Assembly (NCBI GenBank): GCA_963805625.1
Contig: CAWDVE010000010.1
Coordinates: 1,792,001-1,856,000, forward strand
DNA: 64,000 bases
From: an uncultured Candidatus Rokubacteria bacterium
Lineage (GTDB): Bacteria; Methylomirabilota; Methylomirabilia; Rokubacteriales; DASRDR01
Direction of reading: 5' to 3'
The position numbers and the translations under genes were made by a program. This document shows positions 1 through 64,000 of this stretch, piece after piece; the first letter of the stretch is position 1; every line of letters starts with the position of its first letter. The notes under the pieces were generated by a model. That model had not been told where the DNA came from and searched no databases. It was given only the letters and a program-made list of their open reading frames with translations.

Positions 1-87
1 TTCCTGGAGTCGGCCGACTCCCGAGAGATCACCCACCGGTTGCGGTCTGGCGTATTCGTGACGACGTTTGACGTCGTCGATGGGTAG
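1..87 (+). CDS. hicB: HicB-family antitoxin, C-terminal part (truncated by window edge)
   Basis: Frame 1 reads FLESADSREITHRLRSGVFVTTFDVVDG*, resembling the end of short HicB proteins; stop overlaps the start of a HicA-like sequence. Confidence 0.6.
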   Translation, partial: FLESADSREITHRLRSGVFVTTFDVVDG

Positions 88-326
88 ACTGCGGGTCCTC
101 TCGGTAGACTGCGGGTCCTCTCCGGCCGCGAAGCCTGCCGCATCCGGAGCAACACGGATTCACCGAGGTTCGGTGCCGAGGAAGCCACATTGTCATGCAG
201 CGCCGAACCTCCGAGGGCACGACTACGGTTCCGGTCCCGAACCACGCCGAACTCGCCATCGGAACTCTGGCGTCAATCATCCGCCAGAGCGGCGCGCCTC
301 GCGCGGCGTTCGAGTCGCCGGAGTAG
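80..326 (+). pseudogene. hicA: HicA-family mRNA interferase toxin, frameshifted
   Basis: Reconstruction: MGRLRVLSGREACRI-EQHGFTEVRCRGSHIVMQRRTSEGTTTVPVPNHAELAIGTLASIIRQSGAPRAAFESPE*, with the HicA GSH and GTLxSI motifs; broken by a 20-bp duplication (83-122) and an apparent 1-bp deletion near 145. Confidence 0.8.
83..122. repeat. Perfect 20-bp tandem duplication GGTAGACTGCGGGTCCTCTC x2
   Basis: Read directly: 83-102 = 103-122. Confidence 0.95.
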
Positions 327-490
327 CTCTCAGCTGTCACGCCTCCCTTCCTGGGGTAGCGACGGAGGATCCGGTGTCCTCACGAGATGCCTCCAAAGCC
401 GAGGGCACCCGATGTGACCCCCGAGGCCACCGGCCCCGCAGGCGAGACGTACGAGTCGCGGGCCTTGGGGCCGCACTCCATTTCCGTCGT

Positions 491-518
491 TGACGTCCAG
501 CCTCGAGGCTGGACGTCA
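491..518. repeat. Perfect 28-bp palindrome TGACGTCCAGCCTCGAGGCTGGACGTCA
   Basis: Read directly; the arms share GACGTCCAGC...GCTGG with the anticodon arm of the neighbouring tRNA. Confidence 0.9.
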
Positions 519-661
519 CCAGGTCAAGGAAACTGCCCAACGAGTTCCGTCTGCACTGGATCCCTTGGGAGGCATGGACGAAACTCGGTGTGAACGCGCC
601 CACAAGGGCAGCATCGACGCGAACGCGGGGCTGCAGGAGCCCTGCAACCCCGCGTCGTCGT

Positions 662-736
662 TGGAGCGGGCGACCGGAATCGAACCGGCGACGTCCAGCT
701 TGGGAAGCTGGCATTCTGCCGCTGAATTACGCCCGC
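662..736 (-). tRNA. tRNA-Gly (anticodon CCC), CCA encoded
   Basis: Reverse complement GCGGGCGTAATTCAGCGGCAGAATGCCAGCTTCCCAAGCTGGACGTCGCCGGTTCGATTCCGGTCGCCCGCTCCA folds as a cloverleaf with a TTCGATT T-loop. Confidence 0.97.
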
Positions 737-746
737 ATCTGACTGG

Positions 747-776
747 AGTCTAGTCAGCGGCCCCACGCTCTGTCAA
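747..776 (-). promoter_or_regulatory. Putative sigma70 promoter of tRNA-Gly
   Basis: TTGACA-18 nt-TAGACT on the minus strand, 10 nt upstream of the tRNA. Confidence 0.6.
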
Positions 777-880
777 TGGCTCGGGACCCTCAATAGCATG
801 CGCTCCCCCGCCGGCCCGCCTGAGTTCGGCGGTGGCGCTCGCAAGTGAGAACGCGGTCCGACAGGCGCTCGATCCGGAGG

Positions 881-2332
881 TCAGCCGTATTCCTCGGGAG
901 ATGATGCCCGCGCGAGCCAGGCGAGGGCCTCGTCCCGCGTCCTTACCAGACCGAGCGCCTGGGCCTCGCGGACCTGGCGGAGCACCCGACCCACGGGCGG
1001 TCCCGGCGGAAGCCCCAGCGCAGCCATGACGTCGTCACCCCGGACCAGGGGCGGCTCGGCCGCCTCACGGGCCGCGGGCCCCTCACCCGCCAGGAGCGAC
1101 TCCAGCAGCGTCCGGGTCGCACCCCGGTAGACCAGACCTGGGGCGCGACCGTCCGTCCCCGCAGCGTCGGCGATGGTGAGGCAGACGAGCGCGGGCACCT
1201 CCTCGGCGACATCGCGGTGGAACCGGTAGCGCGCACGCCGGGTCACCTCATCCAGCATCCCGAGGTGCATCGGCCGAAGGTGGTGGCGGACGAGTCGCGC
1301 CAGCACCTCCGTCGCGCGACCCGGCCAGCGAAGCCGCGCCGCGATGGCAGAGACCCGCTCGGCGCCAAGCCGGTCGTGGCCGATGAACCGGGTGCGCCCG
1401 GCGGCGTCGACGCTCCGCGTCTCCGGCTTGGCCACGTCGTGGAGCAGCACGGCCAGCTTCCACACCTCACGGCGGGTGAGGCTGCTTCCCATCGGCTCCT
1501 CGAACGACGCGGCGGCGCGCGCGTCGTGGGGCGCCAGGAGGGTCAGATCGCCGAGTAGCGCGTCGGCGGCCTCGAGCGACCGGAGCGAGTGCTCCCACAC
1601 GGTGAAGCGGTGGGGAGCGGACTGGGTCGCCTCGCGCATCGCCTGGACCTCGGGAAGGATCACGCGGAGGACGGACCACGCATCGGCTTGGCGGATAGCG
1701 GGCGCGCTCCGGGGCACCCGGAGGATGCGGGTGAGCTCCTCGCGAACACGCTCGGGCGCGACCGAGGCGAGCGCCGGCACCGCCGCCCGTGCCAGTGCCT
1801 CCGTTTCCGGCTCGATGCCGAAGTCGAGCTGGTGGCCGAGCCGTAGGACCCGGAGGACGCGCACGGGGTCGTCGGCGAACGCCGTCGTCCGGCACGCACG
1901 GAGCCGCCGGAGGACGAGATCGCCAAGACCGCCGGTGGGGTCCTGGATCGCCGCGGGTCCGCGAAGCAGCGCGTGGAGGTCGACGGCGAGCGCATCGACG
2001 GTGACGTCGCGCCCGGCCAGGTCAGCCTCGAGACTCGGTCCCCGGAAGTCGGTCAGGTCGACCTGGACGGGCGGCGGCCCGGCCAGGACCGCGCGCGCCA
2101 TGCCGTGCGGCTCGCCGAGCGGAACGAACGCGCCTCCGAGCCGATCCGCGAGGCGGCGAGCCGCCGCACCGCTCCCGTCCGGGAGGGCGAGGTCGACGTC
2201 GTGAAGCGGCCGCGCGAGCACGAGGTCCCGGACGACGCCGCCGACCAGCCACACGGGTCCGCCGACCGTCTCGGCGACAGCCGCGAGCAACGGCCGCATC
2301 GGATCGAGAGGCCCGAGCGTCACGAACGTCAT
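881..2332 (-). CDS. CCA-adding enzyme / poly(A) polymerase family nucleotidyltransferase with HD domain
   Basis: LVGGVVRD, DVDLA, RDVTVDALA, DDPVRVLR and ERVREEL motifs; LLHDVAKP HD motif; start placed at the MTFVT ATG. Confidence 0.85.
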   Translation of the reverse strand: MTFVTLGPLDPMRPLLAAVAETVGGPVWLVGGVVRDLVLARPLHDVDLALPDGSGAAARRLADRLGGAFVPLGEPHGMARAVLAGPPPVQVDLTDFRGPSLEADLAGRDVTVDALAVDLHALLRGPAAIQDPTGGLGDLVLRRLRACRTTAFADDPVRVLRVLRLGHQLDFGIEPETEALARAAVPALASVAPERVREELTRILRVPRSAPAIRQADAWSVLRVILPEVQAMREATQSAPHRFTVWEHSLRSLEAADALLGDLTLLAPHDARAAASFEEPMGSSLTRREVWKLAVLLHDVAKPETRSVDAAGRTRFIGHDRLGAERVSAIAARLRWPGRATEVLARLVRHHLRPMHLGMLDEVTRRARYRFHRDVAEEVPALVCLTIADAAGTDGRAPGLVYRGATRTLLESLLAGEGPAAREAAEPPLVRGDDVMAALGLPPGPPVGRVLRQVREAQALGLVRTRDEALAWLARASSPEEYG

Positions 2333-2412
2333 CGATGCCAGCGATGCAGGTTTGGCCCGGCGTGGCATCGTGCGGGGCGGGGTCGCCGGGCGGCGGGGCG
2401 AGCCGCCGGCGG

Positions 2413-2778
2413 TTACCGCGCGACCTTGAACTCCTTCACGAGCGCGGCGTCGAACTCACTCGACGGCGTGTCGTCGAAGCTGAGCTTCCCGGCCAGGCGC
2501 TTGGGCTCGTCGGCGCCGGACTCGAGCGCGGCCGGCCGCTGCGCGCCGGAGTGCTGGATCTTCTGGCCGTTGATCGCCATCCAGTAGTTGAGGCGCGGGC
2601 CACCGTCGATGTCCACGACCAGGCCCTCGGTGACCTCACCGTCGGTACAGCTCATCGTCTGGCAGGCGCGCATCTTGGCCCCCAGGTCCGTCCCCGACAG
2701 GATGAGTCGCCGCACCATCTTCTTGGTGTCGACCGCATCCGGTCCGGTGACGAGGTAAGCATGCGTGAGTGTCACCAC
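2413..2778 (-). CDS. Hypothetical protein
   Basis: Protein-like composition (AYLVTGPDAVDTKKMVRRLILSG...); start uncertain. Confidence 0.55.
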   Translation of the reverse strand: MVTLTHAYLVTGPDAVDTKKMVRRLILSGTDLGAKMRACQTMSCTDGEVTEGLVVDIDGGPRLNYWMAINGQKIQHSGAQRPAALESGADEPKRLAGKLSFDDTPSSEFDAALVKEFKVAR

Positions 2779-3511
2779 CCTGCCCTTGTGGCTGAGCGTT
2801 CCCTTCGCCTCGCCGGGAGCCCCTGGCTTCCGGAGGGGAGCGCGACCGACAGGGTCACGATCAGGCCCATCACCGCGAGACCGGAGCACCCAGGGATGCG
2901 ACTCATGCACCATCCTTCATCGGAGCGATCAATGGTACGGACGAACCAAAGGCGTGGGCTCATGGTACCAACCCGCCCTCTGCCGGTAAAGGATCCGGCA
3001 TGGAGCCGCAGGTCAATCGGTAGCGCGCCGACCCGGGGCGCCGAGTCGCGTCCCTGCCCAGGATGGAACCGCTACCGTCCGCGCCGAAAATGCAGGGGCC
3101 CCCCACGTATCCCAAGCGGCTCAGTCGGGCAAGTACGGCCAGCGTGGAGGCCGTGAGCAACAGACGACGCTCGATGACGATCACGCAGTCGGGACGGATC
3201 CACCCGCGTCCCGGCGAGTACGGCTGAAGTCCAGCGTGCGTTCAGCCGCTGGTTGAGCGGTCCAGGGCGGCGGCATCGCGTCAGCCTCAACTTCGTGCGG
3301 TACCACCTGGCCCGGATCCGCCGGTCCGCGTCCGGCGCTCGGATCGGCGTGGAGCTGGATGACCGACGGGCAGGTGCGGGTCTTCCAGAGGGTCTGCGAG
3401 GAGCCGGCCATGCTGAGCCATTGGACCGTCCTCACCCCACGCTGCGGTCCCGCGCTGCGGCGCTGGGCGAGAGACGAGCCCCTGTAGGGGGGGGTCCGCC
3501 GGCTCCGTCGC

Positions 3512-5542
3512 TCAGGCCGAGGGCGCGACGATGCCACCGCCGCGGCCCGGCCGCTCGAGGTCGAGGAGCTGCGCCTCGACGAGCGTTCGGTAGGGCGCGC
3601 TCCGTCCGAGCAGCTCGGCGTGGCGGCCCTGGTCGACGACGCGGCCGCGCTCCAGCAGCACGATGAGGTCCGCGTGCGCCACGGTGCTGAGGCGATGGGC
3701 GATGACGAACACGGTACGCCCCCGCATGAGTGACGCGAGACTCCGGTGGACCAGGCGCTCGCTCGCCGCGTCGAGCTCGCTCGTGGCCTCGTCGAGGATG
3801 AGTATTCGGGGATCGGTGAGGAGCGCCCGCGCGATGGCGAGCCGCTTTCGCTGTCCGCCGCTCAGGCGCACTCCGCGCTCGCCGACGAGCGTCTCGTAGC
3901 CGTCGTCCATCTCCTCGATGAACCTCGCGGCCAGCGCCGCCTCCGCCGCCCGGGCGATCGCCTCCGGAGAGGCGTCGCGAACGCCGTAAGCGATGTTCTC
4001 GGCGATCGTCCCCTCGAACAGGAAGACGTCCTGCTCGACCACCCCGACGAGCCGCCGGTAGCACTGCAGGTCGAACTTCCTGATGTCGACCCCGTCGAGC
4101 TCGACCAGGCCCTCGCTGGGGTCCTGGAAGCGTGCGATCACGTCGCAGAGAGTCGATTTGCCCGCTCCGCTCGGGCCAACCAACGCGACGACGTGGCCGG
4201 CCGGGATCTCCAGGGTGACGCCCTGGATGGCCGGGAGTCGCCGGCCAGGATACTGGAAGCTCACCCGCCGCAGCGTGAATCGGCCGGCAACCTCCTCCGG
4301 GCGGGACGCCAGCGTGCCGGTGGCGCCCGGGAACTCCGGCTCCTCCTCCAGGACGTCGAGGACGCGGTCGAGCGCGGCGAGGCCATTCTGGGCCCCGCTC
4401 GCCGCGCTCGCGAGCACGCCGAGCGGCTCGAGCAGCATGGCGAGGTAGAAGAGGAAGGTCACCAGATTGCCGGTCGTGAAGGCCTCGGCCGGGTCCAGGA
4501 CCCCCGCGGCAACTCCCGCGGCGTCGCTGAGGATACGGCTGGCGCCGTACCAGACCAGGATCGCGACTACCAGAGGGCTCAACAGCGACCAGGCGACGTC
4601 CACCGCGGTGCTCATCCACCATACGAGCATCTCCTGCCTGAGGTTCACGTGCTGGTCGCGCGCGTCCCGGGCCGCTTCCGTGCGCTGACGGCCGAAGCCC
4701 CGGATCACCCGGATCCCGGCAAACACCTCGGTGACATGCGCGTCGATGCGGCGGCGAAGCAGCCGGGCGTCCCGCCACACAGGGCGCATCTGCCGGATCC
4801 ACCGGCGGTGGGCAACGTACACGAGAGGAAGCAAGGGGCCGGTGAAGGCAAGGACCCGCCACTCGATGAAACCGAGGGCCACCACCGTTCCGAGGAGCTG
4901 GATCAGCGCCCGCCAGGGCTGATAGAGCATGACGGCGAGCAGGCCGGCGGAGGCGCCCACATCCTCTCGCAGGAGGCTCGCCAGCCCGCCAGACTGGTAC
5001 GCGCGCAGTCGGGGCAGCGGCAGCCGGATCGCGTGTGCGAAGACCCGGCGGCGAAGCCTGGACTGAAGCCGGCGGTTCGCAAGGGCGGTGAGGTAGCGAC
5101 CCCACGTGCCGATGGCCGCCGACGCCACGGCCACGGCGACGAGGACGACGGCGATCGTCGCCAGCAGCTTGCCGGAGGTCGCCGGCAGGCCGATCCTCCT
5201 GAGGACGTCGGGCATCGGACGATGACCGAGCACGTGGTCCAGGACGAAGCCCGTCACCGCCGGAGGGATCAGCCGGAGCGCGGCGGCGATCGTGACGGCC
5301 GCGAGTGACACGGCAATCCTCGAGCGAACGCCGCCGAGGAGCGTCCAGAACACACGGATCAGCTCGCCCACCGAGCGATGCCGGGGCTGACCGCGACGCG
5401 AGCCGGTGCCCCGCCCGCCCTCGGTCGCATGGGCCGCGAGGGCTCGGCGGTAGTCGCGATAGCGGAGCCCACTCCCCCGACGTGCGCTGCTCACGAGAGG
5501 CGGAGTCCGTTCACGCGAGGTCAGTGACGGGAACGCGGCCAT
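3512..5542 (-). CDS. ABC exporter, fused permease/ATPase (MsbA/MdlB-like)
   Basis: N-terminal TM helices; Walker A GPSGAGKS, signature LSGGQ, Walker B ILILDEAT, IAHRLST; start uncertain. Confidence 0.9.
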   Translation of the reverse strand: MAAFPSLTSRERTPPLVSSARRGSGLRYRDYRRALAAHATEGGRGTGSRRGQPRHRSVGELIRVFWTLLGGVRSRIAVSLAAVTIAAALRLIPPAVTGFVLDHVLGHRPMPDVLRRIGLPATSGKLLATIAVVLVAVAVASAAIGTWGRYLTALANRRLQSRLRRRVFAHAIRLPLPRLRAYQSGGLASLLREDVGASAGLLAVMLYQPWRALIQLLGTVVALGFIEWRVLAFTGPLLPLVYVAHRRWIRQMRPVWRDARLLRRRIDAHVTEVFAGIRVIRGFGRQRTEAARDARDQHVNLRQEMLVWWMSTAVDVAWSLLSPLVVAILVWYGASRILSDAAGVAAGVLDPAEAFTTGNLVTFLFYLAMLLEPLGVLASAASGAQNGLAALDRVLDVLEEEPEFPGATGTLASRPEEVAGRFTLRRVSFQYPGRRLPAIQGVTLEIPAGHVVALVGPSGAGKSTLCDVIARFQDPSEGLVELDGVDIRKFDLQCYRRLVGVVEQDVFLFEGTIAENIAYGVRDASPEAIARAAEAALAARFIEEMDDGYETLVGERGVRLSGGQRKRLAIARALLTDPRILILDEATSELDAASERLVHRSLASLMRGRTVFVIAHRLSTVAHADLIVLLERGRVVDQGRHAELLGRSAPYRTLVEAQLLDLERPGRGGGIVAPSA

Positions 5543-5840
5543 CACCGGCCGGCAAGCGTGAGGAGGGGCAGAGGGGTCTGTTTCTCGACCGCATGCGGCG
5601 TCGTCATGATTGTACGACACCGTGAGGATCGCTTGCGGGGACTCGGTAAGCGGAGAGGTGGCAGAGCGACATGCCGCCAAGGGATCTGGCTCGAGGCGGT
5701 GAGTGTGTCCCGTCTCTGCCCCGCACCGGAGGGGTGAACACTCGGGCGGCAGAGGCGCGGTCCGGCAGCTTGCCGCGCGCCGTCGGACACTCGATAATCG
5801 CAGGCGTGGGCAGCGAGCAGTCGTGCTCGGAGGGCATCTG

Positions 5841-6617
5841 ATGGGGCGGGGGTTCGCTCTGCACGCCGGGGTGGCGCCCGAGGTGATCCGCGTGGCCGCC
5901 CGCGAGGCCGAGGCGGCGGGATACGACTCCTTCTGGGTGAACTACCCCGGGCCGGTCGACGGGCTGGCTTCGCTCGCCCTGGCTGCCGCCGAGACCACGC
6001 GCATCATGCTCGGCGTGGGCGTCGTGCCCTTGCACACGCACGGCCCGGACCGCATTCTCGCGGATCTCCGGGCGCATGCGCTTCCCGTCGATCGCCTCCT
6101 GCTCGGGGTCGGAAGCCCGAATCCGGGATCGCTGGCGCGCGTCCGGACGGGGATCGCGGCACTCCGAGCTCAGCTCCCGGCGCGGCTCGTCGTCGCCGCC
6201 CTGGGCCCGCGTATGTGCCGCCTCGCCGGAGAGGTGGCGGACGGTGTGCTTTTCAACTGGCTGACGCCGGCCCACGCGCTCACGTCGGCCGAATGGGTCC
6301 GGGCCGGCGCAGCGGCAACGGGACGGGCCACCCCGCGGCTCTACGCATACGTGCGAGTCGCCGTCGGAACGACGGGCGCCGCGCGCCTCGAGGAGGAGGG
6401 ACAGCGCTACCTGGCCATCCCCGCCTACGCGGCCCACTTTGCGCGAATGGGCGTGCCGCCGGTCGCCACCGCGGTCGCCGCCGCGACCGGCGCCGCCGTG
6501 CCCGCCGCGCTCGCCCGCTGGGAGCAGGCGGTCGACGGCGTCGTGGTGCGGGCCATCACGGCGCGGGACACCATCGACGAGACGCTGGCGCTGGTTCAGG
6601 CCGCGCGGCCCCGCTAG
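5841..6617 (+). CDS. LLM-class (luciferase-like) flavin/F420-dependent oxidoreductase
   Basis: AEAAGYDSFWV, TTRIMLGVGV and AALGPRMCRLAGEVADGVL motifs; GGAGGG RBS. Confidence 0.85.
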   Translation: MGRGFALHAGVAPEVIRVAAREAEAAGYDSFWVNYPGPVDGLASLALAAAETTRIMLGVGVVPLHTHGPDRILADLRAHALPVDRLLLGVGSPNPGSLARVRTGIAALRAQLPARLVVAALGPRMCRLAGEVADGVLFNWLTPAHALTSAEWVRAGAAATGRATPRLYAYVRVAVGTTGAARLEEEGQRYLAIPAYAAHFARMGVPPVATAVAAATGAAVPAALARWEQAVDGVVVRAITARDTIDETLALVQAARPR

Positions 6618-6750
6618 CGCGCCCGGGCTGGCTCCGTCACGGCGCGACCCCGTGATCGCGCCCCGCAGCGTCATGCATCGTCTCGCGGCGCCCGGACCCC
6701 TTTCCACTTCGCCCCGTCTGGGCGAAGATGCCTCCTCGAGGGGAGCACCC

Positions 6751-7461
6751 ATGTCGGATCCCGGTGACCAGCGCCTCCCGTTCGGCTCGGACGACCTGCG
6801 CTTGCCCGACGCGCTCCGCGGCCCGCTGCGGGCGCACCTCGCCGCCCTGCGCGAGCGCTACCGGCGACGCGGCTGGGGCGGTCCCGTCGGGGTCGGACGG
6901 CGCCCCGCCCTGGTCGTCATCGACCTCGCGCTGGCCTGGACGGACCAGCGGCGCCCGGAGGTCGGGAGCGCCGTCGATTCCGTCGTGGAGGCCACCACGC
7001 GCGTCCTGGCCGCGGCCCGGGCTGCCGGAGTCTTCACGGTCTTCACTACGTGGGCGTACGACCCGGCCGCCCCGCCATCGCCGCACGACGCCAAGAATGC
7101 GCTCCACGTCGGCCCCGGCGACGAGAAGCTCCTGGAGCTCGACCCACGGATCGAGCGACGCCCGACCGAGCTGCTCCTCCGGAAGCGTTACGCGTCCGCC
7201 TTCAAGGGTACGAACCTCCACGAGATGCTCGCCGGGCAGGGGATCGACACGCTGGTCGTCACCGGGCTCAGCACGAGCCACTGCGTCTACGCCACGTGCC
7301 GGGACGCCACCGACAGCTTCCGGGTCATCGTGCCGCGCGAGGCGGTGGGGGAGCGTTGCGAGCTCTTCCACGAGGTCAACTTGCTCGACATCGAGCTGGA
7401 TCTCGGCGACGTCGTGCCAGTCGATGAGGTGATCCGCTATCTGGCTGGGGTCAGGCCTTGA
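6751..7461 (+). CDS. Isochorismatase-family cysteine hydrolase (maleamate amidohydrolase / N-carbamoylsarcosine amidase-like)
   Basis: PALVVIDL, KRYASAF and TGLSTSHCVYAT give the Asp-Lys-Cys triad. Confidence 0.85.
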   Translation: MSDPGDQRLPFGSDDLRLPDALRGPLRAHLAALRERYRRRGWGGPVGVGRRPALVVIDLALAWTDQRRPEVGSAVDSVVEATTRVLAAARAAGVFTVFTTWAYDPAAPPSPHDAKNALHVGPGDEKLLELDPRIERRPTELLLRKRYASAFKGTNLHEMLAGQGIDTLVVTGLSTSHCVYATCRDATDSFRVIVPREAVGERCELFHEVNLLDIELDLGDVVPVDEVIRYLAGVRP

Positions 7462-7524
7462 CGTCCCTGGCCTCCAGCGCGGGCTCCTCGGAGGCCGGTT
7501 GTTTGGAAGTCAAGGCCTGACCCC
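7447..7524. repeat. Inverted-repeat (REP/MITE-like) element, copy 1
   Basis: GGGGTCAGGCCTTGACGTCC (7447-7466) ... GGAAGTCAAGGCCTGACCCC (7505-7524), 19/20 complementary. Confidence 0.85.
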
Positions 7525-7541
7525 CTCAAGGAGGAAGTCAC

Positions 7542-9095
7542 ATGCCGCGCCGCATCCTCACCGCCGTCCTTCTCGCCCTCGGGTGGCTCGTCGCGTTCGA
7601 CGCCACGCCGGGCGACGCCCAGGGCCCGAAGGTTCTCCGCGTCGCCACCGACACGAACCTGCCGTGGCTCGATCCCCACATGGGGACAGCCTTCACCCTC
7701 CGCGAGCTCTCTTCGCACGTCTTCGAGGGCCTGGTCACGATCGGCGAGGACTTCGGGGTCATCCCGCAACTCGCCGAGAGTTGGAGCGTCAGCGCCGACG
7801 GGACCGAGTACACCTTCAAGCTCCGTCCGGGCGTCAAGTTCCACAACGGCCGAACCGTCACGGCCGAGGACGTGAAGGCGTCCATCGACCGCTTCGTGCA
7901 GGTCGGGGCCCGGCGCGGTGACCTCGGAGCCGTCCAGACCGTCACGGCCGTCGATCCCCTCACCGTGCGGATCTCGCTGAAGCAGGCTCAGGGCTCGTTC
8001 CTCGGCGCTCTCGCCAACCCGGTCGCTCTTCTCGGGATCATGCCCAAGGAGCTCGTGCAGGGCGCCAAGGATCCCCTTCAGCCGCCCCAGCTCGTCGGAA
8101 CCGGGCCCTTCCGCCTCGCGGAGTGGGTCCGCGACCAGCAGATCACGCTCAAGCGCTTCGACGATTACACGCGGGACCGCCGGATGCCGGCGTCCGGGCT
8201 CGGCGGGGATCGGTCGGCGCTCGTGGACGAGGTGCACATCATATCCACCGGCGAGAGCGCAACTCGGTTCGCCGGGCTCGAGCGCGGCGACTTTGACTAC
8301 GCCATGGCGCTTGCACCCACGGCCTACGAACGGCTCCGGGCCTCGACGGCCCTCGACCCGATCGTGCTGAAACCCTTCACGCAGGTGATCCTACAGCTCA
8401 ACGCAGGCCGTGCGCCGTTCAACCAGGTCAAGGCCCGCCAGGCGGTCTCCCGCGGTCTCGACATGGAAACGATCATGCGGGGGGTGACGGGGAACCAGGC
8501 GGCGTTCTATCGCCTCCAGCCGAGCCTATTCTTCCCCGAGCAACGCGTGTGGCACAGCACCATAGGTCAGGACGTCTACAATCAGAAGAACCTGGATCTC
8601 GCGCGCCGGCTCCTGAAGGAGTCGGGGTACGATGGCCGACCGATCGCGTTGGTCACCAACCGCGACATCGAGTGGCTGTACCGCGCCGCGGTGCCGGTCC
8701 AGCCCCAGCTCGAGGCGATCGGGTTCAAGGTCGAGCTGGTGGTGCGGGACTGGCCCGGCCAGATTGCCCAGCAGAAGGAAGGGAACTTCGACATGGCCAC
8801 GAACGGGATCTCGACCCGGCCCGAGCCGACAGGGTTCGACTACCTCTTCCGCTGCGGGGCGTCCTACGAGACCTACGGCTACTGCGATCCGGAGATGGAC
8901 AGGGTGCTCGCGACCGGCGTGCGCGAGCGCGAGCCGGAGCGCCGCGCCCAGGCCTACACCCAGGCACAGAAGCAGTTCTACGAGAGCGTGCCGCTCGTCA
9001 AGATCGGCGATATGTTCCAGCTCGACGGCGCCACCAAGACGCTCAAGGGGTACAAGGTCTTCTTCCTGCGCCGCTTCTGGAACGTCAGCAAGTGA
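7542..9095 (+). CDS. ABC transporter substrate-binding protein, family 5 (peptide/nickel)
   Basis: Signal peptide; LAESWSVSADGTEYTFKLRPGVKFHNG and GTGPF motifs; AAGGAGG RBS. Confidence 0.92.
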   Translation: MPRRILTAVLLALGWLVAFDATPGDAQGPKVLRVATDTNLPWLDPHMGTAFTLRELSSHVFEGLVTIGEDFGVIPQLAESWSVSADGTEYTFKLRPGVKFHNGRTVTAEDVKASIDRFVQVGARRGDLGAVQTVTAVDPLTVRISLKQAQGSFLGALANPVALLGIMPKELVQGAKDPLQPPQLVGTGPFRLAEWVRDQQITLKRFDDYTRDRRMPASGLGGDRSALVDEVHIISTGESATRFAGLERGDFDYAMALAPTAYERLRASTALDPIVLKPFTQVILQLNAGRAPFNQVKARQAVSRGLDMETIMRGVTGNQAAFYRLQPSLFFPEQRVWHSTIGQDVYNQKNLDLARRLLKESGYDGRPIALVTNRDIEWLYRAAVPVQPQLEAIGFKVELVVRDWPGQIAQQKEGNFDMATNGISTRPEPTGFDYLFRCGASYETYGYCDPEMDRVLATGVREREPERRAQAYTQAQKQFYESVPLVKIGDMFQLDGATKTLKGYKVFFLRRFWNVSK

Positions 9096-9124
9096 CCGTC
9101 TGAGCGAGCCCGGGGCCCTCCGCG

Positions 9125-10069
9125 GTGGCGCGCTACGTCGCGCGGCGGATCATGCTGCTGGTCCCCGCCTGGCTGATCATGGGCGCCGCGGCGTTCGCCC
9201 TCATCCGCCTCATCCCCGGAGACCCGGCGGCGGTGCTGCTCGGGATGGAGGCGACCCCGCAAGCCGTGGCGGAGCTGCGCATCCGGCTGGGGCTGGACCA
9301 GCCGCTCCCCGTGCAGTTCGTCCTGTGGCTCTCGCGCGTCCTCCAGGGAGAGCTGGGTCGATCGTTCTTCCTGGGGCAGCCGGTTCTAGACGCGATCCTG
9401 GGCCGGCTGCCCGTGACCCTGAGCCTGACCGCCGCCGCCCTGACCTGCGCCGTCCTCATCGGGGTGCCGATCGGAGTCCGGGCCGCCACGCGCCCCAACT
9501 CTCCTACGGACCTCGGGGCGATGGCCGCCGCCGTGGTCGGCCTCTCGGTTCCCGACTTCGCGCTCGGCCTCGGGCTTGTCGTGCTGTTCGGCGTGGCCCT
9601 CCAGTGGCTGCCGGTCAGCGGGTACGTGCCGCTCTCGCGAAGCCCGGCGGGTTTCGTGCAGCACCTGATCCTCCCCGCGGTCGCCCTCGGCATGCCCCAG
9701 GGAGCGCTCATCGCCCGCATCACGCGGAGCAGCATGCTCGAGGCGCTCGGCGCGGACTACGTGCGTACCGCCCGGGCAAAGGGCCTCGCCGAGCCCGCGG
9801 TGGTCGGATGGCACGCCTTCCGGAACACGCTGATCCACGTGCTGACTGTCGTGGGAAGCGTGGCCGTCGTGCTCCTCGGGGGGGCGTTTGTGGTCGAGAC
9901 CGTGTTCAACCTGCCGGGGCTGGGCAACCTGGTGGTCATGGCGGTGAAGCGGCGCGACTATCCCCTGGTCCAGGGCTGCCTGCTGCTGATCTCCACGGTG
10001 GTCATCCTGGTCAATCTCGTCGTGGACGTGCTCTACGCCTATCTCGATCCCCAGGTCCGGTATGGCTGA
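9125..10069 (+). CDS. ABC transporter permease, DppB/OppB-like
   Basis: IPGDPA, LGLDQPL, DYVRTARAKGL and RDYPLVQG motifs. Confidence 0.92.
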   Translation: MARYVARRIMLLVPAWLIMGAAAFALIRLIPGDPAAVLLGMEATPQAVAELRIRLGLDQPLPVQFVLWLSRVLQGELGRSFFLGQPVLDAILGRLPVTLSLTAAALTCAVLIGVPIGVRAATRPNSPTDLGAMAAAVVGLSVPDFALGLGLVVLFGVALQWLPVSGYVPLSRSPAGFVQHLILPAVALGMPQGALIARITRSSMLEALGADYVRTARAKGLAEPAVVGWHAFRNTLIHVLTVVGSVAVVLLGGAFVVETVFNLPGLGNLVVMAVKRRDYPLVQGCLLLISTVVILVNLVVDVLYAYLDPQVRYG

Positions 10070-10934
10070 CGAAGTCCACCGGTTCGCACGCGTGGACGCG
10101 TCGTCCGGCTATGCGGTGTGGCGCCGGCTCGCGCATCACCGCCTCGCCTTGGCCGGCGGGGCGATCGTCCTCGTGGTCGCGACGCTCGCCGTCGCGCTGC
10201 CCGTCGTCGTCGCGACGGACCCCACGGCCTTGGACGTCCAGGCGACCCTGACGTCGCCATCGCGACGGCACTGGTTTGGGACGGACGACTTCGGGCGTGA
10301 CCTCTTCGCCCGCGTGGTCCACGGCATCCGTCTCTCGCTCTTGGTGGGCTCCTCGGTGCTGGCGGTGACCGTGTTGCTCGGCGCCGTGCCAGGCCTGGTC
10401 TCGGGCTTCGTGCCGCGGGCGGACGCGGTCATCATGCGCGTGATGGACGCCCTCATGGCTTTCCCCGCTATCCTGCTCGCGCTGTCCGTCATGGCGATCG
10501 CGGGACCGTCGACGATCAACGTGGTGGGCGCCCTTGGCGTGGCCTACGCGCCGCGCATGGCGCGCCTGGCGCGCGCGAGCGTCCTCGCCGTACGGAGCCG
10601 GGAGTTCGTCGACGCCGCCCGCGCGCTCGGGAACCGGCCGCTCCGGGTGCTGACGCGGCACGTCACCCCGAACGCGGCGGCGCCGATCATTGTCCAGGGC
10701 ACATTCACGGTCGGCTACGCGATCCTGGGAGAGGCTGCGCTCAGCTTCGTCGGGCTGGGCGCGGTCCCCCCGACACCGAGTCTCGGCAACATCCTGGCCG
10801 ACGCCCGCGTGTTCCTGCGCGACGCACCCTGGATGATCCTCTGTCCGGCAGCCACACTCGCGCTGCTGATCCTCGGCCTGAACCTCCTCGGCGACGGGGT
10901 CCGCGACGCGCTCGACCCGAGAACACGGATCTGA
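10062..10934 (+). CDS. ABC transporter permease, DppC/OppC-like
   Basis: HWFGTDDFGRD, EFVDAARALG and NLLGDGVRDALDP motifs. Confidence 0.92.
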   Translation: MADEVHRFARVDASSGYAVWRRLAHHRLALAGGAIVLVVATLAVALPVVVATDPTALDVQATLTSPSRRHWFGTDDFGRDLFARVVHGIRLSLLVGSSVLAVTVLLGAVPGLVSGFVPRADAVIMRVMDALMAFPAILLALSVMAIAGPSTINVVGALGVAYAPRMARLARASVLAVRSREFVDAARALGNRPLRVLTRHVTPNAAAPIIVQGTFTVGYAILGEAALSFVGLGAVPPTPSLGNILADARVFLRDAPWMILCPAATLALLILGLNLLGDGVRDALDPRTRI

Positions 10935-10937
10935 GAC

Positions 10938-11016
10938 GGGGTCAGGCCTTGGCTTCCTTTCATGCAGTTCAACCCGTACTCGCCGGTCGATTGCATGGAA
11001 GTCAGGGCCTGACCCC
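10938..11016. repeat. Inverted-repeat (REP/MITE-like) element, copy 2, between convergent genes
   Basis: GGGGTCAGGCCTTGGCTTCC (10938-10957) ... GGAAGTCAGGGCCTGACCCC (10997-11016). Confidence 0.85.
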
Positions 11017-11847
11017 GAAGAACGCGCGCGCGTTCTCGTAGAAGATCCGCCGGTAGACGTCCATCGGCAGGTCGCGGGCCCAGAGTCCCGCCCGCTCCGT
11101 CTCGTACGGGTACGGAAGGTTCGGGAAGTCGCTGCCGAAGAGGATCCGATCCCTGTAGCGGACCAGGTCGGCGTCACGCACGACCGCGGGGTCGATCGCC
11201 GTGTATGGAAGCGACGCCGGAGTCATCGCCATCGTCGTGTCGAGGTGGAGGTGCGGGAAGCGATCGAGGAGCTGGAAGGCCAGGCGGGTCTCGAACGCGC
11301 CCATGTGGCAGATCGACGCCCGCAGCGCCGGAAACTGCTCGAGCACCCGCTCGAAGCGCCCCAGGCCCGTGAACTCGTTGGTGTGAGGGCCCGTCCCCAC
11401 GTGGATCACGAGCACGCGGTCCAGCGTGACGAGGCGCTCGTAGACGGGCAGCATCCGCGGATCGTCCGGGTAGAACCGCTGGACCTGGATGTGGACCTTC
11501 AAACCCGCCAGCCCCCACGTCCCGCACGCCTCGTCCACGACCGCCCCCGGATCGTCATCCCCTGCGTGGACGGTGCCGAGCGGGATCCCGTCGGGAAATC
11601 GAGTCGCGACGTCGCGGATCCAGCGATTCAGGTCCCGGGAGATCCCCGGCCGGTGGGCGTACGAGAAGAACGCGAAGCGCTCGACGCCGGCCGCGCGGAG
11701 CGCCGCCACCACCTCGTCCGGCTCGGTGGGACCGCTAAGGTTCCAGTGAGAGTGCTCGTCGAACCACCGCCGGATCGCGGCGAAGAGCCGCGGCGGGTGC
11801 AGATGCGTGTGGGCGTCGATGTAGCGGAATCCGGAGGGCAGTTGCAT
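11002..11847 (-). CDS. Amidohydrolase family 2 protein
   Basis: IDAHTH, GLKVH, ICHMG, ILFGSDFP and ENARAFF motifs. Confidence 0.88.
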   Translation of the reverse strand: MQLPSGFRYIDAHTHLHPPRLFAAIRRWFDEHSHWNLSGPTEPDEVVAALRAAGVERFAFFSYAHRPGISRDLNRWIRDVATRFPDGIPLGTVHAGDDDPGAVVDEACGTWGLAGLKVHIQVQRFYPDDPRMLPVYERLVTLDRVLVIHVGTGPHTNEFTGLGRFERVLEQFPALRASICHMGAFETRLAFQLLDRFPHLHLDTTMAMTPASLPYTAIDPAVVRDADLVRYRDRILFGSDFPNLPYPYETERAGLWARDLPMDVYRRIFYENARAFFGVRP

Positions 11848-11851
11848 CCCG

Positions 11852-12757
11852 TCAGGACCGCCGGGGACGGCGGGTCCGCCAGACAGCGGGGTGGATGACC
11901 CAGTCACCGGGCAGCCCGGACACGGCGACGCCGACCCGTACCTCTCCGGACCGGGCGAGCGCCGCCACCGCCAGCCGCACCTCGTCAGGCGGCACGCCGA
12001 AGAGGCGGGCGATCCCACGCACCGAGCCCCACGCGGCCCCGCCGAGATAGCGGCCGACCAGACGGCGAACCGCGGCCGGGCGGCCGAGGCGTCGGCCCTC
12101 CCCCACGGGGTCGGGAAGCCAGGCCTCCACCAGGTCCCAGCGGTACGAGAACGAGGGGTCGTAGCGCTCCTCCGTCTTCACCGCGAAAAGACCCTGCTGG
12201 AGCTCCGCCACCGCGCGCTCGAAGCCGCGCGTCGAGCCGGGCTCCAGCATGAGCGCCTCCGCTCGCCACTCCCGCGTGTAGAGGGGATGCCGGCGGATCA
12301 GGACGTCCATGAGCCGCTTGGCCGCGTGGGACAGGCGCCCCGCCTCGTACTCCGTGCGGTAGTCGCGGGCGCTCTGGCGGCCCCGGGCCAGGGCGTAGAA
12401 GGCGGGGAAGAGGTCGAGGGCCACGAGCACGGGCCGCCCCTTGAGGAGCTTGCCGTAGTAGACGGCGCGACGCGCGGGGAGGCTGTCCTTGAGCTCCCAG
12501 GTGAGCCCCACCCCGGCGTCGTGGTGGGAGCGACGGGGCCATCGCGGGTCGCGCCGGCCGACGACCGCCTCCCACAGGCACGCGAGCCCCTCGGGGAAGC
12601 GGTAGAAGGTGGAGCAGATCCCGACCTCTTCCACGAAGGCGATGGCGTCCCGCTCGCCCTTGACCCTGCGCGCGAGCACCCGACGGAAGGCCACGTCCCG
12701 TGCGCGCTCGAGCTCGGCGCGGACGAGTGGACGGGGAACGGCGCCCGGCGCGGCCAT
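11852..12757 (-). CDS. AlkZ/YcaQ-related winged-helix protein (crosslink-repair glycosylase-like)
   Basis: LWEAV...TWELKDSLP..VYYGKLLKGRP and YRWDLVEAW pattern typical of AlkZ-related proteins. Confidence 0.55.
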   Translation of the reverse strand: MAAPGAVPRPLVRAELERARDVAFRRVLARRVKGERDAIAFVEEVGICSTFYRFPEGLACLWEAVVGRRDPRWPRRSHHDAGVGLTWELKDSLPARRAVYYGKLLKGRPVLVALDLFPAFYALARGRQSARDYRTEYEAGRLSHAAKRLMDVLIRRHPLYTREWRAEALMLEPGSTRGFERAVAELQQGLFAVKTEERYDPSFSYRWDLVEAWLPDPVGEGRRLGRPAAVRRLVGRYLGGAAWGSVRGIARLFGVPPDEVRLAVAALARSGEVRVGVAVSGLPGDWVIHPAVWRTRRPRRS

Positions 12758-12770
12758 GTTCCCGCCGGGA

Positions 12771-13664
12771 TCAGTCGAAGACGAGCCCCTGCTCGCCGAC
12801 GCGGTACTCCACGATCTCGTCGCTCATCGCGCTGCCGCGGTGCTTGGCGACGGAGACGAATCGCCCGACGCGGAGCCCGATCTTCTCGCGCCCGAGCAGG
12901 AGCACCGTGTTGGCCACCGCTCCGATGTCGCCCGCCGTCACCTTGCGCGAGACGAGATCCTCGAGCCGGGTCTCCTCAGTCGTGACCAGGAGCAGGGTCG
13001 TGATCGATCCGTGGTCGTATCGGTGTTGGTCGATGAACGCCCGGTGCTGCCACACGGGCAAGCAGATCTCCATCCCGAGCGTCTCGGCGTCCCGGTGGAT
13101 GATCTTCCGGTAGAGATCGTCCACGATGTGCGCCTGGATCGAGTCGTCGCTGTCGCGCGGCTCGATCCCGTCCACGACAACCCGCCGCGAGCCGTTCGCG
13201 AAGTGGAAGTAGAAGAACGGGCGGGCCGTGTAGAGGGCCCGCGCGTACGCCGCCTTCCAGCCCCAGTCGAACTCGCGGCCCTCGGGCGTGGCGACCTCGT
13301 AGTCGCGCCGCCGCCCGACCCAGGGAAAGGCGTCGAGGTAGTGGGCCTCCATCTCGCCCTCGGGTGGATACGGATCGCCCATCGGCATGACGGCGTGGGT
13401 CCAGCGACGGAGCGGCCAGGCATAGAGACGCTCGGCGTATGGCCCGTGCTGCTGGGAGTCCCCTCGGGCGTTCATGTCGACGACCAGCCCCGGAGGGCCG
13501 TCGGCGGCGCGCCCGTGGTGGGCGAACGTGAGCCCCAGGTGGGTCTTCCCGATTCCGGTCGCCCCGTAGACAACGGTGAGCGTTCCCGGCAGGAGACCGC
13601 CTCCGAGCATCGCATCCAGACGAGGCAGACCCGTGGAGACACGCGGACGCGCCGGCGAGGTCAC
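12771..13664 (-). CDS. KaiC/RAD55-family RecA-fold ATPase (single domain)
   Basis: STGLPRLDAMLGGGL, Walker A GATGIGKT, Walker B VVVDG, C-terminal AKHRGS. Confidence 0.85.
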   Translation of the reverse strand: MTSPARPRVSTGLPRLDAMLGGGLLPGTLTVVYGATGIGKTHLGLTFAHHGRAADGPPGLVVDMNARGDSQQHGPYAERLYAWPLRRWTHAVMPMGDPYPPEGEMEAHYLDAFPWVGRRRDYEVATPEGREFDWGWKAAYARALYTARPFFYFHFANGSRRVVVDGIEPRDSDDSIQAHIVDDLYRKIIHRDAETLGMEICLPVWQHRAFIDQHRYDHGSITTLLLVTTEETRLEDLVSRKVTAGDIGAVANTVLLLGREKIGLRVGRFVSVAKHRGSAMSDEIVEYRVGEQGLVFD

Positions 13665-13766
13665 GAGGTCGAAGGATACGGACGCCTCCGGGGGCCGTCA
13701 ACCACGCGCGACCCCCGCGGGAGCGTGGGCTTCGGTCTCCGGATGGTCTCGCGCGCCCGCCCGGCG

Positions 13767-13874
13767 CTACACGACGAGGAGCGAAAGGGCGAGCGCCCAC
13801 AACGCGAACGCACCCGCGCACGCCGCCGCCGCGCTCACATCACGGAACGGAATCGCCCGCAGCGTCCTTGTCAC
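13767..13874 (-). CDS. Possible 35-aa single-TM small protein
   Basis: GTG start; hydrophobic C-terminus AAAACAGAFALWALALSLLVV. Confidence 0.35.
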   Translation of the reverse strand: MTRTLRAIPFRDVSAAAACAGAFALWALALSLLVV

Positions 13875-14166
13875 CTGTTGAGTCGCGATGGGCCAAAAAA
13901 AAGACCACGGGGCATGTGTCGCAGTCGACGCGGCCTCGGACGCACTCTCGATACGGCGCCGGCCCGCGGGCGAGCTGACCCGCGGCCGCGATGCGGGAGT
14001 GCCACCACCGGCGCCGGCCCGCGCGCGAACCGCGTGCCCGGCTGTCCAAGCCTTCGTCCCCATCGCACCCGTGCCATCGCCTGTCGTCTGCCGCCGGCCA
14101 GCCATCGGGCCTCGGCGGCAGCTTCCTTCGGCGCGCGGCTGCGCGCCGTTTGCAGTGCGGGCGCGC

Positions 14167-14787
14167 TCAGAGGCCACGGACGAGCCCCACGACCTTGCCG
14201 AGGATCCTCAAGTCCTTCTCCCCTTCCCGAATGATGATGGGCCCCATGGTCGGATGCTCCGGCCGGAGGAGGACGGCATGCGCATCACGCGCGAACCTCT
14301 TGACGGTCGCCTCGCCGTCGACCAGGGCCACCACGATGTCGCCGGGCTGGGCGTGGTCCTGGCGGCGCACGAGCACGAGATCCCCCTCGACGATGTGGGC
14401 GTTGATCATGCTTTCCCCGCGCACCCGGAGTCCGAAGACGTCGTCGCCCCGGCCGCCGACCCATGCGGGATCGAGCGGCAGCACGCCGTCGCGATTCTCC
14501 TCAGCGAGGAGGGGAGCGCCGGCGGCGATGCGCCCGAGGATGGGCACTTCGTGCATCTTCGGGACCGGCACGGCCAGCGTGAGCGCCCGAGACGTCCGCC
14601 CCTCCGTGCTACGCCGGCGGAGGTAGCCCTTTCGCTCGAGCGCCCGCAGGTGATCGAAGGCCGCCCTGGGCGTGACATGGAAGCGTCCGCCGATCTCGCG
14701 CACCGTCGGCGGGACCCCGTTCGCCTCGGTGAAGCTCTGGATGAAGCCGAGCACCTCCTGCTGGCGATCGGTCAATCGTGTATCCAT
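14167..14787 (-). CDS. lexA: SOS repressor LexA
   Basis: LTDRQQEVL, PPTVREIG, LRALERKGYL; cleavage site IAAG, catalytic GESM and ATVKR; GGAGG RBS. Confidence 0.95.
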   Translation of the reverse strand: MDTRLTDRQQEVLGFIQSFTEANGVPPTVREIGGRFHVTPRAAFDHLRALERKGYLRRRSTEGRTSRALTLAVPVPKMHEVPILGRIAAGAPLLAEENRDGVLPLDPAWVGGRGDDVFGLRVRGESMINAHIVEGDLVLVRRQDHAQPGDIVVALVDGEATVKRFARDAHAVLLRPEHPTMGPIIIREGEKDLRILGKVVGLVRGL

Positions 14788-14806
14788 GGGTGTTCCTCCA
14801 GCCAGG

Positions 14807-14836
14807 AGTGTAGTCAACACCCGTTGAGGCAGTCAA
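14807..14836 (-). promoter_or_regulatory. Putative lexA promoter with palindromic operator TCAAC-N4-GTTGA (14814-14827) in the spacer
   Basis: Minus strand TTGACT-18 nt-TACACT; perfect palindrome between the two boxes. Confidence 0.55.
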
Positions 14837-14852
14837 TCAAAAAAAGAGAGGG

Positions 14853-15377
14853 TCATGACGCGACCGCGACCTCCTTCGGATCGCACGCCGGGCAGGGCCT
14901 GAGGCCCTGCTCCCACGCGTCGGACGCGGTCTTCAGCGGGATCCGCTCGGATGCGGGGACCCGGGCCCGCCAGGCGCACTCGCGGCGGTGGAGGAGCCGC
15001 CCTCCGCGGCTGGTCCAGTACGGCTCGAGCAGGTCGTCCCCTGGCCCCTCGGCACCGCCAGCTCCCAAGCCTCCGGGTTCGGCCGCCGATACCCCGGCAC
15101 CCTGGCCGTCGACCCCGACGGCATCGCTCTCCGGAGTGCTCACCACGGGGGTCGCCGCCGCCGGTTCGGACGGGGACGGCGACGGGGGGGAGATGTCATG
15201 ATCCACGTTGATCTGAAGGTTCTGCTCGACGGTCGAGCGGAACTCGTCGCTCGCCCGGCGGAACTCACGCATCGCCCGGCCGAGCCGCCGCCCGAGGTCA
15301 GGCAGCTTGTCCGGCCCGAAGATGAGGAGGGCCAGCACCATGACGACGAGGAGCTCCTGGATGCCGATGTCGAGCAT
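14853..15377 (-). CDS. tatB: TatA/TatB-family translocase subunit with C-terminal Ada-like metal-binding domain
   Basis: [41 protein letters not shown]; tail LHRRECAW...[10 protein letters not shown]. Confidence 0.75.
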
Positions 15378-15391
15378 GGACTGGGCGAATC

Positions 15392-16291
15392 CTACACGAT
15401 GGGGCGGGCCGGTGCACCCGCCTTTCGCCCCTCGGCGTCCATCGCGCGGTGGAGGAGGATGAGCACGGCGAGCAGGAACATGTGGCTCCCGGACCACATC
15501 ACGCCGCCGCCAAACGCCTGGTCGTCCACGGGGTTCCAGTCCACCATGAGCCGCGGCGCCGCGGCGTAGGACGGGTAGAAGACCCGCTCCGACAGCCCGA
15601 GGACGGCGCCCAGGAGGGTGTTCTGGGCCGTCGCCAGGATGAGATAGCCGATGCGGGCGCCGTACATCACCCCGCTGCTGAGGCGATGGAATCGGGGCGT
15701 CGGGTTGACGATCGGCCACCAGAACAGCACGGCCGTCCCGAAGAAGGTCAGGTGCTCGAGGTCGTGCAGCATCGGGTACCGCAGCGCAGCTTCGTAGGCC
15801 ATGGGGTGGTGCCAGCCCCAGAGGGTCACCGTGTAGAGTGTGCCAGCTACCGGCATCCAGGTGAGCGTGCGGAGGACGCGTCGGACCGGGCCGGGGCGGC
15901 TCACGAGCGCGCCCACCCGGCGCCGGAGCCGGGGTGGCACGGCCCAGAGGATCATCGGGAATGGCGCCGCCAGGAGCAAGAGCGGCGGCGCGCCCATGAC
16001 CAGCAGCTGGTGCTGGATCATATGCGCGGTGAACGACAGCTCGGCCAGGAGCTCGATGGGCGAGCAGAGGGCGAGGACCACGCTCGCCAGACCAACCAGG
16101 TAGGCCGCGAGCCGCCAGCCCGGGGCGGCGCCACGGGTCCGGGGGGTGCGGTGGAGCTGCCACCAACCCCGGACGTAGAGTGCCGCGAGCGCGCCAACCA
16201 CGAGGAGAACCGTGGGCCGCCAGCTCCAGGCCCCCGCAACGCGAAAGATGAGGTCCCCCAGCCCGCTTGCAGCAACCTCCGGCGGCGGCAT
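15392..16291 (-). CDS. ctaG: Cytochrome c oxidase assembly factor CtaG (caa3 type)
   Basis: [28 protein letters not shown] and [11 protein letters not shown] motifs. Confidence 0.85.
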
Positions 16292-16296
16292 CGTGG

Positions 16297-16860
16297 TCAG
16301 GCCTCCGGCCCGACGAGGAGCTGGCCGAGGTACGCGCGCGCGTCGGGGCCCACCCAGTCGCGGATCCCGACCACCGTCCCGACGACCATCCCTCGCCGGT
16401 CCACGATAAAGGTCACCGGCAGCGCGAAGACCTGGTAGCGCTCGGCCACCTGCCCCGCGCTGTCCAGCAGCATCGGGAAGGCGAGCTTGTGCTGCTGGAT
16501 GAAGGCCTCGACCTCCTGCCTCGACTCCTTGAAGTTGATGCCCACGACCGTCAGCCCGCGAGGGCCAAGCTCCCGGGCGAGCGTCTCGAGCGCCGGCATC
16601 TCCTCCCGGCACGGGGCGCACCACGTCGCCCAGAAGTTCAGCAGCACGACCCGACCGCGGAAATCACGGAGCCGGACCAGCCGGCCCGACAGGTCCGGGA
16701 GCTCCAGGTCCGAGGCCGCGGTCGGCTCGGCCGGGCGGCTCACCGGGAAGGCGGCCGGTCGGCCGGCGGGAGCGGCGCGGCCCCAGTAGGCCGCCGCCCC
16801 GACCGCGCCGCCGAGCAGCAACAGCCCGGCGGACAGCTCGAGCAGCTGGGTGCGGGTCAT
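16297..16860 (-). CDS. TlpA/ResA-family thiol:disulfide oxidoreductase
   Basis: [18 protein letters not shown]; N-terminal membrane anchor. Confidence 0.9.
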
Positions 16861-17169
16861 CGGGAGTGGGGGCAATGGGGGAAGTGGGCCCGCCAACGCA
16901 TGTTCGGATGATAGACCCGCCTCGGGAGAGTCACAACGATGCGGGCCCTGCTGGCTTCCACGGGAGCGATGCGCACACACCGAACCATGCTGAAGGCCTG
17001 GGAGGGTAGAGCGAAATGGTAGTCTCCGAAACAGCATGGGCCCCCTGCTTGATCGATTCGGTCAGTCCGTCGACAAGCCCTCGATCCGAGGAACCAACCG
17101 GGGCCGAGAGCGGCTCGGAGCTCGGGTAGCCGTTGTGGTCCTACTCGGGCCGGTCATGGCCTTCGTCCG

Positions 17170-18834
17170 GTGGCGCAACCGCTAGGCCGCTCGACCGGCC
17201 CCGCCAGCGTCTGGGCCGGCGGTCCAGCGTGGCTCGTCCCGGGCGCTCTCTGCGCGCTCGGCGCGGCCTTGCGGCTCTGGCAGTACGGGGCCGGCGCTTC
17301 ACTGTGGGCCGACGAGGCGAACCTCGCCCTCAACGTCGTCGAGCACCCGCTGGGGCGTCTCCTGGGTCCGCTCGACTACCGCCAGGTCGCGCCGCCAGGC
17401 TGGCTCCTCCTCGAGAAGTTGGCCGTCCTGATCTTCGGCGAGGGCGAGTATGCGCTCCGCCTGATCCCGCTCCTCGGGAGCCTCGCGGCGTTGCCGCTCG
17501 GCTGGTGCGTCGCACGGCGAGCGCTTCCTCGCGGTCCCGGCCCGCCTTTCGCCCTCGGGCTCCTGGCGACGGGGGTCCCCTTCATCTTCTACGCAGCCCA
17601 GGCGAAGCCCTACTCGACGGACGTGGCGGTCGCGCTCCTGCTGGTCGCCCTGGGCCTGGCGGTGCAACAGCACGGCGCGGGCCAAGGACGGGCGCTCCGC
17701 CTGGGCCTCGCCGGGGCCATCGCGCCGTGGCTGTCGTACCCGGCGATGCTCGTTGCCGCCGGATTGCTGGCGGCACTGGCAGCGGCAGCGCTCCTGGACC
17801 GCGATCGCGCCCGCCTGCGGCTGCTCGTCCCGCTGGCGCTCGCGTGGGCGGCGAGCGCCGGGGGGGCCGTGCTCTGGGCGCGGGGCACCGTGACGCCGGA
17901 CGACGTGCTCTACATGCGGCGGTTCTGGGCCCGCGACTTCATGCCGTGGCCGCCCCGGGAGCTTTGGGATCTGGGCTGGCCGGTCGTCCGCCTGACCACC
18001 GTCTACGGAGGCGGCGGCCTCCGGTATCCCGCTCCGGGGCTCTTCCTGGTCTTGGCGGCGCTGGGCGCCTGGACGCTCTGGCGACGTGACCGCGATTCCG
18101 CGTGGATCCTTCTCATGCCCATCGCGGCCGCCTTCGGGGCGGCCGCGCTCCACGTCTATCCGTTCGAGCCGCGCGTGGTGCTCTTCCTCTTCCCGGCCTT
18201 CCTCGTGCTCACGGCGGCCGGACCCGAGGCGATCGGAAGGCTCGCCCGCCGGCGGGGCCGGCGCGTCGCGACGCTCGTGGCGGTCGCATGCGCCACGCTC
18301 GCCGTGCTCGGGCTCCTCCGGAATCCCCCGCCCTACGCGCCCGAGCCGCTCAAGCCGGTGCTCCAGGCGATGCGCCAGGCGTGGCAGCCCGACGACCGCG
18401 TCTACGTCTACTACGGCGGGGAGAAGGCATTCCTCTACTACGCGCGGCGATTCGGCTTCGCATCCGGTGATTATGTCCTCGGCCGCTGCGCCCGAGAGGA
18501 CCCGCGCGTCTACCTGCGCGAGCTCGACGCGTTCCGCGGAGCGCCACGGATGTGGCTGGTCGTGACCCACGCCGTCCCCGAGGAGACGACCGCCATCCGG
18601 GGCTACCTCGATCGCATCGGGACCCGGCGGGCCGCGTTCGAGGCTGGGAATGCGCCCGGCTCGCGCCGGAGCGACCGCGCCCGCGTCGACCTCTACGATC
18701 TCTCGGACACGGCGCGTCTGGCGACCGTCACGGCGGAGGGGTTCCCCATGCCGCCCCCGGCCGGAGGCGGCCAGGCGGCCGCTTGGTCCTGCCACCCGGG
18801 GGCGCCGCCCCCCGACGAGGAGGGACCCTCCTGA
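17170..18834 (+). CDS. GT-C (ArnT/PMT-like) integral membrane glycosyltransferase
   Basis: SLWADE motif after TM1, EYALRL, AQAKPYSTD; many TM helices. Confidence 0.7.
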   Translation: MAQPLGRSTGPASVWAGGPAWLVPGALCALGAALRLWQYGAGASLWADEANLALNVVEHPLGRLLGPLDYRQVAPPGWLLLEKLAVLIFGEGEYALRLIPLLGSLAALPLGWCVARRALPRGPGPPFALGLLATGVPFIFYAAQAKPYSTDVAVALLLVALGLAVQQHGAGQGRALRLGLAGAIAPWLSYPAMLVAAGLLAALAAAALLDRDRARLRLLVPLALAWAASAGGAVLWARGTVTPDDVLYMRRFWARDFMPWPPRELWDLGWPVVRLTTVYGGGGLRYPAPGLFLVLAALGAWTLWRRDRDSAWILLMPIAAAFGAAALHVYPFEPRVVLFLFPAFLVLTAAGPEAIGRLARRRGRRVATLVAVACATLAVLGLLRNPPPYAPEPLKPVLQAMRQAWQPDDRVYVYYGGEKAFLYYARRFGFASGDYVLGRCAREDPRVYLRELDAFRGAPRMWLVVTHAVPEETTAIRGYLDRIGTRRAAFEAGNAPGSRRSDRARVDLYDLSDTARLATVTAEGFPMPPPAGGGQAAAWSCHPGAPPPDEEGPS

Positions 18835-18878
18835 TCCTGGCCTGACTCCGGAGCCTCGGTGCCGCCCGAGGCGTCGCG

Positions 18879-20168
18879 CTACCAGATCCGCATCGAGCTC
18901 CGCACGATCGCGTCGAGGTCCCGCGGACCCACGCTCCGCGGCGTGTTCGCCAGCAAGCGGGGCTGCTGGAGGGTGCCCTCGACCAGCGCGGCCGCGTCCC
19001 CCTCGCCGTAGCCGACGGCCGCGAGCCCGTTGGGGATGCCCACGTCCCGCATGAGCGCAACGAGCGCCCGGGGCAGCGCCTCGGGCCGCGCCGTCTCGTC
19101 GAGCTCCCGCACGGGCACGCCGAGGAGCTCGGCCGCCCGGAGATGCCGCTCGGGCGCAGTCGCGTAGGTGAACCGGAACGCCGCGGGCGCGGTGAGGATC
19201 ACCGACATGCCGTGCGGGACGAGCGCGTGACCCTGCGGATAGCCGGGCGGCCGGAAGTCCCGCACGAGCCCCGCGATCGGGTACGCGATCGCGTGCGGCA
19301 GGTGCACGCCCGCGTTGCCGAACCCGATCCCCGCGTAGTTCGCCGCCAGGGCGAGGTACGTCCGGGCCTCGAGGTCCATCCCGTTCAGCACCGCGCGCCG
19401 GAGATAGCGCCCGACGAGCTCGATGGCCTTCTCGCACCAGACGTCGCTCGCCGGGTTGGCGCCGATGTAGGCCGGCCGGTCCGGCGGATGGTGCTTGGGG
19501 CGCGCGTCGTAGGGCCGCGTCGTGTAGGACTCAATCGCGTGGGTGAGGATGTCGGCGCCCGCCGCCGCGGTCACCTCCGCCGGCGCCGTCAGCGTGCTCA
19601 GCGGATCGACGACGCCGAGCGTCGGGCGCAGGAGCCGGCTCGAGACCCCGGCCTTGACGTGCTGAGCGACCACGTGGGTCACGAGGACGGCCGTGGTCTC
19701 GCTGCCGGTGCCGGCGGTCGTGGGCATGGCGATGAGAGGCTTGAGCGGGCCAGGGACCGGCACGCCCCGGCCGACGGGCTTGTTCACGTAGTCCAGCAGC
19801 GGGGCCGGGTAGCACGTCAGGAGGTTCACGGCCTTACCCGTGTCGATCGCGCTGCCCCCGCCCACCGCGACGAAGCCGTCGACCTCCTTGGTGCGGGCGT
19901 AGTCGGCGGCCTCCTCCATCGAGCGGTCCGTCGGCTCGACGGCGACGCCGTCGAACACGTCCGCCTTGACGCCCTGCTCGTCGAGGAGCGCGCGCACGCG
20001 GTCGGGGAGCCCGAGCGCGGCGAGGCCGGGGTCGGTGACGATCAGAACCTTCCGCAGCCCGAGGCGGCGCGCGTCGAAGCCGATCTCCTCGGTCGCCCCG
20101 ACACCGAACTTGATCGGCGACATCTCCATGACGAACACGGTCTCGGTCGGCAGCGTGACGCCCTTCAT
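18879..20168 (-). CDS. Hydroxyacid-oxoacid transhydrogenase (Fe-ADH family)
   Basis: GGGSAIDTGK, PTTAGTGSETT, GFGNAGVHLPH and VPHGMSV motifs; TATAAT and GGAGGG upstream. Confidence 0.88.
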   Translation of the reverse strand: MKGVTLPTETVFVMEMSPIKFGVGATEEIGFDARRLGLRKVLIVTDPGLAALGLPDRVRALLDEQGVKADVFDGVAVEPTDRSMEEAADYARTKEVDGFVAVGGGSAIDTGKAVNLLTCYPAPLLDYVNKPVGRGVPVPGPLKPLIAMPTTAGTGSETTAVLVTHVVAQHVKAGVSSRLLRPTLGVVDPLSTLTAPAEVTAAAGADILTHAIESYTTRPYDARPKHHPPDRPAYIGANPASDVWCEKAIELVGRYLRRAVLNGMDLEARTYLALAANYAGIGFGNAGVHLPHAIAYPIAGLVRDFRPPGYPQGHALVPHGMSVILTAPAAFRFTYATAPERHLRAAELLGVPVRELDETARPEALPRALVALMRDVGIPNGLAAVGYGEGDAAALVEGTLQQPRLLANTPRSVGPRDLDAIVRSSMRIW

Positions 20169-20243
20169 GGCGCTCCCTCCGGCGCGGTATGCTTCCGCAG
20201 GCGGATTATAGCGCCGTCGCGGCGGCGGCGCGGGGAGGGCCGG

Positions 20244-21677
20244 ATGGGCATTCGACCGGATTCGCACGAGGCGCTGCTCCAGGTCGCGCGGCAGGGCTTG
20301 CCGAGGCGGGAGGGGCGGCCGAAGCGGGTCGTGATCGTCGGGGCGGGCATGGCGGGGCTCGTCGCCGCCTGGGAGCTCGCGCGGGCGGGCCACGAGCCGA
20401 TCGTGCTGGAGGCGCGGGCGCGGGTGGGCGGGCGCGTGCACACGCTGCGCGAGCCGTTCACCGACGGGCTCTACGCCGAGGCGGGCGCGATGCGGATCCC
20501 CCGGACCCACGACCTCACCCTCGCCTACTGCGAGCGGTTCGGGCTCAGGCTCACGCCGTTCACGATGAACAACCCGCAGGCGTACGCCCACCTGCGCGGC
20601 CGCCGATGGCGGGTCGGCGAGGTCCAAGAGAATCCCGGCTGCCTCCCGTTCACGCTGGCGGACGCCGAGTGCGGGCGCACGGTCGACGCGCTCTGGGCGG
20701 ACGCGATCGCCGGGTTCACGGATCGCGTCGCGCGCGAGGGGGACGCCGCCTGGGTCGCAATCGTGAAAGAGTGGGACCACTGCTCCACCCGCGAGTTCCT
20801 CGAGCTCTGCCACTGGTCCGAGGACGCGATCGAGGCGTTCGGCCTACTCCAGTTCCAGGAGGCCCTCATGAACTCCTCCTTCCTGGAGCTCCTCCGGGAG
20901 GAGGTCACGCGCTGCTATGTCGACCTGGTCGAGATCGAGGGCGGGATGGACCGGCTGCCGGGCGCGTTCGTCCCCGCGCTCCGCCCCCGCATCCGGTTCG
21001 GCGCGAGGATGATCGCCCTCGACCAGGACGAGCGGTCCGCCACCGTACACTATCAGACCGCGGCCGGGCGGTTCCAGGAGACCGGCGACCACGTCCTCGT
21101 CACGGTGCCCTTTTCCGTCCTGCGACACGTCGAGGCCTTGAAGCCCTTCTCACCCGCGAAGCAGCGGGCCATCCGCCAGCTCCACTACGACGCCTCGGCC
21201 AAGATCCTCTTCCAGTGCCGCCGGCGGTTCTGGGAGGAGGACGATGGCATCCGGGGCGGGGGCACGGCGACCGACCTCCCGATCCGCGCCCTCTACTATC
21301 CGGACCACGGTCGCGAGACCGGTCGCGGGGTCCTCCTGGCGAGCTACACGTGGTCGGAGGACGCCCAGCGCTGGGGCTCCCTCACTCCGAGCGACCGGAT
21401 CGCCCAGGCCCTCGAGAACGTCGCGCTCATCCACCCGCAGGTGACGCAGGAGTTCGAGGTGGGCACCTCCTACATGTGGCACCACGACGAGTTCGCGGGA
21501 GGCGCGTTCGCCCTCTTCGACCCGGGCCAGCAGACGCGCCTCTACGAGGCGATCGTCGCGCCCGAGGGGCGGATCCACTTCGCGGGCGAGCACGCCTCGC
21601 TCGCCCACGCCTGGATCCAGGGCGCGATCGAGTCAGGCCTCCGAACCGCCCGCGAGATCGGGACCGGCGCCCTCTAG
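20244..21677 (+). CDS. Flavin monoamine oxidase / L-amino acid oxidase family protein
   Basis: GAGMAGL, LEARARVGGR, EAGAMRIP and FAGEH...WIQGAIESG motifs. Confidence 0.9.
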   Translation: MGIRPDSHEALLQVARQGLPRREGRPKRVVIVGAGMAGLVAAWELARAGHEPIVLEARARVGGRVHTLREPFTDGLYAEAGAMRIPRTHDLTLAYCERFGLRLTPFTMNNPQAYAHLRGRRWRVGEVQENPGCLPFTLADAECGRTVDALWADAIAGFTDRVAREGDAAWVAIVKEWDHCSTREFLELCHWSEDAIEAFGLLQFQEALMNSSFLELLREEVTRCYVDLVEIEGGMDRLPGAFVPALRPRIRFGARMIALDQDERSATVHYQTAAGRFQETGDHVLVTVPFSVLRHVEALKPFSPAKQRAIRQLHYDASAKILFQCRRRFWEEDDGIRGGGTATDLPIRALYYPDHGRETGRGVLLASYTWSEDAQRWGSLTPSDRIAQALENVALIHPQVTQEFEVGTSYMWHHDEFAGGAFALFDPGQQTRLYEAIVAPEGRIHFAGEHASLAHAWIQGAIESGLRTAREIGTGAL

Positions 21678-22741
21678 AACCAGCGGCGCTTGTCGACGAC
21701 GGTCGCGAGGGGCTCGCTTCGCGCGAAGCGACCAACGTTGTCCAGCAGCACGGCGAGGTGCCGCTCGGCGATCCGCGGCGACGCGCCGGCGACGTGGGGC
21801 GTCAGGATGACGTTCGGCATCGCCCAGAGCGGATGCTCCGGGGGCAAGGGCTCGGTCTCGTACACGTCGAGGCCGGCGCCGCCGATCTCGGCCGCCCGTA
21901 GCGCAGCAACGAGGTCAGCCAGGTCGACGATCGCCCCGCGCCCGATGTTGATCAGATAGGCGCTCGGCTTCATCTGCCGGAACTGCGCGCGGCGGAAGAG
22001 CTTCACCGTCTCGGGTGTGTGGGGCGCGGCGATCACCACGAAGTCGCTCTCCCCGAGGAGGTCGGGCAGCCGGTCCAGACGCCAGAGGGCCGCCACCCCC
22101 GGGGGTGCCGACGCCTGGATCGGGTCGACGGCCAGGACCCGCATTCCGAAGGCGAGCCCGCGCCGGGCGATCTCCGAGCCGATCTGGCCGAGTCCAACCA
22201 CGCCGAGCGTGGCGTCCGCCAGGTGCAAATGGGAGCGGTCGACGGCGCTGACATGCGCGGGCCCCGTAACGAAGTCCGACGGCTCCGCCTTGCCGAGCTT
22301 GTCCTCCACCTGGCGACGGGCGTTGCGCGCCACGGCCCGGACGGAGCTCTCCGCTTTGCCACCGAAGGGCGCCCAGCGGGCCTCGAGCTGGTTCCGGATG
22401 TAGTGGTGGAAGTTCCGCGCAAAGCAAAGGACGTAGCCGAACACGTGGTCGGCGATCACGTCCGAGTAGAGCCCGCGCATGTTCGTGAGCAGGCACGGGT
22501 GCTCCACGAGCTCCGGGAACATGTAGTGCTCGAGACTCGCCGTGGGCGCCTGCACCCAGCGGAGCTGTCGCGCTGCGGCGAGAAGCCCGGGGGTGAGCTT
22601 GCCAAAGAAGGCGTCGGCATCGACGATCGCCGCGCGTGCCTCGCCCTCGTCCCCGGCGTTGATGACGACCATGGAGCGGGCCGCCTCGACGATCTTGGCG
22701 AGGCGCTCCGGCTCGACGGCAGGATGGATGACGAGCTTCAC
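21674..22741 (-). CDS. D-2-hydroxyacid dehydrogenase
   Basis: GVVGLGQIG, INIGRG, LDVYETEPL and TPHVAG motifs; GTG start overlaps the upstream stop. Confidence 0.9.
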   Translation of the reverse strand: MKLVIHPAVEPERLAKIVEAARSMVVINAGDEGEARAAIVDADAFFGKLTPGLLAAARQLRWVQAPTASLEHYMFPELVEHPCLLTNMRGLYSDVIADHVFGYVLCFARNFHHYIRNQLEARWAPFGGKAESSVRAVARNARRQVEDKLGKAEPSDFVTGPAHVSAVDRSHLHLADATLGVVGLGQIGSEIARRGLAFGMRVLAVDPIQASAPPGVAALWRLDRLPDLLGESDFVVIAAPHTPETVKLFRRAQFRQMKPSAYLINIGRGAIVDLADLVAALRAAEIGGAGLDVYETEPLPPEHPLWAMPNVILTPHVAGASPRIAERHLAVLLDNVGRFARSEPLATVVDKRRWF

Positions 22742-24060
22742 GCGCAGGGCTCCTTCGTGGACTCCGGGGACTCTTGGGACTCTTGGGACTTTGGGGACGG
22801 GGTAGTGCCGGCCGATGCAGCCGAGCCGGATGTGTCGATGTCGAAGTCGAGCCGCCGGTGGGCCGCCCGGAGAGCTTCCTCGACGGCCTCGGGCGAATCC
22901 GCCCGCGCGAGAAGGAAGCCGAGATAGCGCGACCCCTCGGGGAGCGGGACCAGCTCCTGGCCGACGTGGGCGCTGATCGTCACCTCCTCGATCCCCGGGA
23001 CGGCGAGGGCCGCCTCGCGGCCCCGCACGGCCCGGAGCACCCCGGCGCGGGGGATGGGGATCATCATGACGGCGGCCGGCTGCCGCTCTCGCTCGAGCGA
23101 GTCGAGCTCGATCCCGAGCGCGTGGCGGATGACCAGCTCCTCCAGGGACAGGCCCGCCCCGAAGCGCAGCGTGCGCGAGCAGAGGCCGCCGATCGTGCGG
23201 GCGGCAAGCTCGATCATCCACGGCCCCTCGTCGTTCACGCGGAGCTCGGCGTGGACCGGCCCCTCCGCAAGCCCGAGCGCCCGGGCCGCCCAGCGCGCCT
23301 CGGCCGCGATCGCGAGCTGGACGTCGGGGGACAGGCGCGAGGGCGTCACGTAGATCGTCTCCTCGAAGTACGGCCCATCGAGCGGGTCGGGCTTGTCGAA
23401 GAGCGCCAGGACGTGGAGCTCGCCCCCGACCAGGAGCCCTTCGAGCGCGACCTCGCGGCCGGGAATGAAGTCCTCGACCAGCATCTCCTCCCGCCCCTCG
23501 CCGAGCTCCGCCGAATCCGGCGAGCCGAGGATCGCCGCGATCCGGCGAAAGGCGGCGACGAAGGAGTGCGCGTCATCGGCCCGGATCACTCCGCGGCTGC
23601 CGGCGAGGATCGTCGGCTTGAGAACGCAGGGATACGTCACGCGGTCGGCCGCGGCCTCGGGATCGTCGGAGACGTCGAGCAGCGTGAAGCGCGGCGACCG
23701 AACGCCGGCCCGGGCGAAGGCCTCGCGCATCCGGTGCTTGTTGCGGGTCGTGGAGACGGCCTCGAGGGAGCTCGATCGGAGACCGAGGCGCTCGGCGATG
23801 GCGGCCCCGACGACCGTGGTGCGGTCGTCGACGGGGACCACGGCGTCGACCGGGTGGCGTCGCGCGAACTCCGCCACCGTCCTCGCCGCCTTGATCCTAT
23901 CGCCAAAGTCGAGGGTGAGGAGGTTGTCCGGTAGCGCGGATTCGAGGACGTTCGGCCGCTCCGACGCGACCACGAGCTCGACGTCGAGCTTCGCCGCCGC
24001 GGCGACGAAGTCCTCCGTGCGGTACGTCGTCGTCGGGATCAGGAGAAGCAGGCGCAGCAT
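22738..24060 (-). CDS. ATP-grasp domain protein
   Basis: NKHRMR, VLKP...GSRGV, VEDFIPGRE, HAELR and IELAARTIGG motifs. Confidence 0.88.
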   Translation of the reverse strand: MLRLLLLIPTTTYRTEDFVAAAAKLDVELVVASERPNVLESALPDNLLTLDFGDRIKAARTVAEFARRHPVDAVVPVDDRTTVVGAAIAERLGLRSSSLEAVSTTRNKHRMREAFARAGVRSPRFTLLDVSDDPEAAADRVTYPCVLKPTILAGSRGVIRADDAHSFVAAFRRIAAILGSPDSAELGEGREEMLVEDFIPGREVALEGLLVGGELHVLALFDKPDPLDGPYFEETIYVTPSRLSPDVQLAIAAEARWAARALGLAEGPVHAELRVNDEGPWMIELAARTIGGLCSRTLRFGAGLSLEELVIRHALGIELDSLERERQPAAVMMIPIPRAGVLRAVRGREAALAVPGIEEVTISAHVGQELVPLPEGSRYLGFLLARADSPEAVEEALRAAHRRLDFDIDTSGSAASAGTTPSPKSQESQESPESTKEPCA

Positions 24061-24143
24061 GCGAGCCCTAGGAACAACGCCCGGCCGGGCCGGGAGACCC
24101 GAGTCCGGGCGCGCGCGCCCAGGGGATCAGGCGGTGAGGCGGG

Positions 24144-24431
24144 TCAGGCCTTCGACGGGGCGTAGTAGGGATTCGTGCCCGAGCCGTGATCCGTGGTGTC
24201 CAGGACCTCGGTGACCTCGGGGATCTCCTCGAAGATCATCCGCTCGATGCCAGCCTTCAGCGTCACGTCCGCCGCGCCGCAGCCCTGGCAGCCGCCCGAC
24301 ATCCGGATGTAGACCGTCGACTCCTTGACGTCGATCAGCTCGATGTAACCCCCGTGGCCCGAGACCGCCGGGTTGATGGCGCTGTCAAGCAGCTCCTGCA
24401 CCTTGTCCTTGAGCGCACCCTCTTCCGCCAT
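24144..24431 (-). CDS. NifU/Nfu-type Fe-S cluster carrier
   Basis: INPAVSGHGGYIEL...MSGGCQGC; GGAGG RBS. Confidence 0.9.
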   Translation of the reverse strand: MAEEGALKDKVQELLDSAINPAVSGHGGYIELIDVKESTVYIRMSGGCQGCGAADVTLKAGIERMIFEEIPEVTEVLDTTDHGSGTNPYYAPSKA

Positions 24432-24524
24432 CCCTGTCCTCCCTCTCGAGCACGACCCCGCCCTCCCGTCACGGCAGGACGGCTCGTGACCCATTCTACC
24501 CCAGGGACGGACTCGCCGCCCTGC

Positions 24525-25976
24525 TCAGAGCGCGCTCCCGACCGGCCGTCCCCGGAGGGCCAACTGGCCCTCGGTGGGCTCCGCTCAGCAGAACCACGGC
24601 TCGGTCAGGCGCGGCGGGCGCGCCCGCTCCGGGAGCACGCGCCCAGCCGGCAGCGTCCGGGGCGGGGCCCCGGCCGTGGCGTCGACACACGCTCGCACCT
24701 GGTCGAACGTGACGGCGTCGTCGGCGTGAGCCTCGGCCGCCGCCTCCACGACCCGGGTGACCTCGGCCTGGAGGGCGTCCATCCGCGGGTCCGGATGGGT
24801 CCAGGTGTAGGAGAACGCTCTCTCGACCAAGGGGCCGAGGTGGGGGCGCATCGCCGGGTGGTCGGTCAGCAGCGAGCCCGGTGGTACCAGGAGCCGGAGC
24901 GAGTACTGGACCGGGTCCACCGCGTCCACCAGGTCCTCGCCGTCCACGAAGTCGACCATCGCCCGGTAGTCGTCGAGCGTCGTCCAGGGGGTGAACGCCA
25001 CCCAGGTGGGCCGGAGCGGGATCCCGACCTGGCGCATCAGCCGGACGAGCTCGACGACGTCGGAGCGCGTGTGGCCCTTGTCGAGGTGCCGGAGCACGGT
25101 GTCGCTGAGTGACTCCACGGCCGAGACCACGAAGGCGCAGCCGAGCGTCCGGAGCTCCGACAGCATCGACCGGTGCCGCAGGAGGTGCTCGACCTTTGCC
25201 GTGAAGTCGAAGCTCACGTGCGGGAATGCCCCGTGGAGGGCCCGAGCCACGGCGAGCGCGTGCCGCGGGCCGTTGAGGAAGTCGGGGTCGCCGATCGTCA
25301 CGTGCGTCGCCCCCGCCTCGACGCACTGGCGAACGTCGGCCAGGACCACGTCCGGCGGGACGACGAAGAAGCGCCCGCCGTACACCGGTGGGATCGGGCA
25401 GTGCCGGCAGAGATGCTTGCAGCCGCGACTCGCCTCCACGTACCCGACCAGTTCAAGCCGCCCGTCGCGCTCGAGCCGCGCGTACTGCTTGAGGGAGGGG
25501 AGCGCCGAGCGACTCGGGACGGGGAAGCTGAGCCGGGCGAGGTGCGGCGTCGCAGGAAGCGCAACTATCCCCACGCCCGGGACGGGCTCGCCGGTGCCGG
25601 CCTCGAGCGTCTCGATGAGCGTCACGAGCGAGGCCTCCGCCTCACCGCCGATCACCGAATCGACGCCGTGGGCCAGCAGGTACTGGGCGTTCAGCTGTGC
25701 GTAGAGGCCGTATGCCACGACGTGACACGAGGGGTTCACGGCGCGCACGCGGCCGATCAGCGCAACGCCGACCCGGAGTGCGGTGTGCATCGGCACGGAG
25801 ACGGCGACGGCCCGCGCGCGCGCCACCTTGTCCGGATCGAAGGGCTCGACCGAGACGTCCATGACGGCTGGCGCGTAGCCGCGCGCCTCGAGGAACGCCG
25901 CCGCCCACGCGACGGCGAGCGGCTGGTGGCCGAGCTCGTAGCACGCGACCAAGAGGACCGCCCCTGGCTCTCGCAT
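24525..25976 (-). CDS. B12-binding radical SAM selenoprotein with CUAEP tail (UGA at 24585-24587 read as Sec)
   Basis: N-terminal cobalamin-binding-like region, RGCKHLCRHC (CxxxCxxC); readthrough gives ...TEPWFC-U-AEPTEGQLALRGRPVGSAL*. Confidence 0.85.
24555..24572 (-). promoter_or_regulatory. Putative bacterial SECIS hairpin
   Basis: GAGGGCCA-GT-TGGCCCTC, beginning 12 nt after the in-frame UGA. Confidence 0.7.
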
Positions 25977-26047
25977 CCTGCTTCTACTCTACCCCCTGCG
26001 GGGCCGGCCCGCCCTTGACGCGCCCCCAAACGCCCGCCTAGCGTCGG

Positions 26048-26483
26048 GTGCGTGCGATCCCGGAACCCGGTCGCGGCGCCGCCCCCCTCACCGTCGTCAT
26101 CCCCATATGTCACGGGTGGCCGGCGATCCGGCCCTTCCTCGACCACCTTCGCGTTCAAGCACTGGCCACGGGCGCAGAGGTCATCGTGGTCGACGGCAGC
26201 ACCGTGCCTGCCCCGCCGGCGGAGGCGCTCTGGCCCGGACTCGTGTGGCTCCGCGAGGCCCGCGCGGGTGTCTTCGCGCTCCGGGCGCTCGCCCGGCGGG
26301 CGGCCGGGGGGGCCATCCTGGCCGTGACGGAGGACCATTGCCTGGTCGCCCCGGACTGGGTGCGCCCGCATCCTCGAGGCGTACGCGAGACATCCGGAGG
26401 CCGTCGCGATCAAGGGCGTCGTGCGGAACCGCAGCCACGGTCGGCTGTGGTACTGCGTTGCTGACACGCTAGCGCTGGGCTAG
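26048..26483 (+). pseudogene. Glycosyltransferase family 2 fragment, frameshifted and truncated
   Basis: LTVVIP...EVIVVDG...TEDHC; +1 frameshift near 26360, after which the other frame continues (C)ARILEAYARHPEAVAIKGVVRN and stops early. Confidence 0.6.
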
Positions 26484-26528
26484 GCTGGGCGCGGGGACGA
26501 CTCGAAGCTCCACACTGAGGGAGGCAGC

Positions 26529-27155
26529 ATGCCCACGGCCAACACGCCCGGTCCGATCCTTCGCGACGAGATGCTCAAGGCTCGGGGTCGCACGGCCTTT
26601 CCCCTCGACCGCGGCCAGACGGTCCGCGTCGTCGACGTAGACGGCCAGCAGGTGGCGGACTTCGTCTGCTTCCGCCGCCCCGATACGAGCGAGAAGCTCT
26701 CGGTCCACAATACGGCCCTCATCCAGGGGACGATTCACATCAGCACCGGGCACCTGCTCCTGTCCGACCGGTGCGGCACCCTCATGACGATCACCGCCGA
26801 CACATGCGGACGTCACGATCTCCTCGCCGGCTCCTGCAGCGAGGGTACCAACCGCTGGCGTTATGGCGTAGCGGACACCCCCAACTGCCGGTCCAACTTC
26901 GAGGCGGCGCTCCGGCCGTTTGGGATCCCCCTGAAGGAGGTCCCCTACAGCTTCAACATCTTCATGAACGTGCCGATCGGTGACGGCAAGATCGGGATCG
27001 AGGAGCCCCTGTCCCGGGCCGGCGACCTCGTCGACCTCCGGGCAGAGTCGGATCTGCTCGTCGCGATCTCGAACTGTCCGCAGGAGCGGAACCCGTGCAA
27101 CGCGTACACGCCGACCCGGTTGCGCGTCGTCGTGTTCGGGCCGCCTCCCGCGTGA
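26529..27155 (+). CDS. DUF1989 / urea-carboxylase-associated family protein
   Basis: DVDGQQVADF, GRHDLLAGSC, NCRSNF, FNIFMNV and SNCPQ..NPCN motifs. Confidence 0.88.
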   Translation: MPTANTPGPILRDEMLKARGRTAFPLDRGQTVRVVDVDGQQVADFVCFRRPDTSEKLSVHNTALIQGTIHISTGHLLLSDRCGTLMTITADTCGRHDLLAGSCSEGTNRWRYGVADTPNCRSNFEAALRPFGIPLKEVPYSFNIFMNVPIGDGKIGIEEPLSRAGDLVDLRAESDLLVAISNCPQERNPCNAYTPTRLRVVVFGPPPA

Positions 27156-27198
27156 CCCCGGGGAGCGCGGCCAGACGGGCGGCGCCCCGGGGAGTCGC

Positions 27199-27957
27199 GT
27201 GAGCTCCTCGCCACCGCCCTCGCAGGTGCGCTTCATCGACCGGGGCGGAGGCGCCCGGCTCGCCTACGTCGCCCAGCCGGGTGCCGGCCCGACGGTGGTC
27301 TTCCTGGGCGGCTACGCGTCCGACATGACGGGCACCAAAGCGCGCTACCTGGAGGGCTGGTGCGGCGCCCGCGGCCAGGCCTTCCTCCGGTTCGATTATC
27401 AGGGCCACGGGCTGTCCTCGGGGCGGCTGGGCGACGGCACGATCAGCGCGTGGCGGAACGACGCGCTCGCAGTTCTCCAGGAGTGCGTCAGCAGCCCGGC
27501 ACTCCTCGTGGGCTCCAGCATGGGCGCATGGGTCATGCTGCTGGCAGCGCTCGCGGTACCGGAGCGCATCCACGCGCTCGTCGGCGTCGCCGCGGCGCCC
27601 GACTTCACCGAGGATCTCCTCTGGGCGAGGCTCGACGACGAGCGGCGCGCCGCCCTCCGGCGGGACGGCGTCATCCACCTCCCGTCCAGCTATGGCGAGC
27701 CCCTTCCCTTCACCTGGCGCCTGGTGGAGGATGGGCGGCGCTACCTCGTCCTTCGCGCGCCCCTCTCCCTGCCCCACCCGGTCCGCCTGCTCCACGGCAC
27801 CCGGGACCTCGACGTGCCGTGGGAGACCTCCATGCGCCTGGTCGAGGCAATCCAGGGCCGGGACGTCACGCTGACGCTGGTGAAGGACGGCGAGCATCGC
27901 CTATCGGAGCCTCACGAGCTCGCGCTGCTCGGTGCCGCCGTTGCAAGCCTGCTCTGA
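27199..27957 (+). CDS. Alpha/beta hydrolase (ABHD10-like)
   Basis: SDMTGTKA, RFDYQGHG, GSSMG nucleophile motif, DGEHRLS. Confidence 0.88.
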   Translation: MSSSPPPSQVRFIDRGGGARLAYVAQPGAGPTVVFLGGYASDMTGTKARYLEGWCGARGQAFLRFDYQGHGLSSGRLGDGTISAWRNDALAVLQECVSSPALLVGSSMGAWVMLLAALAVPERIHALVGVAAAPDFTEDLLWARLDDERRAALRRDGVIHLPSSYGEPLPFTWRLVEDGRRYLVLRAPLSLPHPVRLLHGTRDLDVPWETSMRLVEAIQGRDVTLTLVKDGEHRLSEPHELALLGAAVASLL

Positions 27958-28023
27958 CCGGTGACCACGACAGACTTCCGGCCTCCGGCATCTCCGCCGT
28001 GTCTTCGCTTCGGAGAGGGGCGC

Positions 28024-28722
28024 GTGAGCCGCCCCCTCCAGAACCGCGTGACGCCGTTCGGCGACCTGATCGCCACGCCCGCGCGCGGCACGCTCATGGG
28101 GAATCGCGGCCGCCTCCATGATCCCGACCGGCGGGTCGTGCGGCGGATCGCCGGCGGCTACCGCGCCTGGGTCACGTGCCGGCTCGCGTTTCGCGGCCGG
28201 CACCGTGTGGTGATGGCCCCGAATCGTTACACGGAGCTGTTCTTCCTGGACGAGGCGACGGCGCTGGCGGCCGGCCACCGCCCGTGCGGGGAATGCCGCC
28301 AGGCGGACTTTCGCCGCTTCAAGACAGCCTGGCTCGTCGCGAACCGCGATCGGGGCCTCGGCCCGGACGTCCTCATCGGTGCGATCGACCGCGAGCTCCA
28401 TCGGGACCGGCTGGAGCCCGACGGGCGGCCGCGCTCTCACCTCGCGGAGGTCGACTCGCTCCCCGACGGGGTCTTCGTCGTCCTATCGGACCTCGTCACG
28501 GCACTGCTCGTCTGGCGAGGCGGCCTGGCTCCCTGGTCGCCGGCCGGATACGGAAGGCCTCGGCCGTCGCCTCGCGGCGAGCAGGTCAGGGTCCTGACGC
28601 CGCGCTCCACCGTGGCGGCGATCTCGGCCGGTTACATGCCCGGCGTGCATCCGGGTCTCGCCGACGGGAATGCGGCCGGCGCGCGGCTCCACGCGGCCGA
28701 GCGTCTCCGCCAGGCGGACTGA
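28024..28722 (+). CDS. Conserved hypothetical protein with a CxxC motif
   Basis: LQNRVTPFG...GNRG, YTELFFLDEATALAAGHRPCGECR. Confidence 0.75.
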   Translation: MSRPLQNRVTPFGDLIATPARGTLMGNRGRLHDPDRRVVRRIAGGYRAWVTCRLAFRGRHRVVMAPNRYTELFFLDEATALAAGHRPCGECRQADFRRFKTAWLVANRDRGLGPDVLIGAIDRELHRDRLEPDGRPRSHLAEVDSLPDGVFVVLSDLVTALLVWRGGLAPWSPAGYGRPRPSPRGEQVRVLTPRSTVAAISAGYMPGVHPGLADGNAAGARLHAAERLRQAD

Positions 28723-28758
28723 GCGCTCGTCGAGGACCTCCCCGACTATTCGCCCTCG

Positions 28759-29493
28759 CTACGGGGATGGAGCCCGGTCGGCGCGCCAGATCCCCACGAC
28801 GGACTTTCCGATCCGAAATCCGAGCCACGGGTCGAGCCGGCGCGAGAGAGGAACCATCAGCCGGTCCCAGCGGGCGATGTCGCGCGCGGTTGGAAGGCTC
28901 CGCCGCAAGAGGAAACGATTTCCCGCCGAGGCCAGGAGGCCAACGCTGTCGAGGTAGCGCAAGACGAGGCGATGGAGCCCTGGAGGCACGACCTGCTCGA
29001 GCGACCGGCGCGTGTAGCGCCGATGGTGTCCGATCGCCCGGTCGAAGGGCGAGTAGAGCCACGCGTGGGCCGGCGCCAGGACGATCAGGACTCCTCCCGG
29101 TCTGAGCACGCGGGCTGCGGCGGCCAGCTCCACCGCGTCGTCATCGACGTGCTCCAGCACGTCGATGTAAAGAACCGCGTCGAAGCGCGCGTCCGGCGGG
29201 AGGGTGCGAACGGTGCCGGCGCGAGCCTGGCAGCAACGCGGGAACGCGCCGTCCGCCACGGCGGCCGCAAGGCGCGAGGCCATCGCCCGGTCGGGCTCGA
29301 GGCAGAGCCACGTGCGCTGGCGGCCGTCGCAGAGACAACGAGTCGTCGCGCCGAGACCCGCACCGACCTCCAGGACGTCGCCCGTCAGGTAGGGACGGAG
29401 GAGGCTCGCGAAATAGTCCTTCCAGTTCTCCGCGCGGGCGAAGAGCTCGAGCTCCTCTCCGGGGTACGGCTCGGCCCCCGACGGCCCAGTCAG
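28759..29493 (-). CDS. Class I SAM-dependent methyltransferase (frame extends to a probable CTG start)
   Basis: Open frame upstream of the called ATG contains ELELFARAENWKDY and VLEVGAGLG; VLEHV and DRAIGHHRRY downstream. Confidence 0.8.
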   Translation of the reverse strand: MTGPSGAEPYPGEELELFARAENWKDYFASLLRPYLTGDVLEVGAGLGATTRCLCDGRQRTWLCLEPDRAMASRLAAAVADGAFPRCCQARAGTVRTLPPDARFDAVLYIDVLEHVDDDAVELAAAARVLRPGGVLIVLAPAHAWLYSPFDRAIGHHRRYTRRSLEQVVPPGLHRLVLRYLDSVGLLASAGNRFLLRRSLPTARDIARWDRLMVPLSRRLDPWLGFRIGKSVVGIWRADRAPSP

Positions 29494-29715
29494 GGGTACA
29501 CTCGCGTCTCGCCCGCGACGTAGTCGGCGTAGTCCCGGCGCGGGATCACGGCCGAATAGCTCCGGCTATTCAGGGTGACGAAGATGAACACCAGGGAGAG
29601 GAGAACGGCCTGGAGAAGGATCGCCACCAGGAGCCCGACGACGGCCGACGCCCAGCCCGGGATGGCGAGGTCGGTCATGGCTCGGATGATGACGACGGTC
29701 ACGATGCCCCCGAAG
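29490..29715 (-). pseudogene. C-terminal remnant of a GtrB/DPM-synthase-like GT2 membrane domain
   Basis: IRAMTDLAIPGWAS...LNSR..VIPRRDY without a catalytic N-terminus. Confidence 0.5.
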
Positions 29716-29724
29716 TTGTGAGTT

Positions 29725-31227
29725 CTACCGCCGTACATGGTACTGGTAGACCCCGGTGAACCCGAGCCGGTACTCCCGGCGCAGGGCCTCGTAGAAGCGG
29801 TCCGCTCCGGTCTGCCACCCGTACTTGGGCCGGCGGAGATCCTCGTCCCAAGGCAACACGATGACGTCGAAGTAGCCGTCCGCGATGGACGCAATGAAGG
29901 AGTCTATCGGGAGCTTGCCTTCTGCCCACAAGAGAGTGTAGAGGTACGGGTCACTCAAGTAGAGTGGTCTCCCCAGGTTGTAGGCGTAGTTCGCCGCGAA
30001 GTACGGCGGGAACAGGATTCGCTGCGTCGGCCCCTCGAGCGCCCCAATCTCCGTCCTGACCTGCCGGATGACTCGGTCCGTCAGCCCCATCTTCTCAGGG
30101 GTGACGTACGCAAAGCGATCCGCCGGGATACGGACGTGATCGATGACCACGAGCGCCAGGAAGGCCAGCAGCGCGAGCGCCAGGCCCAGTCTCGCCCTCG
30201 GCGATGCGAGCGGTCGATCGGCCCGCTCTACCAGATACGCGAGCAGGGCCAGCGTTGGCTCGAAGAAGTAGTTCAGGTCCGCTCCGCGCTTCCCGAGAGT
30301 CAGGGCGAGGACGGCGAAGGTCACTGGGACATACACGGTCAGCGGAGTGCTCGGAGCCCGAGGTGACGCGGCCGGCCGGATGAGCGCCCGAACCCAGACC
30401 GCGATTCCGAGGACGATGACGGCGGCGTAGGCCCACTGGCGCGCCATCTCCGTCGCGAAGGTGCTGTACTGGCCCCAGTCATACGACTGGGTCGGCGCGA
30501 CGAGCACACTCCACCAGAACCCCGCTCCCCACGCGAGGTGAGCGACAATGGCAGCGCTGCTCCCGATCAGACCCACCGTCGCGATGAAGGTCAGGCCCTT
30601 GGTCCAGCGTATATGCCAAAGATAGAGCGCGCCAGCGCCGGCCGCCGCGAAGTAACTCTGCTTCGTCAGTATGGCCAGCGCGGCGAGACCTGCGCTGGCC
30701 ACGATCGCGCCGCGGGAAGTGCGGCGGGACAGAATGAGAAGGGCACCCAGCGATAGAGCCAGTGCCAAGGGGTCCTGACGAGCGTACGCGATGTGCCGGG
30801 TGACTCCTGGGATGGCAAGGAAGAACGCGGCGGCCGCGGCCGCGAGGAGGCGGCCGGCGCGGGTGGACGGGATCAAGAGAAGCGCGCCGGCGGCGACGAA
30901 CATGGCACCGGCCGAGACGAGCCGCGGCAGCGTGAAGGGGCTGATCCCCGAAGGCGACGGGAGCGCGGCCACGAGGTAGTGATAGGCAGGCGTGTACATG
31001 AGCAAGTTGAACGGGGGTGCCGCGAACGTGCCTTCCGCGTACACGTTGACGCCGTGCTTGAGCAGCAGAATCGTGTTGACCGCCGGGTTTTCGAGGTTTT
31101 GATCGAACGAGGTCGCCAATCCTGTCGCGGTCACGGCGACGACCCGGGGAAGCGCCAGCGCGAGGACGCACGCGACCGTTGCCAGTCGCGCCGCCGAGAG
31201 AGTCAGCGCCGTTGTAGGCTCTCTCAC
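29725..31227 (-). CDS. GT-C-type polytopic membrane protein
   Basis: YTPAYHY, ARQDPLA and TKQSY motifs; about 10 TM helices. Confidence 0.65.
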   Translation of the reverse strand: MREPTTALTLSAARLATVACVLALALPRVVAVTATGLATSFDQNLENPAVNTILLLKHGVNVYAEGTFAAPPFNLLMYTPAYHYLVAALPSPSGISPFTLPRLVSAGAMFVAAGALLLIPSTRAGRLLAAAAAAFFLAIPGVTRHIAYARQDPLALALSLGALLILSRRTSRGAIVASAGLAALAILTKQSYFAAAGAGALYLWHIRWTKGLTFIATVGLIGSSAAIVAHLAWGAGFWWSVLVAPTQSYDWGQYSTFATEMARQWAYAAVIVLGIAVWVRALIRPAASPRAPSTPLTVYVPVTFAVLALTLGKRGADLNYFFEPTLALLAYLVERADRPLASPRARLGLALALLAFLALVVIDHVRIPADRFAYVTPEKMGLTDRVIRQVRTEIGALEGPTQRILFPPYFAANYAYNLGRPLYLSDPYLYTLLWAEGKLPIDSFIASIADGYFDVIVLPWDEDLRRPKYGWQTGADRFYEALRREYRLGFTGVYQYHVRR

Positions 31228-31330
31228 GCGCCCATTCTACGGAGAAGCCACTCCAACTCGGTCATTCTGCGGGCGCTGCCGTGACCGGAGCGCTCGGACG
31301 AGTCCGGTCCGGCGCAGTCGCGTGAACTCG

Positions 31331-34300
31331 CTACGGCGGGTGGGTTTCCAGCTCGTGCGGAGTGGCCGGGGACGGGACGCCATCTCCGTCGCCCGACGCA
31401 ACGCCATTGGCACCGGTAGGCCCGTTCCGCGTAGCGACCCCGTGGCCGGCGACAGCCGCGACAGGCGCCGAGCCGTCCGCCGCGCCGTGTATCGCGACCG
31501 CCGGCTGCTCGGCGCGGGCTCGAGGCCGCCAGCCGAAGAGTCGCACGAGGTCGTCGAGCACGAGATAGGCGACCGGGGTGACCAGGAGCGTCAGCAGGAG
31601 CGAGAGCGTCTGCCCGCCGATGACCACGACAGCGATGGCGCGCCGCTCCTCCGAGCCGGGGCCGGAGCCCATCCAGAGCGGCAGCATGCCCGCCACCAGC
31701 GTGAACGTCGTCATGAGGATGGGCCGCAGCCGGTTCCGGTTGCCCTGCAGGATCGCGGTCTGGCGATCGTGCCCGGCCTGACGGAGCGAGTTCATGTGGT
31801 CGATCTGGAGGATCGCGTTCTTCTTGACGACACCGAAGAGCACCAGGATCCCCAGGGCCGAGTAGAGGTTGATCGTGTTCCCGGTGTACCAGAGCGAGAA
31901 GAGCGCGAAGGGTATCGCCAGGGGCAGCGAGAGCAGAATGGTCAGAGGGTGGACGACACTCTCGAACTGAGACGCCAGGATCATGTACATGAAGATCACA
32001 GCCAGCAGGAACACCCACAGGAACTCCACGAATGTCCGCTCGAACTCTCGCGCCCGCCCCGACACGACCGTGGTGTAGCCGGCGGGGAGGTTGAGCTCGA
32101 CGGTCGCCTGGCGGAGCGCGTCGATCCGGTCTGCCTGACCGTATCCCGGGGCGATGACCCCGCGCAGGCGGTTCTCGCGCTGGCGCTCCGACCGGTCGAT
32201 CCGGGACGCCGTCTCGGCCGGCGCGATCTTCACGACGTTGTCGAGGCGGACGAGTCCGCCGCCCGGCGCCATCCCGATCTGCGGGGCGGCGCCCAGAGAA
32301 GTCGACGCCGCCGCCGACGCCCGCGCCACGTAGAGGCGCTCGATGGTCCGGGGATCGCGCCGGTCGGCCTGGCTCAAGCGGAGCTGGACGTCGTAGTCCT
32401 GGTCAAGGAAGGGATCGTGGAAGCGTGAAACCTCCTGGTCCCCGCCCACCATCAGCCGGAGCGCCGTGGCGATCTGCTCAACGTCCACCCTGAGGTCGGC
32501 CGCGCGGTCCCGGTCGACCTGGACGCGCAGCTCCGGCCGGTCCAGGCGCAGCGTGGTGCTGAGGTCGACCATGCCGCCCAGCTGCAGCGCCCGCTCGCGC
32601 AGCTGCTCGCCGTACCGCGCGAGCGTAGCAAGGTCGGGTCCGCGGAGGACGTAGTCGATGTCGAAGTTGCCACCCCCGATGTTGAACCCAGGGATGTTCC
32701 GAACGGTGATCCGCATGTCGCGGAACTTCCGCAGACGCTGCCGGATCTCCTGCATCACCTCCCGCTGCGTGTAGTTGTCGCGGAAGGCCGCACGCGGGTC
32801 GCCGCGGCGGAGCCCGTCCCAGAGGCGCGCTGGCGTCACCGTGCGCTCGGCGTGCGGGGCGATCCGCACGTACCCGTTGCCCTGGTTGACCCGGCCGAGG
32901 AAACTGCCGCCCGCGGTCAAGAGCACCAGCCGCACGCCGCGCACGGCCCGAATCTCGCGGTCCATCGCCTGCACCGCCTCGTCCATGGCCGCGAGGCTCA
33001 CACCCTCGGGCCCTTCGTAGAAGAGCTGGAATTCGGCCTCGTCGACGTCGCTCGGCACATACTCCCGTTTGACGAGTCCGTACAGCGGCACCGTCGAGGC
33101 GATGACGGCCAGCGCCACGACCGCGACAGCTACACGCCCGACAGGGGTGATCGCGAGGCGGAGGAGCCACGCGTAGGCGCCGTCGATGAAGCGGTAAAAG
33201 CCGCGCCGAGAGCGGGCGGTGTCGTGCTCGCCCGCCGCGTCATCCGCGCGGAGCATCCGGGCGCTCATCATGGGCGTGAGCGTGAACGAGACCAGGAGGC
33301 TCACCAGCACGGAGACCGCGGCGGTGAGGCCGAACTGATAGAGGAACCGGCCGGACACCGACGACATGAACGACACCGGGACGAAGATGACCACCAGCGA
33401 GAAGGTGGTGGCCATGACGGCGAGCCCGATGTCGGCGGTGGCCGCGCGCGCCGCCTCGAACGGCGACATCCGCTTTTCCTCGACGAAGCGGAAGATGTTC
33501 TCCAGCACGACGATGGCGTCGTCGATGACGATGCCGACCATCAGCACCAGGGCCAACATGGTGACGCTGTTCAAGGTGAAGCCCAGCGCCCACATCATGC
33601 CGAACGCCGAGATGACCGACGCGGGGATGGCGACGGCGGCGATGACCGTCGAGCGCCAACTCCGCATGAACACGAACACCACGAGCGAGGCCAGGATGCT
33701 CCCCAGCACGAGGTGAAGGTTGATCTCGTGCAAGGCGGCATAGATGTACCGCGACTGGTCGCGGAGGATCTCCACCTTCACGTCGGTGGGCAGCAGCGGC
33801 GTGAGCCGGGCCAGGTTCGCCTTGACTGCCTCGATCACGGCCACCGTGTTCTCGCCCGACTGGCGCCGGACCTCCAGGATCACGGTGGGCACGCCGTTCA
33901 CACGGACGGTCGAGCGCTGCTCCTTCGTGCCGTCCTCCGCGGTCCCGATGTCGCGGACACGCACAGGCGCACCGTTGATGGTGGCGACCACCAGGTCGTT
34001 GAACGATCGCGGGTCGACGACCCGACCCATGGTCCGGAGCGACTGCTCCTGCCGACCGGCCGTGACGTTCCCGCCGGGGAGGTCAGCGTTCTGGCGAACG
34101 ATGGCATCGCGCACGGCGGTGATCGGCATCTGGTATGCGGCCAGGCGGTCCGCATCCACCCAGATGCTCACGGCGCGCGAGAGGCCGCCGACGAGCTGGA
34201 TCTCCCCGACGCCCCGGGCCCGCTCGAGGTCGACCTTGACGGTCTTGTCGGCGATCTCCGTCAGCTCGCGCAGGCTCCGGTTGCCCGACACGGCCAGTGT

Positions 34301-34720
34301 GAGGACCGGCGCCTGGTCGTTGTCGAGCTTGGAGACGGTGGGGGGCCGGATGTCGCGGGGCAGGTTGCGCGCCGCGTTCAGGACCTTCTCGCGGACGTCC
34401 TGGGCGGCCACGTCCACGGAGCGGTCGAGCGCAAACGTGATGATGACGTTGCTCGCCCCCGGGCCGGTGATGGACCGCAGCTCCGTGATGCCCTGGACGG
34501 TGTTGACGACCTCCTCGACCTTCTGCGTGACCTGCGTCTCCATCTCCTCGACGGAGGCGCCGGGCAGCTCGGTGCGGACGCTCACGGTGGGCAGCTCGAC
34601 GGACGGGAACCGGTCGACCCCGAGCCGGAAGTAGCTCGTGCTGCCCACGACGACGAGCGCGAGCACGATCATCGCCGCGAACACGGGCCGGCGGATGCAG
34701 ACCTCGGCGAGCTTCTGCAC
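31331..34720 (-). CDS. RND efflux transporter, AcrB/AcrF family
   Basis: IRRPVFA, GIVIDDAIVVLENI, GVVKKNAIL and RLRPILMTT motifs. Confidence 0.95.
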   Translation of the reverse strand: MQKLAEVCIRRPVFAAMIVLALVVVGSTSYFRLGVDRFPSVELPTVSVRTELPGASVEEMETQVTQKVEEVVNTVQGITELRSITGPGASNVIITFALDRSVDVAAQDVREKVLNAARNLPRDIRPPTVSKLDNDQAPVLTLAVSGNRSLRELTEIADKTVKVDLERARGVGEIQLVGGLSRAVSIWVDADRLAAYQMPITAVRDAIVRQNADLPGGNVTAGRQEQSLRTMGRVVDPRSFNDLVVATINGAPVRVRDIGTAEDGTKEQRSTVRVNGVPTVILEVRRQSGENTVAVIEAVKANLARLTPLLPTDVKVEILRDQSRYIYAALHEINLHLVLGSILASLVVFVFMRSWRSTVIAAVAIPASVISAFGMMWALGFTLNSVTMLALVLMVGIVIDDAIVVLENIFRFVEEKRMSPFEAARAATADIGLAVMATTFSLVVIFVPVSFMSSVSGRFLYQFGLTAAVSVLVSLLVSFTLTPMMSARMLRADDAAGEHDTARSRRGFYRFIDGAYAWLLRLAITPVGRVAVAVVALAVIASTVPLYGLVKREYVPSDVDEAEFQLFYEGPEGVSLAAMDEAVQAMDREIRAVRGVRLVLLTAGGSFLGRVNQGNGYVRIAPHAERTVTPARLWDGLRRGDPRAAFRDNYTQREVMQEIRQRLRKFRDMRITVRNIPGFNIGGGNFDIDYVLRGPDLATLARYGEQLRERALQLGGMVDLSTTLRLDRPELRVQVDRDRAADLRVDVEQIATALRLMVGGDQEVSRFHDPFLDQDYDVQLRLSQADRRDPRTIERLYVARASAAASTSLGAAPQIGMAPGGGLVRLDNVVKIAPAETASRIDRSERQRENRLRGVIAPGYGQADRIDALRQATVELNLPAGYTTVVSGRAREFERTFVEFLWVFLLAVIFMYMILASQFESVVHPLTILLSLPLAIPFALFSLWYTGNTINLYSALGILVLFGVVKKNAILQIDHMNSLRQAGHDRQTAILQGNRNRLRPILMTTFTLVAGMLPLWMGSGPGSEERRAIAVVVIGGQTLSLLLTLLVTPVAYLVLDDLVRLFGWRPRARAEQPAVAIHGAADGSAPVAAVAGHGVATRNGPTGANGVASGDGDGVPSPATPHELETHPP

Positions 34721-36045
34721 TAGTTCTCCACGGTGACAGCCTGGCCGCCGGTGAGATTGCCCGGTTGGACGACGATCGGCTCGCCGGCCTTCACCCCGGC
34801 GACGATCTCGACAAGGTCACCCAGACGCCGGCCCGTCGTAACCCGGAGCTCCTCGCTCTTGCCGCTCCGGACTGTGAGCACCTTCTCGACGCCCGCGAAG
34901 GTGATCAGCGCCGACGCCGGCACCGTCACGACGCGGTCGCCCGCCTGGATGACCACCTCCGCCTTGGCGAAGGAGCCGGGCCGCAGCCGGCTCCCGGAAT
35001 TCGGGACCTCCGCCTCGATGAGCAGCGTCCGGTTCTGCTCGCTGATGGCGGGCGACAGCCGGGCCACCGTTCCGGGGTACACCGACGAGTCGCCGTCGAC
35101 GCTGACGCGGACGGGCTGCCCCGGGCGCACGCTGGCGGCCTCGCGCTCCGGAACCGAGAGCCGGAGGCGCAAGGGGTGGAGGCGCACGAGGGTCACCACC
35201 GACGCTCCGGCGGCGAGGTACTCTCCGACCGAGGCCTGCCGCTCGACCACGGCGCCGTCAATCGGCGAGAGGATCACCGTGTCGGTGAGCTGCTGGCGGA
35301 CCAGCTCGACCTCCGAGCGGCGCTGGAGCAGCACGGCCTGGCGGTTCTGGACCTCCTCCAGCGCGTCCTGGTACCGGCCCTCGGCGACCTGGAACGCCGA
35401 CACCGCCGCGTCGAGCTCTGCGCGCGCCACGTACTGCTGCTCCCACAGCCGCGCCAGCCGGTCGCGATTCAGCTGGGCCTGGTCGAGCAGCGCTTTCGCC
35501 TGGCGCACCACGGCGGTCTGGGTCGCGTCCACGCGGTCGTCATCGCCGTCGGCCGGAAGGCCGAGCCGGACCCGTGCCTGCTTGAGGGCGGCGACCGACT
35601 GGTCGAGGCGGTACTGGTAGTCCTTGGTGTCAATGCTCGCGACCGATTGACCCTTCTTGACCAGGCTGCCCAGATCGACGGAGATCTCGGCGAGGCGCCC
35701 GACGACCTTCGTGCCCAGCACGACCTGCTCGTCGGCGGCCAGCGTTCCGGTGGCGGCTACCGTGCGGGCCACCGTCGTTTCTGCGGCCGGTACGACCCGC
35801 ACCGCTCGGGCTCCGGCGCTGGGCGCGGCGGCGGCCGCCTTCTCCGGCGCCGCCGGGATCTCTTGCTGGCAGCCGGAGGCCGCGAGATATGCGGCAACGA
35901 GGAGGCATAGCGCGCCCGAGAGGGCCGCGCGGCGGGCTCGTAGAGGCTCGGGACCGACACCGGCCCGATGCGCTTGCCGCAGGCGGTACACCACCTTGGA
36001 TCGAAGGATAGGCCATCCCGCCCGGCTTCGCCAGCGTTTTGGCAT
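34720..36045 (-). CDS. RND periplasmic adaptor (membrane fusion protein)
   Basis: Lipobox-like AASGC, ILSPIDG, LRPGSFA; start uncertain. Confidence 0.9.
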   Translation of the reverse strand: MPKRWRSRAGWPILRSKVVYRLRQAHRAGVGPEPLRARRAALSGALCLLVAAYLAASGCQQEIPAAPEKAAAAAPSAGARAVRVVPAAETTVARTVAATGTLAADEQVVLGTKVVGRLAEISVDLGSLVKKGQSVASIDTKDYQYRLDQSVAALKQARVRLGLPADGDDDRVDATQTAVVRQAKALLDQAQLNRDRLARLWEQQYVARAELDAAVSAFQVAEGRYQDALEEVQNRQAVLLQRRSEVELVRQQLTDTVILSPIDGAVVERQASVGEYLAAGASVVTLVRLHPLRLRLSVPEREAASVRPGQPVRVSVDGDSSVYPGTVARLSPAISEQNRTLLIEAEVPNSGSRLRPGSFAKAEVVIQAGDRVVTVPASALITFAGVEKVLTVRSGKSEELRVTTGRRLGDLVEIVAGVKAGEPIVVQPGNLTGGQAVTVEN

Positions 36046-36129
36046 TACAAAATCAATACTAGCGATGGCCGGACGGGAGCTCGAGCCGGACTGCCGAACC
36101 CGCGCGCCCCGTGGCGGCATGGTCTCGGA

Positions 36130-37701
36130 TCAGCCGCGGCCGACCCGGAGTCGGCCGATGACCTCCTGCGCGGCGTTGTGGCCGGGGGCGCCCATGACGC
36201 AGCCGCCGGGCCAGGCGCCGGAGCCGCAAAGGTAGAGCCCCCGGATCGGACCCTCGTACGAGGTCGAGCCCGGCACAGGACGCAGATCGAAGGCCTGCTC
36301 GGGCACCAGCTCGCCGTGGAAGATGTGCCCGCCGGTGAGGCCGAAGCGCGCCTCGAGGTCGGGTGGAGCCAGCACCTGCCGGGCGAGGACGGAGCCCGGG
36401 ACGTTCGGCGCATAGCGACCGAACTCCGCCAGCACCTGGTCGGCGATGGCGTCACGCCGCTCGTCCCACGTCCCTTCCGCCAGCCGGTACGGAAAGTACT
36501 GGGTGAAGATCGAGAGCGTGTGACGTCCGGGCGGCGCCACGGAGTCGTCCACGACCGACTGGAGGTGCACGTTGAGGAACGGGTGGGTGGCCGGCCGACC
36601 GGCCCGCGCCTCGTCACACGCGCGCTGCATGTAGTCGATCGTGGGCGCGATGAAGAGCCCGCCCGAGTAGCCTTCGCGAACCCGTTCCGCCGGCAGCATG
36701 GTGAAGCGGGGCGGCTCCGTGATGGCCATGTTGATCTTCATCACGGGGCTCTCGATCTTGATTGCCTCCACGGCGCGCCGGTAGTCGTCCGGCAGCTCCC
36801 GCCGGGGCACGAGCCCGAGATAGGTGCGAACCGGGTCGGCATTCGAGAGCACGACGCGCCCGCCGATCTCCTCGCCGTCCGCCAAGACGACGCCGGTCGC
36901 GCGCCCGTCGCGGACCAGGACCTCGCGCACCTCGGCGCCCGTGCGGATCACCGCCCCTCGGGCGGTCGCCACGCGGTGGAGGGCCTGCGTCACCGCGCCC
37001 ATCGCCCCTTTGACATACGTCCAGGCGCCCCGATTCCCGGTCGCCATGCCCATGGAATGGTAGAGCTTCACGTATCCCGTCCCCGGGTCTCGCGGGCCGC
37101 GGAACGTCCCGATGATCCCCGTGGCGGCGACGACCGCCTGAAGCTTCTCGTTCTCGAAGAAGTGCTCGGCGATGTCGGCCGCGGAGCCCAGGAAGCACTT
37201 CTGGAAGACCGCGAGGTCCGCGGGACTCCGAAACTCCGCCGCCACCTCGGCCCACGACGGCGGATTCCGGAGGATGAACCGGTCCATGACCGTCGCCGCC
37301 CGCTCGATGAACGCCTCGTAGTCGGCGAACCGGTCGGCGTCCCGCTTCGAGATCTTCGCGAGCTCGGCGTGGAGCCTGGCGGAGTCGCCCCACCACGTGA
37401 GCGAGGTGCCGTCGGGAAACGGCACGAAGATCCGCGGATCGCGGGCGAGATACTGGACTCCCGCCGACCAGAGATCGAGCTCGTCCAGGATCCGCCGGGG
37501 CATGAGCGACAGCACGTAGGAGCCGGTCGAGACCCGGAAGCCAGGGATCAGCTCCTCGGTGACGGCCGCGCCCCCGACGACGCCTGCCCGCTCGAGGACG
37601 GCGACCGACAGACCCGCCCCCGCCAGATAGCAGGCCGCCACGAGGCCGTTGTGGCCCCCGCCGATGACGACGGCGTCGTAGAGGGCTGTCCGGATCCTCA
37701 T
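36130..37701 (-). CDS. Phytoene-desaturase-like FAD-dependent oxidoreductase (PYROXD2-like)
   Basis: GGGHNGLVAA, GGHIFHG and GGCVMGAPGHNAA motifs. Confidence 0.88.
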   Translation of the reverse strand: MRIRTALYDAVVIGGGHNGLVAACYLAGAGLSVAVLERAGVVGGAAVTEELIPGFRVSTGSYVLSLMPRRILDELDLWSAGVQYLARDPRIFVPFPDGTSLTWWGDSARLHAELAKISKRDADRFADYEAFIERAATVMDRFILRNPPSWAEVAAEFRSPADLAVFQKCFLGSAADIAEHFFENEKLQAVVAATGIIGTFRGPRDPGTGYVKLYHSMGMATGNRGAWTYVKGAMGAVTQALHRVATARGAVIRTGAEVREVLVRDGRATGVVLADGEEIGGRVVLSNADPVRTYLGLVPRRELPDDYRRAVEAIKIESPVMKINMAITEPPRFTMLPAERVREGYSGGLFIAPTIDYMQRACDEARAGRPATHPFLNVHLQSVVDDSVAPPGRHTLSIFTQYFPYRLAEGTWDERRDAIADQVLAEFGRYAPNVPGSVLARQVLAPPDLEARFGLTGGHIFHGELVPEQAFDLRPVPGSTSYEGPIRGLYLCGSGAWPGGCVMGAPGHNAAQEVIGRLRVGRG

Positions 37702-37988
37702 TGGGTCACTCCCCGAGGCTCGAGGTGGGCGCTATCCTAGCATGGGGGCGAGGATGACCCGCGGGACGGGGCCGTGCGGTCCTAGATCGACCCCGATCCC
37801 GAGCCACTCGACCTTCCACAGAGCGCCGAGCGGGTGAATGCGCCAGAATCCCCGGGGTCTCACGCGCACCAGTCGTTGCCTCCCGTACGATCAGAATGGA
37901 GGCGCCGCAACATGCCGAGAGCACCTCGGAGACGACCTCCGAGGTGCTCCCCACGACTACCGGCCCTCGGCAACAGGAGCCGTGGTCG

Positions 37989-38429
37989 TCAGCGCTTCGT
38001 CAGCTCGAACGCGCTCCGGCCATCGTACCCAACCCAGGTGCCCTCGCCCTTGAGGACGCGGCGACCGCCACCCTCGTACAGAGTCGCGACGCCGCGCGTC
38101 GCGGAACCCTCGAAGACGAACTTGCCGTCCTCGATCCGCCCCTTCCCCACCCCGGGAATGCCGTTGATGTTCGAGGTGAACGACCCGTCCGGCGCGACGG
38201 TGACGCGGCCAAGCTGGGCGCGTCGTCCCGCGAACGGGCCGCTGCCGGCCACACCCTCGAGCGTGCCCTCCCACTCGCCTGCCAGGCTCGCGAGATCTCC
38301 CGCCTGCAGCATCTTGGCCGGCGGCAGGGGCGTGGCCGTCGACGCCCCCGTGCCCGCGCACCCACTGGCGAGCAGCACGAAGAGCGTCAGCGTCAGACCT
38401 CCTGCCCAGGCGATTCCCTTGCTACCCAT
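37989..38429 (-). CDS. Hypothetical lipoprotein
   Basis: Lipobox LASGC; LAGEWEG beta-barrel-like start. Confidence 0.7.
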   Translation of the reverse strand: MGSKGIAWAGGLTLTLFVLLASGCAGTGASTATPLPPAKMLQAGDLASLAGEWEGTLEGVAGSGPFAGRRAQLGRVTVAPDGSFTSNINGIPGVGKGRIEDGKFVFEGSATRGVATLYEGGGRRVLKGEGTWVGYDGRSAFELTKR

Positions 38430-38593
38430 GTCTCTCCCCTTTCCCGCTGGCCGGGACCTGACGATCTCCGGCTCCGCGTGGCGGCTGACTGACCCGTTTC
38501 CGATCCCTCCTGAGCGCAGCCACACGCCCCCCGACGCCAATGAGACCATTGTCCCACGTCCTCGGGCGGTACGTCGTACCTGCGCGCTCGGGG

Positions 38594-39040
38594 TCACTCG
38601 GCCGGTCGCCGATCCTCGGGGGTGGCCACTGCCGCGAGCGTGAGCTCGTTCTTGCAGTGGACGCACTGCACCGGACGCGGGAGCCGGAAGCGGCCACCCG
38701 GCGATACGTCCAGCGTGGCCCCGCACCGCGGGCACGTGGCTTGGATCCGCGCCAGCGTCCGATCCTCCCGCAGGAGCATCACACCCACCACCACCCCGCC
38801 AACGACGAGGCCCGGCACCAGCACAAAGTGCACCACCGGGAAGAAGATCGCGGGAAACGCAAGCAACCAGGCCGCTCCCAGCGCAAGCGCCGCCCGGCGC
38901 ACACGCCAGGCGAGGGTGCGGGACCGCACGGTGGCGACTCCCCGCGCGGGGCTGGCGCCGAACACGCTCAGCGTCACCGGGACTTCGAAGACATCGCCCT
39001 CGGGGCCCACCCCGACCCTCCTCTGCCTGTCCACCCGCAT
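38594..39040 (-). CDS. Hypothetical 2-TM protein with C-terminal zinc ribbon
   Basis: Two hydrophobic helices, then CPRC...CVHC. Confidence 0.65.
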   Translation of the reverse strand: MRVDRQRRVGVGPEGDVFEVPVTLSVFGASPARGVATVRSRTLAWRVRRAALALGAAWLLAFPAIFFPVVHFVLVPGLVVGGVVVGVMLLREDRTLARIQATCPRCGATLDVSPGGRFRLPRPVQCVHCKNELTLAAVATPEDRRPAE

Positions 39041-39282
39041 CCATTCTAGAGCAGCGGCCGCGAAGACATCATCATGAGAACCGCATCGCGCCCTTCGCTT
39101 CCCGTCACGCTTACGAGCACCGCCACCGCCCGTGGGATTTCGAACGGTTGAAGAGCGGCGCTTATTGTCCAGGCCGCCGGTCCGGGATGCCGCCTCCGCG
39201 AGCGACCGCGTCATCGTGCTGTCTCCCGGCCGAGCGGATCTTGGGAAGCCCGAGGGTTTCGGAGGCACGCAGCGGCGACCGG

Positions 39283-39486
39283 TCAGCGGTCCGAGGGTCC
39301 GATCCGGTCGAACTGATTCTGCCGCTCCAGCTGCTCCTGTTCTTGCTGGTAGAGCCGATTCCGATCGCGAGGGGTCTCCCGTGGGGGTGGCTCCGTCGAT
39401 TCTGCCCCGGGTCCAAACGGGATCGAGCACGCGCCGAGCACGAGTCCCGCGACGATGGCGAGGCAGGCGATCAGCTGACGAGGCAG
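39283..39486 (-). CDS. Possible small lipoprotein (no canonical start nearby)
   Basis: LIACLAIVAGLVLGAC lipobox and charged tail; nearest in-frame candidate start is CTG. Confidence 0.4.
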   Translation of the reverse strand: MPRQLIACLAIVAGLVLGACSIPFGPGAESTEPPPRETPRDRNRLYQQEQEQLERQNQFDRIGPSDR

Positions 39487-39948
39487 GTCACATCGCGCAT
39501 CGAGGCGACGATACTCCGTCCCACTGGACTGGCTCCTGCACGTATCGTTCGGCCCCACCCCGAATGCCTCCCTCTGCTCCGAGCAGGCTCGACGCACCAC
39601 GACAAGGCATGATGGCACGGGAACCCGAGCGAGGGTAGTCGGCCGGCCGGGAGACCGGACCTGGGTCCAGGGGCCTTGTGAGCGCGCGAGCCGGAAGTGT
39701 ACTTTCGGAGGGAAGCCGGGAGGAGGTGGAGGTCGAGTGCCGGAACCGAGTTTCGACGGCCGTCGACGGTGCGGAGTTCTCGCCCCAGGGACCGCGGGAG
39801 GTCTGACCCTCCTTCTAACCGCCGTCATACCGGCTCTCGCGGCGGGGCCGTTCGCTCTGCTCCTCGGCGCCGCGGGGCACGCCCTGGCAGGAGCAGTGAC
39901 AGTCCGGAGCCCGGCGCGCGCGCTTCGTTCGACGCTGGAGGCCCGCGC

Positions 39949-42939
39949 GTGAGCGGCGGATCGACGCCCGGACGGGCGGCACGCGAATCGCCCGCACGAT
40001 CCGCTATCCGGACCACGGGGATCGCCTTGCTGGTCTGCGTCGCCTACTACGTCGGCTCCCGCATCGGCCTCGTGCTCCGGTTTCCCCCGTCGACCCCGTC
40101 GGTTCTCTGGCCTCCGAACGCGATCCTGACCGTGACGTTGCTGCTGACACCGCCGCGGCGCTGGTGGATGTACCTGCTGGCGGCGCTCCCGGCGCACCTG
40201 GTCATTCAGCTGAGTGCCGGCTGGCCGGCCTTGCTGATCGCGCTGCTCTTCGCGACGAACTGCAGTGAGGCGCTGATCGCTGCCCTGGGCGTGCGCCGGT
40301 TCAGCGACGCGCCAGCCCGCTTCGATACACTGCGCCGCGTCGCTGTTTTCATCGGCGCGGCCGGCCTCGCCGCGCCATTCGTGTCGTCGTTCGCCGATGC
40401 CGCCGTGGTCGCCTCGCTGCGGGCCGAGCCATATTGGGTGGTCTGGCGCACCCGGTTCTTCTCCAACGTCCTGACCGAGCTGACGCTGGTCCCCGCGCTC
40501 GCCACCGCGATCACTGCCGGACCGGCGTGGATCCGGACGGCGCCCACCCGGCGGCATCTCGAGGCGGCGCTTCTCGCGGCCACTCTGCTCTTCGTCGCGG
40601 TCATGGCCTTCGGGCTGAGTGTCGGCCTGGACGACCTCCCCATCCCGGGAACGCCCTACACGCCACTGGCGCTGGTCCTGCCACTCTTCCTCTGGGCGGC
40701 GGTCCGCTTCGGGCCCGGGGGAGTGAGCCTCGCGCTGGCAACGGCCGTATGGGTGGCGATCTGGGGTGGAACATACGGGCAAGGGCTGTTCACCGAGCTG
40801 CCCCCTGCCCAAGCCGTGCTGGCCCTCCAGGTCTTCCTTTCGGTCGTCGCCATTCCGTTCATGTGTCTTGCGGGGGTCATCGAGGAGCGCCGACAGACCC
40901 GGGATGCCCTCGCCGAGCGCCTGCGCTTCGAAACGCTCCTCTCCGACCTGTCCGCCATGTTCGCCACCGGCCCTGTGGCGGAGGTGGACCGACAGATCGA
41001 GACTGGTCTCCGGCGCCTGGTGGAGGATCTGGGTGCCGACCGGGCCACCGTGGGCGCGCTCTCCACCTCTTCCGACCAGGTCCGGGCCACACACTCCTGG
41101 ACCCGAGAGGGCGTGGCGCCCCTCCGCCAGGCGATCCGGGGCAACGCGGCGCCGTGGATCGTGTCCCAGCTCCGCCAGGGGCACGTCGTCCGACTCACGC
41201 GCCTCGAGGACCTCCCCGACGAGGCAGCGGTTGATCGGCAGAACCTCGAACGCCTCGGCACACGCTCGGCCGTCGTGGTGCCGCTCGCCGTGGGCGGCTC
41301 GGTCGCGGGCGCCCTCGTGGTGGGCACCCTCCGCGCGGAGCGCCACTGGCCCGACGAGCTGGTCCCGCGGCTTCGGCTGCTGGCGGCCGTGTTCGCCGGC
41401 GCCCTCGCGCGGCAGCAGGCCGAGCGGGCAGTACGTGAGAGCGAGGAGCGCTTTCACCGGATGGCGGACAGCGCCCCCATGATGGTATGGCTCTCGGGCC
41501 CCGAGGGCCGGCGGACGTACGTGAACCAGCGGTGGCTCGACTTCACCGGCCGCGGGCTGGACCACGAGCTGAGCGAGAGCTGGATGGCCAACGTCCACCG
41601 CGACGACCAGCCGGATCTGACCCGCGCCCTGGCCGCCGCGCTCGCGGAGGAGCGGCCGTTCACCGTGGAGTATCGGCTGCAGCGCCGGGATCGAGAGTAC
41701 CGCTGGGTCCTGGACCACGGAGTGCCCCGGCGGTCCGACGACGGGGCCCTGCTCGGCTACGTGGGCTCGGCCGTCGATGTCACCCAGCTCCGGGCCGCCC
41801 AGCGAGCGCTGCTCGAGACCGACCTCCTCCGGAGCGCCATCTTCGGGGCGCTGCACGGTCACGTGGCCGCCCTCGACAAGAGCGGGCGCATCATCGCCGT
41901 GAATCACGCCTGGGGCCGATTCGCCCTCGAGAACGGGGCCAACCCCGTCCGGGTCTCGATCGGCGCCAGCTACCTTGACGTGTGCCGAGACGCGGCCAGC
42001 GGGGGGGATCGCGAGGCCGGCCGGATCCTGGAAGCCTTGCGCACGGTGCTCGCCGGAGGCACGTCTCTTCAGTTCGAGTATGCCTGTCGCACGCCCGCCG
42101 GCGAGCGCTGGTTCGAGATGACGGCGGAGCCGCTCCGGCGCCCGGAGGGCGGAGCGCTCGTGACCCACGTCGACATCACCCGCCGCCGCCAGGCGGAGGA
42201 AGAGGCGGAACGTCAGCGTGAGGAGCTGGCTCACGTGCTGCGGACCACGACGCTCGGGGAGCTCGCCGCGTCGCTCGCCCACGAGATCAACCAGCCGCTC
42301 GCCGCGATCGTGGCAAACGCGCAGGCGACGCGCCGCTTGCTGGACGCGGGCCGGGCGTCCCGCCCGGGAGTGGTCGAGACCCTGTCCGACATCGTGGACG
42401 ATGCGAAGCGCGCCTCCCAGGTCATCCGGCGGCTCCGCGCCCTGTTCCGCAAGGAGCAGGTCGACCGGGGTCCCGTGGACGTGAACGAGCTCGTCGAGGA
42501 CGTGGTGGGCCTTCTTCGCCACGACACGGAGCGCCAGCGCATCACGGTCCACTGCGCTCTCGAGCGGGGCCTGGCGCGCATCCCCGGCGATTCGGTCCAG
42601 CTCCAGCAAGTCCTGCTCAACCTTCTCGTCAACGCGCGCGAGGCGATCGTGATCGCGGAGGAGGGTCCGCGCGAGATCAGGATCGGGACGGCCGAGAGCG
42701 CGAAGGGGGGCGTCGCCGTCTCGATCCGGGACACCGGGATCGGTGCCAAGGAGGCGGAGCTCGAGCGCATCTTCGAGCACTTCGTCACCAACAAGCCGGA
42801 CGGGCTGGGAATGGGCCTCGCCATCAGCCGCTCCATCGTCCAGGCGCATGGCGGCCACCTCTGGGCGACCGTCAATGACGATCGGGGACTCACTCTCCAC
42901 CTCGAGCTCCCGGGCGAGCCGAAGCCCGTCCGAGCGTGA
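39949..42939 (+). CDS. Sensor histidine kinase, MASE1-GAF-PAS-PAS-HisKA-HATPase (FixL-like)
   Basis: SVLWPPNA (MASE1), VNQRWLDFTG (PAS), LAHEINQPL H-box, QVLLNLLVNA, GLGMGL. Confidence 0.9.
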   Translation: MSGGSTPGRAARESPARSAIRTTGIALLVCVAYYVGSRIGLVLRFPPSTPSVLWPPNAILTVTLLLTPPRRWWMYLLAALPAHLVIQLSAGWPALLIALLFATNCSEALIAALGVRRFSDAPARFDTLRRVAVFIGAAGLAAPFVSSFADAAVVASLRAEPYWVVWRTRFFSNVLTELTLVPALATAITAGPAWIRTAPTRRHLEAALLAATLLFVAVMAFGLSVGLDDLPIPGTPYTPLALVLPLFLWAAVRFGPGGVSLALATAVWVAIWGGTYGQGLFTELPPAQAVLALQVFLSVVAIPFMCLAGVIEERRQTRDALAERLRFETLLSDLSAMFATGPVAEVDRQIETGLRRLVEDLGADRATVGALSTSSDQVRATHSWTREGVAPLRQAIRGNAAPWIVSQLRQGHVVRLTRLEDLPDEAAVDRQNLERLGTRSAVVVPLAVGGSVAGALVVGTLRAERHWPDELVPRLRLLAAVFAGALARQQAERAVRESEERFHRMADSAPMMVWLSGPEGRRTYVNQRWLDFTGRGLDHELSESWMANVHRDDQPDLTRALAAALAEERPFTVEYRLQRRDREYRWVLDHGVPRRSDDGALLGYVGSAVDVTQLRAAQRALLETDLLRSAIFGALHGHVAALDKSGRIIAVNHAWGRFALENGANPVRVSIGASYLDVCRDAASGGDREAGRILEALRTVLAGGTSLQFEYACRTPAGERWFEMTAEPLRRPEGGALVTHVDITRRRQAEEEAERQREELAHVLRTTTLGELAASLAHEINQPLAAIVANAQATRRLLDAGRASRPGVVETLSDIVDDAKRASQVIRRLRALFRKEQVDRGPVDVNELVEDVVGLLRHDTERQRITVHCALERGLARIPGDSVQLQQVLLNLLVNAREAIVIAEEGPREIRIGTAESAKGGVAVSIRDTGIGAKEAELERIFEHFVTNKPDGLGMGLAISRSIVQAHGGHLWATVNDDRGLTLHLELPGEPKPVRA

Positions 42940-43622
42940 CCTCCGACGGCCTCGTCTACGTGATCGACGACGATGCGTCGGTGCGCCGGGCTCTGGCCCG
43001 CCTCATCGCGTCGGCGGGCCTCGACGTCGAGACGTTCCCCTCCGCCGAGGCCTTCCTGCACCATCCGGCCGCGGACCGCCCGGCCTGCCTGGTGCTCGAC
43101 GTCCGCCTGCCGGGCGAGAGCGGTCTCGAGCTCCAGGCCGCGCTGGGCGACGCCCGGCGGTTCCTCCCGATCATCTTCGTCACGGGCCACGGAACCGTGT
43201 CGGGGGGCGTCCGCGCGATGAAGGAAGGCGCCGTCGACTTCCTCCAAAAGCCGGTCGACGAGCGTGAGCTGCTCGGCGGGATCCAGAAGGCGCTCGATCG
43301 AAGCCGTGAAGCGCGAGCCTCCCTGGCGGAGCGGGTCGAGCTGGAGCACCGGCTCGACGCCCTGACCGCCCGCGAGCGCGAGGTGCTGGACCTCGTGGTC
43401 ACCGGGATGCTCAACAAGCAGATCGCCGAGCGACTCGGGGTGGCCGAGAAGACGATCAAGGTCCACCGGGGCCGCGTGATGCAGAAGATGGCGGCCGCCT
43501 CCGTGGCCGATCTCGTCCGCATGCTGCACAAGCTCGGCCGCGAGACGTCAAGGGTGTTGGTGGTCGCCAGGCCGTGGGACCAAGGGCCAATAGCGAATGA
43601 TCGGCGGATATCGGCAGAATGA
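42936..43622 (+). CDS. FixJ/LuxR-family response regulator
   Basis: VIDDD, LDVRLP, LTAREREVL, NKQIA and KVHRGRVM motifs. Confidence 0.92.
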   Translation: MTSDGLVYVIDDDASVRRALARLIASAGLDVETFPSAEAFLHHPAADRPACLVLDVRLPGESGLELQAALGDARRFLPIIFVTGHGTVSGGVRAMKEGAVDFLQKPVDERELLGGIQKALDRSREARASLAERVELEHRLDALTAREREVLDLVVTGMLNKQIAERLGVAEKTIKVHRGRVMQKMAAASVADLVRMLHKLGRETSRVLVVARPWDQGPIANDRRISAE

Positions 43623-44032
43623 ACGACAGCATGACGAGCAAGGAGGCGGTGCACCACCAGATCCGGCGGTCGCCGATGGTCTGCGTCGTCGACGACGACG
43701 ACTCGCTCCTGCGCGCGCTGCGCCGCCTCCTGGACGCGACCGGGTTCCGCGTGGAGACCTTCTCGTCGGCGGAGCAGTTCCTGGAGTCGGAGCATCGCGG
43801 GCGGGCGGACTGTCTCGTGCTGGACGTCCATCTCGGCGGTCTGAGCGGGCTCGACCTGCAGGAGAGGCTCGCGACGTCAGGGGTGAGCACGCCGATCGTC
43901 ATCATCACGGCTCACGACGACCGGTCCACGCGCGATCGGGCCCGCCGGGCCGGCGCGATCGAGTACCTGCGGAAGCCCTTCGACGACGATTCGCTCATCG
44001 ACGCCATCCACAAGGCGATCGGCCACTCCTGA
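43619..44032 (+). CDS. Single-domain response regulator
   Basis: VVDDD, LDVHL, ITAHD and YLRKPF motifs. Confidence 0.9.
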   Translation: MNDSMTSKEAVHHQIRRSPMVCVVDDDDSLLRALRRLLDATGFRVETFSSAEQFLESEHRGRADCLVLDVHLGGLSGLDLQERLATSGVSTPIVIITAHDDRSTRDRARRAGAIEYLRKPFDDDSLIDAIHKAIGHS

Positions 44033-44036
44033 CCCC

Positions 44037-44399
44037 GTGCCGACGAAGCGCATCGTGGTGGGCGACCCTGAGATCAGATGTTCGCTGCCGACCTTGCCCG
44101 GGCGCCGGCCGGGCGGGACGCGCCCGGCTAGGTGGCGAGCCCTGGCGCTTGCGCTCCTGCCGACCGGCTGCAGCTTCGTGTCGACGCGCGTCCACCCGTA
44201 CCTCGGCGGCCCGACCTTCCCGCCCACCGATCCGGCCAAGGTCGGGGTCCTCCGGTCCGAGCCGAGCCGGCCGCACGAGCGGCCCGGAGAGGTCTTCGCG
44301 GAGCCCTCCGGCGATCCGACCGCCACTCAGTACGAGCAGGCCCTGCGCGAGGGCGGCGCCAGGATGGGCGCCAACGCCGTCGTGGTCTGTACGACCTAG
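44037..44399 (+). CDS. Hypothetical lipoprotein, possibly truncated
   Basis: LLPTGC lipobox-like; LREGGARMGANAVVV followed by an abrupt stop. Confidence 0.45.
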   Translation: MPTKRIVVGDPEIRCSLPTLPGRRPGGTRPARWRALALALLPTGCSFVSTRVHPYLGGPTFPPTDPAKVGVLRSEPSRPHERPGEVFAEPSGDPTATQYEQALREGGARMGANAVVVCTT

Positions 44400-44664
44400 A
44401 CGTCGAGCTACATGGTGGCTCGCTCCGCCTCGGAGGATCGCCTCTTCTCCCACGAGCAGGCCCGACGCTTCGCCCTCGCCTATGCGGGCCTGACTCTCCT
44501 GGGTCTCGCGCTGGCCGTGCCATACTGGCGGCTCCTCGGCCTCCTGTAACCCGATCGGCCGGTAGGCAGCCTCATCCTGATCGGAGCCGGGGTCGAACGG
44601 TGTCGCCTGGGCGCAGATCGCGGCCTCGGAGTCGGACCAGTCAGCGGCAACCGTCCCCCTTGCC

Positions 44665-44693
44665 TTGACAGCCGCGGGACCCCTCCCTAGTAT
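44665..44693 (+). promoter_or_regulatory. Near-consensus sigma70 promoter upstream of fae
   Basis: TTGACA (44665-44670)-17 nt-TAGTAT (44688-44693). Confidence 0.7.
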
Positions 44694-44918
44694 TGGCGCC
44701 ACCCAGCGGTGGTCGACGATGTCCCGGGGATCGAAAACGGTCATAGAAGGCGAAGCTGGCAACATGCCCGGTCGCCGCGGAAGTGCGACACCGGCGAGTC
44801 GTCCTTACCCAGGCCCTGGCCTCAGGAAGGGGGTGCATGCGCGGGCAGCGGGCCGGCGTGCCGGAATCGACGTCCCACACAATGAGTGCGCTCTAGCTAC
44901 GGGAGGGATCGCATAGCT

Positions 44919-45419
44919 ATGGATAGTCACAGCTTCATGGTGGGTGAGTCACTGGTCGGCGAGGGCAACGAGGTCGCTCACATCGATCTGATCATCGGAT
45001 CGAAGAGCGGCCCGGCCGGCGCCACCTTCGCGCAGCGACTGGCCGACCAGACGGCAGGCCACAACGGCCTCCTGGCCGTGCTGGCGCCGAACGTTCCGGC
45101 CAAGCCGGACACGGTCATGTTCAACAAGGTCACGATCAAGGGCGCCGGCCAGGCGGTCCAGATGTTCGGTCCCGCCCAGGCCGCCGTGGCCAAGGCGGTC
45201 GTGGACAGCGTCGCCGACGGCACCATCCCCAAGGCCAGCGCCAACGACCTGTGCGTGATCGTGGGCGTGTTCATCCACTGGCAGGCCAAGGACAACAAGA
45301 AGATCTACGACTACAACTACCGGGCGACCAAGGAATCGATCGCGCGGGCGATGAAGGGTCAGCCCACCGTGGACTCCGTCCTCGCCCAGAAGGACTCAGC
45401 CAAGCACCCCTTCGCGTAG
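44919..45419 (+). CDS. fae: Formaldehyde-activating enzyme (H4MPT hydro-lyase)
   Basis: [25 protein letters not shown]...[19 protein letters not shown]...YNYRATK and HPF motifs. Confidence 0.95.
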
Positions 45420-45513
45420 GCGCGGCGTAACGTCGCCGCGCGGCCGGACGCCCCGCGGTCCCGCTCCCACGGGGCCGCGCGGGTCCCGGCCCGCCCTCGC
45501 CGAGGCAGATCCG

Positions 45514-45630
45514 ATGCGGCCGGAGACGTTCATCCTCATTCCCGGGCGGTCGACCGAGCAGGGCACGAGCGCCGGACCGGAGCACCTCGTCCCGGCCGAG
45601 CGCGTCGCGCTGGCCACGGCGGCGGGCTGA
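45514..45630 (+). pseudogene. 38-codon remnant with an FwdD/FmdD-like N-terminus (probable deletion scar)
   Basis: MRPETFILIPGRSTEQGTS resembles the FwdD start (ILITGRTxxQG), then an unrelated tail ending 8 nt before fhcD. Confidence 0.55.
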
Positions 45631-45638
45631 CCTCCGTC

Positions 45639-46538
45639 ATGGTCCGCGTCAACGGCGTGGAGATCGAGGACACCTTCGCCGAGGCGTTCCGGATGCGCGC
45701 GGCCCGCGCGATCGTGACCGCGGAGACGGCCGGCTGGGCCCGGACGGCCGCCTCGCTGGCGACGGGCTATGCGACATCGGTGATCGGATGCGACGCCGAG
45801 GCGGGCATCGAAGCCGACCTGCCGGCGACCGCGACGCCCGACGGCCGGCCCGGCGTGAGCCTTCTGGTCTTCGGGTTCAACACCGCGGCGCTCGGCAAGG
45901 CGCTGGTCAACCGCGTCGGCCAGTGCGTGATGACCTGCCCCACCACCGCGTGCTTCAACGGGCTCCTGCCCGGGGAGGAAACGGTGAAGGTGGGCGGGCT
46001 CCTCCGCTTCTTCGGAGATGGCCACCAGGCGAGCAAGAAGCTCGATGGGCGGCGATACTGGCGGGTACCGGTGATGGACGGCGAGTTCCTCTGCGAGGAC
46101 ACGTTCGGCGTCCAACGCGCGGTCGCGGGAGGCAATTTCCTGATCCTGGCCACGGATCAGGCCGCGGCGCTCCACGCCGCCGAGGCGGCCGCCCAGGCCA
46201 TCCGCGCGGTGCCCGGAGTGATCCTCCCCTTCCCGGGCGGCATCGTCAGAAGCGGCAGCAAGGTCGGATCGCGCTACAAGACGCTGCGGGCATCGACCAA
46301 CGAGGAGTACTGTCCCACGCTCCGCGGACAGGGCCGGAGCCGGCTGCCGATGAGCGTCCACGCGGTCTACGAGATCGTCATCGACGGTCTCGACGTGGGG
46401 GCCGTGGAGGCCGCCATGCGTGTCGGCGTCCGGGCCGCGTGCGGCCCGGGAGTGGTGCAGATCAGCGCCGGCAACTATGGCGGCAAGCTCGGCCAGTACC
46501 CGCTGCACCTCCACAAGATCCTCGGAACCGCACCATGA
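45639..46538 (+). CDS. fhcD: Formylmethanofuran:H4MPT formyltransferase (Ftr/FhcD)
   Basis: IEDTFAEAF, TSVIGCDAEAG, TPDGRPG, RSGSKVGS, YEIVIDG and SAGNYGGKLG motifs. Confidence 0.95.
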   Translation: MVRVNGVEIEDTFAEAFRMRAARAIVTAETAGWARTAASLATGYATSVIGCDAEAGIEADLPATATPDGRPGVSLLVFGFNTAALGKALVNRVGQCVMTCPTTACFNGLLPGEETVKVGGLLRFFGDGHQASKKLDGRRYWRVPVMDGEFLCEDTFGVQRAVAGGNFLILATDQAAALHAAEAAAQAIRAVPGVILPFPGGIVRSGSKVGSRYKTLRASTNEEYCPTLRGQGRSRLPMSVHAVYEIVIDGLDVGAVEAAMRVGVRAACGPGVVQISAGNYGGKLGQYPLHLHKILGTAP

Positions 46539-47107
46539 TCGTCGAGACGATCGTGACGACGCTGGACGAGGATGGAGAGGCGAACTTCGCGGCCATGGGT
46601 GTGGTCTGGGGCGAGGATCGCCTCGTGATCCGGCCCTACGTCGGCACGCGCACGTTCCGGAACCTCGTCCGTGCGCGCGAGGCCGTCGTCAACGTCACCG
46701 ACGACGTCCTGACTTTCGCGAAGAGCGCGCTCTCACGCGAGCGGTTCCCCGCCCGCCCCGCCGCGCGCGTTCGCGGGGTCATCCTGGCCGACGCGTGCCA
46801 CTGGCGCGAGGTCGCCGTCGAGGACGTATCGTTGCCCGAGTCCCGGCCGCCCGGCGGCGGCCGGGCCGACGTCGCCACGCGCGTGGTGGCGGGTGCGGTG
46901 GGACGGCCGTTCGCCGGGCTGTGCCGCGCCAAGCACGCCGTCGTGGAGGCGAGCATCCTCGCCTCGCGCGCGCGACGGCTGCCGCGGAACGAGGTGCTCG
47001 AGGGACTCGACCGCCTGGACCCGCTGGTGGACAGGACCGGCGGCCCGGCCGAGCGCGAAGCCATGGCGTACATCCGCGCCCACGTCGCGCGGCTGGTCGG
47101 CGACTGA
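46535..47107 (+). CDS. DUF447-family protein (H4MPT-cluster associated)
   Basis: ETIVTT...NFAAMG, RAKHAVVEASILASR and RTGGPAE motifs. Confidence 0.8.
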   Translation: MIVETIVTTLDEDGEANFAAMGVVWGEDRLVIRPYVGTRTFRNLVRAREAVVNVTDDVLTFAKSALSRERFPARPAARVRGVILADACHWREVAVEDVSLPESRPPGGGRADVATRVVAGAVGRPFAGLCRAKHAVVEASILASRARRLPRNEVLEGLDRLDPLVDRTGGPAEREAMAYIRAHVARLVGD

Positions 47108-47124
47108 CACGCCTCACCCCGGAC

Positions 47125-48096
47125 ATGCGCACGATCGTCCAAGCGGGAGCGCGGCTCCATCTGGGGTTCCTCGACCTCAACGGCGCCTGCGGGCGGCGCT
47201 ACGGATCGATCGGCGTCACCCTCGAGCGGCCGCGCTGTACCGTGGAGGCGACCCCAGCCCCGCCCGGCAGGGCGACCGCGACGGGCGATCCCGTGGAGGT
47301 CATCCTCGAGCGTCTCGGCCTCGGAGATGGGACGGTCGGGGTGCGGTTGGTGGAGACGATCCCGGTCCACGCGGGGTTCGGCGCGGGCACCCAGGTCGCC
47401 CTGGCGGTCGCGCTGGCCGCGTCGCGGGCCGCGGGCCGTCCGACGCCGATCCGCGAGCTGGCGCGACAGCTCGGTCGAGGGCAGCGCTCCGGGATCGGCA
47501 TCGCGGCGTTCGAGCGCGGCGGGCTCGTGATCGATGCGGGGCATCCGGCGCAGGAGGACGGCCACGCGGTGGCCGGGGAGCCTGCGGGGCCGGAGCCTCC
47601 CCCGGTGATCTTCCAGCACCCCTTGCCCGACGACTGGCACTTCGTCCTTGCGACCCCACGCGCCGCGCCGGGGCTCTCCGGCCCGAGGGAGGAGCGGGCC
47701 TTCCGGGACCTCCCGCCCATGGACGCCGAGCGGGTGGGCCGGATCTGCCGCCTCACGCTGATGCAGGTCGCGCCGGCCGTGCTCGCCGGCGACATCCGGA
47801 CCTTCGGGGCGGCGATCACCGAGATCCAGGAAGTGGTCGGCGAGTACTTCGCGCCCCATCAGGGCGGCCGTTTCGCCACGGAGACCGGCTGCGCGGTGAC
47901 CGAGCTCGCCCTGGCGCGCGGCGCCCACGGGGTCGGGCAGAGCTCCTGGGGGCCGACGGTGTTCGCGCTGGTGCGAGGCGAGCCCGCCGCGCGCGTCCTG
48001 GCCGACGCGCTCCGCAGCGCGTTCGGAGATCGCCTGGCGTGGGTCGACGTCAGCCTCGCGCGGAACCGAGGCGCGTCGTGCCGGGAGGCGCTGTGA
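47125..48096 (+). CDS. mptG: Beta-ribofuranosylaminobenzene 5'-phosphate synthase (GHMP fold)
   Basis: ARLHLG, HAGFGAGTQ, RGQRSGIG and GQSSWGPT motifs. Confidence 0.9.
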   Translation: MRTIVQAGARLHLGFLDLNGACGRRYGSIGVTLERPRCTVEATPAPPGRATATGDPVEVILERLGLGDGTVGVRLVETIPVHAGFGAGTQVALAVALAASRAAGRPTPIRELARQLGRGQRSGIGIAAFERGGLVIDAGHPAQEDGHAVAGEPAGPEPPPVIFQHPLPDDWHFVLATPRAAPGLSGPREERAFRDLPPMDAERVGRICRLTLMQVAPAVLAGDIRTFGAAITEIQEVVGEYFAPHQGGRFATETGCAVTELALARGAHGVGQSSWGPTVFALVRGEPAARVLADALRSAFGDRLAWVDVSLARNRGASCREAL

Positions 48097-49082
48097 TCTC
48101 GGACCTGGGCCTGAACCGCCGCGCCGCGCGACTGGCCGATGCACTTGCGACCGACGCCCCGTTGCTGGGCGTGACGGTCACGGAGGTCGGGGGCGCACGG
48201 GTGCTCGACTGCGGCGTCCTGGCGGCCGGGGGGCTCGAGGCGGGGCGGCGGCTGGCGGAGATCTGTCTCGCCGGCCTGGCCACCGTGTCGTTCACGAGCG
48301 TCGATCTGGGTGGCCTCTGGCTCCCCGCGGTGGCTGTCACCACCGATCATCCGGTGACGGCCTGCCTGGCCAGCCAGTATGCCGGCTGGGCCATCGATCC
48401 GCCGGGATACTTCGCCATGGGCTCCGGACCGGCCCGCAGCGTCGCCCGGGTGGAGCGGGAGCTTTACGAGCGAATCGGCTACGCCGAGGCCGGAGACACC
48501 GCGGTGCTCGTGCTGGAGGGGCGGACGCTTCCGGACGAGAGAGTGGTGCAGTTCGTCGCCGACAAGTGCCGAGTCCAGCCGGAGGGCCTGCGGCTCCTCA
48601 TCGCCCCGACCGCCAGCATCGCCGGGTGCGTCCAGGTGGCCGCGCGCTCGGTCGAGACCGGGCTCCACAAGATGCTGGAGCTCGGGTTCGACGTCCGCAG
48701 CGTGCGGAGCGGGGCGGGTGTGTGTCCGCTGGCGCCGGTGGCGAAGAACGACCTTCGCGCCATCGGGTGGACGAACGACTGCATCCTCTACGGCACCCGC
48801 GCCTACTTCGCCGTCCACGCCGACGACGCGTTGGTCGCGGCGATGGTCGAGCGGCTGCCGGCCGCCACGTCGTCGGACTATGGCACCTCCTTCTACGAGA
48901 TCTTCAAGCGCGCCGGCAATCAATTCTACAAGATCGACCGGATGCTCTTCAGCCCGGCGGAGGTGGTCGTCAACAACCTCGACTCCGGGCGCGTCTTTCG
49001 CGCCGGCCGCCTCGACCCCGGCGTGCTGATGCGATCGCTGGGTGTTGCGGGGGTTGGCGGCCCTGGCGGGGGCGCGGCGTGA
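48093..49082 (+). CDS. mch: Methenyl-H4MPT cyclohydrolase
   Basis: CLASQYAGW, AMGSGPAR, QVAARSVETGLHK, TNDCILYG and FYKIDRMLFSPA motifs. Confidence 0.95.
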   Translation: MISDLGLNRRAARLADALATDAPLLGVTVTEVGGARVLDCGVLAAGGLEAGRRLAEICLAGLATVSFTSVDLGGLWLPAVAVTTDHPVTACLASQYAGWAIDPPGYFAMGSGPARSVARVERELYERIGYAEAGDTAVLVLEGRTLPDERVVQFVADKCRVQPEGLRLLIAPTASIAGCVQVAARSVETGLHKMLELGFDVRSVRSGAGVCPLAPVAKNDLRAIGWTNDCILYGTRAYFAVHADDALVAAMVERLPAATSSDYGTSFYEIFKRAGNQFYKIDRMLFSPAEVVVNNLDSGRVFRAGRLDPGVLMRSLGVAGVGGPGGGAA

Positions 49083-49987
49083 AGGTCGCCATCCTGGGCT
49101 CACGGTCGGGGTGGCACGAGGTCCGGCTGGGGCGCGCGCTCCGCGAGCGGGGCGTGGAGCCGGTGGTGGCGCCCATCACCGGCCTCGCGGCCGCCGTGGC
49201 CGCCATGCCTGGAGGAGACCGGCTCGCCGCCGGCGGCGTTCGGCTCGACGATTGTGGCGCAGTGATCGTGCGCGCGATCCCCGGCGGGTCGCTCGAGCAG
49301 GTAATCTTCCGGCTCGACGCGCTCCACCGCCTGACCCGGCTCGGGGTCGCCGTCATCAACTCGCCCCGGTGCGTCGAGCGCACCGTGGACAAGTACTTCA
49401 CCTCGACGCTCCTCGAGGAGGCAGGGTTGCCGAGCCCCCGCACCCGGGTGTGCGAGCGGCTCGACGACGCCCTGGCCGCGTTCGAGGCGCTGGGGGGCGA
49501 CGTGGTGGTCAAGCCGCTCTTCGGCTCCGAGGGACGGGGCATCGTGCGGGTGTCCGACCCCGATCTCGCCTATCGCACCTGCCGGGCCCTGGAGCTGACG
49601 CGCTCGGTGTTCTATCTTCAGGAGTTCGTACCGCACGGGGGGCGCGACATCCGGGCGTTCATCGTCGGGGGCCGGCTGGTGGCCGCCATGACCCGCTGGG
49701 CCGCCGGCTGGAAGACCAACGTGTCGCAGGGCGCCCGGACGGAGCCCGTCGCCCTGTCCGGCGAGCTCGAGCGCCTGGGCGTCCAGGCGGCGGGTTTGCT
49801 CGAGGCGGACTACGCGGGCGTGGACCTCCTGTGCGCGGACGACGGACGCGTACTCGTGATCGAGGTCAACGGGATACCGGGATGGCGCGGACTCCAGCAG
49901 ACAACCGACGTCGACGTCGCGGGGCTGATCGCGGAGCACGCGATCGCGATCGTCGAGCGCGGCCTCCCGGTCGGGACCTCGCCGTGA
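49079..49987 (+). CDS. RimK-family alpha-L-glutamate ligase (Orf5/MptN-like)
   Basis: GSLEQVIFRLD, KPLFGSEGRG, WKTNVSQG and IEVNGIPGW motifs. Confidence 0.9.
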   Translation: MKVAILGSRSGWHEVRLGRALRERGVEPVVAPITGLAAAVAAMPGGDRLAAGGVRLDDCGAVIVRAIPGGSLEQVIFRLDALHRLTRLGVAVINSPRCVERTVDKYFTSTLLEEAGLPSPRTRVCERLDDALAAFEALGGDVVVKPLFGSEGRGIVRVSDPDLAYRTCRALELTRSVFYLQEFVPHGGRDIRAFIVGGRLVAAMTRWAAGWKTNVSQGARTEPVALSGELERLGVQAAGLLEADYAGVDLLCADDGRVLVIEVNGIPGWRGLQQTTDVDVAGLIAEHAIAIVERGLPVGTSP

Positions 49988-51066
49988 GCCCCGCCGCGGC
50001 CCCGGCCGGAACCTCCTCGGCGGCCCGCATCGCGGCTGCCGCAACGCTCGCCTGCACGCTCGAGGCCTGCGCGGAGAAGGTCGGCAACGTCACGCCGACC
50101 CGCGGCTTCGACGACGCGCGCTTCGACGACTTCGCGCTCAGCGCGCAGGCGCTCGGAGCCGCGGTCGCCATCGCCGCGCCGGGGCAGGTGGGCCGGACGG
50201 TGTACCGGGCGGTAGCGGCCACCGCGGGCGTGGCCCCGTCCAACACCAACCTCGGCATGGCGCTCCTGTTCGCGCCGCTCGCGGCGGCCGCGCGGGCGCG
50301 CCGAGGGACGGGGCTCAGGCACCGGCTCGCGCTCGTGCTGCGCGGACTGAGCGTCGACGACGCGCGCTGGGCCTACCGGGCGATCCGGCTCGCCCGCCCG
50401 GGCGGGCTCGGGCCGAGCGACGAGGCTCCCGTCGCCCAGCATCCCTCGATCACGCTGCTCGAGGCCATGCGGCTCGCCGCGCGGCGCGACACCGTGGCGG
50501 CGGAGTATGTCGGTGGCTTCGCGGTGACGTTCGACCTCGGGCTCGCTAGGCTGCGCCGGGCGCTCCGCCATGGCCTGTCCCTGCTCGACGCCATCGCACA
50601 GGCGCATCTCGAGCTGATGGCCCGGGTGCCGGACACGCTGATCGCGCGGAAGGCCGGTGCCGCGGCTGCGGCTGCGGTGGCCGCGCGAGCAGGCGCCGTG
50701 GTGCGGGCAGGCGGGGTCGTCACGCCGAGGGGACTGGCCGCCGCGCGGCGGCTCGACCGCGACCTCCGGCGCCACGGCAACCGCCTCAACCCGGGGACCT
50801 CGGCAGATCTCATCGCCGCCGCCCTGTTCGTCTGGCTCCTGGAGACCCCAGGCCGACGGCGGCTCGTCGCAGGGACGCGACGCCAGCCCCAGATCGCTGC
50901 CGTCCCCCCCAGACCGCCAGGGGCTGCCACAGGCCGCCACAGGCCGAAGGCCGCCAGAGCAACCCCGTCCGATCAACCCCGTCCGATCAAGGCCGTCCCA
51001 TCACGGTCGTCCCGTCACGGCCGTCCCGTCGGCCGAAGGTCCGAGGCGGCGCGGCGAGATCAATGA
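49984..51066 (+). CDS. CitG-family protein (Orf7-like) with low-complexity C-terminal extension
   Basis: KVGNV, NTNLG, PDTLIARKAG and NPGTSADL motifs. Confidence 0.88.
   Translation: MSPAAAPAGTSSAARIAAAATLACTLEACAEKVGNVTPTRGFDDARFDDFALSAQALGAAVAIAAPGQVGRTVYRAVAATAGVAPSNTNLGMALLFAPLAAAARARRGTGLRHRLALVLRGLSVDDARWAYRAIRLARPGGLGPSDEAPVAQHPSITLLEAMRLAARRDTVAAEYVGGFAVTFDLGLARLRRALRHGLSLLDAIAQAHLELMARVPDTLIARKAGAAAAAAVAARAGAVVRAGGVVTPRGLAAARRLDRDLRRHGNRLNPGTSADLIAAALFVWLLETPGRRRLVAGTRRQPQIAAVPPRPPGAATGRHRPKAARATPSDQPRPIKAVPSRSSRHGRPVGRRSEAARRDQ
50960..51029. repeat. Five degenerate 14-bp tandem units
   Basis: CAACCCCGTCCGAT x2, CAAGGCCGTCCCAT, CACGGTCGTCCCGT, CACGGCCGTCCCGT. Confidence 0.8.
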
Positions 51067-51578
51067 GCCAGTTCCGAGTGCGGATCGAGAAGGACTACAC
51101 GGTGTTCTGCGCCGGGCACTTCATCACTTACGACGGGCACGAATGCGAGCCGCTTCATGGCCACAACTACCGGGCGGCGGCGGCGCTCGAGGGCCCGCTC
51201 GACGAGAACGCGTACGTGTTCGACTTCACCCGGCTCAAGCGCGCGCTCAGGGCCATCGTCAACCGCCTCGACCACCGGATGCTGCTGCCGGCGAGGAGCG
51301 CGCTCATCCAGGTCACCCAATCGGGCGCCGAAGTCCAGGCAATCTACCGCGACAAGCGATACGTGTTTCCCTCGAGCGACGTGGTGCTCCTGCCCGTCCC
51401 CAACACCACCGCGGAGATGCTGGCGTGGTGGATCGCCCAGGAGCTCAAGCAGGACCTGGGGACGCTTCCGCCCGGCGTCACGGGGCTCGAGGTCGAGGTG
51501 GACGAGTCGTCCGGCCAGCGAGCCTTCTATCGGGAGACGCTCGGCGAGGGCGGTAACGAAGGGCCGGGACGCTCGTGA
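51063..51578 (+). CDS. 6-pyruvoyl-tetrahydropterin synthase family (COG0720), CExxHGH hybrid motif
   Basis: FCAGHF, CEPLHGHNY, LDHRML and TTAEMLA motifs. Confidence 0.88.
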   Translation: MSQFRVRIEKDYTVFCAGHFITYDGHECEPLHGHNYRAAAALEGPLDENAYVFDFTRLKRALRAIVNRLDHRMLLPARSALIQVTQSGAEVQAIYRDKRYVFPSSDVVLLPVPNTTAEMLAWWIAQELKQDLGTLPPGVTGLEVEVDESSGQRAFYRETLGEGGNEGPGRS

Positions 51579-53035
51579 CGTGGCCATCGGTCGTCTACCT
51601 CGGGCTCGGCTCGAACGTGGGTGACCGTCAGAGCAACCTGATCGAGGCGCTCCAGAGCCTCCGGGCGCACGTCTTCATCGAGCAGATCTCGCCGGTCTAC
51701 GAGACCGAGCCGGCGTACGTGACCGACCAGCCCCGCTTTCTGAACCTCGCGGTGAAGGGTGTGACCTCGCTCGAGCCCGCCGAGCTCCTGACCGTGGCCA
51801 AGCGGATCGAGTCCCGGATGGGGCGGCGCCCCGGCGAGCGATACGGCCCGCGGCCGATCGACATCGACATCCTCTTCTACGGCGACCGCGTGATCCGCAC
51901 CGAGACGCTCGAGGTGCCGCACCCGCGCGTTGCCGAGCGCGGCTTCGTCCTCGTCCCGCTTCACGACATCGCCCCGGGCCTCCGGCACCCGGAGCTCGGA
52001 CGCACGGTCGCCGAGCTCCTCGCCTCCCTCGGGGAGACGCGCGGCATCGTCCGGGTCGAGCGGGGCCTGACGGCGCGGCTCGAGCGTGACGTGCAGGAGG
52101 AGTCTCCGTCCGCCCGCCTCAGGCTCGACCAGACGGGGGTGACGGGTCTCCACCGCATCATCCGTCTCTCCGAGGGCGGCGGTCTCTTCTACGCGACGCT
52201 CGATCTCTTCGTCGAGCTGCCGGCCGACCAGAAGGGCGCCCACATGTCGCGCTTCAGCGACACCGTGGAGGAGGTGCTCGAGGACCTCGGCGAGTTCACG
52301 GCCCCGATGATCGAGACGCTCGCCGAGCGCATCGCGCGGGCCCTGACCGTCGGGCACCGGGCCGAGCGCGCGGACGTGGAGATCCGGGCCCAGTTCCCGC
52401 TCGAGCGCCGCGCGCCGATCTCCGGCAAGCCCTCGCAGGAGCTGTACACGCTGATCGGCATCGCCGCCGCCAACCCCCGCCGCGCGGTCCAGCTGATCGG
52501 CGTGGAGGCGGAGGGGATGATGGCGTGCCCCTGCGCCCAGGAGATGGTCCGCGCGCAGGCGGAAGCCCGACTGCTCGAGCACGGCCTGACGCCGGAGCTC
52601 GCCGAGCAGGTGCTGTCGCTAGTCCCGGTCGCGACCCACAATCAGCGTGGGCGCGGCCGCCTCCTGGTCGGCGCCGACCGCGCGCTCCGCGCCGAGGACC
52701 TGGTCGAGATCGTCGAGGGCTCGATGAGCTCCGAGAACTACGACCTCCTGAAGCGGCCGGACGAGCTCTTCGTCGTGGAGAAGGCGCACCGCCATCCTCG
52801 CTTCGTCGAGGACACCGTTCGCGAGATGCTCCGGAGCTTCGTGAACACCTACCCCGAGCTGCCGGACGACGCCTACGTCCACGCCCGGCAGGTGAACATG
52901 GAGACGATCCACAAGCACGATGTCTTCGCCCAGCGCGGCGGGCAGCTCGGCGAGATTCGGGGCGAGCTCCTCGACGGCAAGCCGCGCGGCAGCACCCCGC
53001 TCCAGGCGTGGCTCTCGGCCCGGCTCGAGGGATGA
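51575..53035 (+). CDS. Fusion of FolK (HPPK) and a FolE2/MptA-family GTP cyclohydrolase
   Basis: N-terminal YLGLGSNVGDR, GPRPIDIDIL, VPHPR; C-terminal KGAHMSRF, MACPC, THNQR, LLKRPDE, PRFVED, ETIHKH. Confidence 0.9.
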   Translation: MTWPSVVYLGLGSNVGDRQSNLIEALQSLRAHVFIEQISPVYETEPAYVTDQPRFLNLAVKGVTSLEPAELLTVAKRIESRMGRRPGERYGPRPIDIDILFYGDRVIRTETLEVPHPRVAERGFVLVPLHDIAPGLRHPELGRTVAELLASLGETRGIVRVERGLTARLERDVQEESPSARLRLDQTGVTGLHRIIRLSEGGGLFYATLDLFVELPADQKGAHMSRFSDTVEEVLEDLGEFTAPMIETLAERIARALTVGHRAERADVEIRAQFPLERRAPISGKPSQELYTLIGIAAANPRRAVQLIGVEAEGMMACPCAQEMVRAQAEARLLEHGLTPELAEQVLSLVPVATHNQRGRGRLLVGADRALRAEDLVEIVEGSMSSENYDLLKRPDELFVVEKAHRHPRFVEDTVREMLRSFVNTYPELPDDAYVHARQVNMETIHKHDVFAQRGGQLGEIRGELLDGKPRGSTPLQAWLSARLEG

Positions 53036-53062
53036 CTCGGGGGGGGATCCGGAACCTTCACA

Positions 53063-53815
53063 CTACGACGTGTCAGCGTGAAGCACCAGATCCGTCGCCG
53101 TGAGGACGCCGGTGTGGAGCGCCGTCCCCACCAGGGCCGCGTGGTAGCCCGCCCGCGCGAGCGCGCGGAGGTCATCCTTGTCCCGCACCCCGCCGCCCAG
53201 CACGATCTCGGCGTCCGGCAGGCGCGCCCGGAGCTGGCGGGCCGGCTCCGTTTCCGGGCCGGTCCGCGCCCCGACGCGGGCGAGATCGAGCACGATGAAG
53301 GCCCGGATGCCGGCCGTCCACGCCGCGGCCGCCAGCTCGGTCGCCTCGGCTCCGGCCACGGCGGGCGATCCGCCGAGGAGCCGGCCCTCGCGATGGTCCA
53401 GGCTGAGGATGCAGTCCGCCCCGGCCCCGCTGGCCTCGCGCGCCGCCCCTGCGATCGCAGCCAGATCACGCGTATCCCGCAAGGTCTCGGTCCCGACGAT
53501 GACCCGCGCCGCCCCGCTGGAGACGGCGCGGCGGGCGTCGTCGGCCGTCGCCACGCCGGCATCGAGCCAGACCGACAGCCCGAGCGCGGCGATCGCCCGG
53601 ACGACCGGGCCGTGATCGCCGGTGCCGGCGATGGCGTCGAGGTCCGCCACGTAGCAGGCGTCCGAGCCGAGGCGCTCGCGGAAGCCGCGAGCGAGCTCGA
53701 CCGGGTCCGCCGAGGCCGACAGCACGCTCTTGACCGGCGCGTAGGCGTGACGCTCCCCTCGCACCGCATGAACCGCCAGACCGCCCTTGAGGTCCAGCAC
53801 GGGCACGACGCGCAT
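53063..53815 (-). CDS. HisA/HisF-like TIM-barrel protein (Orf17-like)
   Basis: VPVLDLKGG.AVHA..GER, YVADLDAI, LDLARVG and GGGVR motifs. Confidence 0.85.
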   Translation of the reverse strand: MRVVPVLDLKGGLAVHAVRGERHAYAPVKSVLSASADPVELARGFRERLGSDACYVADLDAIAGTGDHGPVVRAIAALGLSVWLDAGVATADDARRAVSSGAARVIVGTETLRDTRDLAAIAGAAREASGAGADCILSLDHREGRLLGGSPAVAGAEATELAAAAWTAGIRAFIVLDLARVGARTGPETEPARQLRARLPDAEIVLGGGVRDKDDLRALARAGYHAALVGTALHTGVLTATDLVLHADTS

Positions 53816-53904
53816 CGCGGAGCGGAGGATAGCACGCCCACAGGCCGAAGGCCGTCCGATCAGACCCGTTCAATCAAGTCGCATCGTGGATGCAGGCTAG
53901 CCCG

Positions 53905-54933
53905 ATGAGACTGGAGCGCCGGGTCCTCGGCTGGGACGTGGGCGGCGCCTACGTCAAGGCGGCCGTCGTCGAGGCGGAAGGCGGCCGCCGCGCGGTGCAG
54001 ACGGCGAGCCGCCCGTTCGAGATCTGGCGGGACAAGCTCGCCCTGCCGGACGTCCTGCGGGCGCTCGCCGCCGAGCTCCCCTCTCCGGAGTCGGTCGCGG
54101 TGACGATGACCGCGGAGCTGTCGGATGTGTTCCGGACCAAGCGCGAGGGCGTGGGCTTCGTGCTTGACGCCGTGGAGACCGTGTCGCGGGCACCGGTCCG
54201 CGTCTTCACGACCGCCGGCGAGTTCGTCGACCCCGCCACCGCCCGCGCGAGCCCCCTCGACGCCGCCGCCTCCAACTGGGTCGCCACCGCCATGCTGGTC
54301 GGGCGGTTCGTCCCCGACGCGCTGCTGGTGGACATCGGATCCACTACCACCGATGTGATCCCGGTGACGGGGGGCCGCGTGGCGGCCCTCGGCCGGACCG
54401 ATCCCGAGCGGCTGCTCGCCGGGGAGCTGGTCTACACAGGGGTGCTCCGCACCAACGTCGCTGCCATCGTCCGCCGGGTGCCGCTCCGGGGCGGCGAATG
54501 CCCCGTCGCCTCCGAGCTGTTCGCGGTCAGCGGCGACGTTCACGTGCTGCTCGGGTCGCTCGCGCCGGACGACTACACCTGCCCGACGCCCGACGGCCGG
54601 CCGCCCACGCCGGAATTCGCCGGCGAGCGGCTCGCGCGTGTCGTGTGCGCCGACGGGGAGATGCTCGGCGCCGGAGAGATCCGCGTCATCGCGGCAGCGG
54701 TCGCGGAGGCCCAGGTCGAGGAGATCGCCGCCGCGCTCGACCGCGTCTCGCGCCGGCTCGTCCGGCCGGCGCCCGTGATCACGACCGGCCTCGGCGCCTT
54801 CCTGGCCCGCCGGGCTGCCGAGCGCGCCGGGATGCCAGTCAAGGATCTCGCCGACGTTCTCGAGGTCGAGGTCGGCACGGTCGCGCCGGCCGTCGCGGTG
54901 GCCTGGCTCCTGCTCGACGGGGTCAGACTTTGA
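53905..54933 (+). CDS. Hydantoinase/oxoprolinase-like H4MPT-linked protein (Orf9/MfnF-like)
   Basis: GWDVGGA, TMTAELSDVF..KREGV, AASNW, DIGSTTTD and LVYTGVLRT motifs. Confidence 0.88.
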   Translation: MRLERRVLGWDVGGAYVKAAVVEAEGGRRAVQTASRPFEIWRDKLALPDVLRALAAELPSPESVAVTMTAELSDVFRTKREGVGFVLDAVETVSRAPVRVFTTAGEFVDPATARASPLDAAASNWVATAMLVGRFVPDALLVDIGSTTTDVIPVTGGRVAALGRTDPERLLAGELVYTGVLRTNVAAIVRRVPLRGGECPVASELFAVSGDVHVLLGSLAPDDYTCPTPDGRPPTPEFAGERLARVVCADGEMLGAGEIRVIAAAVAEAQVEEIAAALDRVSRRLVRPAPVITTGLGAFLARRAAERAGMPVKDLADVLEVEVGTVAPAVAVAWLLLDGVRL

Positions 54934-54992
54934 CTTCCAAACTTTTGCGCGCGGCGCCGGCTCGAATTGTTGGGAAGTCAAAGTCTGACCCC
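54919..54992. repeat. Inverted-repeat (REP/MITE-like) element, copy 3
   Basis: GGGGTCAGACTTTGACTTCC (54919-54938) ... GGAAGTCAAAGTCTGACCCC (54973-54992), 20/20 complementary. Confidence 0.9.
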
Positions 54993-55607
54993 AGGCCGGA
55001 CTGGGTGATCAAGGTCGGCGGGAGCCTCGGCGCGCGCCCCGCCCAGCTCCGTCGCCTGTTGGAGACTTTGGCAGCGGCTGCTCGGCGACACTGGCTCGTC
55101 GTGGTGCCGGGGGGCGGGAGCTTCGCCGACGAGGTGCGCCGCGCCGACCGTCGCTTCGCGCTCGGCGACTCGGCCGCCCACTGGATGGCCATCCTCGCCA
55201 TGGACCAGTACGCCTACCTTCTCGCGCGGCTCGCCCCCGGGGCGGCTCTCGTGCGGAGCCGGCGCGAGCTCTCCCCCGGCCGCCTCAACGTGCTGGCGCC
55301 GTCGGCCTGGCTCCTCCGCGCCGATCCGCTCCCCCACTCCTGGGACGTCACCTCAGATTCGATCGCGGCCTGGGTCGCGCACGCTCTTCGCGTGCGGCGG
55401 CTCATGCTCGTGAAGCACGTGGACGGCTTCATCGGACCAGACCGCGGGCCGTGGAGAATGCCCGAGCACGTGCGGCGGATCGCGCTCGAGGCGTTCTCGG
55501 GTGTGGTGGACCCGTACTTCGCGTGGGCGCTCGACCCCGCCATCGGGTGCTGGCTCGCTCGCGGGCACCTGCCCCACCGGATCACGCGCCTGATCGCGAC
55601 CGGCTGA
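54930..55607 (+). CDS. Amino-acid-kinase-family protein (Orf21/MfnE-like)
   Basis: VIKVGGS, VPGGGSFADEVR, AHWMAILAM and SWDVTSDSIAA motifs; start is TTG 54930 or the GTG of VIKVGGS. Confidence 0.85.
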   Translation: MTSKLLRAAPARIVGKSKSDPRPDWVIKVGGSLGARPAQLRRLLETLAAAARRHWLVVVPGGGSFADEVRRADRRFALGDSAAHWMAILAMDQYAYLLARLAPGAALVRSRRELSPGRLNVLAPSAWLLRADPLPHSWDVTSDSIAAWVAHALRVRRLMLVKHVDGFIGPDRGPWRMPEHVRRIALEAFSGVVDPYFAWALDPAIGCWLARGHLPHRITRLIATG

Positions 55608-55744
55608 ACCCGCGTGCCCAGGCCCGAGCGCGCCTTCGGTGGTGCCGGGACGATGGGGGGAAACTCGCCGCGGTGGCCGTGGCCACGAGCCGATGGCCTC
55701 GGCTGGGGCGAAGGGATCGAGCTGACCGACCCGCCGGAAGCCCC

Positions 55745-58255
55745 CTACTCGCTCGCGGCGTTGCTGCGCTGGGCTTGCATCAGCTTCTTCTCGTCCTCCG
55801 GTGAGAGCTTCGGCCGATCGATGCTGAGCATCACCTTGTTGAGCTTGCCCGTGAACCGGAATGGTATCTGGTAGTCCTGGTCGTTCACCGGCGTGCCCGT
55901 GTCGGCGCCCACGTCGAGGTTTTCGTCCCACTGTAGGATCAGCGGGATCGTCTTTTCCATCTTCTGGGTGGCGACGGCCTGACCGTCCACCTTGAGCACT
56001 CCGGTGCCGCTGCGGCCGATGCCGCTCAGGTTGTTGAACGCAAGGGTACCAATCCCCAGGCCGTCGTACTTGAAGTCGAACTCGAGCGTGTGCATACCCG
56101 GCGTGAGCTCCGGCCCCTCCCAGCGGATCCGCTGCAGGTCGACCAGATTCCAGAGGAACACCGGCTTGTTCTTCAGCACGTAGAAGCCGTAGCCAGCGAA
56201 GCGGCCCCCCTGGGTGATGAGCATGCCCTCGGCGCCGCCCTGCGGAATCTCGACCTCGGCCTTGAAGTTATACGACGAGTTGAGGATGCTCGGCGCGTCG
56301 CCGTTCGGTGTGCCCGTGAACTCGCGGGTCCAGGTGAACACGTTGCGGCCGGCGGTGATGCTCGGGCGCGGCGTGACGAGTCGGCTCGCGATCGAGGCGT
56401 CGAGCGGCATGACCTGGTACTTCTTTGCCTCGGCCCAGAAGAGCTTCTCCATCTCCTTGACCTTGGCGGGGTTCTTGGCCGCGACGTCGTTCGACTGGGT
56501 CCAGTCCTTCCCGAGGTCGTACAGCTCCCACGTCGCCTTGGACGGATTGAGATTGGCCGGGCCGAACGTCACCCACGGCGGGCGCGTCACCTTGGCGCTG
56601 GCGATCCAGCCGTCGTGGTAGATCGCGTAGTTACCGAACATCTCGAAGTACTGGGTCTTGTGCTTCGACGGCGCCTTCTCGTTGGGCTTGTCGAACGTGT
56701 AGAGCATGCTGACGCCCTCGATCGGGCTTTGCTTGATCCCGTCGACGACCTTGGGCTGGCGGATCCCAGCCGCCTCGAGGATCGTCGGCACGACGTCAAT
56801 CACGTGGTGAAACTGGTTGCGGATGCCGCCCTTGTCCTTGATCACCTTCGGCCAGGAGATCGCCATGCCCTGGCGAATGCCTCCGAAGTGAGATGAGATC
56901 TGCTTCGTCCAGGAGAACGGCGAGTCGAGCGCCCACGACCACGGCACCGCCATGTGATTGTACGTGCGGTCGGAGCCCCAGGCGTCGTAGAAGTTCTTGA
57001 GCTGCACTTCGACCGGCACCTCGACGCCGTTGAACATCGCGACCTCGTTCGGCGTGCCCACCAGCGTGCCCTCGGCGCTGCCGCCGTTGTCGCCGCTGAT
57101 GTAGATGATCAGCGTGTTCTCGAGCTTGCCCAAATCCTCGATCGCCTGGATCACCCGGCCGATCTCGTGATCCGTGTAGGCGAGGTACGCCGCGTACACA
57201 TCGACCTGGCGGAGGAACATCTTCTTTTCATCGGCCGACAGCCCGTCCCAGCGCTTCAGCAGGTTGTCCGGCCACGCCGTGAGCTTGGCGGTCTGCGGGA
57301 TCACGCCGAGCTTCTTCTGGTTCTCGAAGATCTGCTCGCGGAGCGCGTTCCACCCCTTGTCGAAGAGATGCATGTCGCTGATCTTCTTGATCCATTCCGG
57401 GGTTGGGTGATGTGGCGCATGCGTGCCGCCGGGCGCGTACTTCACGAAGAACGGCTGCTCCGGCGTGAGGGTGTTGATGCGTTGCATGTACGCGATGGCT
57501 TCGTCCGCCATCGCCGTCGTCAGGTTGTAGCCCGGATTGCCCGAGAACGGGTAGATCGATGTCGTGTTGCGGACGAGGTTCGCCGGCTGCCACTGGTTGG
57601 TGTCCCCGCCCATGAACCCGTAGAAATACTCGAAGCCCATCCCGATGGGCCACTGGTCGAACGGCCCGTCCTGGCTCGCTTGAAAGGCCGGGGTGTTGTG
57701 GTTCTTCCCGAACCACGACGTCCGGTAGCCGTTGTCCTTCAGGATCTTGCCGATCGTCGCCTTGTCTCTAGTGATGATGCTGTCGTAGCCCGGGAAGCCC
57801 GTCGCCTGCTCCGAGATCACACCGAAGCCGACGGAGTGATGGTTGCGCCCGGTGATGAGCGCCGCGCGGGTGGGCGAGCAGAGGGCCGTGGAGTGGAAGT
57901 TCGTGTAGCGGAGGCCGTTGTTGGCGATCCGGTCGAGCGCCGGCGTGGGGATCACGCCACCGAACGTGCTCGGGGCCCCGAAGCCGACGTCGTCCGTGAT
58001 GATGAGCAGCACGTTCGGCGCGTTCTTGGGCGGCATTATGCGCGGTGCCCAGTAGGGCTTCGACTGCGCGGCGTTGCGCTCGATCCTGCCGCCGAACTTC
58101 GCCGGCGGCGCCGGAATCTGGTCGCCCTGGATCGTCGTCGTCGCGCTGGGGGAGCCGGGCACCCCCGTCACATTCTGGGCGAAGCTCGGCTCGCCGAGGA
58201 GTCCGACGGACGCGGCCAATGCCGCGCCGATCACGATTCGCATGCTTGTTCTCAT
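55745..58255 (-). CDS. Secreted arylsulfatase (Cys-type, formylglycine-dependent)
   Basis: Signal peptide, PNVLLIITDDVG, LCSPTRAALITGR, FGKNH and SGDNG motifs. Confidence 0.92.
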   Translation of the reverse strand: MRTSMRIVIGAALAASVGLLGEPSFAQNVTGVPGSPSATTTIQGDQIPAPPAKFGGRIERNAAQSKPYWAPRIMPPKNAPNVLLIITDDVGFGAPSTFGGVIPTPALDRIANNGLRYTNFHSTALCSPTRAALITGRNHHSVGFGVISEQATGFPGYDSIITRDKATIGKILKDNGYRTSWFGKNHNTPAFQASQDGPFDQWPIGMGFEYFYGFMGGDTNQWQPANLVRNTTSIYPFSGNPGYNLTTAMADEAIAYMQRINTLTPEQPFFVKYAPGGTHAPHHPTPEWIKKISDMHLFDKGWNALREQIFENQKKLGVIPQTAKLTAWPDNLLKRWDGLSADEKKMFLRQVDVYAAYLAYTDHEIGRVIQAIEDLGKLENTLIIYISGDNGGSAEGTLVGTPNEVAMFNGVEVPVEVQLKNFYDAWGSDRTYNHMAVPWSWALDSPFSWTKQISSHFGGIRQGMAISWPKVIKDKGGIRNQFHHVIDVVPTILEAAGIRQPKVVDGIKQSPIEGVSMLYTFDKPNEKAPSKHKTQYFEMFGNYAIYHDGWIASAKVTRPPWVTFGPANLNPSKATWELYDLGKDWTQSNDVAAKNPAKVKEMEKLFWAEAKKYQVMPLDASIASRLVTPRPSITAGRNVFTWTREFTGTPNGDAPSILNSSYNFKAEVEIPQGGAEGMLITQGGRFAGYGFYVLKNKPVFLWNLVDLQRIRWEGPELTPGMHTLEFDFKYDGLGIGTLAFNNLSGIGRSGTGVLKVDGQAVATQKMEKTIPLILQWDENLDVGADTGTPVNDQDYQIPFRFTGKLNKVMLSIDRPKLSPEDEKKLMQAQRSNAASE

Positions 58256-58363
58256 TTCCCCTCCCGATCTTGGACGGTGCGGCTGCGTTCTCTTCTCGAT
58301 CTTCACATGCACGTACCGCCTCCTCGCGAACACCGGCGCCACGGCCAGCCCGCGCCCTGGCGA

Positions 58364-59080
58364 CTAGATTCGATCGGCCGTCTGGCGGCCTCCGCACGCC
58401 CGGACGAGGCCGCGGACGCGCTCGGCGTCGACGCGCCCGCCGACCCGGTCCCCGACGCAGGCGGCGCCCCGCATACCCACCAGGTCGGGACCGATCGGCG
58501 CCAGGCGCACGAGGTCCTCGGCCCGGAGCGAGCCGGCCAGAGCCGACAAGAGACCGCGGGCGCGGCACGCCGCGACGAACGCCGCCAGCTCGGCCTCGCC
58601 CAGCCACTGGAACAGTCCACGCCCGTCCTTCACCGCCGTGTCGATGAGACAGCCTTGGGCGCCTGCGGCGACCGCGAGCGCGGGCAGGTCGAGGGGGTGC
58701 GGCGATCCGGCGCGGGTGAAGTCGGCGAACCCGGCCACCACGACGTGGACGTTCGCCGGAACGCTCGCGCGAGCCGCGCGGAAGCTCGCGGTCGCCGTCG
58801 CGAGCGAGGTGTCGCGGAGCCCAAGCTTCACGAAGGCCGCGCCGCTCGCCGCCGCCGTGCCGGTCAGCGCGGCGGCCATCGCCGGCGTGAAGGGCCCGTC
58901 GCCGAGCGCGGCGCTCACCGGCAGATGAGCCGGCGTGGCCTCCCGCACCGCGCGCACGACGTGCGCAGCGGCTTCGCCGAGGGCGCCCCGCGAGGGATCC
59001 TTGACGTCGATCACGTCAGCGCCGGCGGCAGCCGCGATCCGGGCCTCCCCGGCGTCCACAACGCTGACCAGAAGGCGCAT
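58364..59080 (-). CDS. mfnB: (5-formylfuran-3-yl)methyl phosphate synthase (DUF556/Orf22)
   Basis: LLVSV, DVIDVKDPSRGALG, VSAALGD, IDTAVKDG, LAGSL and GMRGAAC motifs. Confidence 0.88.
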   Translation of the reverse strand: MRLLVSVVDAGEARIAAAAGADVIDVKDPSRGALGEAAAHVVRAVREATPAHLPVSAALGDGPFTPAMAAALTGTAAASGAAFVKLGLRDTSLATATASFRAARASVPANVHVVVAGFADFTRAGSPHPLDLPALAVAAGAQGCLIDTAVKDGRGLFQWLGEAELAAFVAACRARGLLSALAGSLRAEDLVRLAPIGPDLVGMRGAACVGDRVGGRVDAERVRGLVRACGGRQTADRI

Positions 59081-59103
59081 AAGAGTCGCATTATAGTAGT
59101 CGG

Positions 59104-59895
59104 GTGGAGCCGCGACAACCGAGCGCGCCCGTTGCCCTGAAGCGTCTCCGGGGCCAGGTGGCGGTCGTCACCGGCGCGAGCCGGGGGATCGGGCGCGCGA
59201 TCGCCCTCACCCTCGCGCGGGAGGGGGCGCGCGTGGTCGTCAACTACGCGCGCTCGCGCGAGCGCGGCGAGGCGGTCGTGGCCGAGATCCTGGCGGGCGG
59301 CGGAGAGGCCCTGGCCGTCCGCGCGGACGTGTCGCGAGCGGAGGAGGTCGACCGGCTTCTCGAATCGACGCTCGAGAAGTTCGGACGCTGCCACGCCTGG
59401 GTCAACAACGCGGGCGCAGACATCCTGACGGGGGACGCCCGAACCTGGCCGGCCGAGCGCCAGTGGGACGAGGTGATGGGCGTCGACCTCAAGGGCACCT
59501 GGATCTGCTCCCGGGCGGCGGCGGAGGTGATGCGCCGCGACGGCGGCGGCGTCATCGTGAACCTCTCGTGGGACCATGTGAGCCATGGCATGGGAAGCGC
59601 GACCGCCGCCATCTACGCCGCCGCGAAGGGCGGCGTGGCGGCGATGAGCCGGTGCCTGGCGCGGGAGTTCGCGCCCGCGGTGCGGGTCAACGTCGTGGCG
59701 CCCGGGTGGATCCGGACCCAGTGGCTCGACGGCGCCGGCGCCGAGATCCAGCAGCGCGTCACGGAGGCCACCCCGCTCGCGCGGCCCGGCACGCCCGACG
59801 ACGTCGCCGGAGCGGTCGCGTTCCTGGCTTCCGCGGAGGCGTCGTTCATCACCGGGGAGACGCTGCTCGTGAACGGTGGAGTGGTCATGGGCTGA
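59104..59895 (+). CDS. Short-chain dehydrogenase/reductase (possible pterin reductase)
   Basis: TGASRGIG, NNAG, YAAAK and VNVVAPG motifs. Confidence 0.85.
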   Translation: MEPRQPSAPVALKRLRGQVAVVTGASRGIGRAIALTLAREGARVVVNYARSRERGEAVVAEILAGGGEALAVRADVSRAEEVDRLLESTLEKFGRCHAWVNNAGADILTGDARTWPAERQWDEVMGVDLKGTWICSRAAAEVMRRDGGGVIVNLSWDHVSHGMGSATAAIYAAAKGGVAAMSRCLAREFAPAVRVNVVAPGWIRTQWLDGAGAEIQQRVTEATPLARPGTPDDVAGAVAFLASAEASFITGETLLVNGGVVMG

Positions 59896-59984
59896 GCCAC
59901 CCCGGCAACGTCCGTCGCGGGCGAGCGGTCGCCACCACGGTCGATCGACAGTCGGCGGAGCGCGGACTCCGCAGGAGGCGCACG

Positions 59985-60365
59985 ATGGCTGAAGAGAAGA
60001 AGCTCCCCGTCCTTCCGGACGACGAGATCGAGCGGCGGCTCACGGGCGAGCTGCCGGGCTGGTGGTACGAGGGCCGCTGGATCCGCCGGAAGTACAACAC
60101 CGACGGCTGGCTCACGACCCTCGCGCTGGTCAACACGATCGGCTTCCTGGCCGAGGCCGCCTATCATCACCCCGACCTCGAGGTGACGTGGGGCAAGGTG
60201 TGGGTGAAGCTTCGCACCCACTCGAGCAACGGCGTCACCGAGCGCGACTTCGCCCTGGCCAGGCGGATTGAGGACGCGGTGCTGTGGCGACCGGGCGCGG
60301 GCTCCCACATGGAGGGCACACCCAACAAGTGGGTGAAGGGCGGCAGTCCCGATCGGCCCGCCTGA
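59985..60365 (+). CDS. phhB: Pterin-4a-carbinolamine dehydratase
   Basis: AEAAYHHPDL, LRTHS..GVTERDF; AGGAGG RBS. Confidence 0.88.
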   Translation: MAEEKKLPVLPDDEIERRLTGELPGWWYEGRWIRRKYNTDGWLTTLALVNTIGFLAEAAYHHPDLEVTWGKVWVKLRTHSSNGVTERDFALARRIEDAVLWRPGAGSHMEGTPNKWVKGGSPDRPA

Positions 60366-60413
60366 GCGGGCCGCCCCCGCCGCGCCCCCACACCCGAGGA
60401 TACCCGGGTCTCC

Positions 60414-61796
60414 GTGCCCAAGACCCTCTTCGTCACCGGCAAGCTCGCCGAGCCGGCGCTCCGGGCAACGCTCGAGCGCATGGCGCCGGAGTTCCCGTAC
60501 GAGGTGGCGGTGCTCCGCATCACGGTCGCCGCCCTCATGACCACCTCGTGGATCGCCCGGCACCTCACAGAGGTCTCCGGCTGCGAGCGCATCGTCATCC
60601 CGGGCCTGTGCGAGGGCGACGTGCGGGCGATCGAGGACCGCTGGGGCGTCAGGACCGAGAAGGGGCCCGCCGACCTCCGGGACCTGCCCGAGCACTTCGG
60701 ACAGGCGGCGCTCCGCGAGGCGTACGGCGCCCACGACATCCGGATCTTCGCCGAAATCAACAACGTGCCATACCTCTCCCGCGAGGAGGTGGTGCGCCTG
60801 GCGGAGTACTACCGGCGGAGCGGCGCCGACGTGGTCGACCTCGGCTGCTCCCTCGACCGGAAGTTCGACGACGCGGGCGCCGTCGTGGGCCTCCTCAAGA
60901 GCCAGGGCTTCACCCTCAGCATCGACACGCTCGATCCGGGCGAGATCGTCGCCGCCGACCGGGCCGGCGTCGACTACGTGCTGAGCCTCAACGGCCAGAA
61001 CCTGAGCGTGGCCGCCCGACTCCGGGCCACGCCGATCCTCATCCCGGACTCCCCGGCGGAGCTCGACACGCTGGACCGGAGCATCGCGCACCTCGAGACG
61101 CTCGAGCGTCCCTACATCGTCGACCCGGTGATCGAGCCCGTCGGGTTCGGGTTCGCGGCGGCCCTCGACCGGTACGTCCAGGTCCGGGCGCGCCACCCCG
61201 CGGTGGAGATCCTGATGGGAATCGGCAACATCACGGAGCTGACCGACGCTGACACGACCGGGATAAACGCGCTCCTGATCGGATTCTGCCAGGAGCTCGG
61301 CATCCGCCACGTCCTCACCACCGAAGTGATCCCGTGGGCGCGCGGCTCGGTGCGAGAGGTCGACGTGGCGCGCCGTCTCATGTACGCCGCGCGCCAGCGC
61401 GGCGTCCTCCCGAAGCACGTCGACGACCGGCTGCTCACCGTCAAGGACGCGCGCCCCAAGTACTACACCGAGGCGGAGCTCCGCGAGCTGCACCGGGCGA
61501 TCACGGACCCGAACTTCCGCATCGCGACCACCCGCGACGCCATCTGCGTGTTCAACGACCGGCTGTTCGTCAGCAGCACCGACATCCAGGCGCTCTTCGA
61601 GCAGCTCGGCGTCGAGGATCCCGCCCATGCGTTCTACCTCGGCAAGGAGCTGATGAAGGCGCGCCTGGCACTGCTCCTCGGGAAAACCTACGTGCAGGAG
61701 CAGCCGCTCCGCTGGGGCTACCTGACGCCGGAGCGCGAGGACACGCCCCACCGCCGGGTGCGGATCGAGGGGCGCCGAAAGCCGCCGGATACCTAG
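60414..61796 (+). CDS. Dihydropteroate-synthase-related protein (Orf20-like)
   Basis: VTGKLAE, KGPADLRDLP, GADVVDLG, GNITELTDAD and HAFYLGKEL...YVQEQPL motifs. Confidence 0.88.
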   Translation: MPKTLFVTGKLAEPALRATLERMAPEFPYEVAVLRITVAALMTTSWIARHLTEVSGCERIVIPGLCEGDVRAIEDRWGVRTEKGPADLRDLPEHFGQAALREAYGAHDIRIFAEINNVPYLSREEVVRLAEYYRRSGADVVDLGCSLDRKFDDAGAVVGLLKSQGFTLSIDTLDPGEIVAADRAGVDYVLSLNGQNLSVAARLRATPILIPDSPAELDTLDRSIAHLETLERPYIVDPVIEPVGFGFAAALDRYVQVRARHPAVEILMGIGNITELTDADTTGINALLIGFCQELGIRHVLTTEVIPWARGSVREVDVARRLMYAARQRGVLPKHVDDRLLTVKDARPKYYTEAELRELHRAITDPNFRIATTRDAICVFNDRLFVSSTDIQALFEQLGVEDPAHAFYLGKELMKARLALLLGKTYVQEQPLRWGYLTPEREDTPHRRVRIEGRRKPPDT

Positions 61797-62101
61797 GGGC
61801 GGGCCGACAGGAAGGCGGCGCCGGAACCCCTCGGCGCGCCTCCCGCCGGGACCCAGAAACGCCTCTGGTCGTGCCGGGGCGGATGGACTATCCTCGGGAG
61901 AACGTCGCGACACGGTCCCGTCGAGTGCGGCGGAACTCGCGCGGCGGAGCGACAAGTCGGTTCGGGCAGACGAGCGGAGCGCCGGGCGGCAACGGCGATC
62001 TGCCACGTCGCCCCGACCCCTCACGGAGCGCAGACCCAGAGCTGCGGCAGGGAGGAGACGGCCGCAAAGCGGTCGATTCCTCGGGAAGGAACGGTATCTC
62101 C

Positions 62102-63724
62102 ATGCGAGAGGCAAGGCGGCGTTGGCCCTTCGTGGGTGTCGTTCTGGCCGTCACGGTGATCGTGGCTGTGTTCGTCTTCGGGGCGGTGGAGCGGCTCGGT
62201 GCGCAAGCGCCGAAGACTCTCGTGATCGCCATCGGCGCGGACCAGACCGGGCTCGATCCACAGACGGTTCAGAACAACGAGTCCGGCTTCATCATGGCGA
62301 CCATCTACGACTCCATCGTGAACTACAAGCCTGGCTCGAGCGAAGTCGGCCCCGGACTGGCCGAGTCCTGGACCATCTCGCCCGACGGCAAGGTGTACAC
62401 GTTCAAGATCCGCAGGGGCGTCAAGTTCCACGACGGGACGCCGATGAACGCGCGGACCATCGCCGAGGACGTGGACCGCGCGATCAACCCGAACAACCCC
62501 TGCTACGTCTTGAACCGCAAGGTCGACACCTACGACGACTTCACCTTCGGATCGGTCAAGGCCGGTAACGTGGTGAAGGTCGAGGTCCCGGAAGAGTACA
62601 CCCTCCGCTTCACGCTGCCGGAGCCGAACGCGCCGTTCCTGTCGAGCATCGCCATGGTCTGGCAAGGGATCGTGAGCCCCGCCGCGACCAAGCAGTACAA
62701 CTGCGACGCCGGACAGCACCCGGTCGGAACCGGCCCCTTCAAGTTCGTCGAGGCCGTGCGGAATGACCACGTGACTCTCGAAGCGAATCCCGACTACTGG
62801 GGCGGAAAGCCGAAGGTCGACCGGATCGTCTTCCGGATCATCCCGGAGAGCGCGACGCGAATGCTCGCCCTCGAGCGGAACGAGGTGCAGATCCTGGCCG
62901 ACGTCCCACCGGCGGACTACGAGCGGGTCACGAAGAACTCGGCCCTGAAGATGTACACCCAGCCCGGACTGACGATCCTCGGCATCGCGATGTCCAACGA
63001 GCTCGGACCGTTCAAGGACAAGCGGGTCCGCCAGGCGATGAACTACGCCGTGGACAAGGAGGCGATCAACAAGGGCCTGTACGCGGGCGCCACCACGGCG
63101 AGCCAGGGCATGCCGCCGGTCCTCTGGGGGTACAACAAGAGCGTCCAGCCGTACCCATTCGACGTCAACAAGGCGAAGGCGCTCCTCAAGGACGCGGGGT
63201 ACCCGAACGGGCTCTCGGCGGACATGATGGTCTCCGCGAACCCGCGCGGCTATAACCCGATCGGCGGGGCCAAGCTCGGCGAGGCCGTTCAGAGCTACCT
63301 GGCCAAGGCGGGAGTGACCGTCAAAATCACCCAGTACGAGTGGGGGGCCTACCTCGCGCGACTCCGGCGCGAGCCGTGGGAGGGGTTCGCGATCAGCGGG
63401 TGGTCCGGCGACAACGGCGACCCCGACAACTTCCTCGGCGACATGTTCGAGTGGGACACCGTCAACAACAAGGCCCGCACGAACAACAACGCGCGCCATC
63501 ACAATCCCGAGTACGACAAGCTGATCCTGGACGGCCGCCGCACGGCGGATCAGGCCAAGCGCGCGCAGATCTACGAGAAAGCCAACGCGGTCCTCCACGA
63601 CGATGCCCCCTGGATTTTCATGAACCATACCAACCATGTGCGCGCGACGCGGGCCAACGTGAAGGGGTTCCAGCTGAACCCGCTCCAGATGTTCTTCCAC
63701 ATGGAGCTCGTGTCGCTCGAGTAA
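62102..63724 (+). CDS. ABC transporter substrate-binding protein, DppA-like
   Basis: LAESWTISPDGKVYTF, GTGPFK and GWSGDNGDPDNF motifs. Confidence 0.92.
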   Translation: MREARRRWPFVGVVLAVTVIVAVFVFGAVERLGAQAPKTLVIAIGADQTGLDPQTVQNNESGFIMATIYDSIVNYKPGSSEVGPGLAESWTISPDGKVYTFKIRRGVKFHDGTPMNARTIAEDVDRAINPNNPCYVLNRKVDTYDDFTFGSVKAGNVVKVEVPEEYTLRFTLPEPNAPFLSSIAMVWQGIVSPAATKQYNCDAGQHPVGTGPFKFVEAVRNDHVTLEANPDYWGGKPKVDRIVFRIIPESATRMLALERNEVQILADVPPADYERVTKNSALKMYTQPGLTILGIAMSNELGPFKDKRVRQAMNYAVDKEAINKGLYAGATTASQGMPPVLWGYNKSVQPYPFDVNKAKALLKDAGYPNGLSADMMVSANPRGYNPIGGAKLGEAVQSYLAKAGVTVKITQYEWGAYLARLRREPWEGFAISGWSGDNGDPDNFLGDMFEWDTVNNKARTNNNARHHNPEYDKLILDGRRTADQAKRAQIYEKANAVLHDDAPWIFMNHTNHVRATRANVKGFQLNPLQMFFHMELVSLE

Positions 63725-63821
63725 CCTCGCGGCTTCGGTCGCGCGGACGGGGGCTCGCCGTCGCCAGGTGGCGGGCCCCCGATGTTTCATGGATTCCGCG
63801 CACTGAGACCGCCCTCCGCTC

Positions 63822-64000
63822 ATGTGGAAGTACGTTAGCCGGCGGCTGATCCAGCTCCTCCCCGTCCTCTTCGGGGTCAGCGTGCTCGTCTTCTTCGGCA
63901 TGCATCTGATCCCGGGAGACGTCGTCCTGCTGCTGCTCGGGGAGAAGGCCAGCGCCGCCGAGCTCGAGCGCCTCCGTCACCAGCTCGGGCTCGACCAGCC
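63822..64000 (+). CDS. DppB-like permease, 5' part (runs off window)
   Basis: MWKYVSRRLIQLLPVLFGVSVLVFFGMHLIPGD...LGLDQ. Confidence 0.85.
   Translation, partial: MWKYVSRRLIQLLPVLFGVSVLVFFGMHLIPGDVVLLLLGEKASAAELERLRHQLGLDQ

Follow-up and report, generated by a model that had tools for sequence, protein, structure and literature searches.

A predicted selenoprotein of the CUAEP/CCAEP-tail radical SAM family and its recurring ATP-grasp ligase neighbor

The nearest characterized relative of the protein described here is ArsL, an enzyme of arsinothricin biosynthesis that is described as the only CxxxCxxC enzyme cleaving SAM to an ACP radical. According to two reports, ArsL splits SAM into MTA and a 3-amino-3-carboxypropyl (ACP) radical or Fe-ACP species, and transfers the ACP group onto As(III) held by its RCCLKC tail (bioRxiv 2024.02.01.577332; 10.64898/2026.04.29.721666). 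The tail binds no auxiliary cluster, and the enzyme, which has the same architecture as our protein, was reconstituted in vitro with no mention of cobalamin (bioRxiv 2024.02.01.577332). ArsL activity is reportedly lost on single Cys-to-Ala changes (10.64898/2026.04.29.721666). An 'MCCA' variant of ArsL carries no weight here, since the passage describing it does not name the residues changed. A further point of reference is provided by the CU-motif selenoproteins HgcA, SaoL, SaoB and SaoC, in which Cys-Sec alternates with Cys-Cys and for which Haft & Gwadz propose heavy-metal binding (10.1101/2022.07.06.499078). A vicinal Cys-Sec motif is common to these proteins and ours, but the families are unrelated and the analogy is of the motif alone. 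The same preprint lists NF040546, the 'CUAEP/CCAEP-tail radical SAM (seleno)protein' family, as an uncharacterized CU-motif selenoprotein (bioRxiv 10.1101/2022.07.06.499078). We found no biochemistry or function for this family in the literature searched, which mostly excluded subscription journals, and the family is not named in the main text of a 2026 selenoproteome review.

We analyzed a 64-kb stretch of DNA (hereafter, the window) from a 7.27-Mb genome of ~70% GC. The gene of interest lies on the minus strand of the window, a detail missing from the earlier note on this DNA. Its open reading frame starts with an ATG at 25976, runs for 463 codons and ends ...RLTEPWFC before a TGA at 24587-24585. 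The frame reads on, as that note had proposed, through AEPTEGQLALRGRPVGSAL up to a second TGA at 24527-24525. Comparative sequence evidence indicates that the first TGA is almost certainly read as selenocysteine, Sec464, giving a protein of 483 aa, although the public database entry is 463 aa long, i.e., it ends before Sec. The gene and its coding features, all on the minus strand, are as follows.

24525..25976, minus: coding sequence of the CUAEP-tail radical SAM selenoprotein, 483 aa with predicted Sec464 (NF040546, 687.1 bits against a cut-off of 500)
25617..25955, minus: N-terminal cobalamin-binding-like (Rossmann) domain, residues 8-120 (PF02310, 33.4 bits against a cut-off of 32.1; structure model)
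25398..25421, minus: CxxxCxxC [4Fe-4S]/SAM motif CKHLCRHC, with C186, C190 and C193 (PF04055; the three Cys are invariant in 83 aligned sequences)
24588..24590, minus: Cys463, which opens the vicinal Cys-Sec pair (in alignment, the counterpart of the first Cys in the RCCLKC tail of ArsL)
24585..24587, minus: in-frame UGA, predicted Sec464 (homologs have TGA or TGC/TGT here; selA tracks TGA)
24528..24584, minus: read-through tail AEPTEGQLALRGRPVGSAL (in 84 distinct TGA-form tails Glu and Pro never change, while their codons vary synonymously)
24525..24527, minus: true stop, the second TGA (no SECIS-placed hairpin; relatives stop 14-24 residues past Sec)

The protein passed the NF040546 model both as the table-11 open reading frame (666.7 bits) and when read through (687.1 bits), and it carries the family's C-[U/C]-A-E-P tail, CxxxCxxC motif and radical SAM barrel. 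Membership in a CUAEP/CCAEP-tail family without an assigned function, which the earlier note had suggested, was thus borne out. With the same B12-like plus radical SAM architecture, the same W-F-C-U-A-E-P tail and the same Sec/Cys interchange, we found no family-level difference: the recoding is real but already catalogued, and the protein is an ordinary member of a curated selenoprotein family. The observations that are new here are a test of the SECIS hairpin against Cys forms of the gene and an association with an ATP-grasp ligase and Fe-S carriers; for NF040546 we found neither in the literature searched. Named close homologs belong to Candidatus Rokubacteria/Methylomirabilota, which is most likely also the group of the source genome. 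A Pfam search returned Radical_SAM (PF04055) and a marginal B12-binding domain (PF02310); judged from its sequence, cobalamin binding by the N-terminal domain is putative, and 'B12' serves here as a fold label only. The AlphaFold model has a pLDDT of 95.5, falling to 76 over residues 461-470, and its C-terminal end is disordered.

Among characterized families ArsL (NF040542) scored highest, at 320 bits, and the next family reached 64; identity to a named Burkholderia cepacia ArsL was 34% over 407 aa. The two proteins share the CxxxCxxC motif, and the C-terminal vicinal Cys-Cys of ArsL aligns with the Cys-Sec of our protein. Forty-eight positions, C463 included, are conserved in both the ArsL and CUAEP families, and 14 are conserved but different, one of them being the residue before the third cluster Cys (His in the CUAEP family vs Tyr in ArsL). 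Our protein differs from ArsL in lacking a third tail Cys, in an insertion of ~40 aa before the tail, in having Sec for Cys, and in its gene context, with no arsM or arsQ beside the gene and a ligase partner instead. Whereas 120 of the ArsL-like homologs end in KRCC[L/I]KC, our protein ends in C-U-A-E-P. Identity as ArsL itself is ruled out by score (320 bits against the ArsL cut-off of 450), tail and gene context.

ArsL was nested inside the CUAEP family in two quick trees, rooted with four long-branch outgroups from the source genome and built on 75 and then 46 retained rows, but an AU test did not reject a separate ArsL clade (p 0.35), and this nesting is not established. One CCAEP-tailed protein, P0235, has near-equal NF040546 (363) and ArsL (333) scores and branches as the sister of ArsL, which makes it a good candidate for testing whether ArsL chemistry reaches into the CUAEP family.

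Three-dimensional comparison of the model gave a different set of neighbors. AprD4, TsrM, OxsB and MgmA matched with TM scores of 0.56-0.68 at 13-20% identity, and TokK also matched; the top match was the diol dehydratase AprD4 (TM 0.67-0.68, 20% identity). AprD4, TsrM, OxsB and MgmA share the cobalamin-binding-like plus barrel fold with our protein, but have no Cys-Sec tail and a different chemistry. A sequence search of the PDB yielded only weak matches, to MgmA and AprD4, and we saw no ArsL entry among the PDB matches listed.

Two genes follow the radical SAM gene in the window, in the order radical SAM gene, nfuA, ATP-grasp ligase.

24144..24431, minus: NfuA/NifU-like Fe-S carrier, of which we found no second copy in the genome (PF01106; a neighbor at 30-32 of 80 GTDB loci)
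22738..24060, minus: ATP-grasp L-amino-acid-ligase-family protein (PF13535/PF18130/PF18603; best PDB match BL00235, E 9e-41)

The longest nfuA frame opens at 24494, and its probable start is at 24431. For the ligase, the ESM Atlas returned its Pfam families only; BL00235 makes Met-Gly and Met-Met, according to its description (PMC6920838). Across 80 GTDB loci the ligase (46-67% identity) was a neighbor of the radical SAM gene at 35, NfuA at 30-32, DUF169 at 17, YggX at 13 and IscA at 6, in varying order, and across 80 metagenome loci the corresponding counts were 27, 22, 7, 4 and 2; these are lower bounds, as many loci end short. No function for DUF169 was found in the literature searched. Genome-wide, the ligase was present in 46 of 50 carriers of the radical SAM gene and in 15 of 289 non-carriers. 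In a phylum sample of 151 genomes drawn for a Gemmatimonadales record, all 11 genomes with the enzyme fell within the 25 that had the ligase; in a second sample of 151 genomes, drawn for a Nitrospirota record, the counts were two and three, again nested. The non-carriers with the ligase numbered 14 of 140 and 1 of 149 in these samples. The dependence is one-way, as the ligase-NfuA pair also exists without the radical SAM enzyme, which was absent from 14 of the 25 ligase-bearing genomes of the first sample. All 20 ligase loci that we fetched had NfuA alongside, whether or not the enzyme was present, and 11 of the 20 had metE, although these loci are close kin. In the first sample's phylum the ligase-nfuA pair often occurred with metE, Mrp/ApbC, a USP/PCP_red protein and ferredoxin, a grouping that extends to genomes in which we found no copy of the radical SAM gene. 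We consider the ATP-grasp ligase a consistent partner, with which the enzyme likely works.

Arsenic genes behaved differently. We found arsM near the radical SAM gene at 1 of 160 loci (80 GTDB and 80 metagenome), and it was not enriched in carriers of the Gemmatimonadales-record sample (9 of 11, vs 108 of 140 non-carriers); the source genome's own arsM is on another contig. No arsQ-type permease recurred among the neighbor families of the loci, and no cobalamin genes recurred among the neighbors of the 80 GTDB loci.

We propose that the enzyme, like ArsL, transfers ACP to an acceptor, which the Cys-Sec pair would clamp, and that peptide ligation follows, with NfuA servicing the cluster; arguing by analogy with ArsL, we hold this scheme to be quite possible, if somewhat short of probable. 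In the first step SelB would bind the hairpin at +13 to +30, and Sec-tRNA would read the UGA to give the 483-aa protein. The C-gamma-S bond of SAM would then be cleaved, to MTA and an ACP radical or Fe-ACP species, by the [4Fe-4S] cluster, whose supply or repair probably falls to NfuA or, in other lineages, to YggX, IscA or Mrp. Third, the flexible Cys-Sec tail would present a two-ligand acceptor, and in the fourth step the ATP-grasp ligase would couple the resulting Glu/Met-like amino acid to another one. Such a pathway would have no need of cobalamin. What we observed directly is the gene structure, family, Sec machinery, SECIS behavior and partner linkage; our assessment covers the second to fourth steps jointly.

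With two thiol-type ligands, methylated As(III) is a better fit than arsenite. Our leading candidate for the acceptor is a methylated As(III) species, though an unlikely one when taken singly; a sulfur or selenium species comes next and is slightly less likely, and we leave a small chance for some other acceptor. The ArsL relationship at 320 bits, the shared C463, the ligase linkage and the likeness of the ligase to BL00235 speak for the scheme. Against it stand the two chalcogen ligands of the tail vs the three of ArsL, in which single Cys changes are said to be inactivating, the ~40-residue insertion, the 14 differing positions, the unestablished nesting of ArsL, a ligase-NfuA pair that occurs without the enzyme too, and the arsenic genes, which neither cluster nor co-occur with the radical SAM gene. 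The gene is also found in 37 of the 41 genomes of its order, so that it looks like a housekeeping gene rather than part of an antibiotic cluster, which counts against the scheme as well. The earlier note had suggested metal(loid) or methyl handling by the Cys-Sec tail; the metalloid half fits the ArsL relationship, whereas the methyl/B12 half loses ground to the marginal PF02310 match and to the absence of cobalamin from the account of ArsL reconstitution.

A broader reading, more speculative and on balance unlikely, is that the family is a widespread housekeeping counterpart of ArsL, a second ACP-radical CxxxCxxC enzyme with a Cys-Sec clamp that, together with the ligase and NfuA, builds an As, Se or S amino-acid peptide. 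This reading would extend to Rokubacteria, Gemmatimonadota, Acidobacteriota, Chloroflexota, Planctomycetota, Nitrospirota and Poribacteria, lineages common in soil and sediment. If the much larger CUAEP family shares ArsL chemistry, soil bacteria of high abundance would have a small-molecule pathway that is open to direct testing; natural Cys forms make such testing easy, and the partner ligase is now identified.

Of the other explanations that we weighed, the strongest, if still somewhat unlikely, also accepts Sec insertion but assumes canonical 5'-deoxyadenosyl-radical chemistry, with an amino acid or the dipeptide of the ligase as substrate, with Cys-Sec as a vicinal redox centre (an electron shuttle or resolving pair) and not an acceptor clamp. 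One ArsL report states that nearly all CxxxCxxC enzymes make 5'-dA radicals (10.64898/2026.04.29.721666), AprD4 is the top fold match, no link to arsenic genes emerged and the tail is unlike that of ArsL. By sequence, however, ArsL is far closer than any other characterized family (320 vs 34-64 bits) and shares the tail Cys position, while AprD4 is just 20% identical and heads a set of listed PDB matches in which we saw no ArsL entry.

We regard it as improbable that the enzyme is a class B radical SAM methyltransferase, dependent on cobalamin, in which a methyl group or metal(loid) is handled by the Cys-Sec tail. PF02310 does pass its cut-off, TsrM, OxsB, MgmA and TokK are among the fold matches, and Haft & Gwadz point to the CU motif of HgcA as precedent (10.1101/2022.07.06.499078); the PF02310 score is marginal, though, methylase families score at most 64 bits, ArsL with the same domain was reconstituted without cobalamin being mentioned, and the neighbors include no recurring cobalamin genes. 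Equally improbable, in our estimation, is a role in Fe-S or cofactor maturation, in which the tail would bind an auxiliary cluster or sulfur from NfuA, IscA or YggX and the product would be a cofactor or a protein modification, not a free peptide. The recurrence of NfuA, YggX, IscA and DUF169 beside the gene across lineages fits such a role, as does a gene that is near-universal and mostly single-copy in its order, but the ArsL tail binds no auxiliary cluster (bioRxiv 2024.02.01.577332), and carriers beside a [4Fe-4S] enzyme are expected under ArsL-type ACP transfer too.

The case for recoding rests on conservation: the hairpin tracks TGA across phyla and WFC-TGA-[A/S]EPT is kept. The order, source genome included, yielded 41 matches to the gene, 38 of them with one TGA and the remaining three ending before the tail. 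WFC-TGA-[A/S]EPT appears at each of the 30 loci retrieved from the source genome and related ones, and the frame closes 14-24 residues past Sec with TGA, TAA or TAG. Three relatives (G004, G016 and G039) have two gene copies, one of the G004 copies being split into two frames. In viral contigs we found no relative. Across 80 GTDB loci spanning many phyla (the top 80 of 592), 59 had TGA, 16 had TGC/TGT and five were cut, so Cys stood at the UGA position in 16 of 75 loci with a readable tail, as it did in 30 of 75 metagenome loci; CCxEP tails also occurred in 40 of 150 representative homologs. The Cys homologs that the earlier note had proposed to look for thus exist, and AEP is conserved both after UGA and after Cys, so that homologs do not simply end at FC. 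In 84 distinct TGA-form tails the Glu and Pro past the UGA were invariant while their codons varied freely, showing that translation passes the UGA. We also found selA in 31 of 34 TGA-form genomes vs 5 of 16 Cys-form genomes, a comparison covering all 16 Cys loci and 34 of the 59 TGA loci after Rokubacteria and near-duplicates were left out. The five Cys-form genomes that keep selA (L070, L078, L079, L080 and L084) indicate that the Sec-to-Cys change takes place without loss of the machinery. Seven changes between Sec and Cys were needed on the tree; related genomes are non-independent, so p-values for these contrasts overstate their significance.

The hairpin that follows the UGA has the features of a bacterial SECIS element.

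24555..24572, minus: bacterial SECIS, 7-bp stem with an AGUU loop at 24565-24562 (consensus of PMC13188914; TGA vs Cys contrast; codon bias)

The hairpin, GAGGGCC-AGUU-GGCCCUC, spans +13 to +30 from the UGA. The 12-nt spacer given in the earlier note was correct, but the 8-bp stem and 2-nt GU loop drawn there need correction: the stem has 7 bp, and the loop is the 4-nt AGUU. This loop begins at +20, with G at +21 and U next. The published consensus places the bacterial SECIS at 16-37 nt past the UGA and has a G at loop position 1-2 (PMC13188914). Our hairpin agrees with that consensus on all four points, with a 4-nt loop, a 7-bp stem, G in loop position 2 followed by U, a 19-nt spacing and a fold energy of -13.7 kcal/mol, and we found no difference from it. 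The fold has a z of -3.8, with 0 of 200 shuffles as stable; longer fragments around it are unremarkable for ~70% GC DNA (z -0.5 to -2.0), as is the fold downstream of the second TGA (z -0.37). Scanning the genome behind a coding filter, which dropped the radical SAM gene from the scanned set, we found SECIS-like stems of at least 7 bp to be rare after coding-like ORF ends, without enrichment after TGA (11 of 3105) relative to TAG (15 of 1376); TAA gave 1 of 218. By itself, then, the hairpin proves little and is modest evidence for recoding.

The contrast between TGA and Cys forms is sharper. In the 80 GTDB loci, a stem of at least 5 bp around +21 occurred at 55 of the 59 with TGA but at 1 of the 16 with Cys. 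The +20/+21 anchor was picked after these first data had been seen and was then used unchanged on the second set of 80 metagenome loci (75 readable), where the stem occurred at 43 of 45 TGA loci vs 1 of 30 Cys loci. Alternative stem pairs were seen in the GTDB loci at +17 (GC 69, AU 14) and +18 (CG 70, GC 8, UA 8). In TGA-form tails the Gln codon was always CAG (80 of 80) and the following Leu was TTG/TTA in 50 of 51, showing an RNA-level constraint on the loop. Covariation was weak when 27 close relatives were aligned without gaps, with one of seven pairs changed on both sides and the score reached by 11 of 500 shuffles, and RNAalifold gave no covariation bonus among close relatives. We attribute this weakness to sequences that are too alike and to 5-nt-loop variants that fall out of register, and we therefore adopted a per-sequence register.

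The genome encodes the machinery for Sec insertion, all four components of which the earlier note had proposed to look for. In a profile search we detected selA (576 bits vs a cut-off of 268), selD (395 bits, over its cut-off and with an in-frame TGA of its own) and the tRNA-Sec, selC (76.9 bits vs 47). selB comes after selA; as assembled, a homopolymer breaks it into two frames and it falls below its cut-off, which counts against recoding. The break lies at ~1485 of the fetched locus (G000:C21, ~224980). Contigs from four of four public runs had one extra base at this homopolymer, one of them being otherwise identical over 417 bases, and all 14 same-genus genomes exceeded the selB cut-off, 12 with full-length matches. 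The frameshift is most likely an assembly error, and the assembly likely carries homopolymer errors able to mimic pseudogenes. Contigs from RNA runs made up a small share and came mostly from other strains, and so were uninformative on expression.

That the TGA is a real stop and the product a 463-aa protein ending in Cys is a very improbable reading, which we regard as effectively refuted: 118 of the 120 best database homologs stop at the Cys463 position, hairpins are cheap in 70% GC DNA and selB is frameshifted as assembled, but these database ends come from gene callers, the Glu and Pro that follow the UGA stay fixed while their codons change freely, Cys replaces TGA in both sets of loci, hairpin and selA track TGA, and the selB break is absent from 4/4 runs. 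The earlier note's claim of a Sec codon with a SECIS element is upheld by the TGA/Cys interchange and the tie between hairpin and TGA. The recoding amounts to a correct re-annotation of a curated family, 118 of the 120 nearest database proteins lacking the presumed functional tail.

Other genes of the genome show a similar arrangement. The UGA of selD is followed by the hairpin GGGCCAG-AGGAU-CUGGCCC at the same +13 offset as in the radical SAM gene. Five more UGA-plus-hairpin genes, chosen by eye from 27 entries of the hairpin scan, match known selenoprotein families, two of them passing a cut-off. With SelD (C10:162221-163141), they count as other likely selenoproteins of this genome: two belong to the UGSC family, two are reductase subunits resembling GrdB/PrdB, and one is a rhodanese with a fused membrane domain.

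We found no sigma-70 promoter and saw two weak terminator-like sites, one of them between nfuA and the ligase (24080-24094, minus). A 93-base gap before nfuA (24432-24524, minus) contains a hairpin and a TAGAAT hexamer, and nfuA may, judging this stretch by eye, have its own promoter. On the plus strand, a divergent family-2 glycosyltransferase ORF (26048-26464) ends at 138 aa with its Pfam match stopping at residue 107, and may be frameshifted or truncated.

Follow-up and report, generated by a model that had tools for sequence, protein, structure and literature searches.

Background

Among the closest described counterparts of the gene cluster analysed here is the proteobacterial H4MPT/methylofuran cluster of M. 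extorquens and of the Azoarcus pAZKH, Azospirillum and Paraburkholderia plasmids, with which it shares fae, ftr, mptG, mtd, orfY, mch, orf5, orf7, orf9, orf17, orf19-22 and the gene for pterin-4a-carbinolamine dehydratase (PCD). In both the present genome and Methylobacterium, Orf1/MfnD is missing (PMC5020050). In contrast to the proteobacterial clusters, the present genome encodes a redox-type Fwd with FwdD instead of Fhc and its own FolK-MptA fusion, and the genome searches described below gave no AfpA, no DHFR-family match and no xoxF. For the last step of carrier biosynthesis, the reduction of dihydromethanopterin (H2MPT), the part of PMC6193120 dealing with bacterial reductase lineages names DmrA and AfpA/DmrB only, and afp was "not recognized" in planctomycete genomes (PMC5020050). 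For the last oxidation, the reference enzymes are the archaeal W/Mo FwdABCD (M. wolfeii, 5T5I) and its selenocysteine (Sec) form FwuB of M. kandleri. A Sec FwdB in a bacterium has already been published: the relevant part of PMC4807772 (Kim et al. 2016) describes the Sec fmdD-B-A-C genes of planctomycete P2, and it also notes organisms that have the enzyme in a Sec as well as a Cys form.

Gene content of the cluster

The window, i.e. the whole 64-kb stretch of DNA that was analysed, carries 17 core cluster genes, all with intact open frames. Every gene listed in an earlier sequence-only reading of this DNA was found at its place, with strong scores against Pfam and NCBIfam profiles. A predicted sigma70-like promoter (TTGACA-17-TAGTAT; 44665..44693, +) lies 5' of fae, which encodes formaldehyde-activating enzyme (44919..45419, +; TIGR03126, 252 bits). 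Further genes on the same strand encode the formyltransferase Ftr/FhcD (45639..46538, +; TIGR03119, 436 bits), a DUF447 protein (46535..47107, +; Pfam) that we take to be of the orf19 type, beta-RFAP synthase MptG (47125..48096, +; TIGR00144, 173 bits), Mch (48093..49082, +; TIGR03120, 393 bits), a RimK/MptN-like ligase of the orf5/MyfB type (49079..49987, +; NCBIfam), a CitG-like protein (49984..51066, +; Pfam), presumably of the orf7 type, and a PTPS-family protein (51063..51578, +; Pfam) that probably serves as a pterin-supply step. Next comes the fusion of FolK (HPPK) with the GTP cyclohydrolase MptA/FolE2 (51575..53035, +; TIGR01498, 137 bits; TIGR00294, 284 bits). The HisA-like orf17 lies on the opposite strand (53063..53815, -; NCBIfam), followed by the orf9/MfnF-like gene (53890..54933, +; TIGR03123, 347 bits) and the orf21/MfnE-like kinase gene (54930..55607, +; NCBIfam). 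The part of PMC8141765 dealing with these genes provides the function of the orf5/MyfB-type ligase, and according to the same part orf17 is required for methylofuran in M. extorquens.

The distal genes comprise mfnB (orf22; 58364..59080, -; PF04476, 221 bits), the gene for an SDR (short-chain dehydrogenase/reductase) with a WD motif, a candidate dihydromethanopterin reductase (59140..59895, +; alternative start maybe at 59104), the PCD gene (59985..60365, +; Pfam and NCBIfam) and orf20, encoding a dihydropteroate-synthase-like DUF6513 protein (60414..61796, +; Pfam and NCBIfam). Two stretches interrupt the cluster. Between orf21 and mfnB lies a non-core arylsulfatase gene (55745..58243, -), assigned by Pfam and judged to be an insertion from the layout of relatives, most of which have no arylsulfatase there; peptide-type ABC transporter genes (62132..64000, +) were inserted behind orf20 and extend beyond the window end. 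The arylsulfatase gene and a deletion scar at 45514-45630 are two features that the sequence-only reading had overlooked.

The rest of the pathway in the genome

As the sequence-only reading stated, fwd/fhc, mtd and orfY are absent from the window. Its view that no intact Fhc/Fwd or Mtd is available is refuted at the level of the genome. Behind the transporter insert the cluster resumes 2.5-5.6 kb beyond the window end on the same contig (C10) with an MtdA-like mtd (C10:1858499-1859353; Mpt_N, 109.7 bits), a DUF1464 gene (C10:1859405-1860499) and the ATP-grasp gene orfY (C10:1860487-1861611). The Mtd resembles MtdA (302 bits) more than MtdB; its identity to the Azoarcus MtdB is 37% over 100 aa. 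The ATP-grasp gene is of the OrfY type, its best plasmid matches including the gene between mtdB and mch; at the level of the genome, the lack of an OrfY/MfnD ATP-grasp noted for the window holds only for the Orf1/MfnD type, none of which was found in the 99.9% complete genome (contamination 6.26%). An intact fwdD-B-A-C operon is located on contig C14 (C14:163661-168119, -), with FwdA, FwdB and FwdC above the cut-offs of TIGR03121, TIGR03129 and TIGR03122. The puzzle of the missing genes is itself ordinary. The two findings that the sequence-only reading had named as its own refutation, and as marks of an ordinary split cluster, were both made: mtd and a full fwdDBAC set occur elsewhere in the genome, and the layout is common to relatives.

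Fae, Mtd, Mch and Ftr are all encoded in the genome, and so are the cofactor genes mptG, orf5, orf7, orf9, orf17, orf19-22 and orfY. On gene content, the pathway is very likely complete in the host. Judging from the family assignments, Fae would join formaldehyde to dephospho-H4MPT, Mtd and Mch would oxidise the one-carbon unit to formyl-H4MPT, and Ftr would pass the formyl group to methylofuran. FwdA would then hydrolyse formyl-methylofuran, and a Mo/W-Sec FwdB/FwdD would oxidise formate to CO2. The remaining cluster genes are predicted to build both carriers, with the WD-motif SDR probably standing in for DmrA or AfpA/DmrB when dihydromethanopterin is finally reduced. Overall, what lies in the window is probably the larger part of a split methanopterin/methylofuran pathway that likely oxidises formaldehyde, with mtd and orfY nearby, the Cys-type fwd genes deleted, the Sec-type Fwd of C14 finishing the route to CO2 and the SDR carrying out the last reduction.

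PQQ methanol dehydrogenase (xoxF/MxaF) gave no match in the genome, while 4 of the 18 genomes screened for it scored above cut-off, and RuBisCO and PRK were likewise without matches in the genome. The lack of a methanol dehydrogenase match suggests that formaldehyde probably comes from intracellular demethylations and that the route serves detoxification or energy scavenging, not methanol methylotrophy. The formaldehyde/C1 role proposed earlier is reasonable; its "non-standard enzymes" apply in another sense than was meant, in so far as Fwd is of the Sec type rather than Fhc and an SDR probably replaces DmrA/AfpA.

A probable redox-type Fwd with predicted selenocysteine

The Fe-S cysteines, the Cys/Sec-His pair and the Arg-x-His motif of FwdB presumably have catalytic roles. 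The C14-encoded FwdB retains the Fe-S cysteines, U116-H117 and R289-G-H291 when aligned to 5T5I_B, and its score is 369 bits against M. wolfeii FwdB (5T5I) and 57 bits against M. extorquens FhcB (6S6Y). FwdA keeps all metal-site motifs of 5T5I_A, and FwdD is present (PF01568; NF042908 at 76 bits, under its cut-off of 175). The hallmarks of hydrolytic Fhc are loss of FwdD and loss of the metal-ligand residue, and here both are kept. In addition, mobA- and fdhD-like genes were found in the genome. We consider it likely that the Fwd forms CO2.

Alternatively, FwdA would hydrolyse formyl-methylofuran, the formate would leave as it does in Fhc, and its oxidation would fall to a separate, NAD-linked formate dehydrogenase. 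Such a route, ending in formate, appears unlikely. It would fit the neighbourhood of the operon, where no conserved electron-transfer partner was found and no FwdF/G-type ferredoxin lies beside the genes (a CxxCxxCxxxC ORF occurs in just 3 of 80 loci), and it would fit the NuoEF-plus-FdhA module on contig C5 and the FDH-like genes adjoining the operon in one relative (G003). Against it stand the retention of FwdD, of the Fe-S cysteines and of the ligand position, and the conservation of the UGA codon and its hairpin over several phyla, which would be a costly upkeep if the site were inactive. The fba and pfk neighbours of the C14 operon are conserved only among close kin.

At the metal-ligand site of FwdB an in-frame UGA aligns to Cys in homologs; among the best 80 GTDB relatives the ligand codon is TGA in 79 and TGC in one. 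Directly 3' of the UGA lies a SECIS-like hairpin, in which seven pairs are kept in 75-80 of the 80 sequences and the loop AGTT is invariant. The changes are one-sided (G-C/G-U) and one pair is G-G in the host genome, so that covariation support for the hairpin is weak. The genome contains selA, selD and tRNA-Sec (selC). Its selB is frameshifted in the assembly, where a C/G run is 1 nt shorter than in a 98%-identical relative; selB is above cut-off in 16 of 17 other genomes, and the frameshift is likely an assembly error. We are confident that the UGA would be read as Sec. Ordinary gene callers split the Sec-FwdB gene in two, which makes it easy to overlook a selenium-dependent and probably CO2-forming enzyme of common soil bacteria. 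On the FwdB tree, rooted on a long branch, the Sec and Cys clades are apart (branch 0.43, support 0.99).

This Fwd and archaeal FwdABCD/FwuB have in common the four core subunits and the metal-site motifs, and in both the ligand position is taken by Sec or Cys. In contrast to the archaeal systems, there is no adjacent FwdF/G, a bacterial-type SECIS directly follows the UGA, and a small conserved UGA-containing ORF lies between fwdD and fwdB. Planctomycete P2, as described in part of PMC4807772, has the gene order found here and likewise a Sec FwdB; here, in a genus of Rokubacteria, the operon takes the place of the Cys copy that was deleted from the cluster, and the small ORF 5' of fwdB is not mentioned in that part of the paper.

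The bin contamination and the first ~140 kb of C10, which at ~50% GC look foreign, might suggest that C14 came from another organism and that the window's host lacks Fwd. This is very improbable, since C14 has 68.7% GC like the rest, and the operon recurs in seven further members of the genus, with Sec-FwdB 89-97% identical across it. Of the five named FwdB records closest to it (91-97% identity), four bear Rokubacteria titles, which agrees with the Rokubacteria-like host proposed from the sequence.

The WD-motif SDR as a candidate H2MPT reductase

The lack of DmrA and AfpA that the earlier reading noted for the window extended to the genome in searches with PF00186, PF02441 and AfpA queries. 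PF00186, the profile through which the DHFR family was searched, had 0 matches; both PF02441 matches are UbiX and CoaBC, and three AfpA queries found nothing. The SDR, with an invariant WD motif, sits in the proteobacterial afpA slot, before orf20. AfpA is immediately 5' of orf20 in four of five proteobacterial plasmid clusters, the whole of the proteobacterial evidence on SDR versus AfpA, whereas the WD-SDR is in none of the five. Among 145 Rokubacteriales genomes, the 13 with the SDR are also the 13 with Mch; in planctomycetes the SDR is found in 60 of 64 genomes with Mch and in 0 of 337 without it, these co-occurrence counts being inflated by kinship. Three Mch-positive genomes (G376, G410 and G517) gave no SDR match. 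In 12 of 25 cases the distance from the SDR to H4MPT genes is no more than 1.5 kb, and 0 of 80 loci from a metagenome scan with the SDR carried H4MPT genes. Taken together, the distribution and position lead us to favour, with some reserve, a role as dihydromethanopterin reductase.

Compared with DmrA (DHFR fold) and the flavoproteins AfpA/DmrB and DmrX, the predicted reaction, the slot before orf20 and the restriction to H4MPT users are common; the differences are the SDR fold and a Trp-Asp pair, invariant, in the region that usually holds the catalytic Ser. The likeness to PTR1 presumably lies in this Asp near the catalytic-Ser position. The catalytic Tyr is replaced by Phe in most planctomycete members and the Asp is invariant, which would suit C=N reduction better than C=O reduction. 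The SDR fold is also common to PTR1/FolM. Membership of that family was rejected: the pteridine-reductase model gives 165 bits (cut-off 288), and the nearest structures and sequences (fold search, PDB profile) are FabG. Fold search, PDB profile and Atlas returned generic SDR/FabG only, and our literature search found no paper on the WD-SDR.

During methanopterin biosynthesis the ribose of the side chain is opened reductively, a step to which no enzyme is known to be assigned. The SDR might belong to the pathway with another task, namely this opening or a general dihydropterin reduction, while an unrecognised enzyme reduces H2MPT. This reading is less probable. The FabG-like fold would agree with it, as would a glycine-rich loop without the Arg that we take to be a PTR1-type motif and the presence of WD-SDRs outside H4MPT contexts; two of them, 52% identical, adjoin genes for radical-SAM proteins and glycosyltransferases and have no H4MPT gene closer than 6 kb. 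However, the SDR fills the afpA slot and does not occur in the plasmid clusters with afpA, for which this side chain is equally required, and the Asp and Phe residues would be better suited to C=N reduction. With the SDR as H2MPT reductase, it would represent a third bacterial class and the first with an SDR fold, in Planctomycetota, Rokubacteriales and Acidobacteriota without DmrA and AfpA/DmrB. The combined proposal, that this holds and that the host genus swapped Cys Fwd for Sec Fwd in an operon whose second small selenopeptide possibly ties FwdB translation to selenium supply, has in our judgement slightly better than even chances. The reductase role of the SDR, if true, would correct a widespread FabG label.

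Gene losses and distribution

The in-cluster Cys-type fwd layout is ancestral and was lost here by deletion. The scar (45514..45630, +) joins, in one reading frame, the opening ~21 codons of the cluster's own Cys-type fwdD to the final ~17 codons of fwdA. It matches the fae-fwdD region of G011 (87% over 161 nt), and its right half matches the fwdA end of G004 (74% over 69 nt, E 0.006). On the other side, mch has the GTG-ATC start that fwdC, a gene deleted here, has in G011. Both junctions are covered by contigs from other studies, the scar junction by an independent contig (X8 record 25) and the mch-side junction by X1 record 7 and X7 record 22. The layout is kept in G011, G019, G025 and G134 and is frameshifted in G004. 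Meanwhile, G005 (98% complete) and G012 (88%) retain the cluster, and neither fwdA nor fwdB was found in them, suggesting that the cluster is able to persist without Fwd. Deep nodes of the cluster tree are unstable, so the tree gives no count of independent fwd deletions.

The second option of the sequence-only reading, a decaying terminal step, applies solely to the deleted in-cluster copy, and maybe to G005 and G012. Decay of the whole pathway in the host lineage is improbable. Several losses are of the kind it would predict: the xoxF module 5' of fae, present in G004, G008, G019 and G134, is gone in the host, a ~4.4 kb transporter region was deleted at 44396/44398, the in-cluster fwd genes are lost, selB has a broken frame in the assembly, and no fwd match came from G005 or G012. 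Nevertheless, 17 of 17 core window genes are open, Sec-FwdB is highly conserved within the genus (see above), and Mch (PF02289) is kept in 9 of 9 members of the genus searched. In the order Rokubacteriales, Mch was found in 13 of 145 genomes. The H4MPT route in one Rokubacteria genus contrasts with the Rokubacteria of PMC5103831, which were reported to be without all three formaldehyde routes.

The C1 cluster is completed beyond the window

In the window, which covers C10:1792001-1856000, all of the H4MPT/methylofuran genes that the sequence-only reading had listed are present and in frame, preceded by a TTGACA-17-TAGTAT element at window 44665, and its Rokubacteria-like host agrees with the titles of the five closest named FwdB records, four of which read Rokubacteria. 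However, its claim that intact Fhc/Fwd and Mtd are missing does not hold. An Mpt_N profile search gave a match at C10:1858547, 2.5 kb beyond the window, whose protein aligns with MtdA over its full length (302 bits), and FwdA, FwdB and FwdC, all over the TIGRFAM cut-offs and preceded by FwdD, are encoded on contig C14. Because an MtdA-like gene lies beyond the window edge and FwdDBAC on C14, the genome does hold elsewhere the mtd and fwd set that was said to make this an ordinary split cluster. The anomaly is a window-edge effect combined with a split operon, and what is left is a known pathway in variant form, in which a Fwd of predicted Sec type takes the place of a deleted Cys-type copy.

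The supposed lack of ATP-grasp genes stands for one type only. Downstream of mtd, beyond the window end, follow DUF1464 and an ATP-grasp gene, among whose best plasmid matches is the gene in the orfY position, between mtdB and mch; in the available part of PMC8141765, methylofuran glutamates are added by OrfY/MyfA and Orf5/MyfB. The Orf1/MfnD type is full length in two of 14 genomes (G025 and G134) and in none of 10 relatives of the host genus; it is also missing from Methylobacterium (PMC5020050).

A predicted Sec-type Fwd on C14

The C14 FwdB has a single TGA, at the position of the archaeal FwdB Cys before His, and FwdB and FwdA both retain the motifs found in the W-dependent enzyme of archaea. 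Directly 3' of this TGA lies a hairpin of seven pairs, whose AGTT loop is invariant. The same FwdB type occurs in 8 of 41 genomes searched, and among the best 80 of 389 GTDB matches, titled mainly planctomycetes and acidobacteria, the ligand codon is TGA in 79 and TGC in one. Identity is 79-87% to other phyla versus 63% to the Cys copy in its own genus, which on sequence comparison places the Sec-type FwdB in a lineage separate from that copy. A Sec fmdD-B-A-C operon has been published for bacteria (PMC4807772, available part), and a 2026 review counts FwdB among selenoproteins, treating it for methanogens in the part available (PMC13188914).

The genes selA, selD and tRNA-Sec are all found in this genome. 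In the selB gene (L166:8589-10501, contig C21), one nucleotide of a C/G run is missing against the closest relative, which splits the gene and is probably an assembly error; selB reads through in relatives. SelD (G000:C10:162221-163141) has one in-frame TGA, probably read as Sec.

The gap between fwdD and fwdB holds a small ORF of 74 codons (C14:167510-167734, minus strand; L027:15511-15735) with an internal TGA. Of 80 loci whose upstream sequence was long enough, 75 matched its frame, in every case with TGA and with third-position variation 5' of it. Six pairs of a second hairpin, inside this ORF, are kept in 49-74 of the 75 loci, two-sided changes included, and in 19, this genome among them, the stop reached by read-through overlaps the ATG of fwdB. 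The ORF likely encodes a second selenopeptide; that it provides selenium-dependent coupling would be a guess.

No ferredoxin partner was found travelling with the Sec-fwd operon. In relative G003 (contig C12, L060) the genes flanking the operon encode FdhD, aldehyde:ferredoxin oxidoreductase, a MobA-like protein and, in divergent orientation, an FDH/NuoEF module, the last a possible electron outlet. Downstream of the C14 fwdC (L027:5721-10981) are genes for a Class I aldolase, PPi-dependent PFK, histidine phosphatase and a dimethylformamidase-beta-like protein; their linkage to the operon was observed in close kin only.

Loss of the Cys-type copy

Gene order was compared in 13 related clusters, that of G003 being cut off at mch by the end of its contig. 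Relatives G011, G019, G025 and G134 share the order fae-fwdD-fwdB-fwdA-ftr-DUF447-mptG-fwdC-mch, and their FwdB has Cys in the ligand position; the G019 copies carry frame breaks, and those of G025 are split over two contigs. The G004 copy is frameshifted and rearranged, and the fae-ftr interval is devoid of fwd genes in G002, G005, G008, G009, G012, G013, G014 and the genome under study. In the latter, window 45514-45630 is a fusion in which the beginning of fwdD runs into the fwdA end, and the mch start, GTG-ATC, equals the start of the G011 fwdC. Both junctions are bridged by contigs from other studies, so these are real deletions. Relatives differ in junction sequence, which is compatible with one or several deletion events.

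G005 (98% complete) and G012 (88%) have a full H4MPT cluster with no fwdA or fwdB match, and may truly lack a terminal step. Window 44037-44550 is the remnant of a deletion of ~4.4 kb, where a small conserved ORF now adjoins the tail of a cNMP-DASS transporter gene, which relatives carry intact.

A candidate dihydromethanopterin reductase

In line with the noted lack of DmrA/AfpA in the window, searches of the genome with the DHFR-family profile PF00186 and for AfpA/DmrB gave no match. The cluster SDR at window 59140..59895 (WD-SDR) has an invariant W144-D145 where the catalytic Ser of SDRs usually stands. Among 18 candidates scored per genome across the order, its orthologs (E<=1e-62) occur in exactly the 13 Mch-positive genomes. 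In 221 genomes sampled from the phylum of a Gemmataceae record (G151), it is present in 25 of 25 Mch-positive ones; of eight weaker matches in Mch-negative genomes, the five inspected are ordinary SDRs without WD. In a 401-genome sample with six candidates scored per genome, a broader profile matched 60 of 64 Mch-positive genomes, 17 of the 60 being in the profile itself, and none of 337 others; Mch-positive genomes new to the sample were matched in 36 of 40 cases, all these co-occurrence counts including kin, which are not independent. G482 has a fragment at a contig end, and no ortholog was found in Mch-positive G376, G410 and G517. The G376 record (L145) is titled Alcaligenaceae, a label that is probably misleading; its phylum sample coincides with that of the Gemmataceae genome.

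Of 25 planctomycete loci, 12 have H4MPT genes, mostly PCD and orf20, within 1.5 kb of WD-SDR, as does one acidobacterial cluster. AfpA was found in none of five genomes with WD-SDR near H4MPT genes; in four of five proteobacterial plasmid clusters afpA is directly 5' of orf20, and within the ~40 kb read none of the five has WD-SDR. The catalytic Tyr is Phe in most planctomycete members. Against the candidate, the predicted model (pLDDT 90) is nearest to FabG, two 52% WD-SDRs lie in a non-H4MPT neighbourhood, and a TGA interrupts both the G019 copy and the G151 copy. On gene distribution and neighbourhood, WD-SDR is a well-supported candidate for the missing reductase.

Literature searches at title and abstract level found no publication assigning an SDR to this reduction and no description of this cluster in Rokubacteria; the available part of PMC11264602 has nothing on an SDR for this step. 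A second conserved context is seen in loci L204 and L205, where WD-SDRs adjoin a spore-photoproduct-lyase-like radical SAM gene, GT2 and PCMT.

Formaldehyde source and distribution

Of the 145 genomes in the order only 13 have Mch, in agreement with PMC5103831, the available part of which reports all three formaldehyde routes absent from the Rokubacteria studied; in contrast, 9 of 9 relatives in the host genus have it. As for xoxF, which had been proposed for a genome-wide search, the genome has no match to any PQQ methanol dehydrogenase. In G004, G008 and G019, genes like xoxF-J-G immediately precede fae; in G134 a PQQ dehydrogenase gene lies upstream of it. An operon of flavin oxidoreductase, ETF-alpha, CCG/Fe-S protein and ETF-beta (L337:7370-13249, contig C10) is 40-44% like a proteobacterial plasmid operon adjoining glycine-betaine transport genes, and could possibly encode a demethylase serving as formaldehyde source.

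The genome also has a distant second fae paralog (31% identity; L177:9353-9829, contig C17), and none of its scanned neighbours is an H4MPT gene. The ~69% GC contig C10 opens with ~140 kb at ~50% GC (G000:C10:1-~143000), probably foreign or chimeric sequence, which includes at C10 61857 a frameshifted ftr 42-45% like that of the cluster.

Follow-up and report, generated by a model that had tools for sequence, protein, structure and literature searches.

A putative fwdD/fwdA deletion scar in the formaldehyde oxidation cluster of a Rokubacteria genome and a second, probably selenocysteine-containing, formylmethanofuran dehydrogenase set

Formylmethanofuran dehydrogenases, Fhc and deletion scars

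Gene-deletion scars are characterized by the fusion of the outer ends of the lost genes between intact neighbours, leaving a remnant that decays to a variable extent among relatives. The locus described here belongs to this type. It lies in a window of 64,000 nucleotides (contig CAWDVE010000010.1 of an uncultured Candidatus Rokubacteria bacterium), within a cluster for tetrahydromethanopterin (H4MPT)-linked formaldehyde oxidation. Nothing in it is categorically different from known scars, although two scars are present in one operon and both keep the start/stop geometry to the next gene.

Sec-FwdB, the selenocysteine form of FwdB, constitutes an established selenoprotein family (PMC13188914, PMC9312934). 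For instance, Methanopyrus kandleri and Methanococcus maripaludis carry two fwd sets, with Cys and UGA in the UHxP motif (PMC13188914), and methanogens keep the Cys form as a selenium-free backup (PMC4807772, PMC11097638). The planctomycete P2 possesses a Sec fmdB in an fmdD-B-A-C operon and the Cys form is also present (PMC4807772). In the Fhc complex, FhcB is devoid of the Fe-S domain and the catalytic Cys, and FwdD is absent (PMC6926001). With respect to Rokubacteria, the genomes covered in PMC5103831 were described as having no H4MPT route and as unable to oxidise formaldehyde by this means. A selenoproteome survey of a Methylomirabilota genome, cited in PMC13188914, may tabulate a protein of the kind described below; at the level of titles and beginnings of abstracts (partial coverage), no account of the deletion or of a Sec-FwdB in Rokubacteria was found.

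Our cluster occupies the same position in the H4MPT route as the Fhc genes (fhcBADC) of Methylorubrum extorquens, and its intact version shares the order A before D. Compared with archaeal FwdABCD (PDB 5T5I, 8RJA, 9SFI, 7BKB), the full-length FwdD encoded by an intact relative, genome G011, matches five solved FwdD chains (E 3.6e-15 to 7e-7), and its FwdB, which keeps the N-terminal Cys motif, matches with E values of about 1e-116 to 1e-98; in the window cluster, 21 + 17 codons are all that remains of such a complex. In contrast to the archaeal enzymes, those described here are bacterial and linked to fae, ftr and mch, so they are likely to be oxidative, and with 58.5 and 77.1 bits neither FwdD type attains the 175 bits required by the archaeal tungsten model NF042908. 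As in the methanogen and planctomycete pairs, Cys and TGA-containing fwd sets coexist within the genus. However, while methanogens maintain the Cys form as a backup, this form has been deleted in nine of the 11 genomes of the genus that carry the cluster. Taken alone, the scar is an ordinary relic left by a known process, and the Cys/Sec enzyme pair is also of a known kind. Unlike the Rokubacteria genomes of PMC5103831, those of this genus contain ftr in 11 of 15 cases (the genome studied and 10 of the other 14); in the whole set of 61 genomes there are 12, the remaining one being G019, of the same family.

The scar between fae and ftr

The features of the cluster are the following:

44665..44693, + strand: sigma-70-like promoter upstream of fae (10/12 matches; 1 found vs 0.0 +/- 0.1 in shuffles)
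44919..45419, + strand: fae, formaldehyde-activating enzyme, intact (PF08714, TIGR03126)
45420..45491, + strand: two GC-rich hairpins after the fae stop, with no U-tract (10 sequences, 21 consensus pairs, 4 with two-sided change)
45514..45630, + strand: 38-codon scar ORF plus TGA (direct translation, in agreement with the 38 residues previously described)
45514..45576, + strand: fwdD remnant, start codon and codons 1-21 (match to intact loci, codon alignment)
45577..45630, + strand: fwdA remnant, final 17 codons plus TGA, fused in frame (match to intact loci, codon alignment)
45639..46538, + strand: ftr/fhcD, formyltransferase, intact (PF01913/PF02741, TIGR03119)
46535..47107, + strand: DUF447 gene (family match)
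47125..48096, + strand: gene of the beta-RFAP synthase family (GHMP fold), whose stop overlaps the old fwdC start (family match)
48093..48101, + strand: second scar, three fwdC start codons fused in frame to mch codon 2 (comparison with G011)
48093..49082, + strand: mch, cyclohydrolase (family match; start inferred)

Since a promoter precedes fae and no intrinsic terminator was detected in the region 44600-45700, that is, before ftr, the genes fae and ftr and the scar between them are likely to be part of one transcript. In the RNA run X15, a well-matching contig covers fae only, up to position 45424. The two hairpins are present in intact and deleted loci alike and are therefore older than the deletion; they could possibly stabilise the fae message.

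A preliminary description of this DNA reported a 38-codon ORF ending 8 nt before fhcD, and both the translation and the coordinates agree with it, the ATG of ftr/fhcD being located at 45639. Taken by itself, the 38-mer has no matches in Pfam, NCBIfam or PDB, and in a search of its own genome the self-match was the only one among the matches listed (next E 0.05). A FwdD protein in its own right would require a domain of about 110-130 residues and a family match, and this candidate was discarded for a product of 38 residues that has none.

The resemblance of the two halves to fwdD and fwdA exceeds chance once relatives are compared. The first 63 nt, aligned without gaps, share 57, 55, 53 and 47 positions with the fwdD starts of the four loci that hold one, while the next-best places give 33-36 of 63; the FwdD-like character previously attributed to the N-terminal half is thus borne out. 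The final 54 nt agree with the end of fwdA at 43, 40 and 36 positions in loci L155, L054 and L156, above a background of 30-32 of 54 in these three of the six loci compared. In G011, G004 and G019 the ungapped match (32-34 of 54) is not above background, the tail of fwdA having indels or being divergent; when gaps are allowed, BLAST aligns the 3' half of the scar with the end of fwdA in G011 and G004, whereas in G019 it does not. The breakpoint, whose mapping on intact loci had been proposed as a check, falls best after 45575 or 45576 in 12 of 12 pairings (three fwdD and four fwdA donors), and junction microhomology is nothing convincing, 1 nt at most. The ORF is best read as the first 21 codons of fwdD fused, without a shift of frame, to the 17 final codons of fwdA. 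The in-frame fusion between the fwdD start and the end of the gene before fhcD, as previously postulated, is consequently upheld, and fwdA is the gene in question.

The order fae-fwdD-fwdB-fwdA-ftr is intact in G011, G004 and G019, the complete gene order is also found in G193, which belongs to another family, and G025 contains fae-fwdD-B-A on shorter contigs. Therefore, the deleted state is likely to be derived. In addition, fwdD-B-A precedes ftr in L054, as fwdA does in L155 and L156. The starts of fwdD and ftr are separated by 3459, 3501 and 3473 nt in G011, G004 and G019, respectively, and by 3442 nt in L054, but by 125 nt in the window, where fwdD-B-A, about 3.3 kb, is missing between intact neighbours; several kb, probably D-B-A, was the loss that the preliminary description had estimated. 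The ancestral cluster can be reconstructed as fae-fwdD-fwdB-fwdA-ftr-DUF447-RFAP synthase-fwdC-mch. Sets comprising FwdD and FwdB occur widely among bacteria (63 loci). The FwdB of the lost type keeps the Fe-S motif, the Cys-His pair and the Arg, none of which is present in FhcB (PMC6926001). In G011, G004, G019, G025 and L054 the residue at the metal-ligand position is a Cys that aligns with Cys118 of PDB 5T5I, with His119, Arg288 and the Fe-S cysteines also conserved (numbering from PMC6926001).

The assemblies of G014, G004 and G019 are frameshifted in ordinary genes, and their reading frames were given little weight. In G004 (L031:13062-18524) the order is intact, but fwdA, ftr, fwdC, mch and rimK contain many frameshifts, and between ftr and fwdC there is neither a DUF447 gene nor one for RFAP synthase, either by assembly error or by decay.

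An assembly artefact at the junction was also considered. The contig starts with about 140 kb of 43-62% GC DNA, versus 69% in the host, and is probably chimeric there, which lowers confidence in the assembly as a whole without bearing on this junction. Contigs of the runs X1, X4 and X11, which come from three different studies (three of eight runs), bridge the junction without gaps and with at least 31 letters on each side, and the identical junction is present in G013, L157 and L158, as well as, in a more decayed form, in G014. Therefore, a misassembly, whose exclusion had been suggested as a check, has a negligible probability. X7 and X8 cover the junction uninformatively and the contigs of X2 and X10 stop short, so that none of them was counted as evidence. 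At position 45576, C replaces A in every run with a listed call, and the change is synonymous.

The atypical start of the contig (G000:C10:1-140000), located outside the window, contains a second, frameshifted ftr that is 42-47% identical to that of the window, together with purH, grpE-dnaK-dnaJ, a TIGR01177 methyltransferase-like gene and genes for TPR proteins. It has the appearance of foreign DNA, possibly from a methanogen, that was attached by misassembly.

The remnant peptide and its reading frame

Gene callers record eight similar proteins of 38-41 amino acids plus one cluster mate, and 20 of the 38 columns are invariant in eleven aligned scar peptides, as could be expected if the fusion had become a new functional small protein. 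However, these copies come from very close kin and were found only through being called as proteins, a set that is biased to open frames and was excluded from the frame counts. In three copies with the same junction, nonsynonymous changes outnumber synonymous ones (3/2, 3/1 and 6/1), while the figures for ftr in the same comparisons are 4/8, 1/4 and 3/8; the contrast gave p values of 0.05 and 0.59 in the two pairs tested, with small counts. Moreover, the variation affects residues that are conserved in FwdD, and more distant members of the genus show unrelated scar peptides or none, with remnants of 7, 11 or 31 codons, inserted DNA or no start codon. A small protein of this kind is thus highly unlikely, and the peptide appears to be drifting. 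The occurrence of the same ORF in relatives, which the preliminary description had regarded as contrary to a deletion scar, was indeed found, but it does not have this consequence, the ORF being shared by descent while its peptide seems to drift. That the ORF is still open is mainly due to the origin of both ends in old coding sequence and to the inheritance of a single in-frame junction.

A different possibility is that the remnant is a relic whose frame, rather than its peptide, is under selection: ribosomes would load at the old fwdD start, stop at the fwdA TGA and re-initiate at ftr 8-9 nt further on. In this case the peptide sequence would be irrelevant, and the proposal would be added to the deletion origin without replacing it. 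Five scars that differ in length (38, 41, 31, 11 and 7 codons in G000/L158, L157, G012, G003 and G002, respectively) have the fwdD ATG in the same frame as the old TGA; in G005 and G008 this TGA shares its frame with other starts, and in G013 a shift has brought the fwdD ATG into the frame of ftr itself. The TGA is located 6-10 nt before ftr in 12 of 12 scar loci, the only insertion shared among copies of the scar peptide is 9 nt long (three codons), the ORF is free of indels in the run contigs examined, and mch has also retained an overlapping start. On the other hand, an in-frame start in five of the eight distinct scars that keep the ATG corresponds to p 0.088 against a chance of one-third, or to p 0.045 after dropping the error-rich G014, the loci being related in both cases; G009 has no start codon, L160 has lost the ATG, and in-frame starts come easily in DNA with 70% GC. 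The ribosome-binding sites of the scar and of ftr are of similar strength (-5.9 and -6.7 kcal/mol, respectively), so a role of the scar as the source of a better site is unsupported. A function of the scar as a leader delivering ribosomes to ftr is therefore weakly supported, and we consider selection on the frame possible but doubtful.

The frame shift of G013 (L033:7095-7230) results from a gain of 2 nt in the scar plus 2 nt in the spacer. It might yield an N-terminally extended Ftr, or it may be an assembly error.

The fwdC scar, the second operon and the history of the loss

The deletion of fwdD-B-A is not the only one in the cluster. In intact loci fwdC adjoins mch upstream, and it is absent in eight of eight deleted loci with a readable gap (G003, whose contig ends before the gap, was left out of this count). 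At this site G011 has 806 nt while the window has 9, about 0.8 kb of fwdC having been removed together with the mch ATG. Comparison of the loci indicates that fwdC was lost at a site separate from that of fwdD-B-A, a loss missed in the earlier work, and mch is now likely to be translated from the captured fwdC GTG, which overlaps the upstream stop. G008 retains the mch ATG, and thus the fwdC/mch junctions differ among relatives.

The genome also contains, on contig C14, a second complete fwdDBAC operon that had been overlooked. Its FwdA, FwdB and FwdC exceed the NCBIfam cut-offs and fwdD is located upstream; no FwdF/FwdG polyferredoxins were recognised by eye among the ORFs beside the operon. 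The kept and lost sets share a FwdD subunit and a FwdB with N-terminal Fe-S cysteines, with Cys/Sec-His and Arg at the active site, but they are only 40-63% identical. The presence of FwdD, Fe-S cysteines and a catalytic Cys/Sec in both led to the rejection of either set as a cofactor-less Fhc. Regarding the archaeal-style ancestor, rather than an Fhc, that the preliminary description had proposed, these dehydrogenase-type features agree with it; nevertheless, the type is not only ancestral, since the second set has been kept.

In the fwdB of C14 type, an in-frame TGA precedes HGP at the metal-ligand site in eight of eight second-set copies of the genus. Synonymous variation after the TGA affects 2 of 16 codons, versus 56 of 124 elsewhere (39/93 upstream, 17/31 downstream; p 0.014, for related sequences). 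In this stretch rare A/T-ending codons are invariant and GC3 is 0.82 vs 0.96. A SECIS-like hairpin, in which synonymous sites are frozen, is predicted about 20-35 nt past the UGA. The gene selA was detected in 21 of 21 genomes of the family, and a tRNA-Sec with a TCA anticodon is present in the genome studied, clustered with selA and selB (G000:C21:223609-228224). In this assembly a frameshift within a C7-G5 run interrupts selB, and this is likely to be an assembly error. We infer that the TGA would be read as selenocysteine by means of the SECIS hairpin. The annotation of such loci is prone to a trap: pipelines end the kept fwdB at the TGA and label the scar as a hypothetical protein.

A gene for a formate-dehydrogenase-like molybdopterin enzyme, also with a TGA before HGP, is found in the 11 kb surrounding the Sec fwd operon of three out of seven relatives (L116 of G014, L119 of G002 and L122 of G008), and the 54 nt from the TGA are identical in the three genes.

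The genes mch and ftr, mtd (just outside the window) and those for H4MPT and methanofuran biosynthesis are intact. According to pathway knowledge, formaldehyde would be converted by Fae, Mtd, Mch and Ftr into formyl-methanofuran. The Sec-type FwdABCD encoded on C14, fed in trans by the Ftr of the cluster, could then oxidise formyl-methanofuran to CO2, so that the Sec enzyme would take over the last step of H4MPT-linked formaldehyde oxidation. Redundancy with this isozyme may have permitted the loss of the Cys set. A PQQ alcohol dehydrogenase was not found at E<=1e-50.

Seven of the nine genomes that have lost the Cys set hold the Sec set, and G004 has both, while G011 (83% complete) and G019 show the Cys set alone. 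In two deleted genomes, G005 (98% complete) and G012 (88%), no FwdA, FwdB or FwdC was found; apparently, the loss may occur without a backup, or the set of these genomes was left unassembled. The case of these two genomes would also be compatible with a different physiology, in which the deletion took the only enzyme serving the cluster, the C14 operon is silent or used otherwise, and the H4MPT route ends at formyl-H4MPT or decays. The frameshift in selB and the fact that the two sets are merely 40-63% identical point in the same direction. However, ftr, mch, mtd and the biosynthetic genes for methanofuran and H4MPT are intact, ftr shows more synonymous than nonsynonymous change, and the second operon is 81-99% conserved across eight genomes with an invariant TGA context. 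The loss of a sole enzyme is thus improbable. The sequences are best described by a differential loss in which one member of a Cys/Sec isozyme pair disappeared, and the account as a whole, in which a nonfunctional fwdD/fwdA deletion scar has formed, fwdC has also been lost and the Sec set of C14 takes over, is regarded as quite probable.

The number of deletion events is a separate matter. In an AU test with seven concatenated cluster genes the monophyly of the nine deleted loci was not rejected (p-AU 0.43), and the node placing the intact G011 among the deleted loci has a support of 25/45. In L160 the part of fwdD that is left is larger, and that of fwdA smaller, than in the window; this may reflect deletions that occurred independently, or an initially larger scar that was trimmed later. 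A tree based on rpoB was abandoned, as no rpoB match was obtained for G011 and G012, and G013, G014 and G019 did not belong to the genomes sampled for it. FwdB was matched in 33 of 200 genomes of the phylum, and in a tree of 39 FwdB the Sec copies of the genus group together in a separate clade, which does not include the TGA-bearing copies found in family f13 of the same class.

The graded series of scars records how a genus drops the Cys isozyme and keeps the Sec one, the reverse of a selenium-free backup, and this direction of loss is likely to leave a selenium-dependent enzyme as the only copy. If this is true, formaldehyde oxidation in these soil bacteria depends on selenium. A bolder version holds that the genus repeatedly deleted the Cys enzyme, making formaldehyde oxidation selenium-dependent, that deletions survive where an in-frame mini-ORF or a captured start passes ribosomes on, and that the scar is now a translational leader; this combination seems rather unlikely to us.

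Other FwdB arrangements were observed outside the genus. In family f13, loci L186 (G101), L188 (G097) and L192 (G109) contain a Cys fwdDBA-ftr-fwdC cluster and an extra fwdD-fwdB pair, whose fwdB has a TGA at the ligand site; neither fwdA nor fwdC accompanies it in the stretch examined, and the extra FwdD-FwdB pair might swap into the Cys complex. L189 (G079) and L190 (G112) encode divergent FwdB paralogues that have lost the Cys-His motif, with no fwdD in the stretch, a degeneration resembling that of FhcB. The closest FwdD loci to a query from the same genus are 100, 84 and 75% identical, and one at 83%, titled Actinomycetota, may be misbinned.

Within the window, an HPPK (FolK) domain is fused to a FolE2-type GTP cyclohydrolase in one ORF (51575-53035), and those relatives whose loci extend that far carry the fusion at full length. 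An 865-codon gene, sulfatase-like by eye, lies on the - strand (55748-58342) amid H4MPT and methanofuran biosynthesis genes. Two genes that follow the Sec fwd operon (G000:C14:160659-162980) may encode a class I aldolase and a phosphofructokinase.
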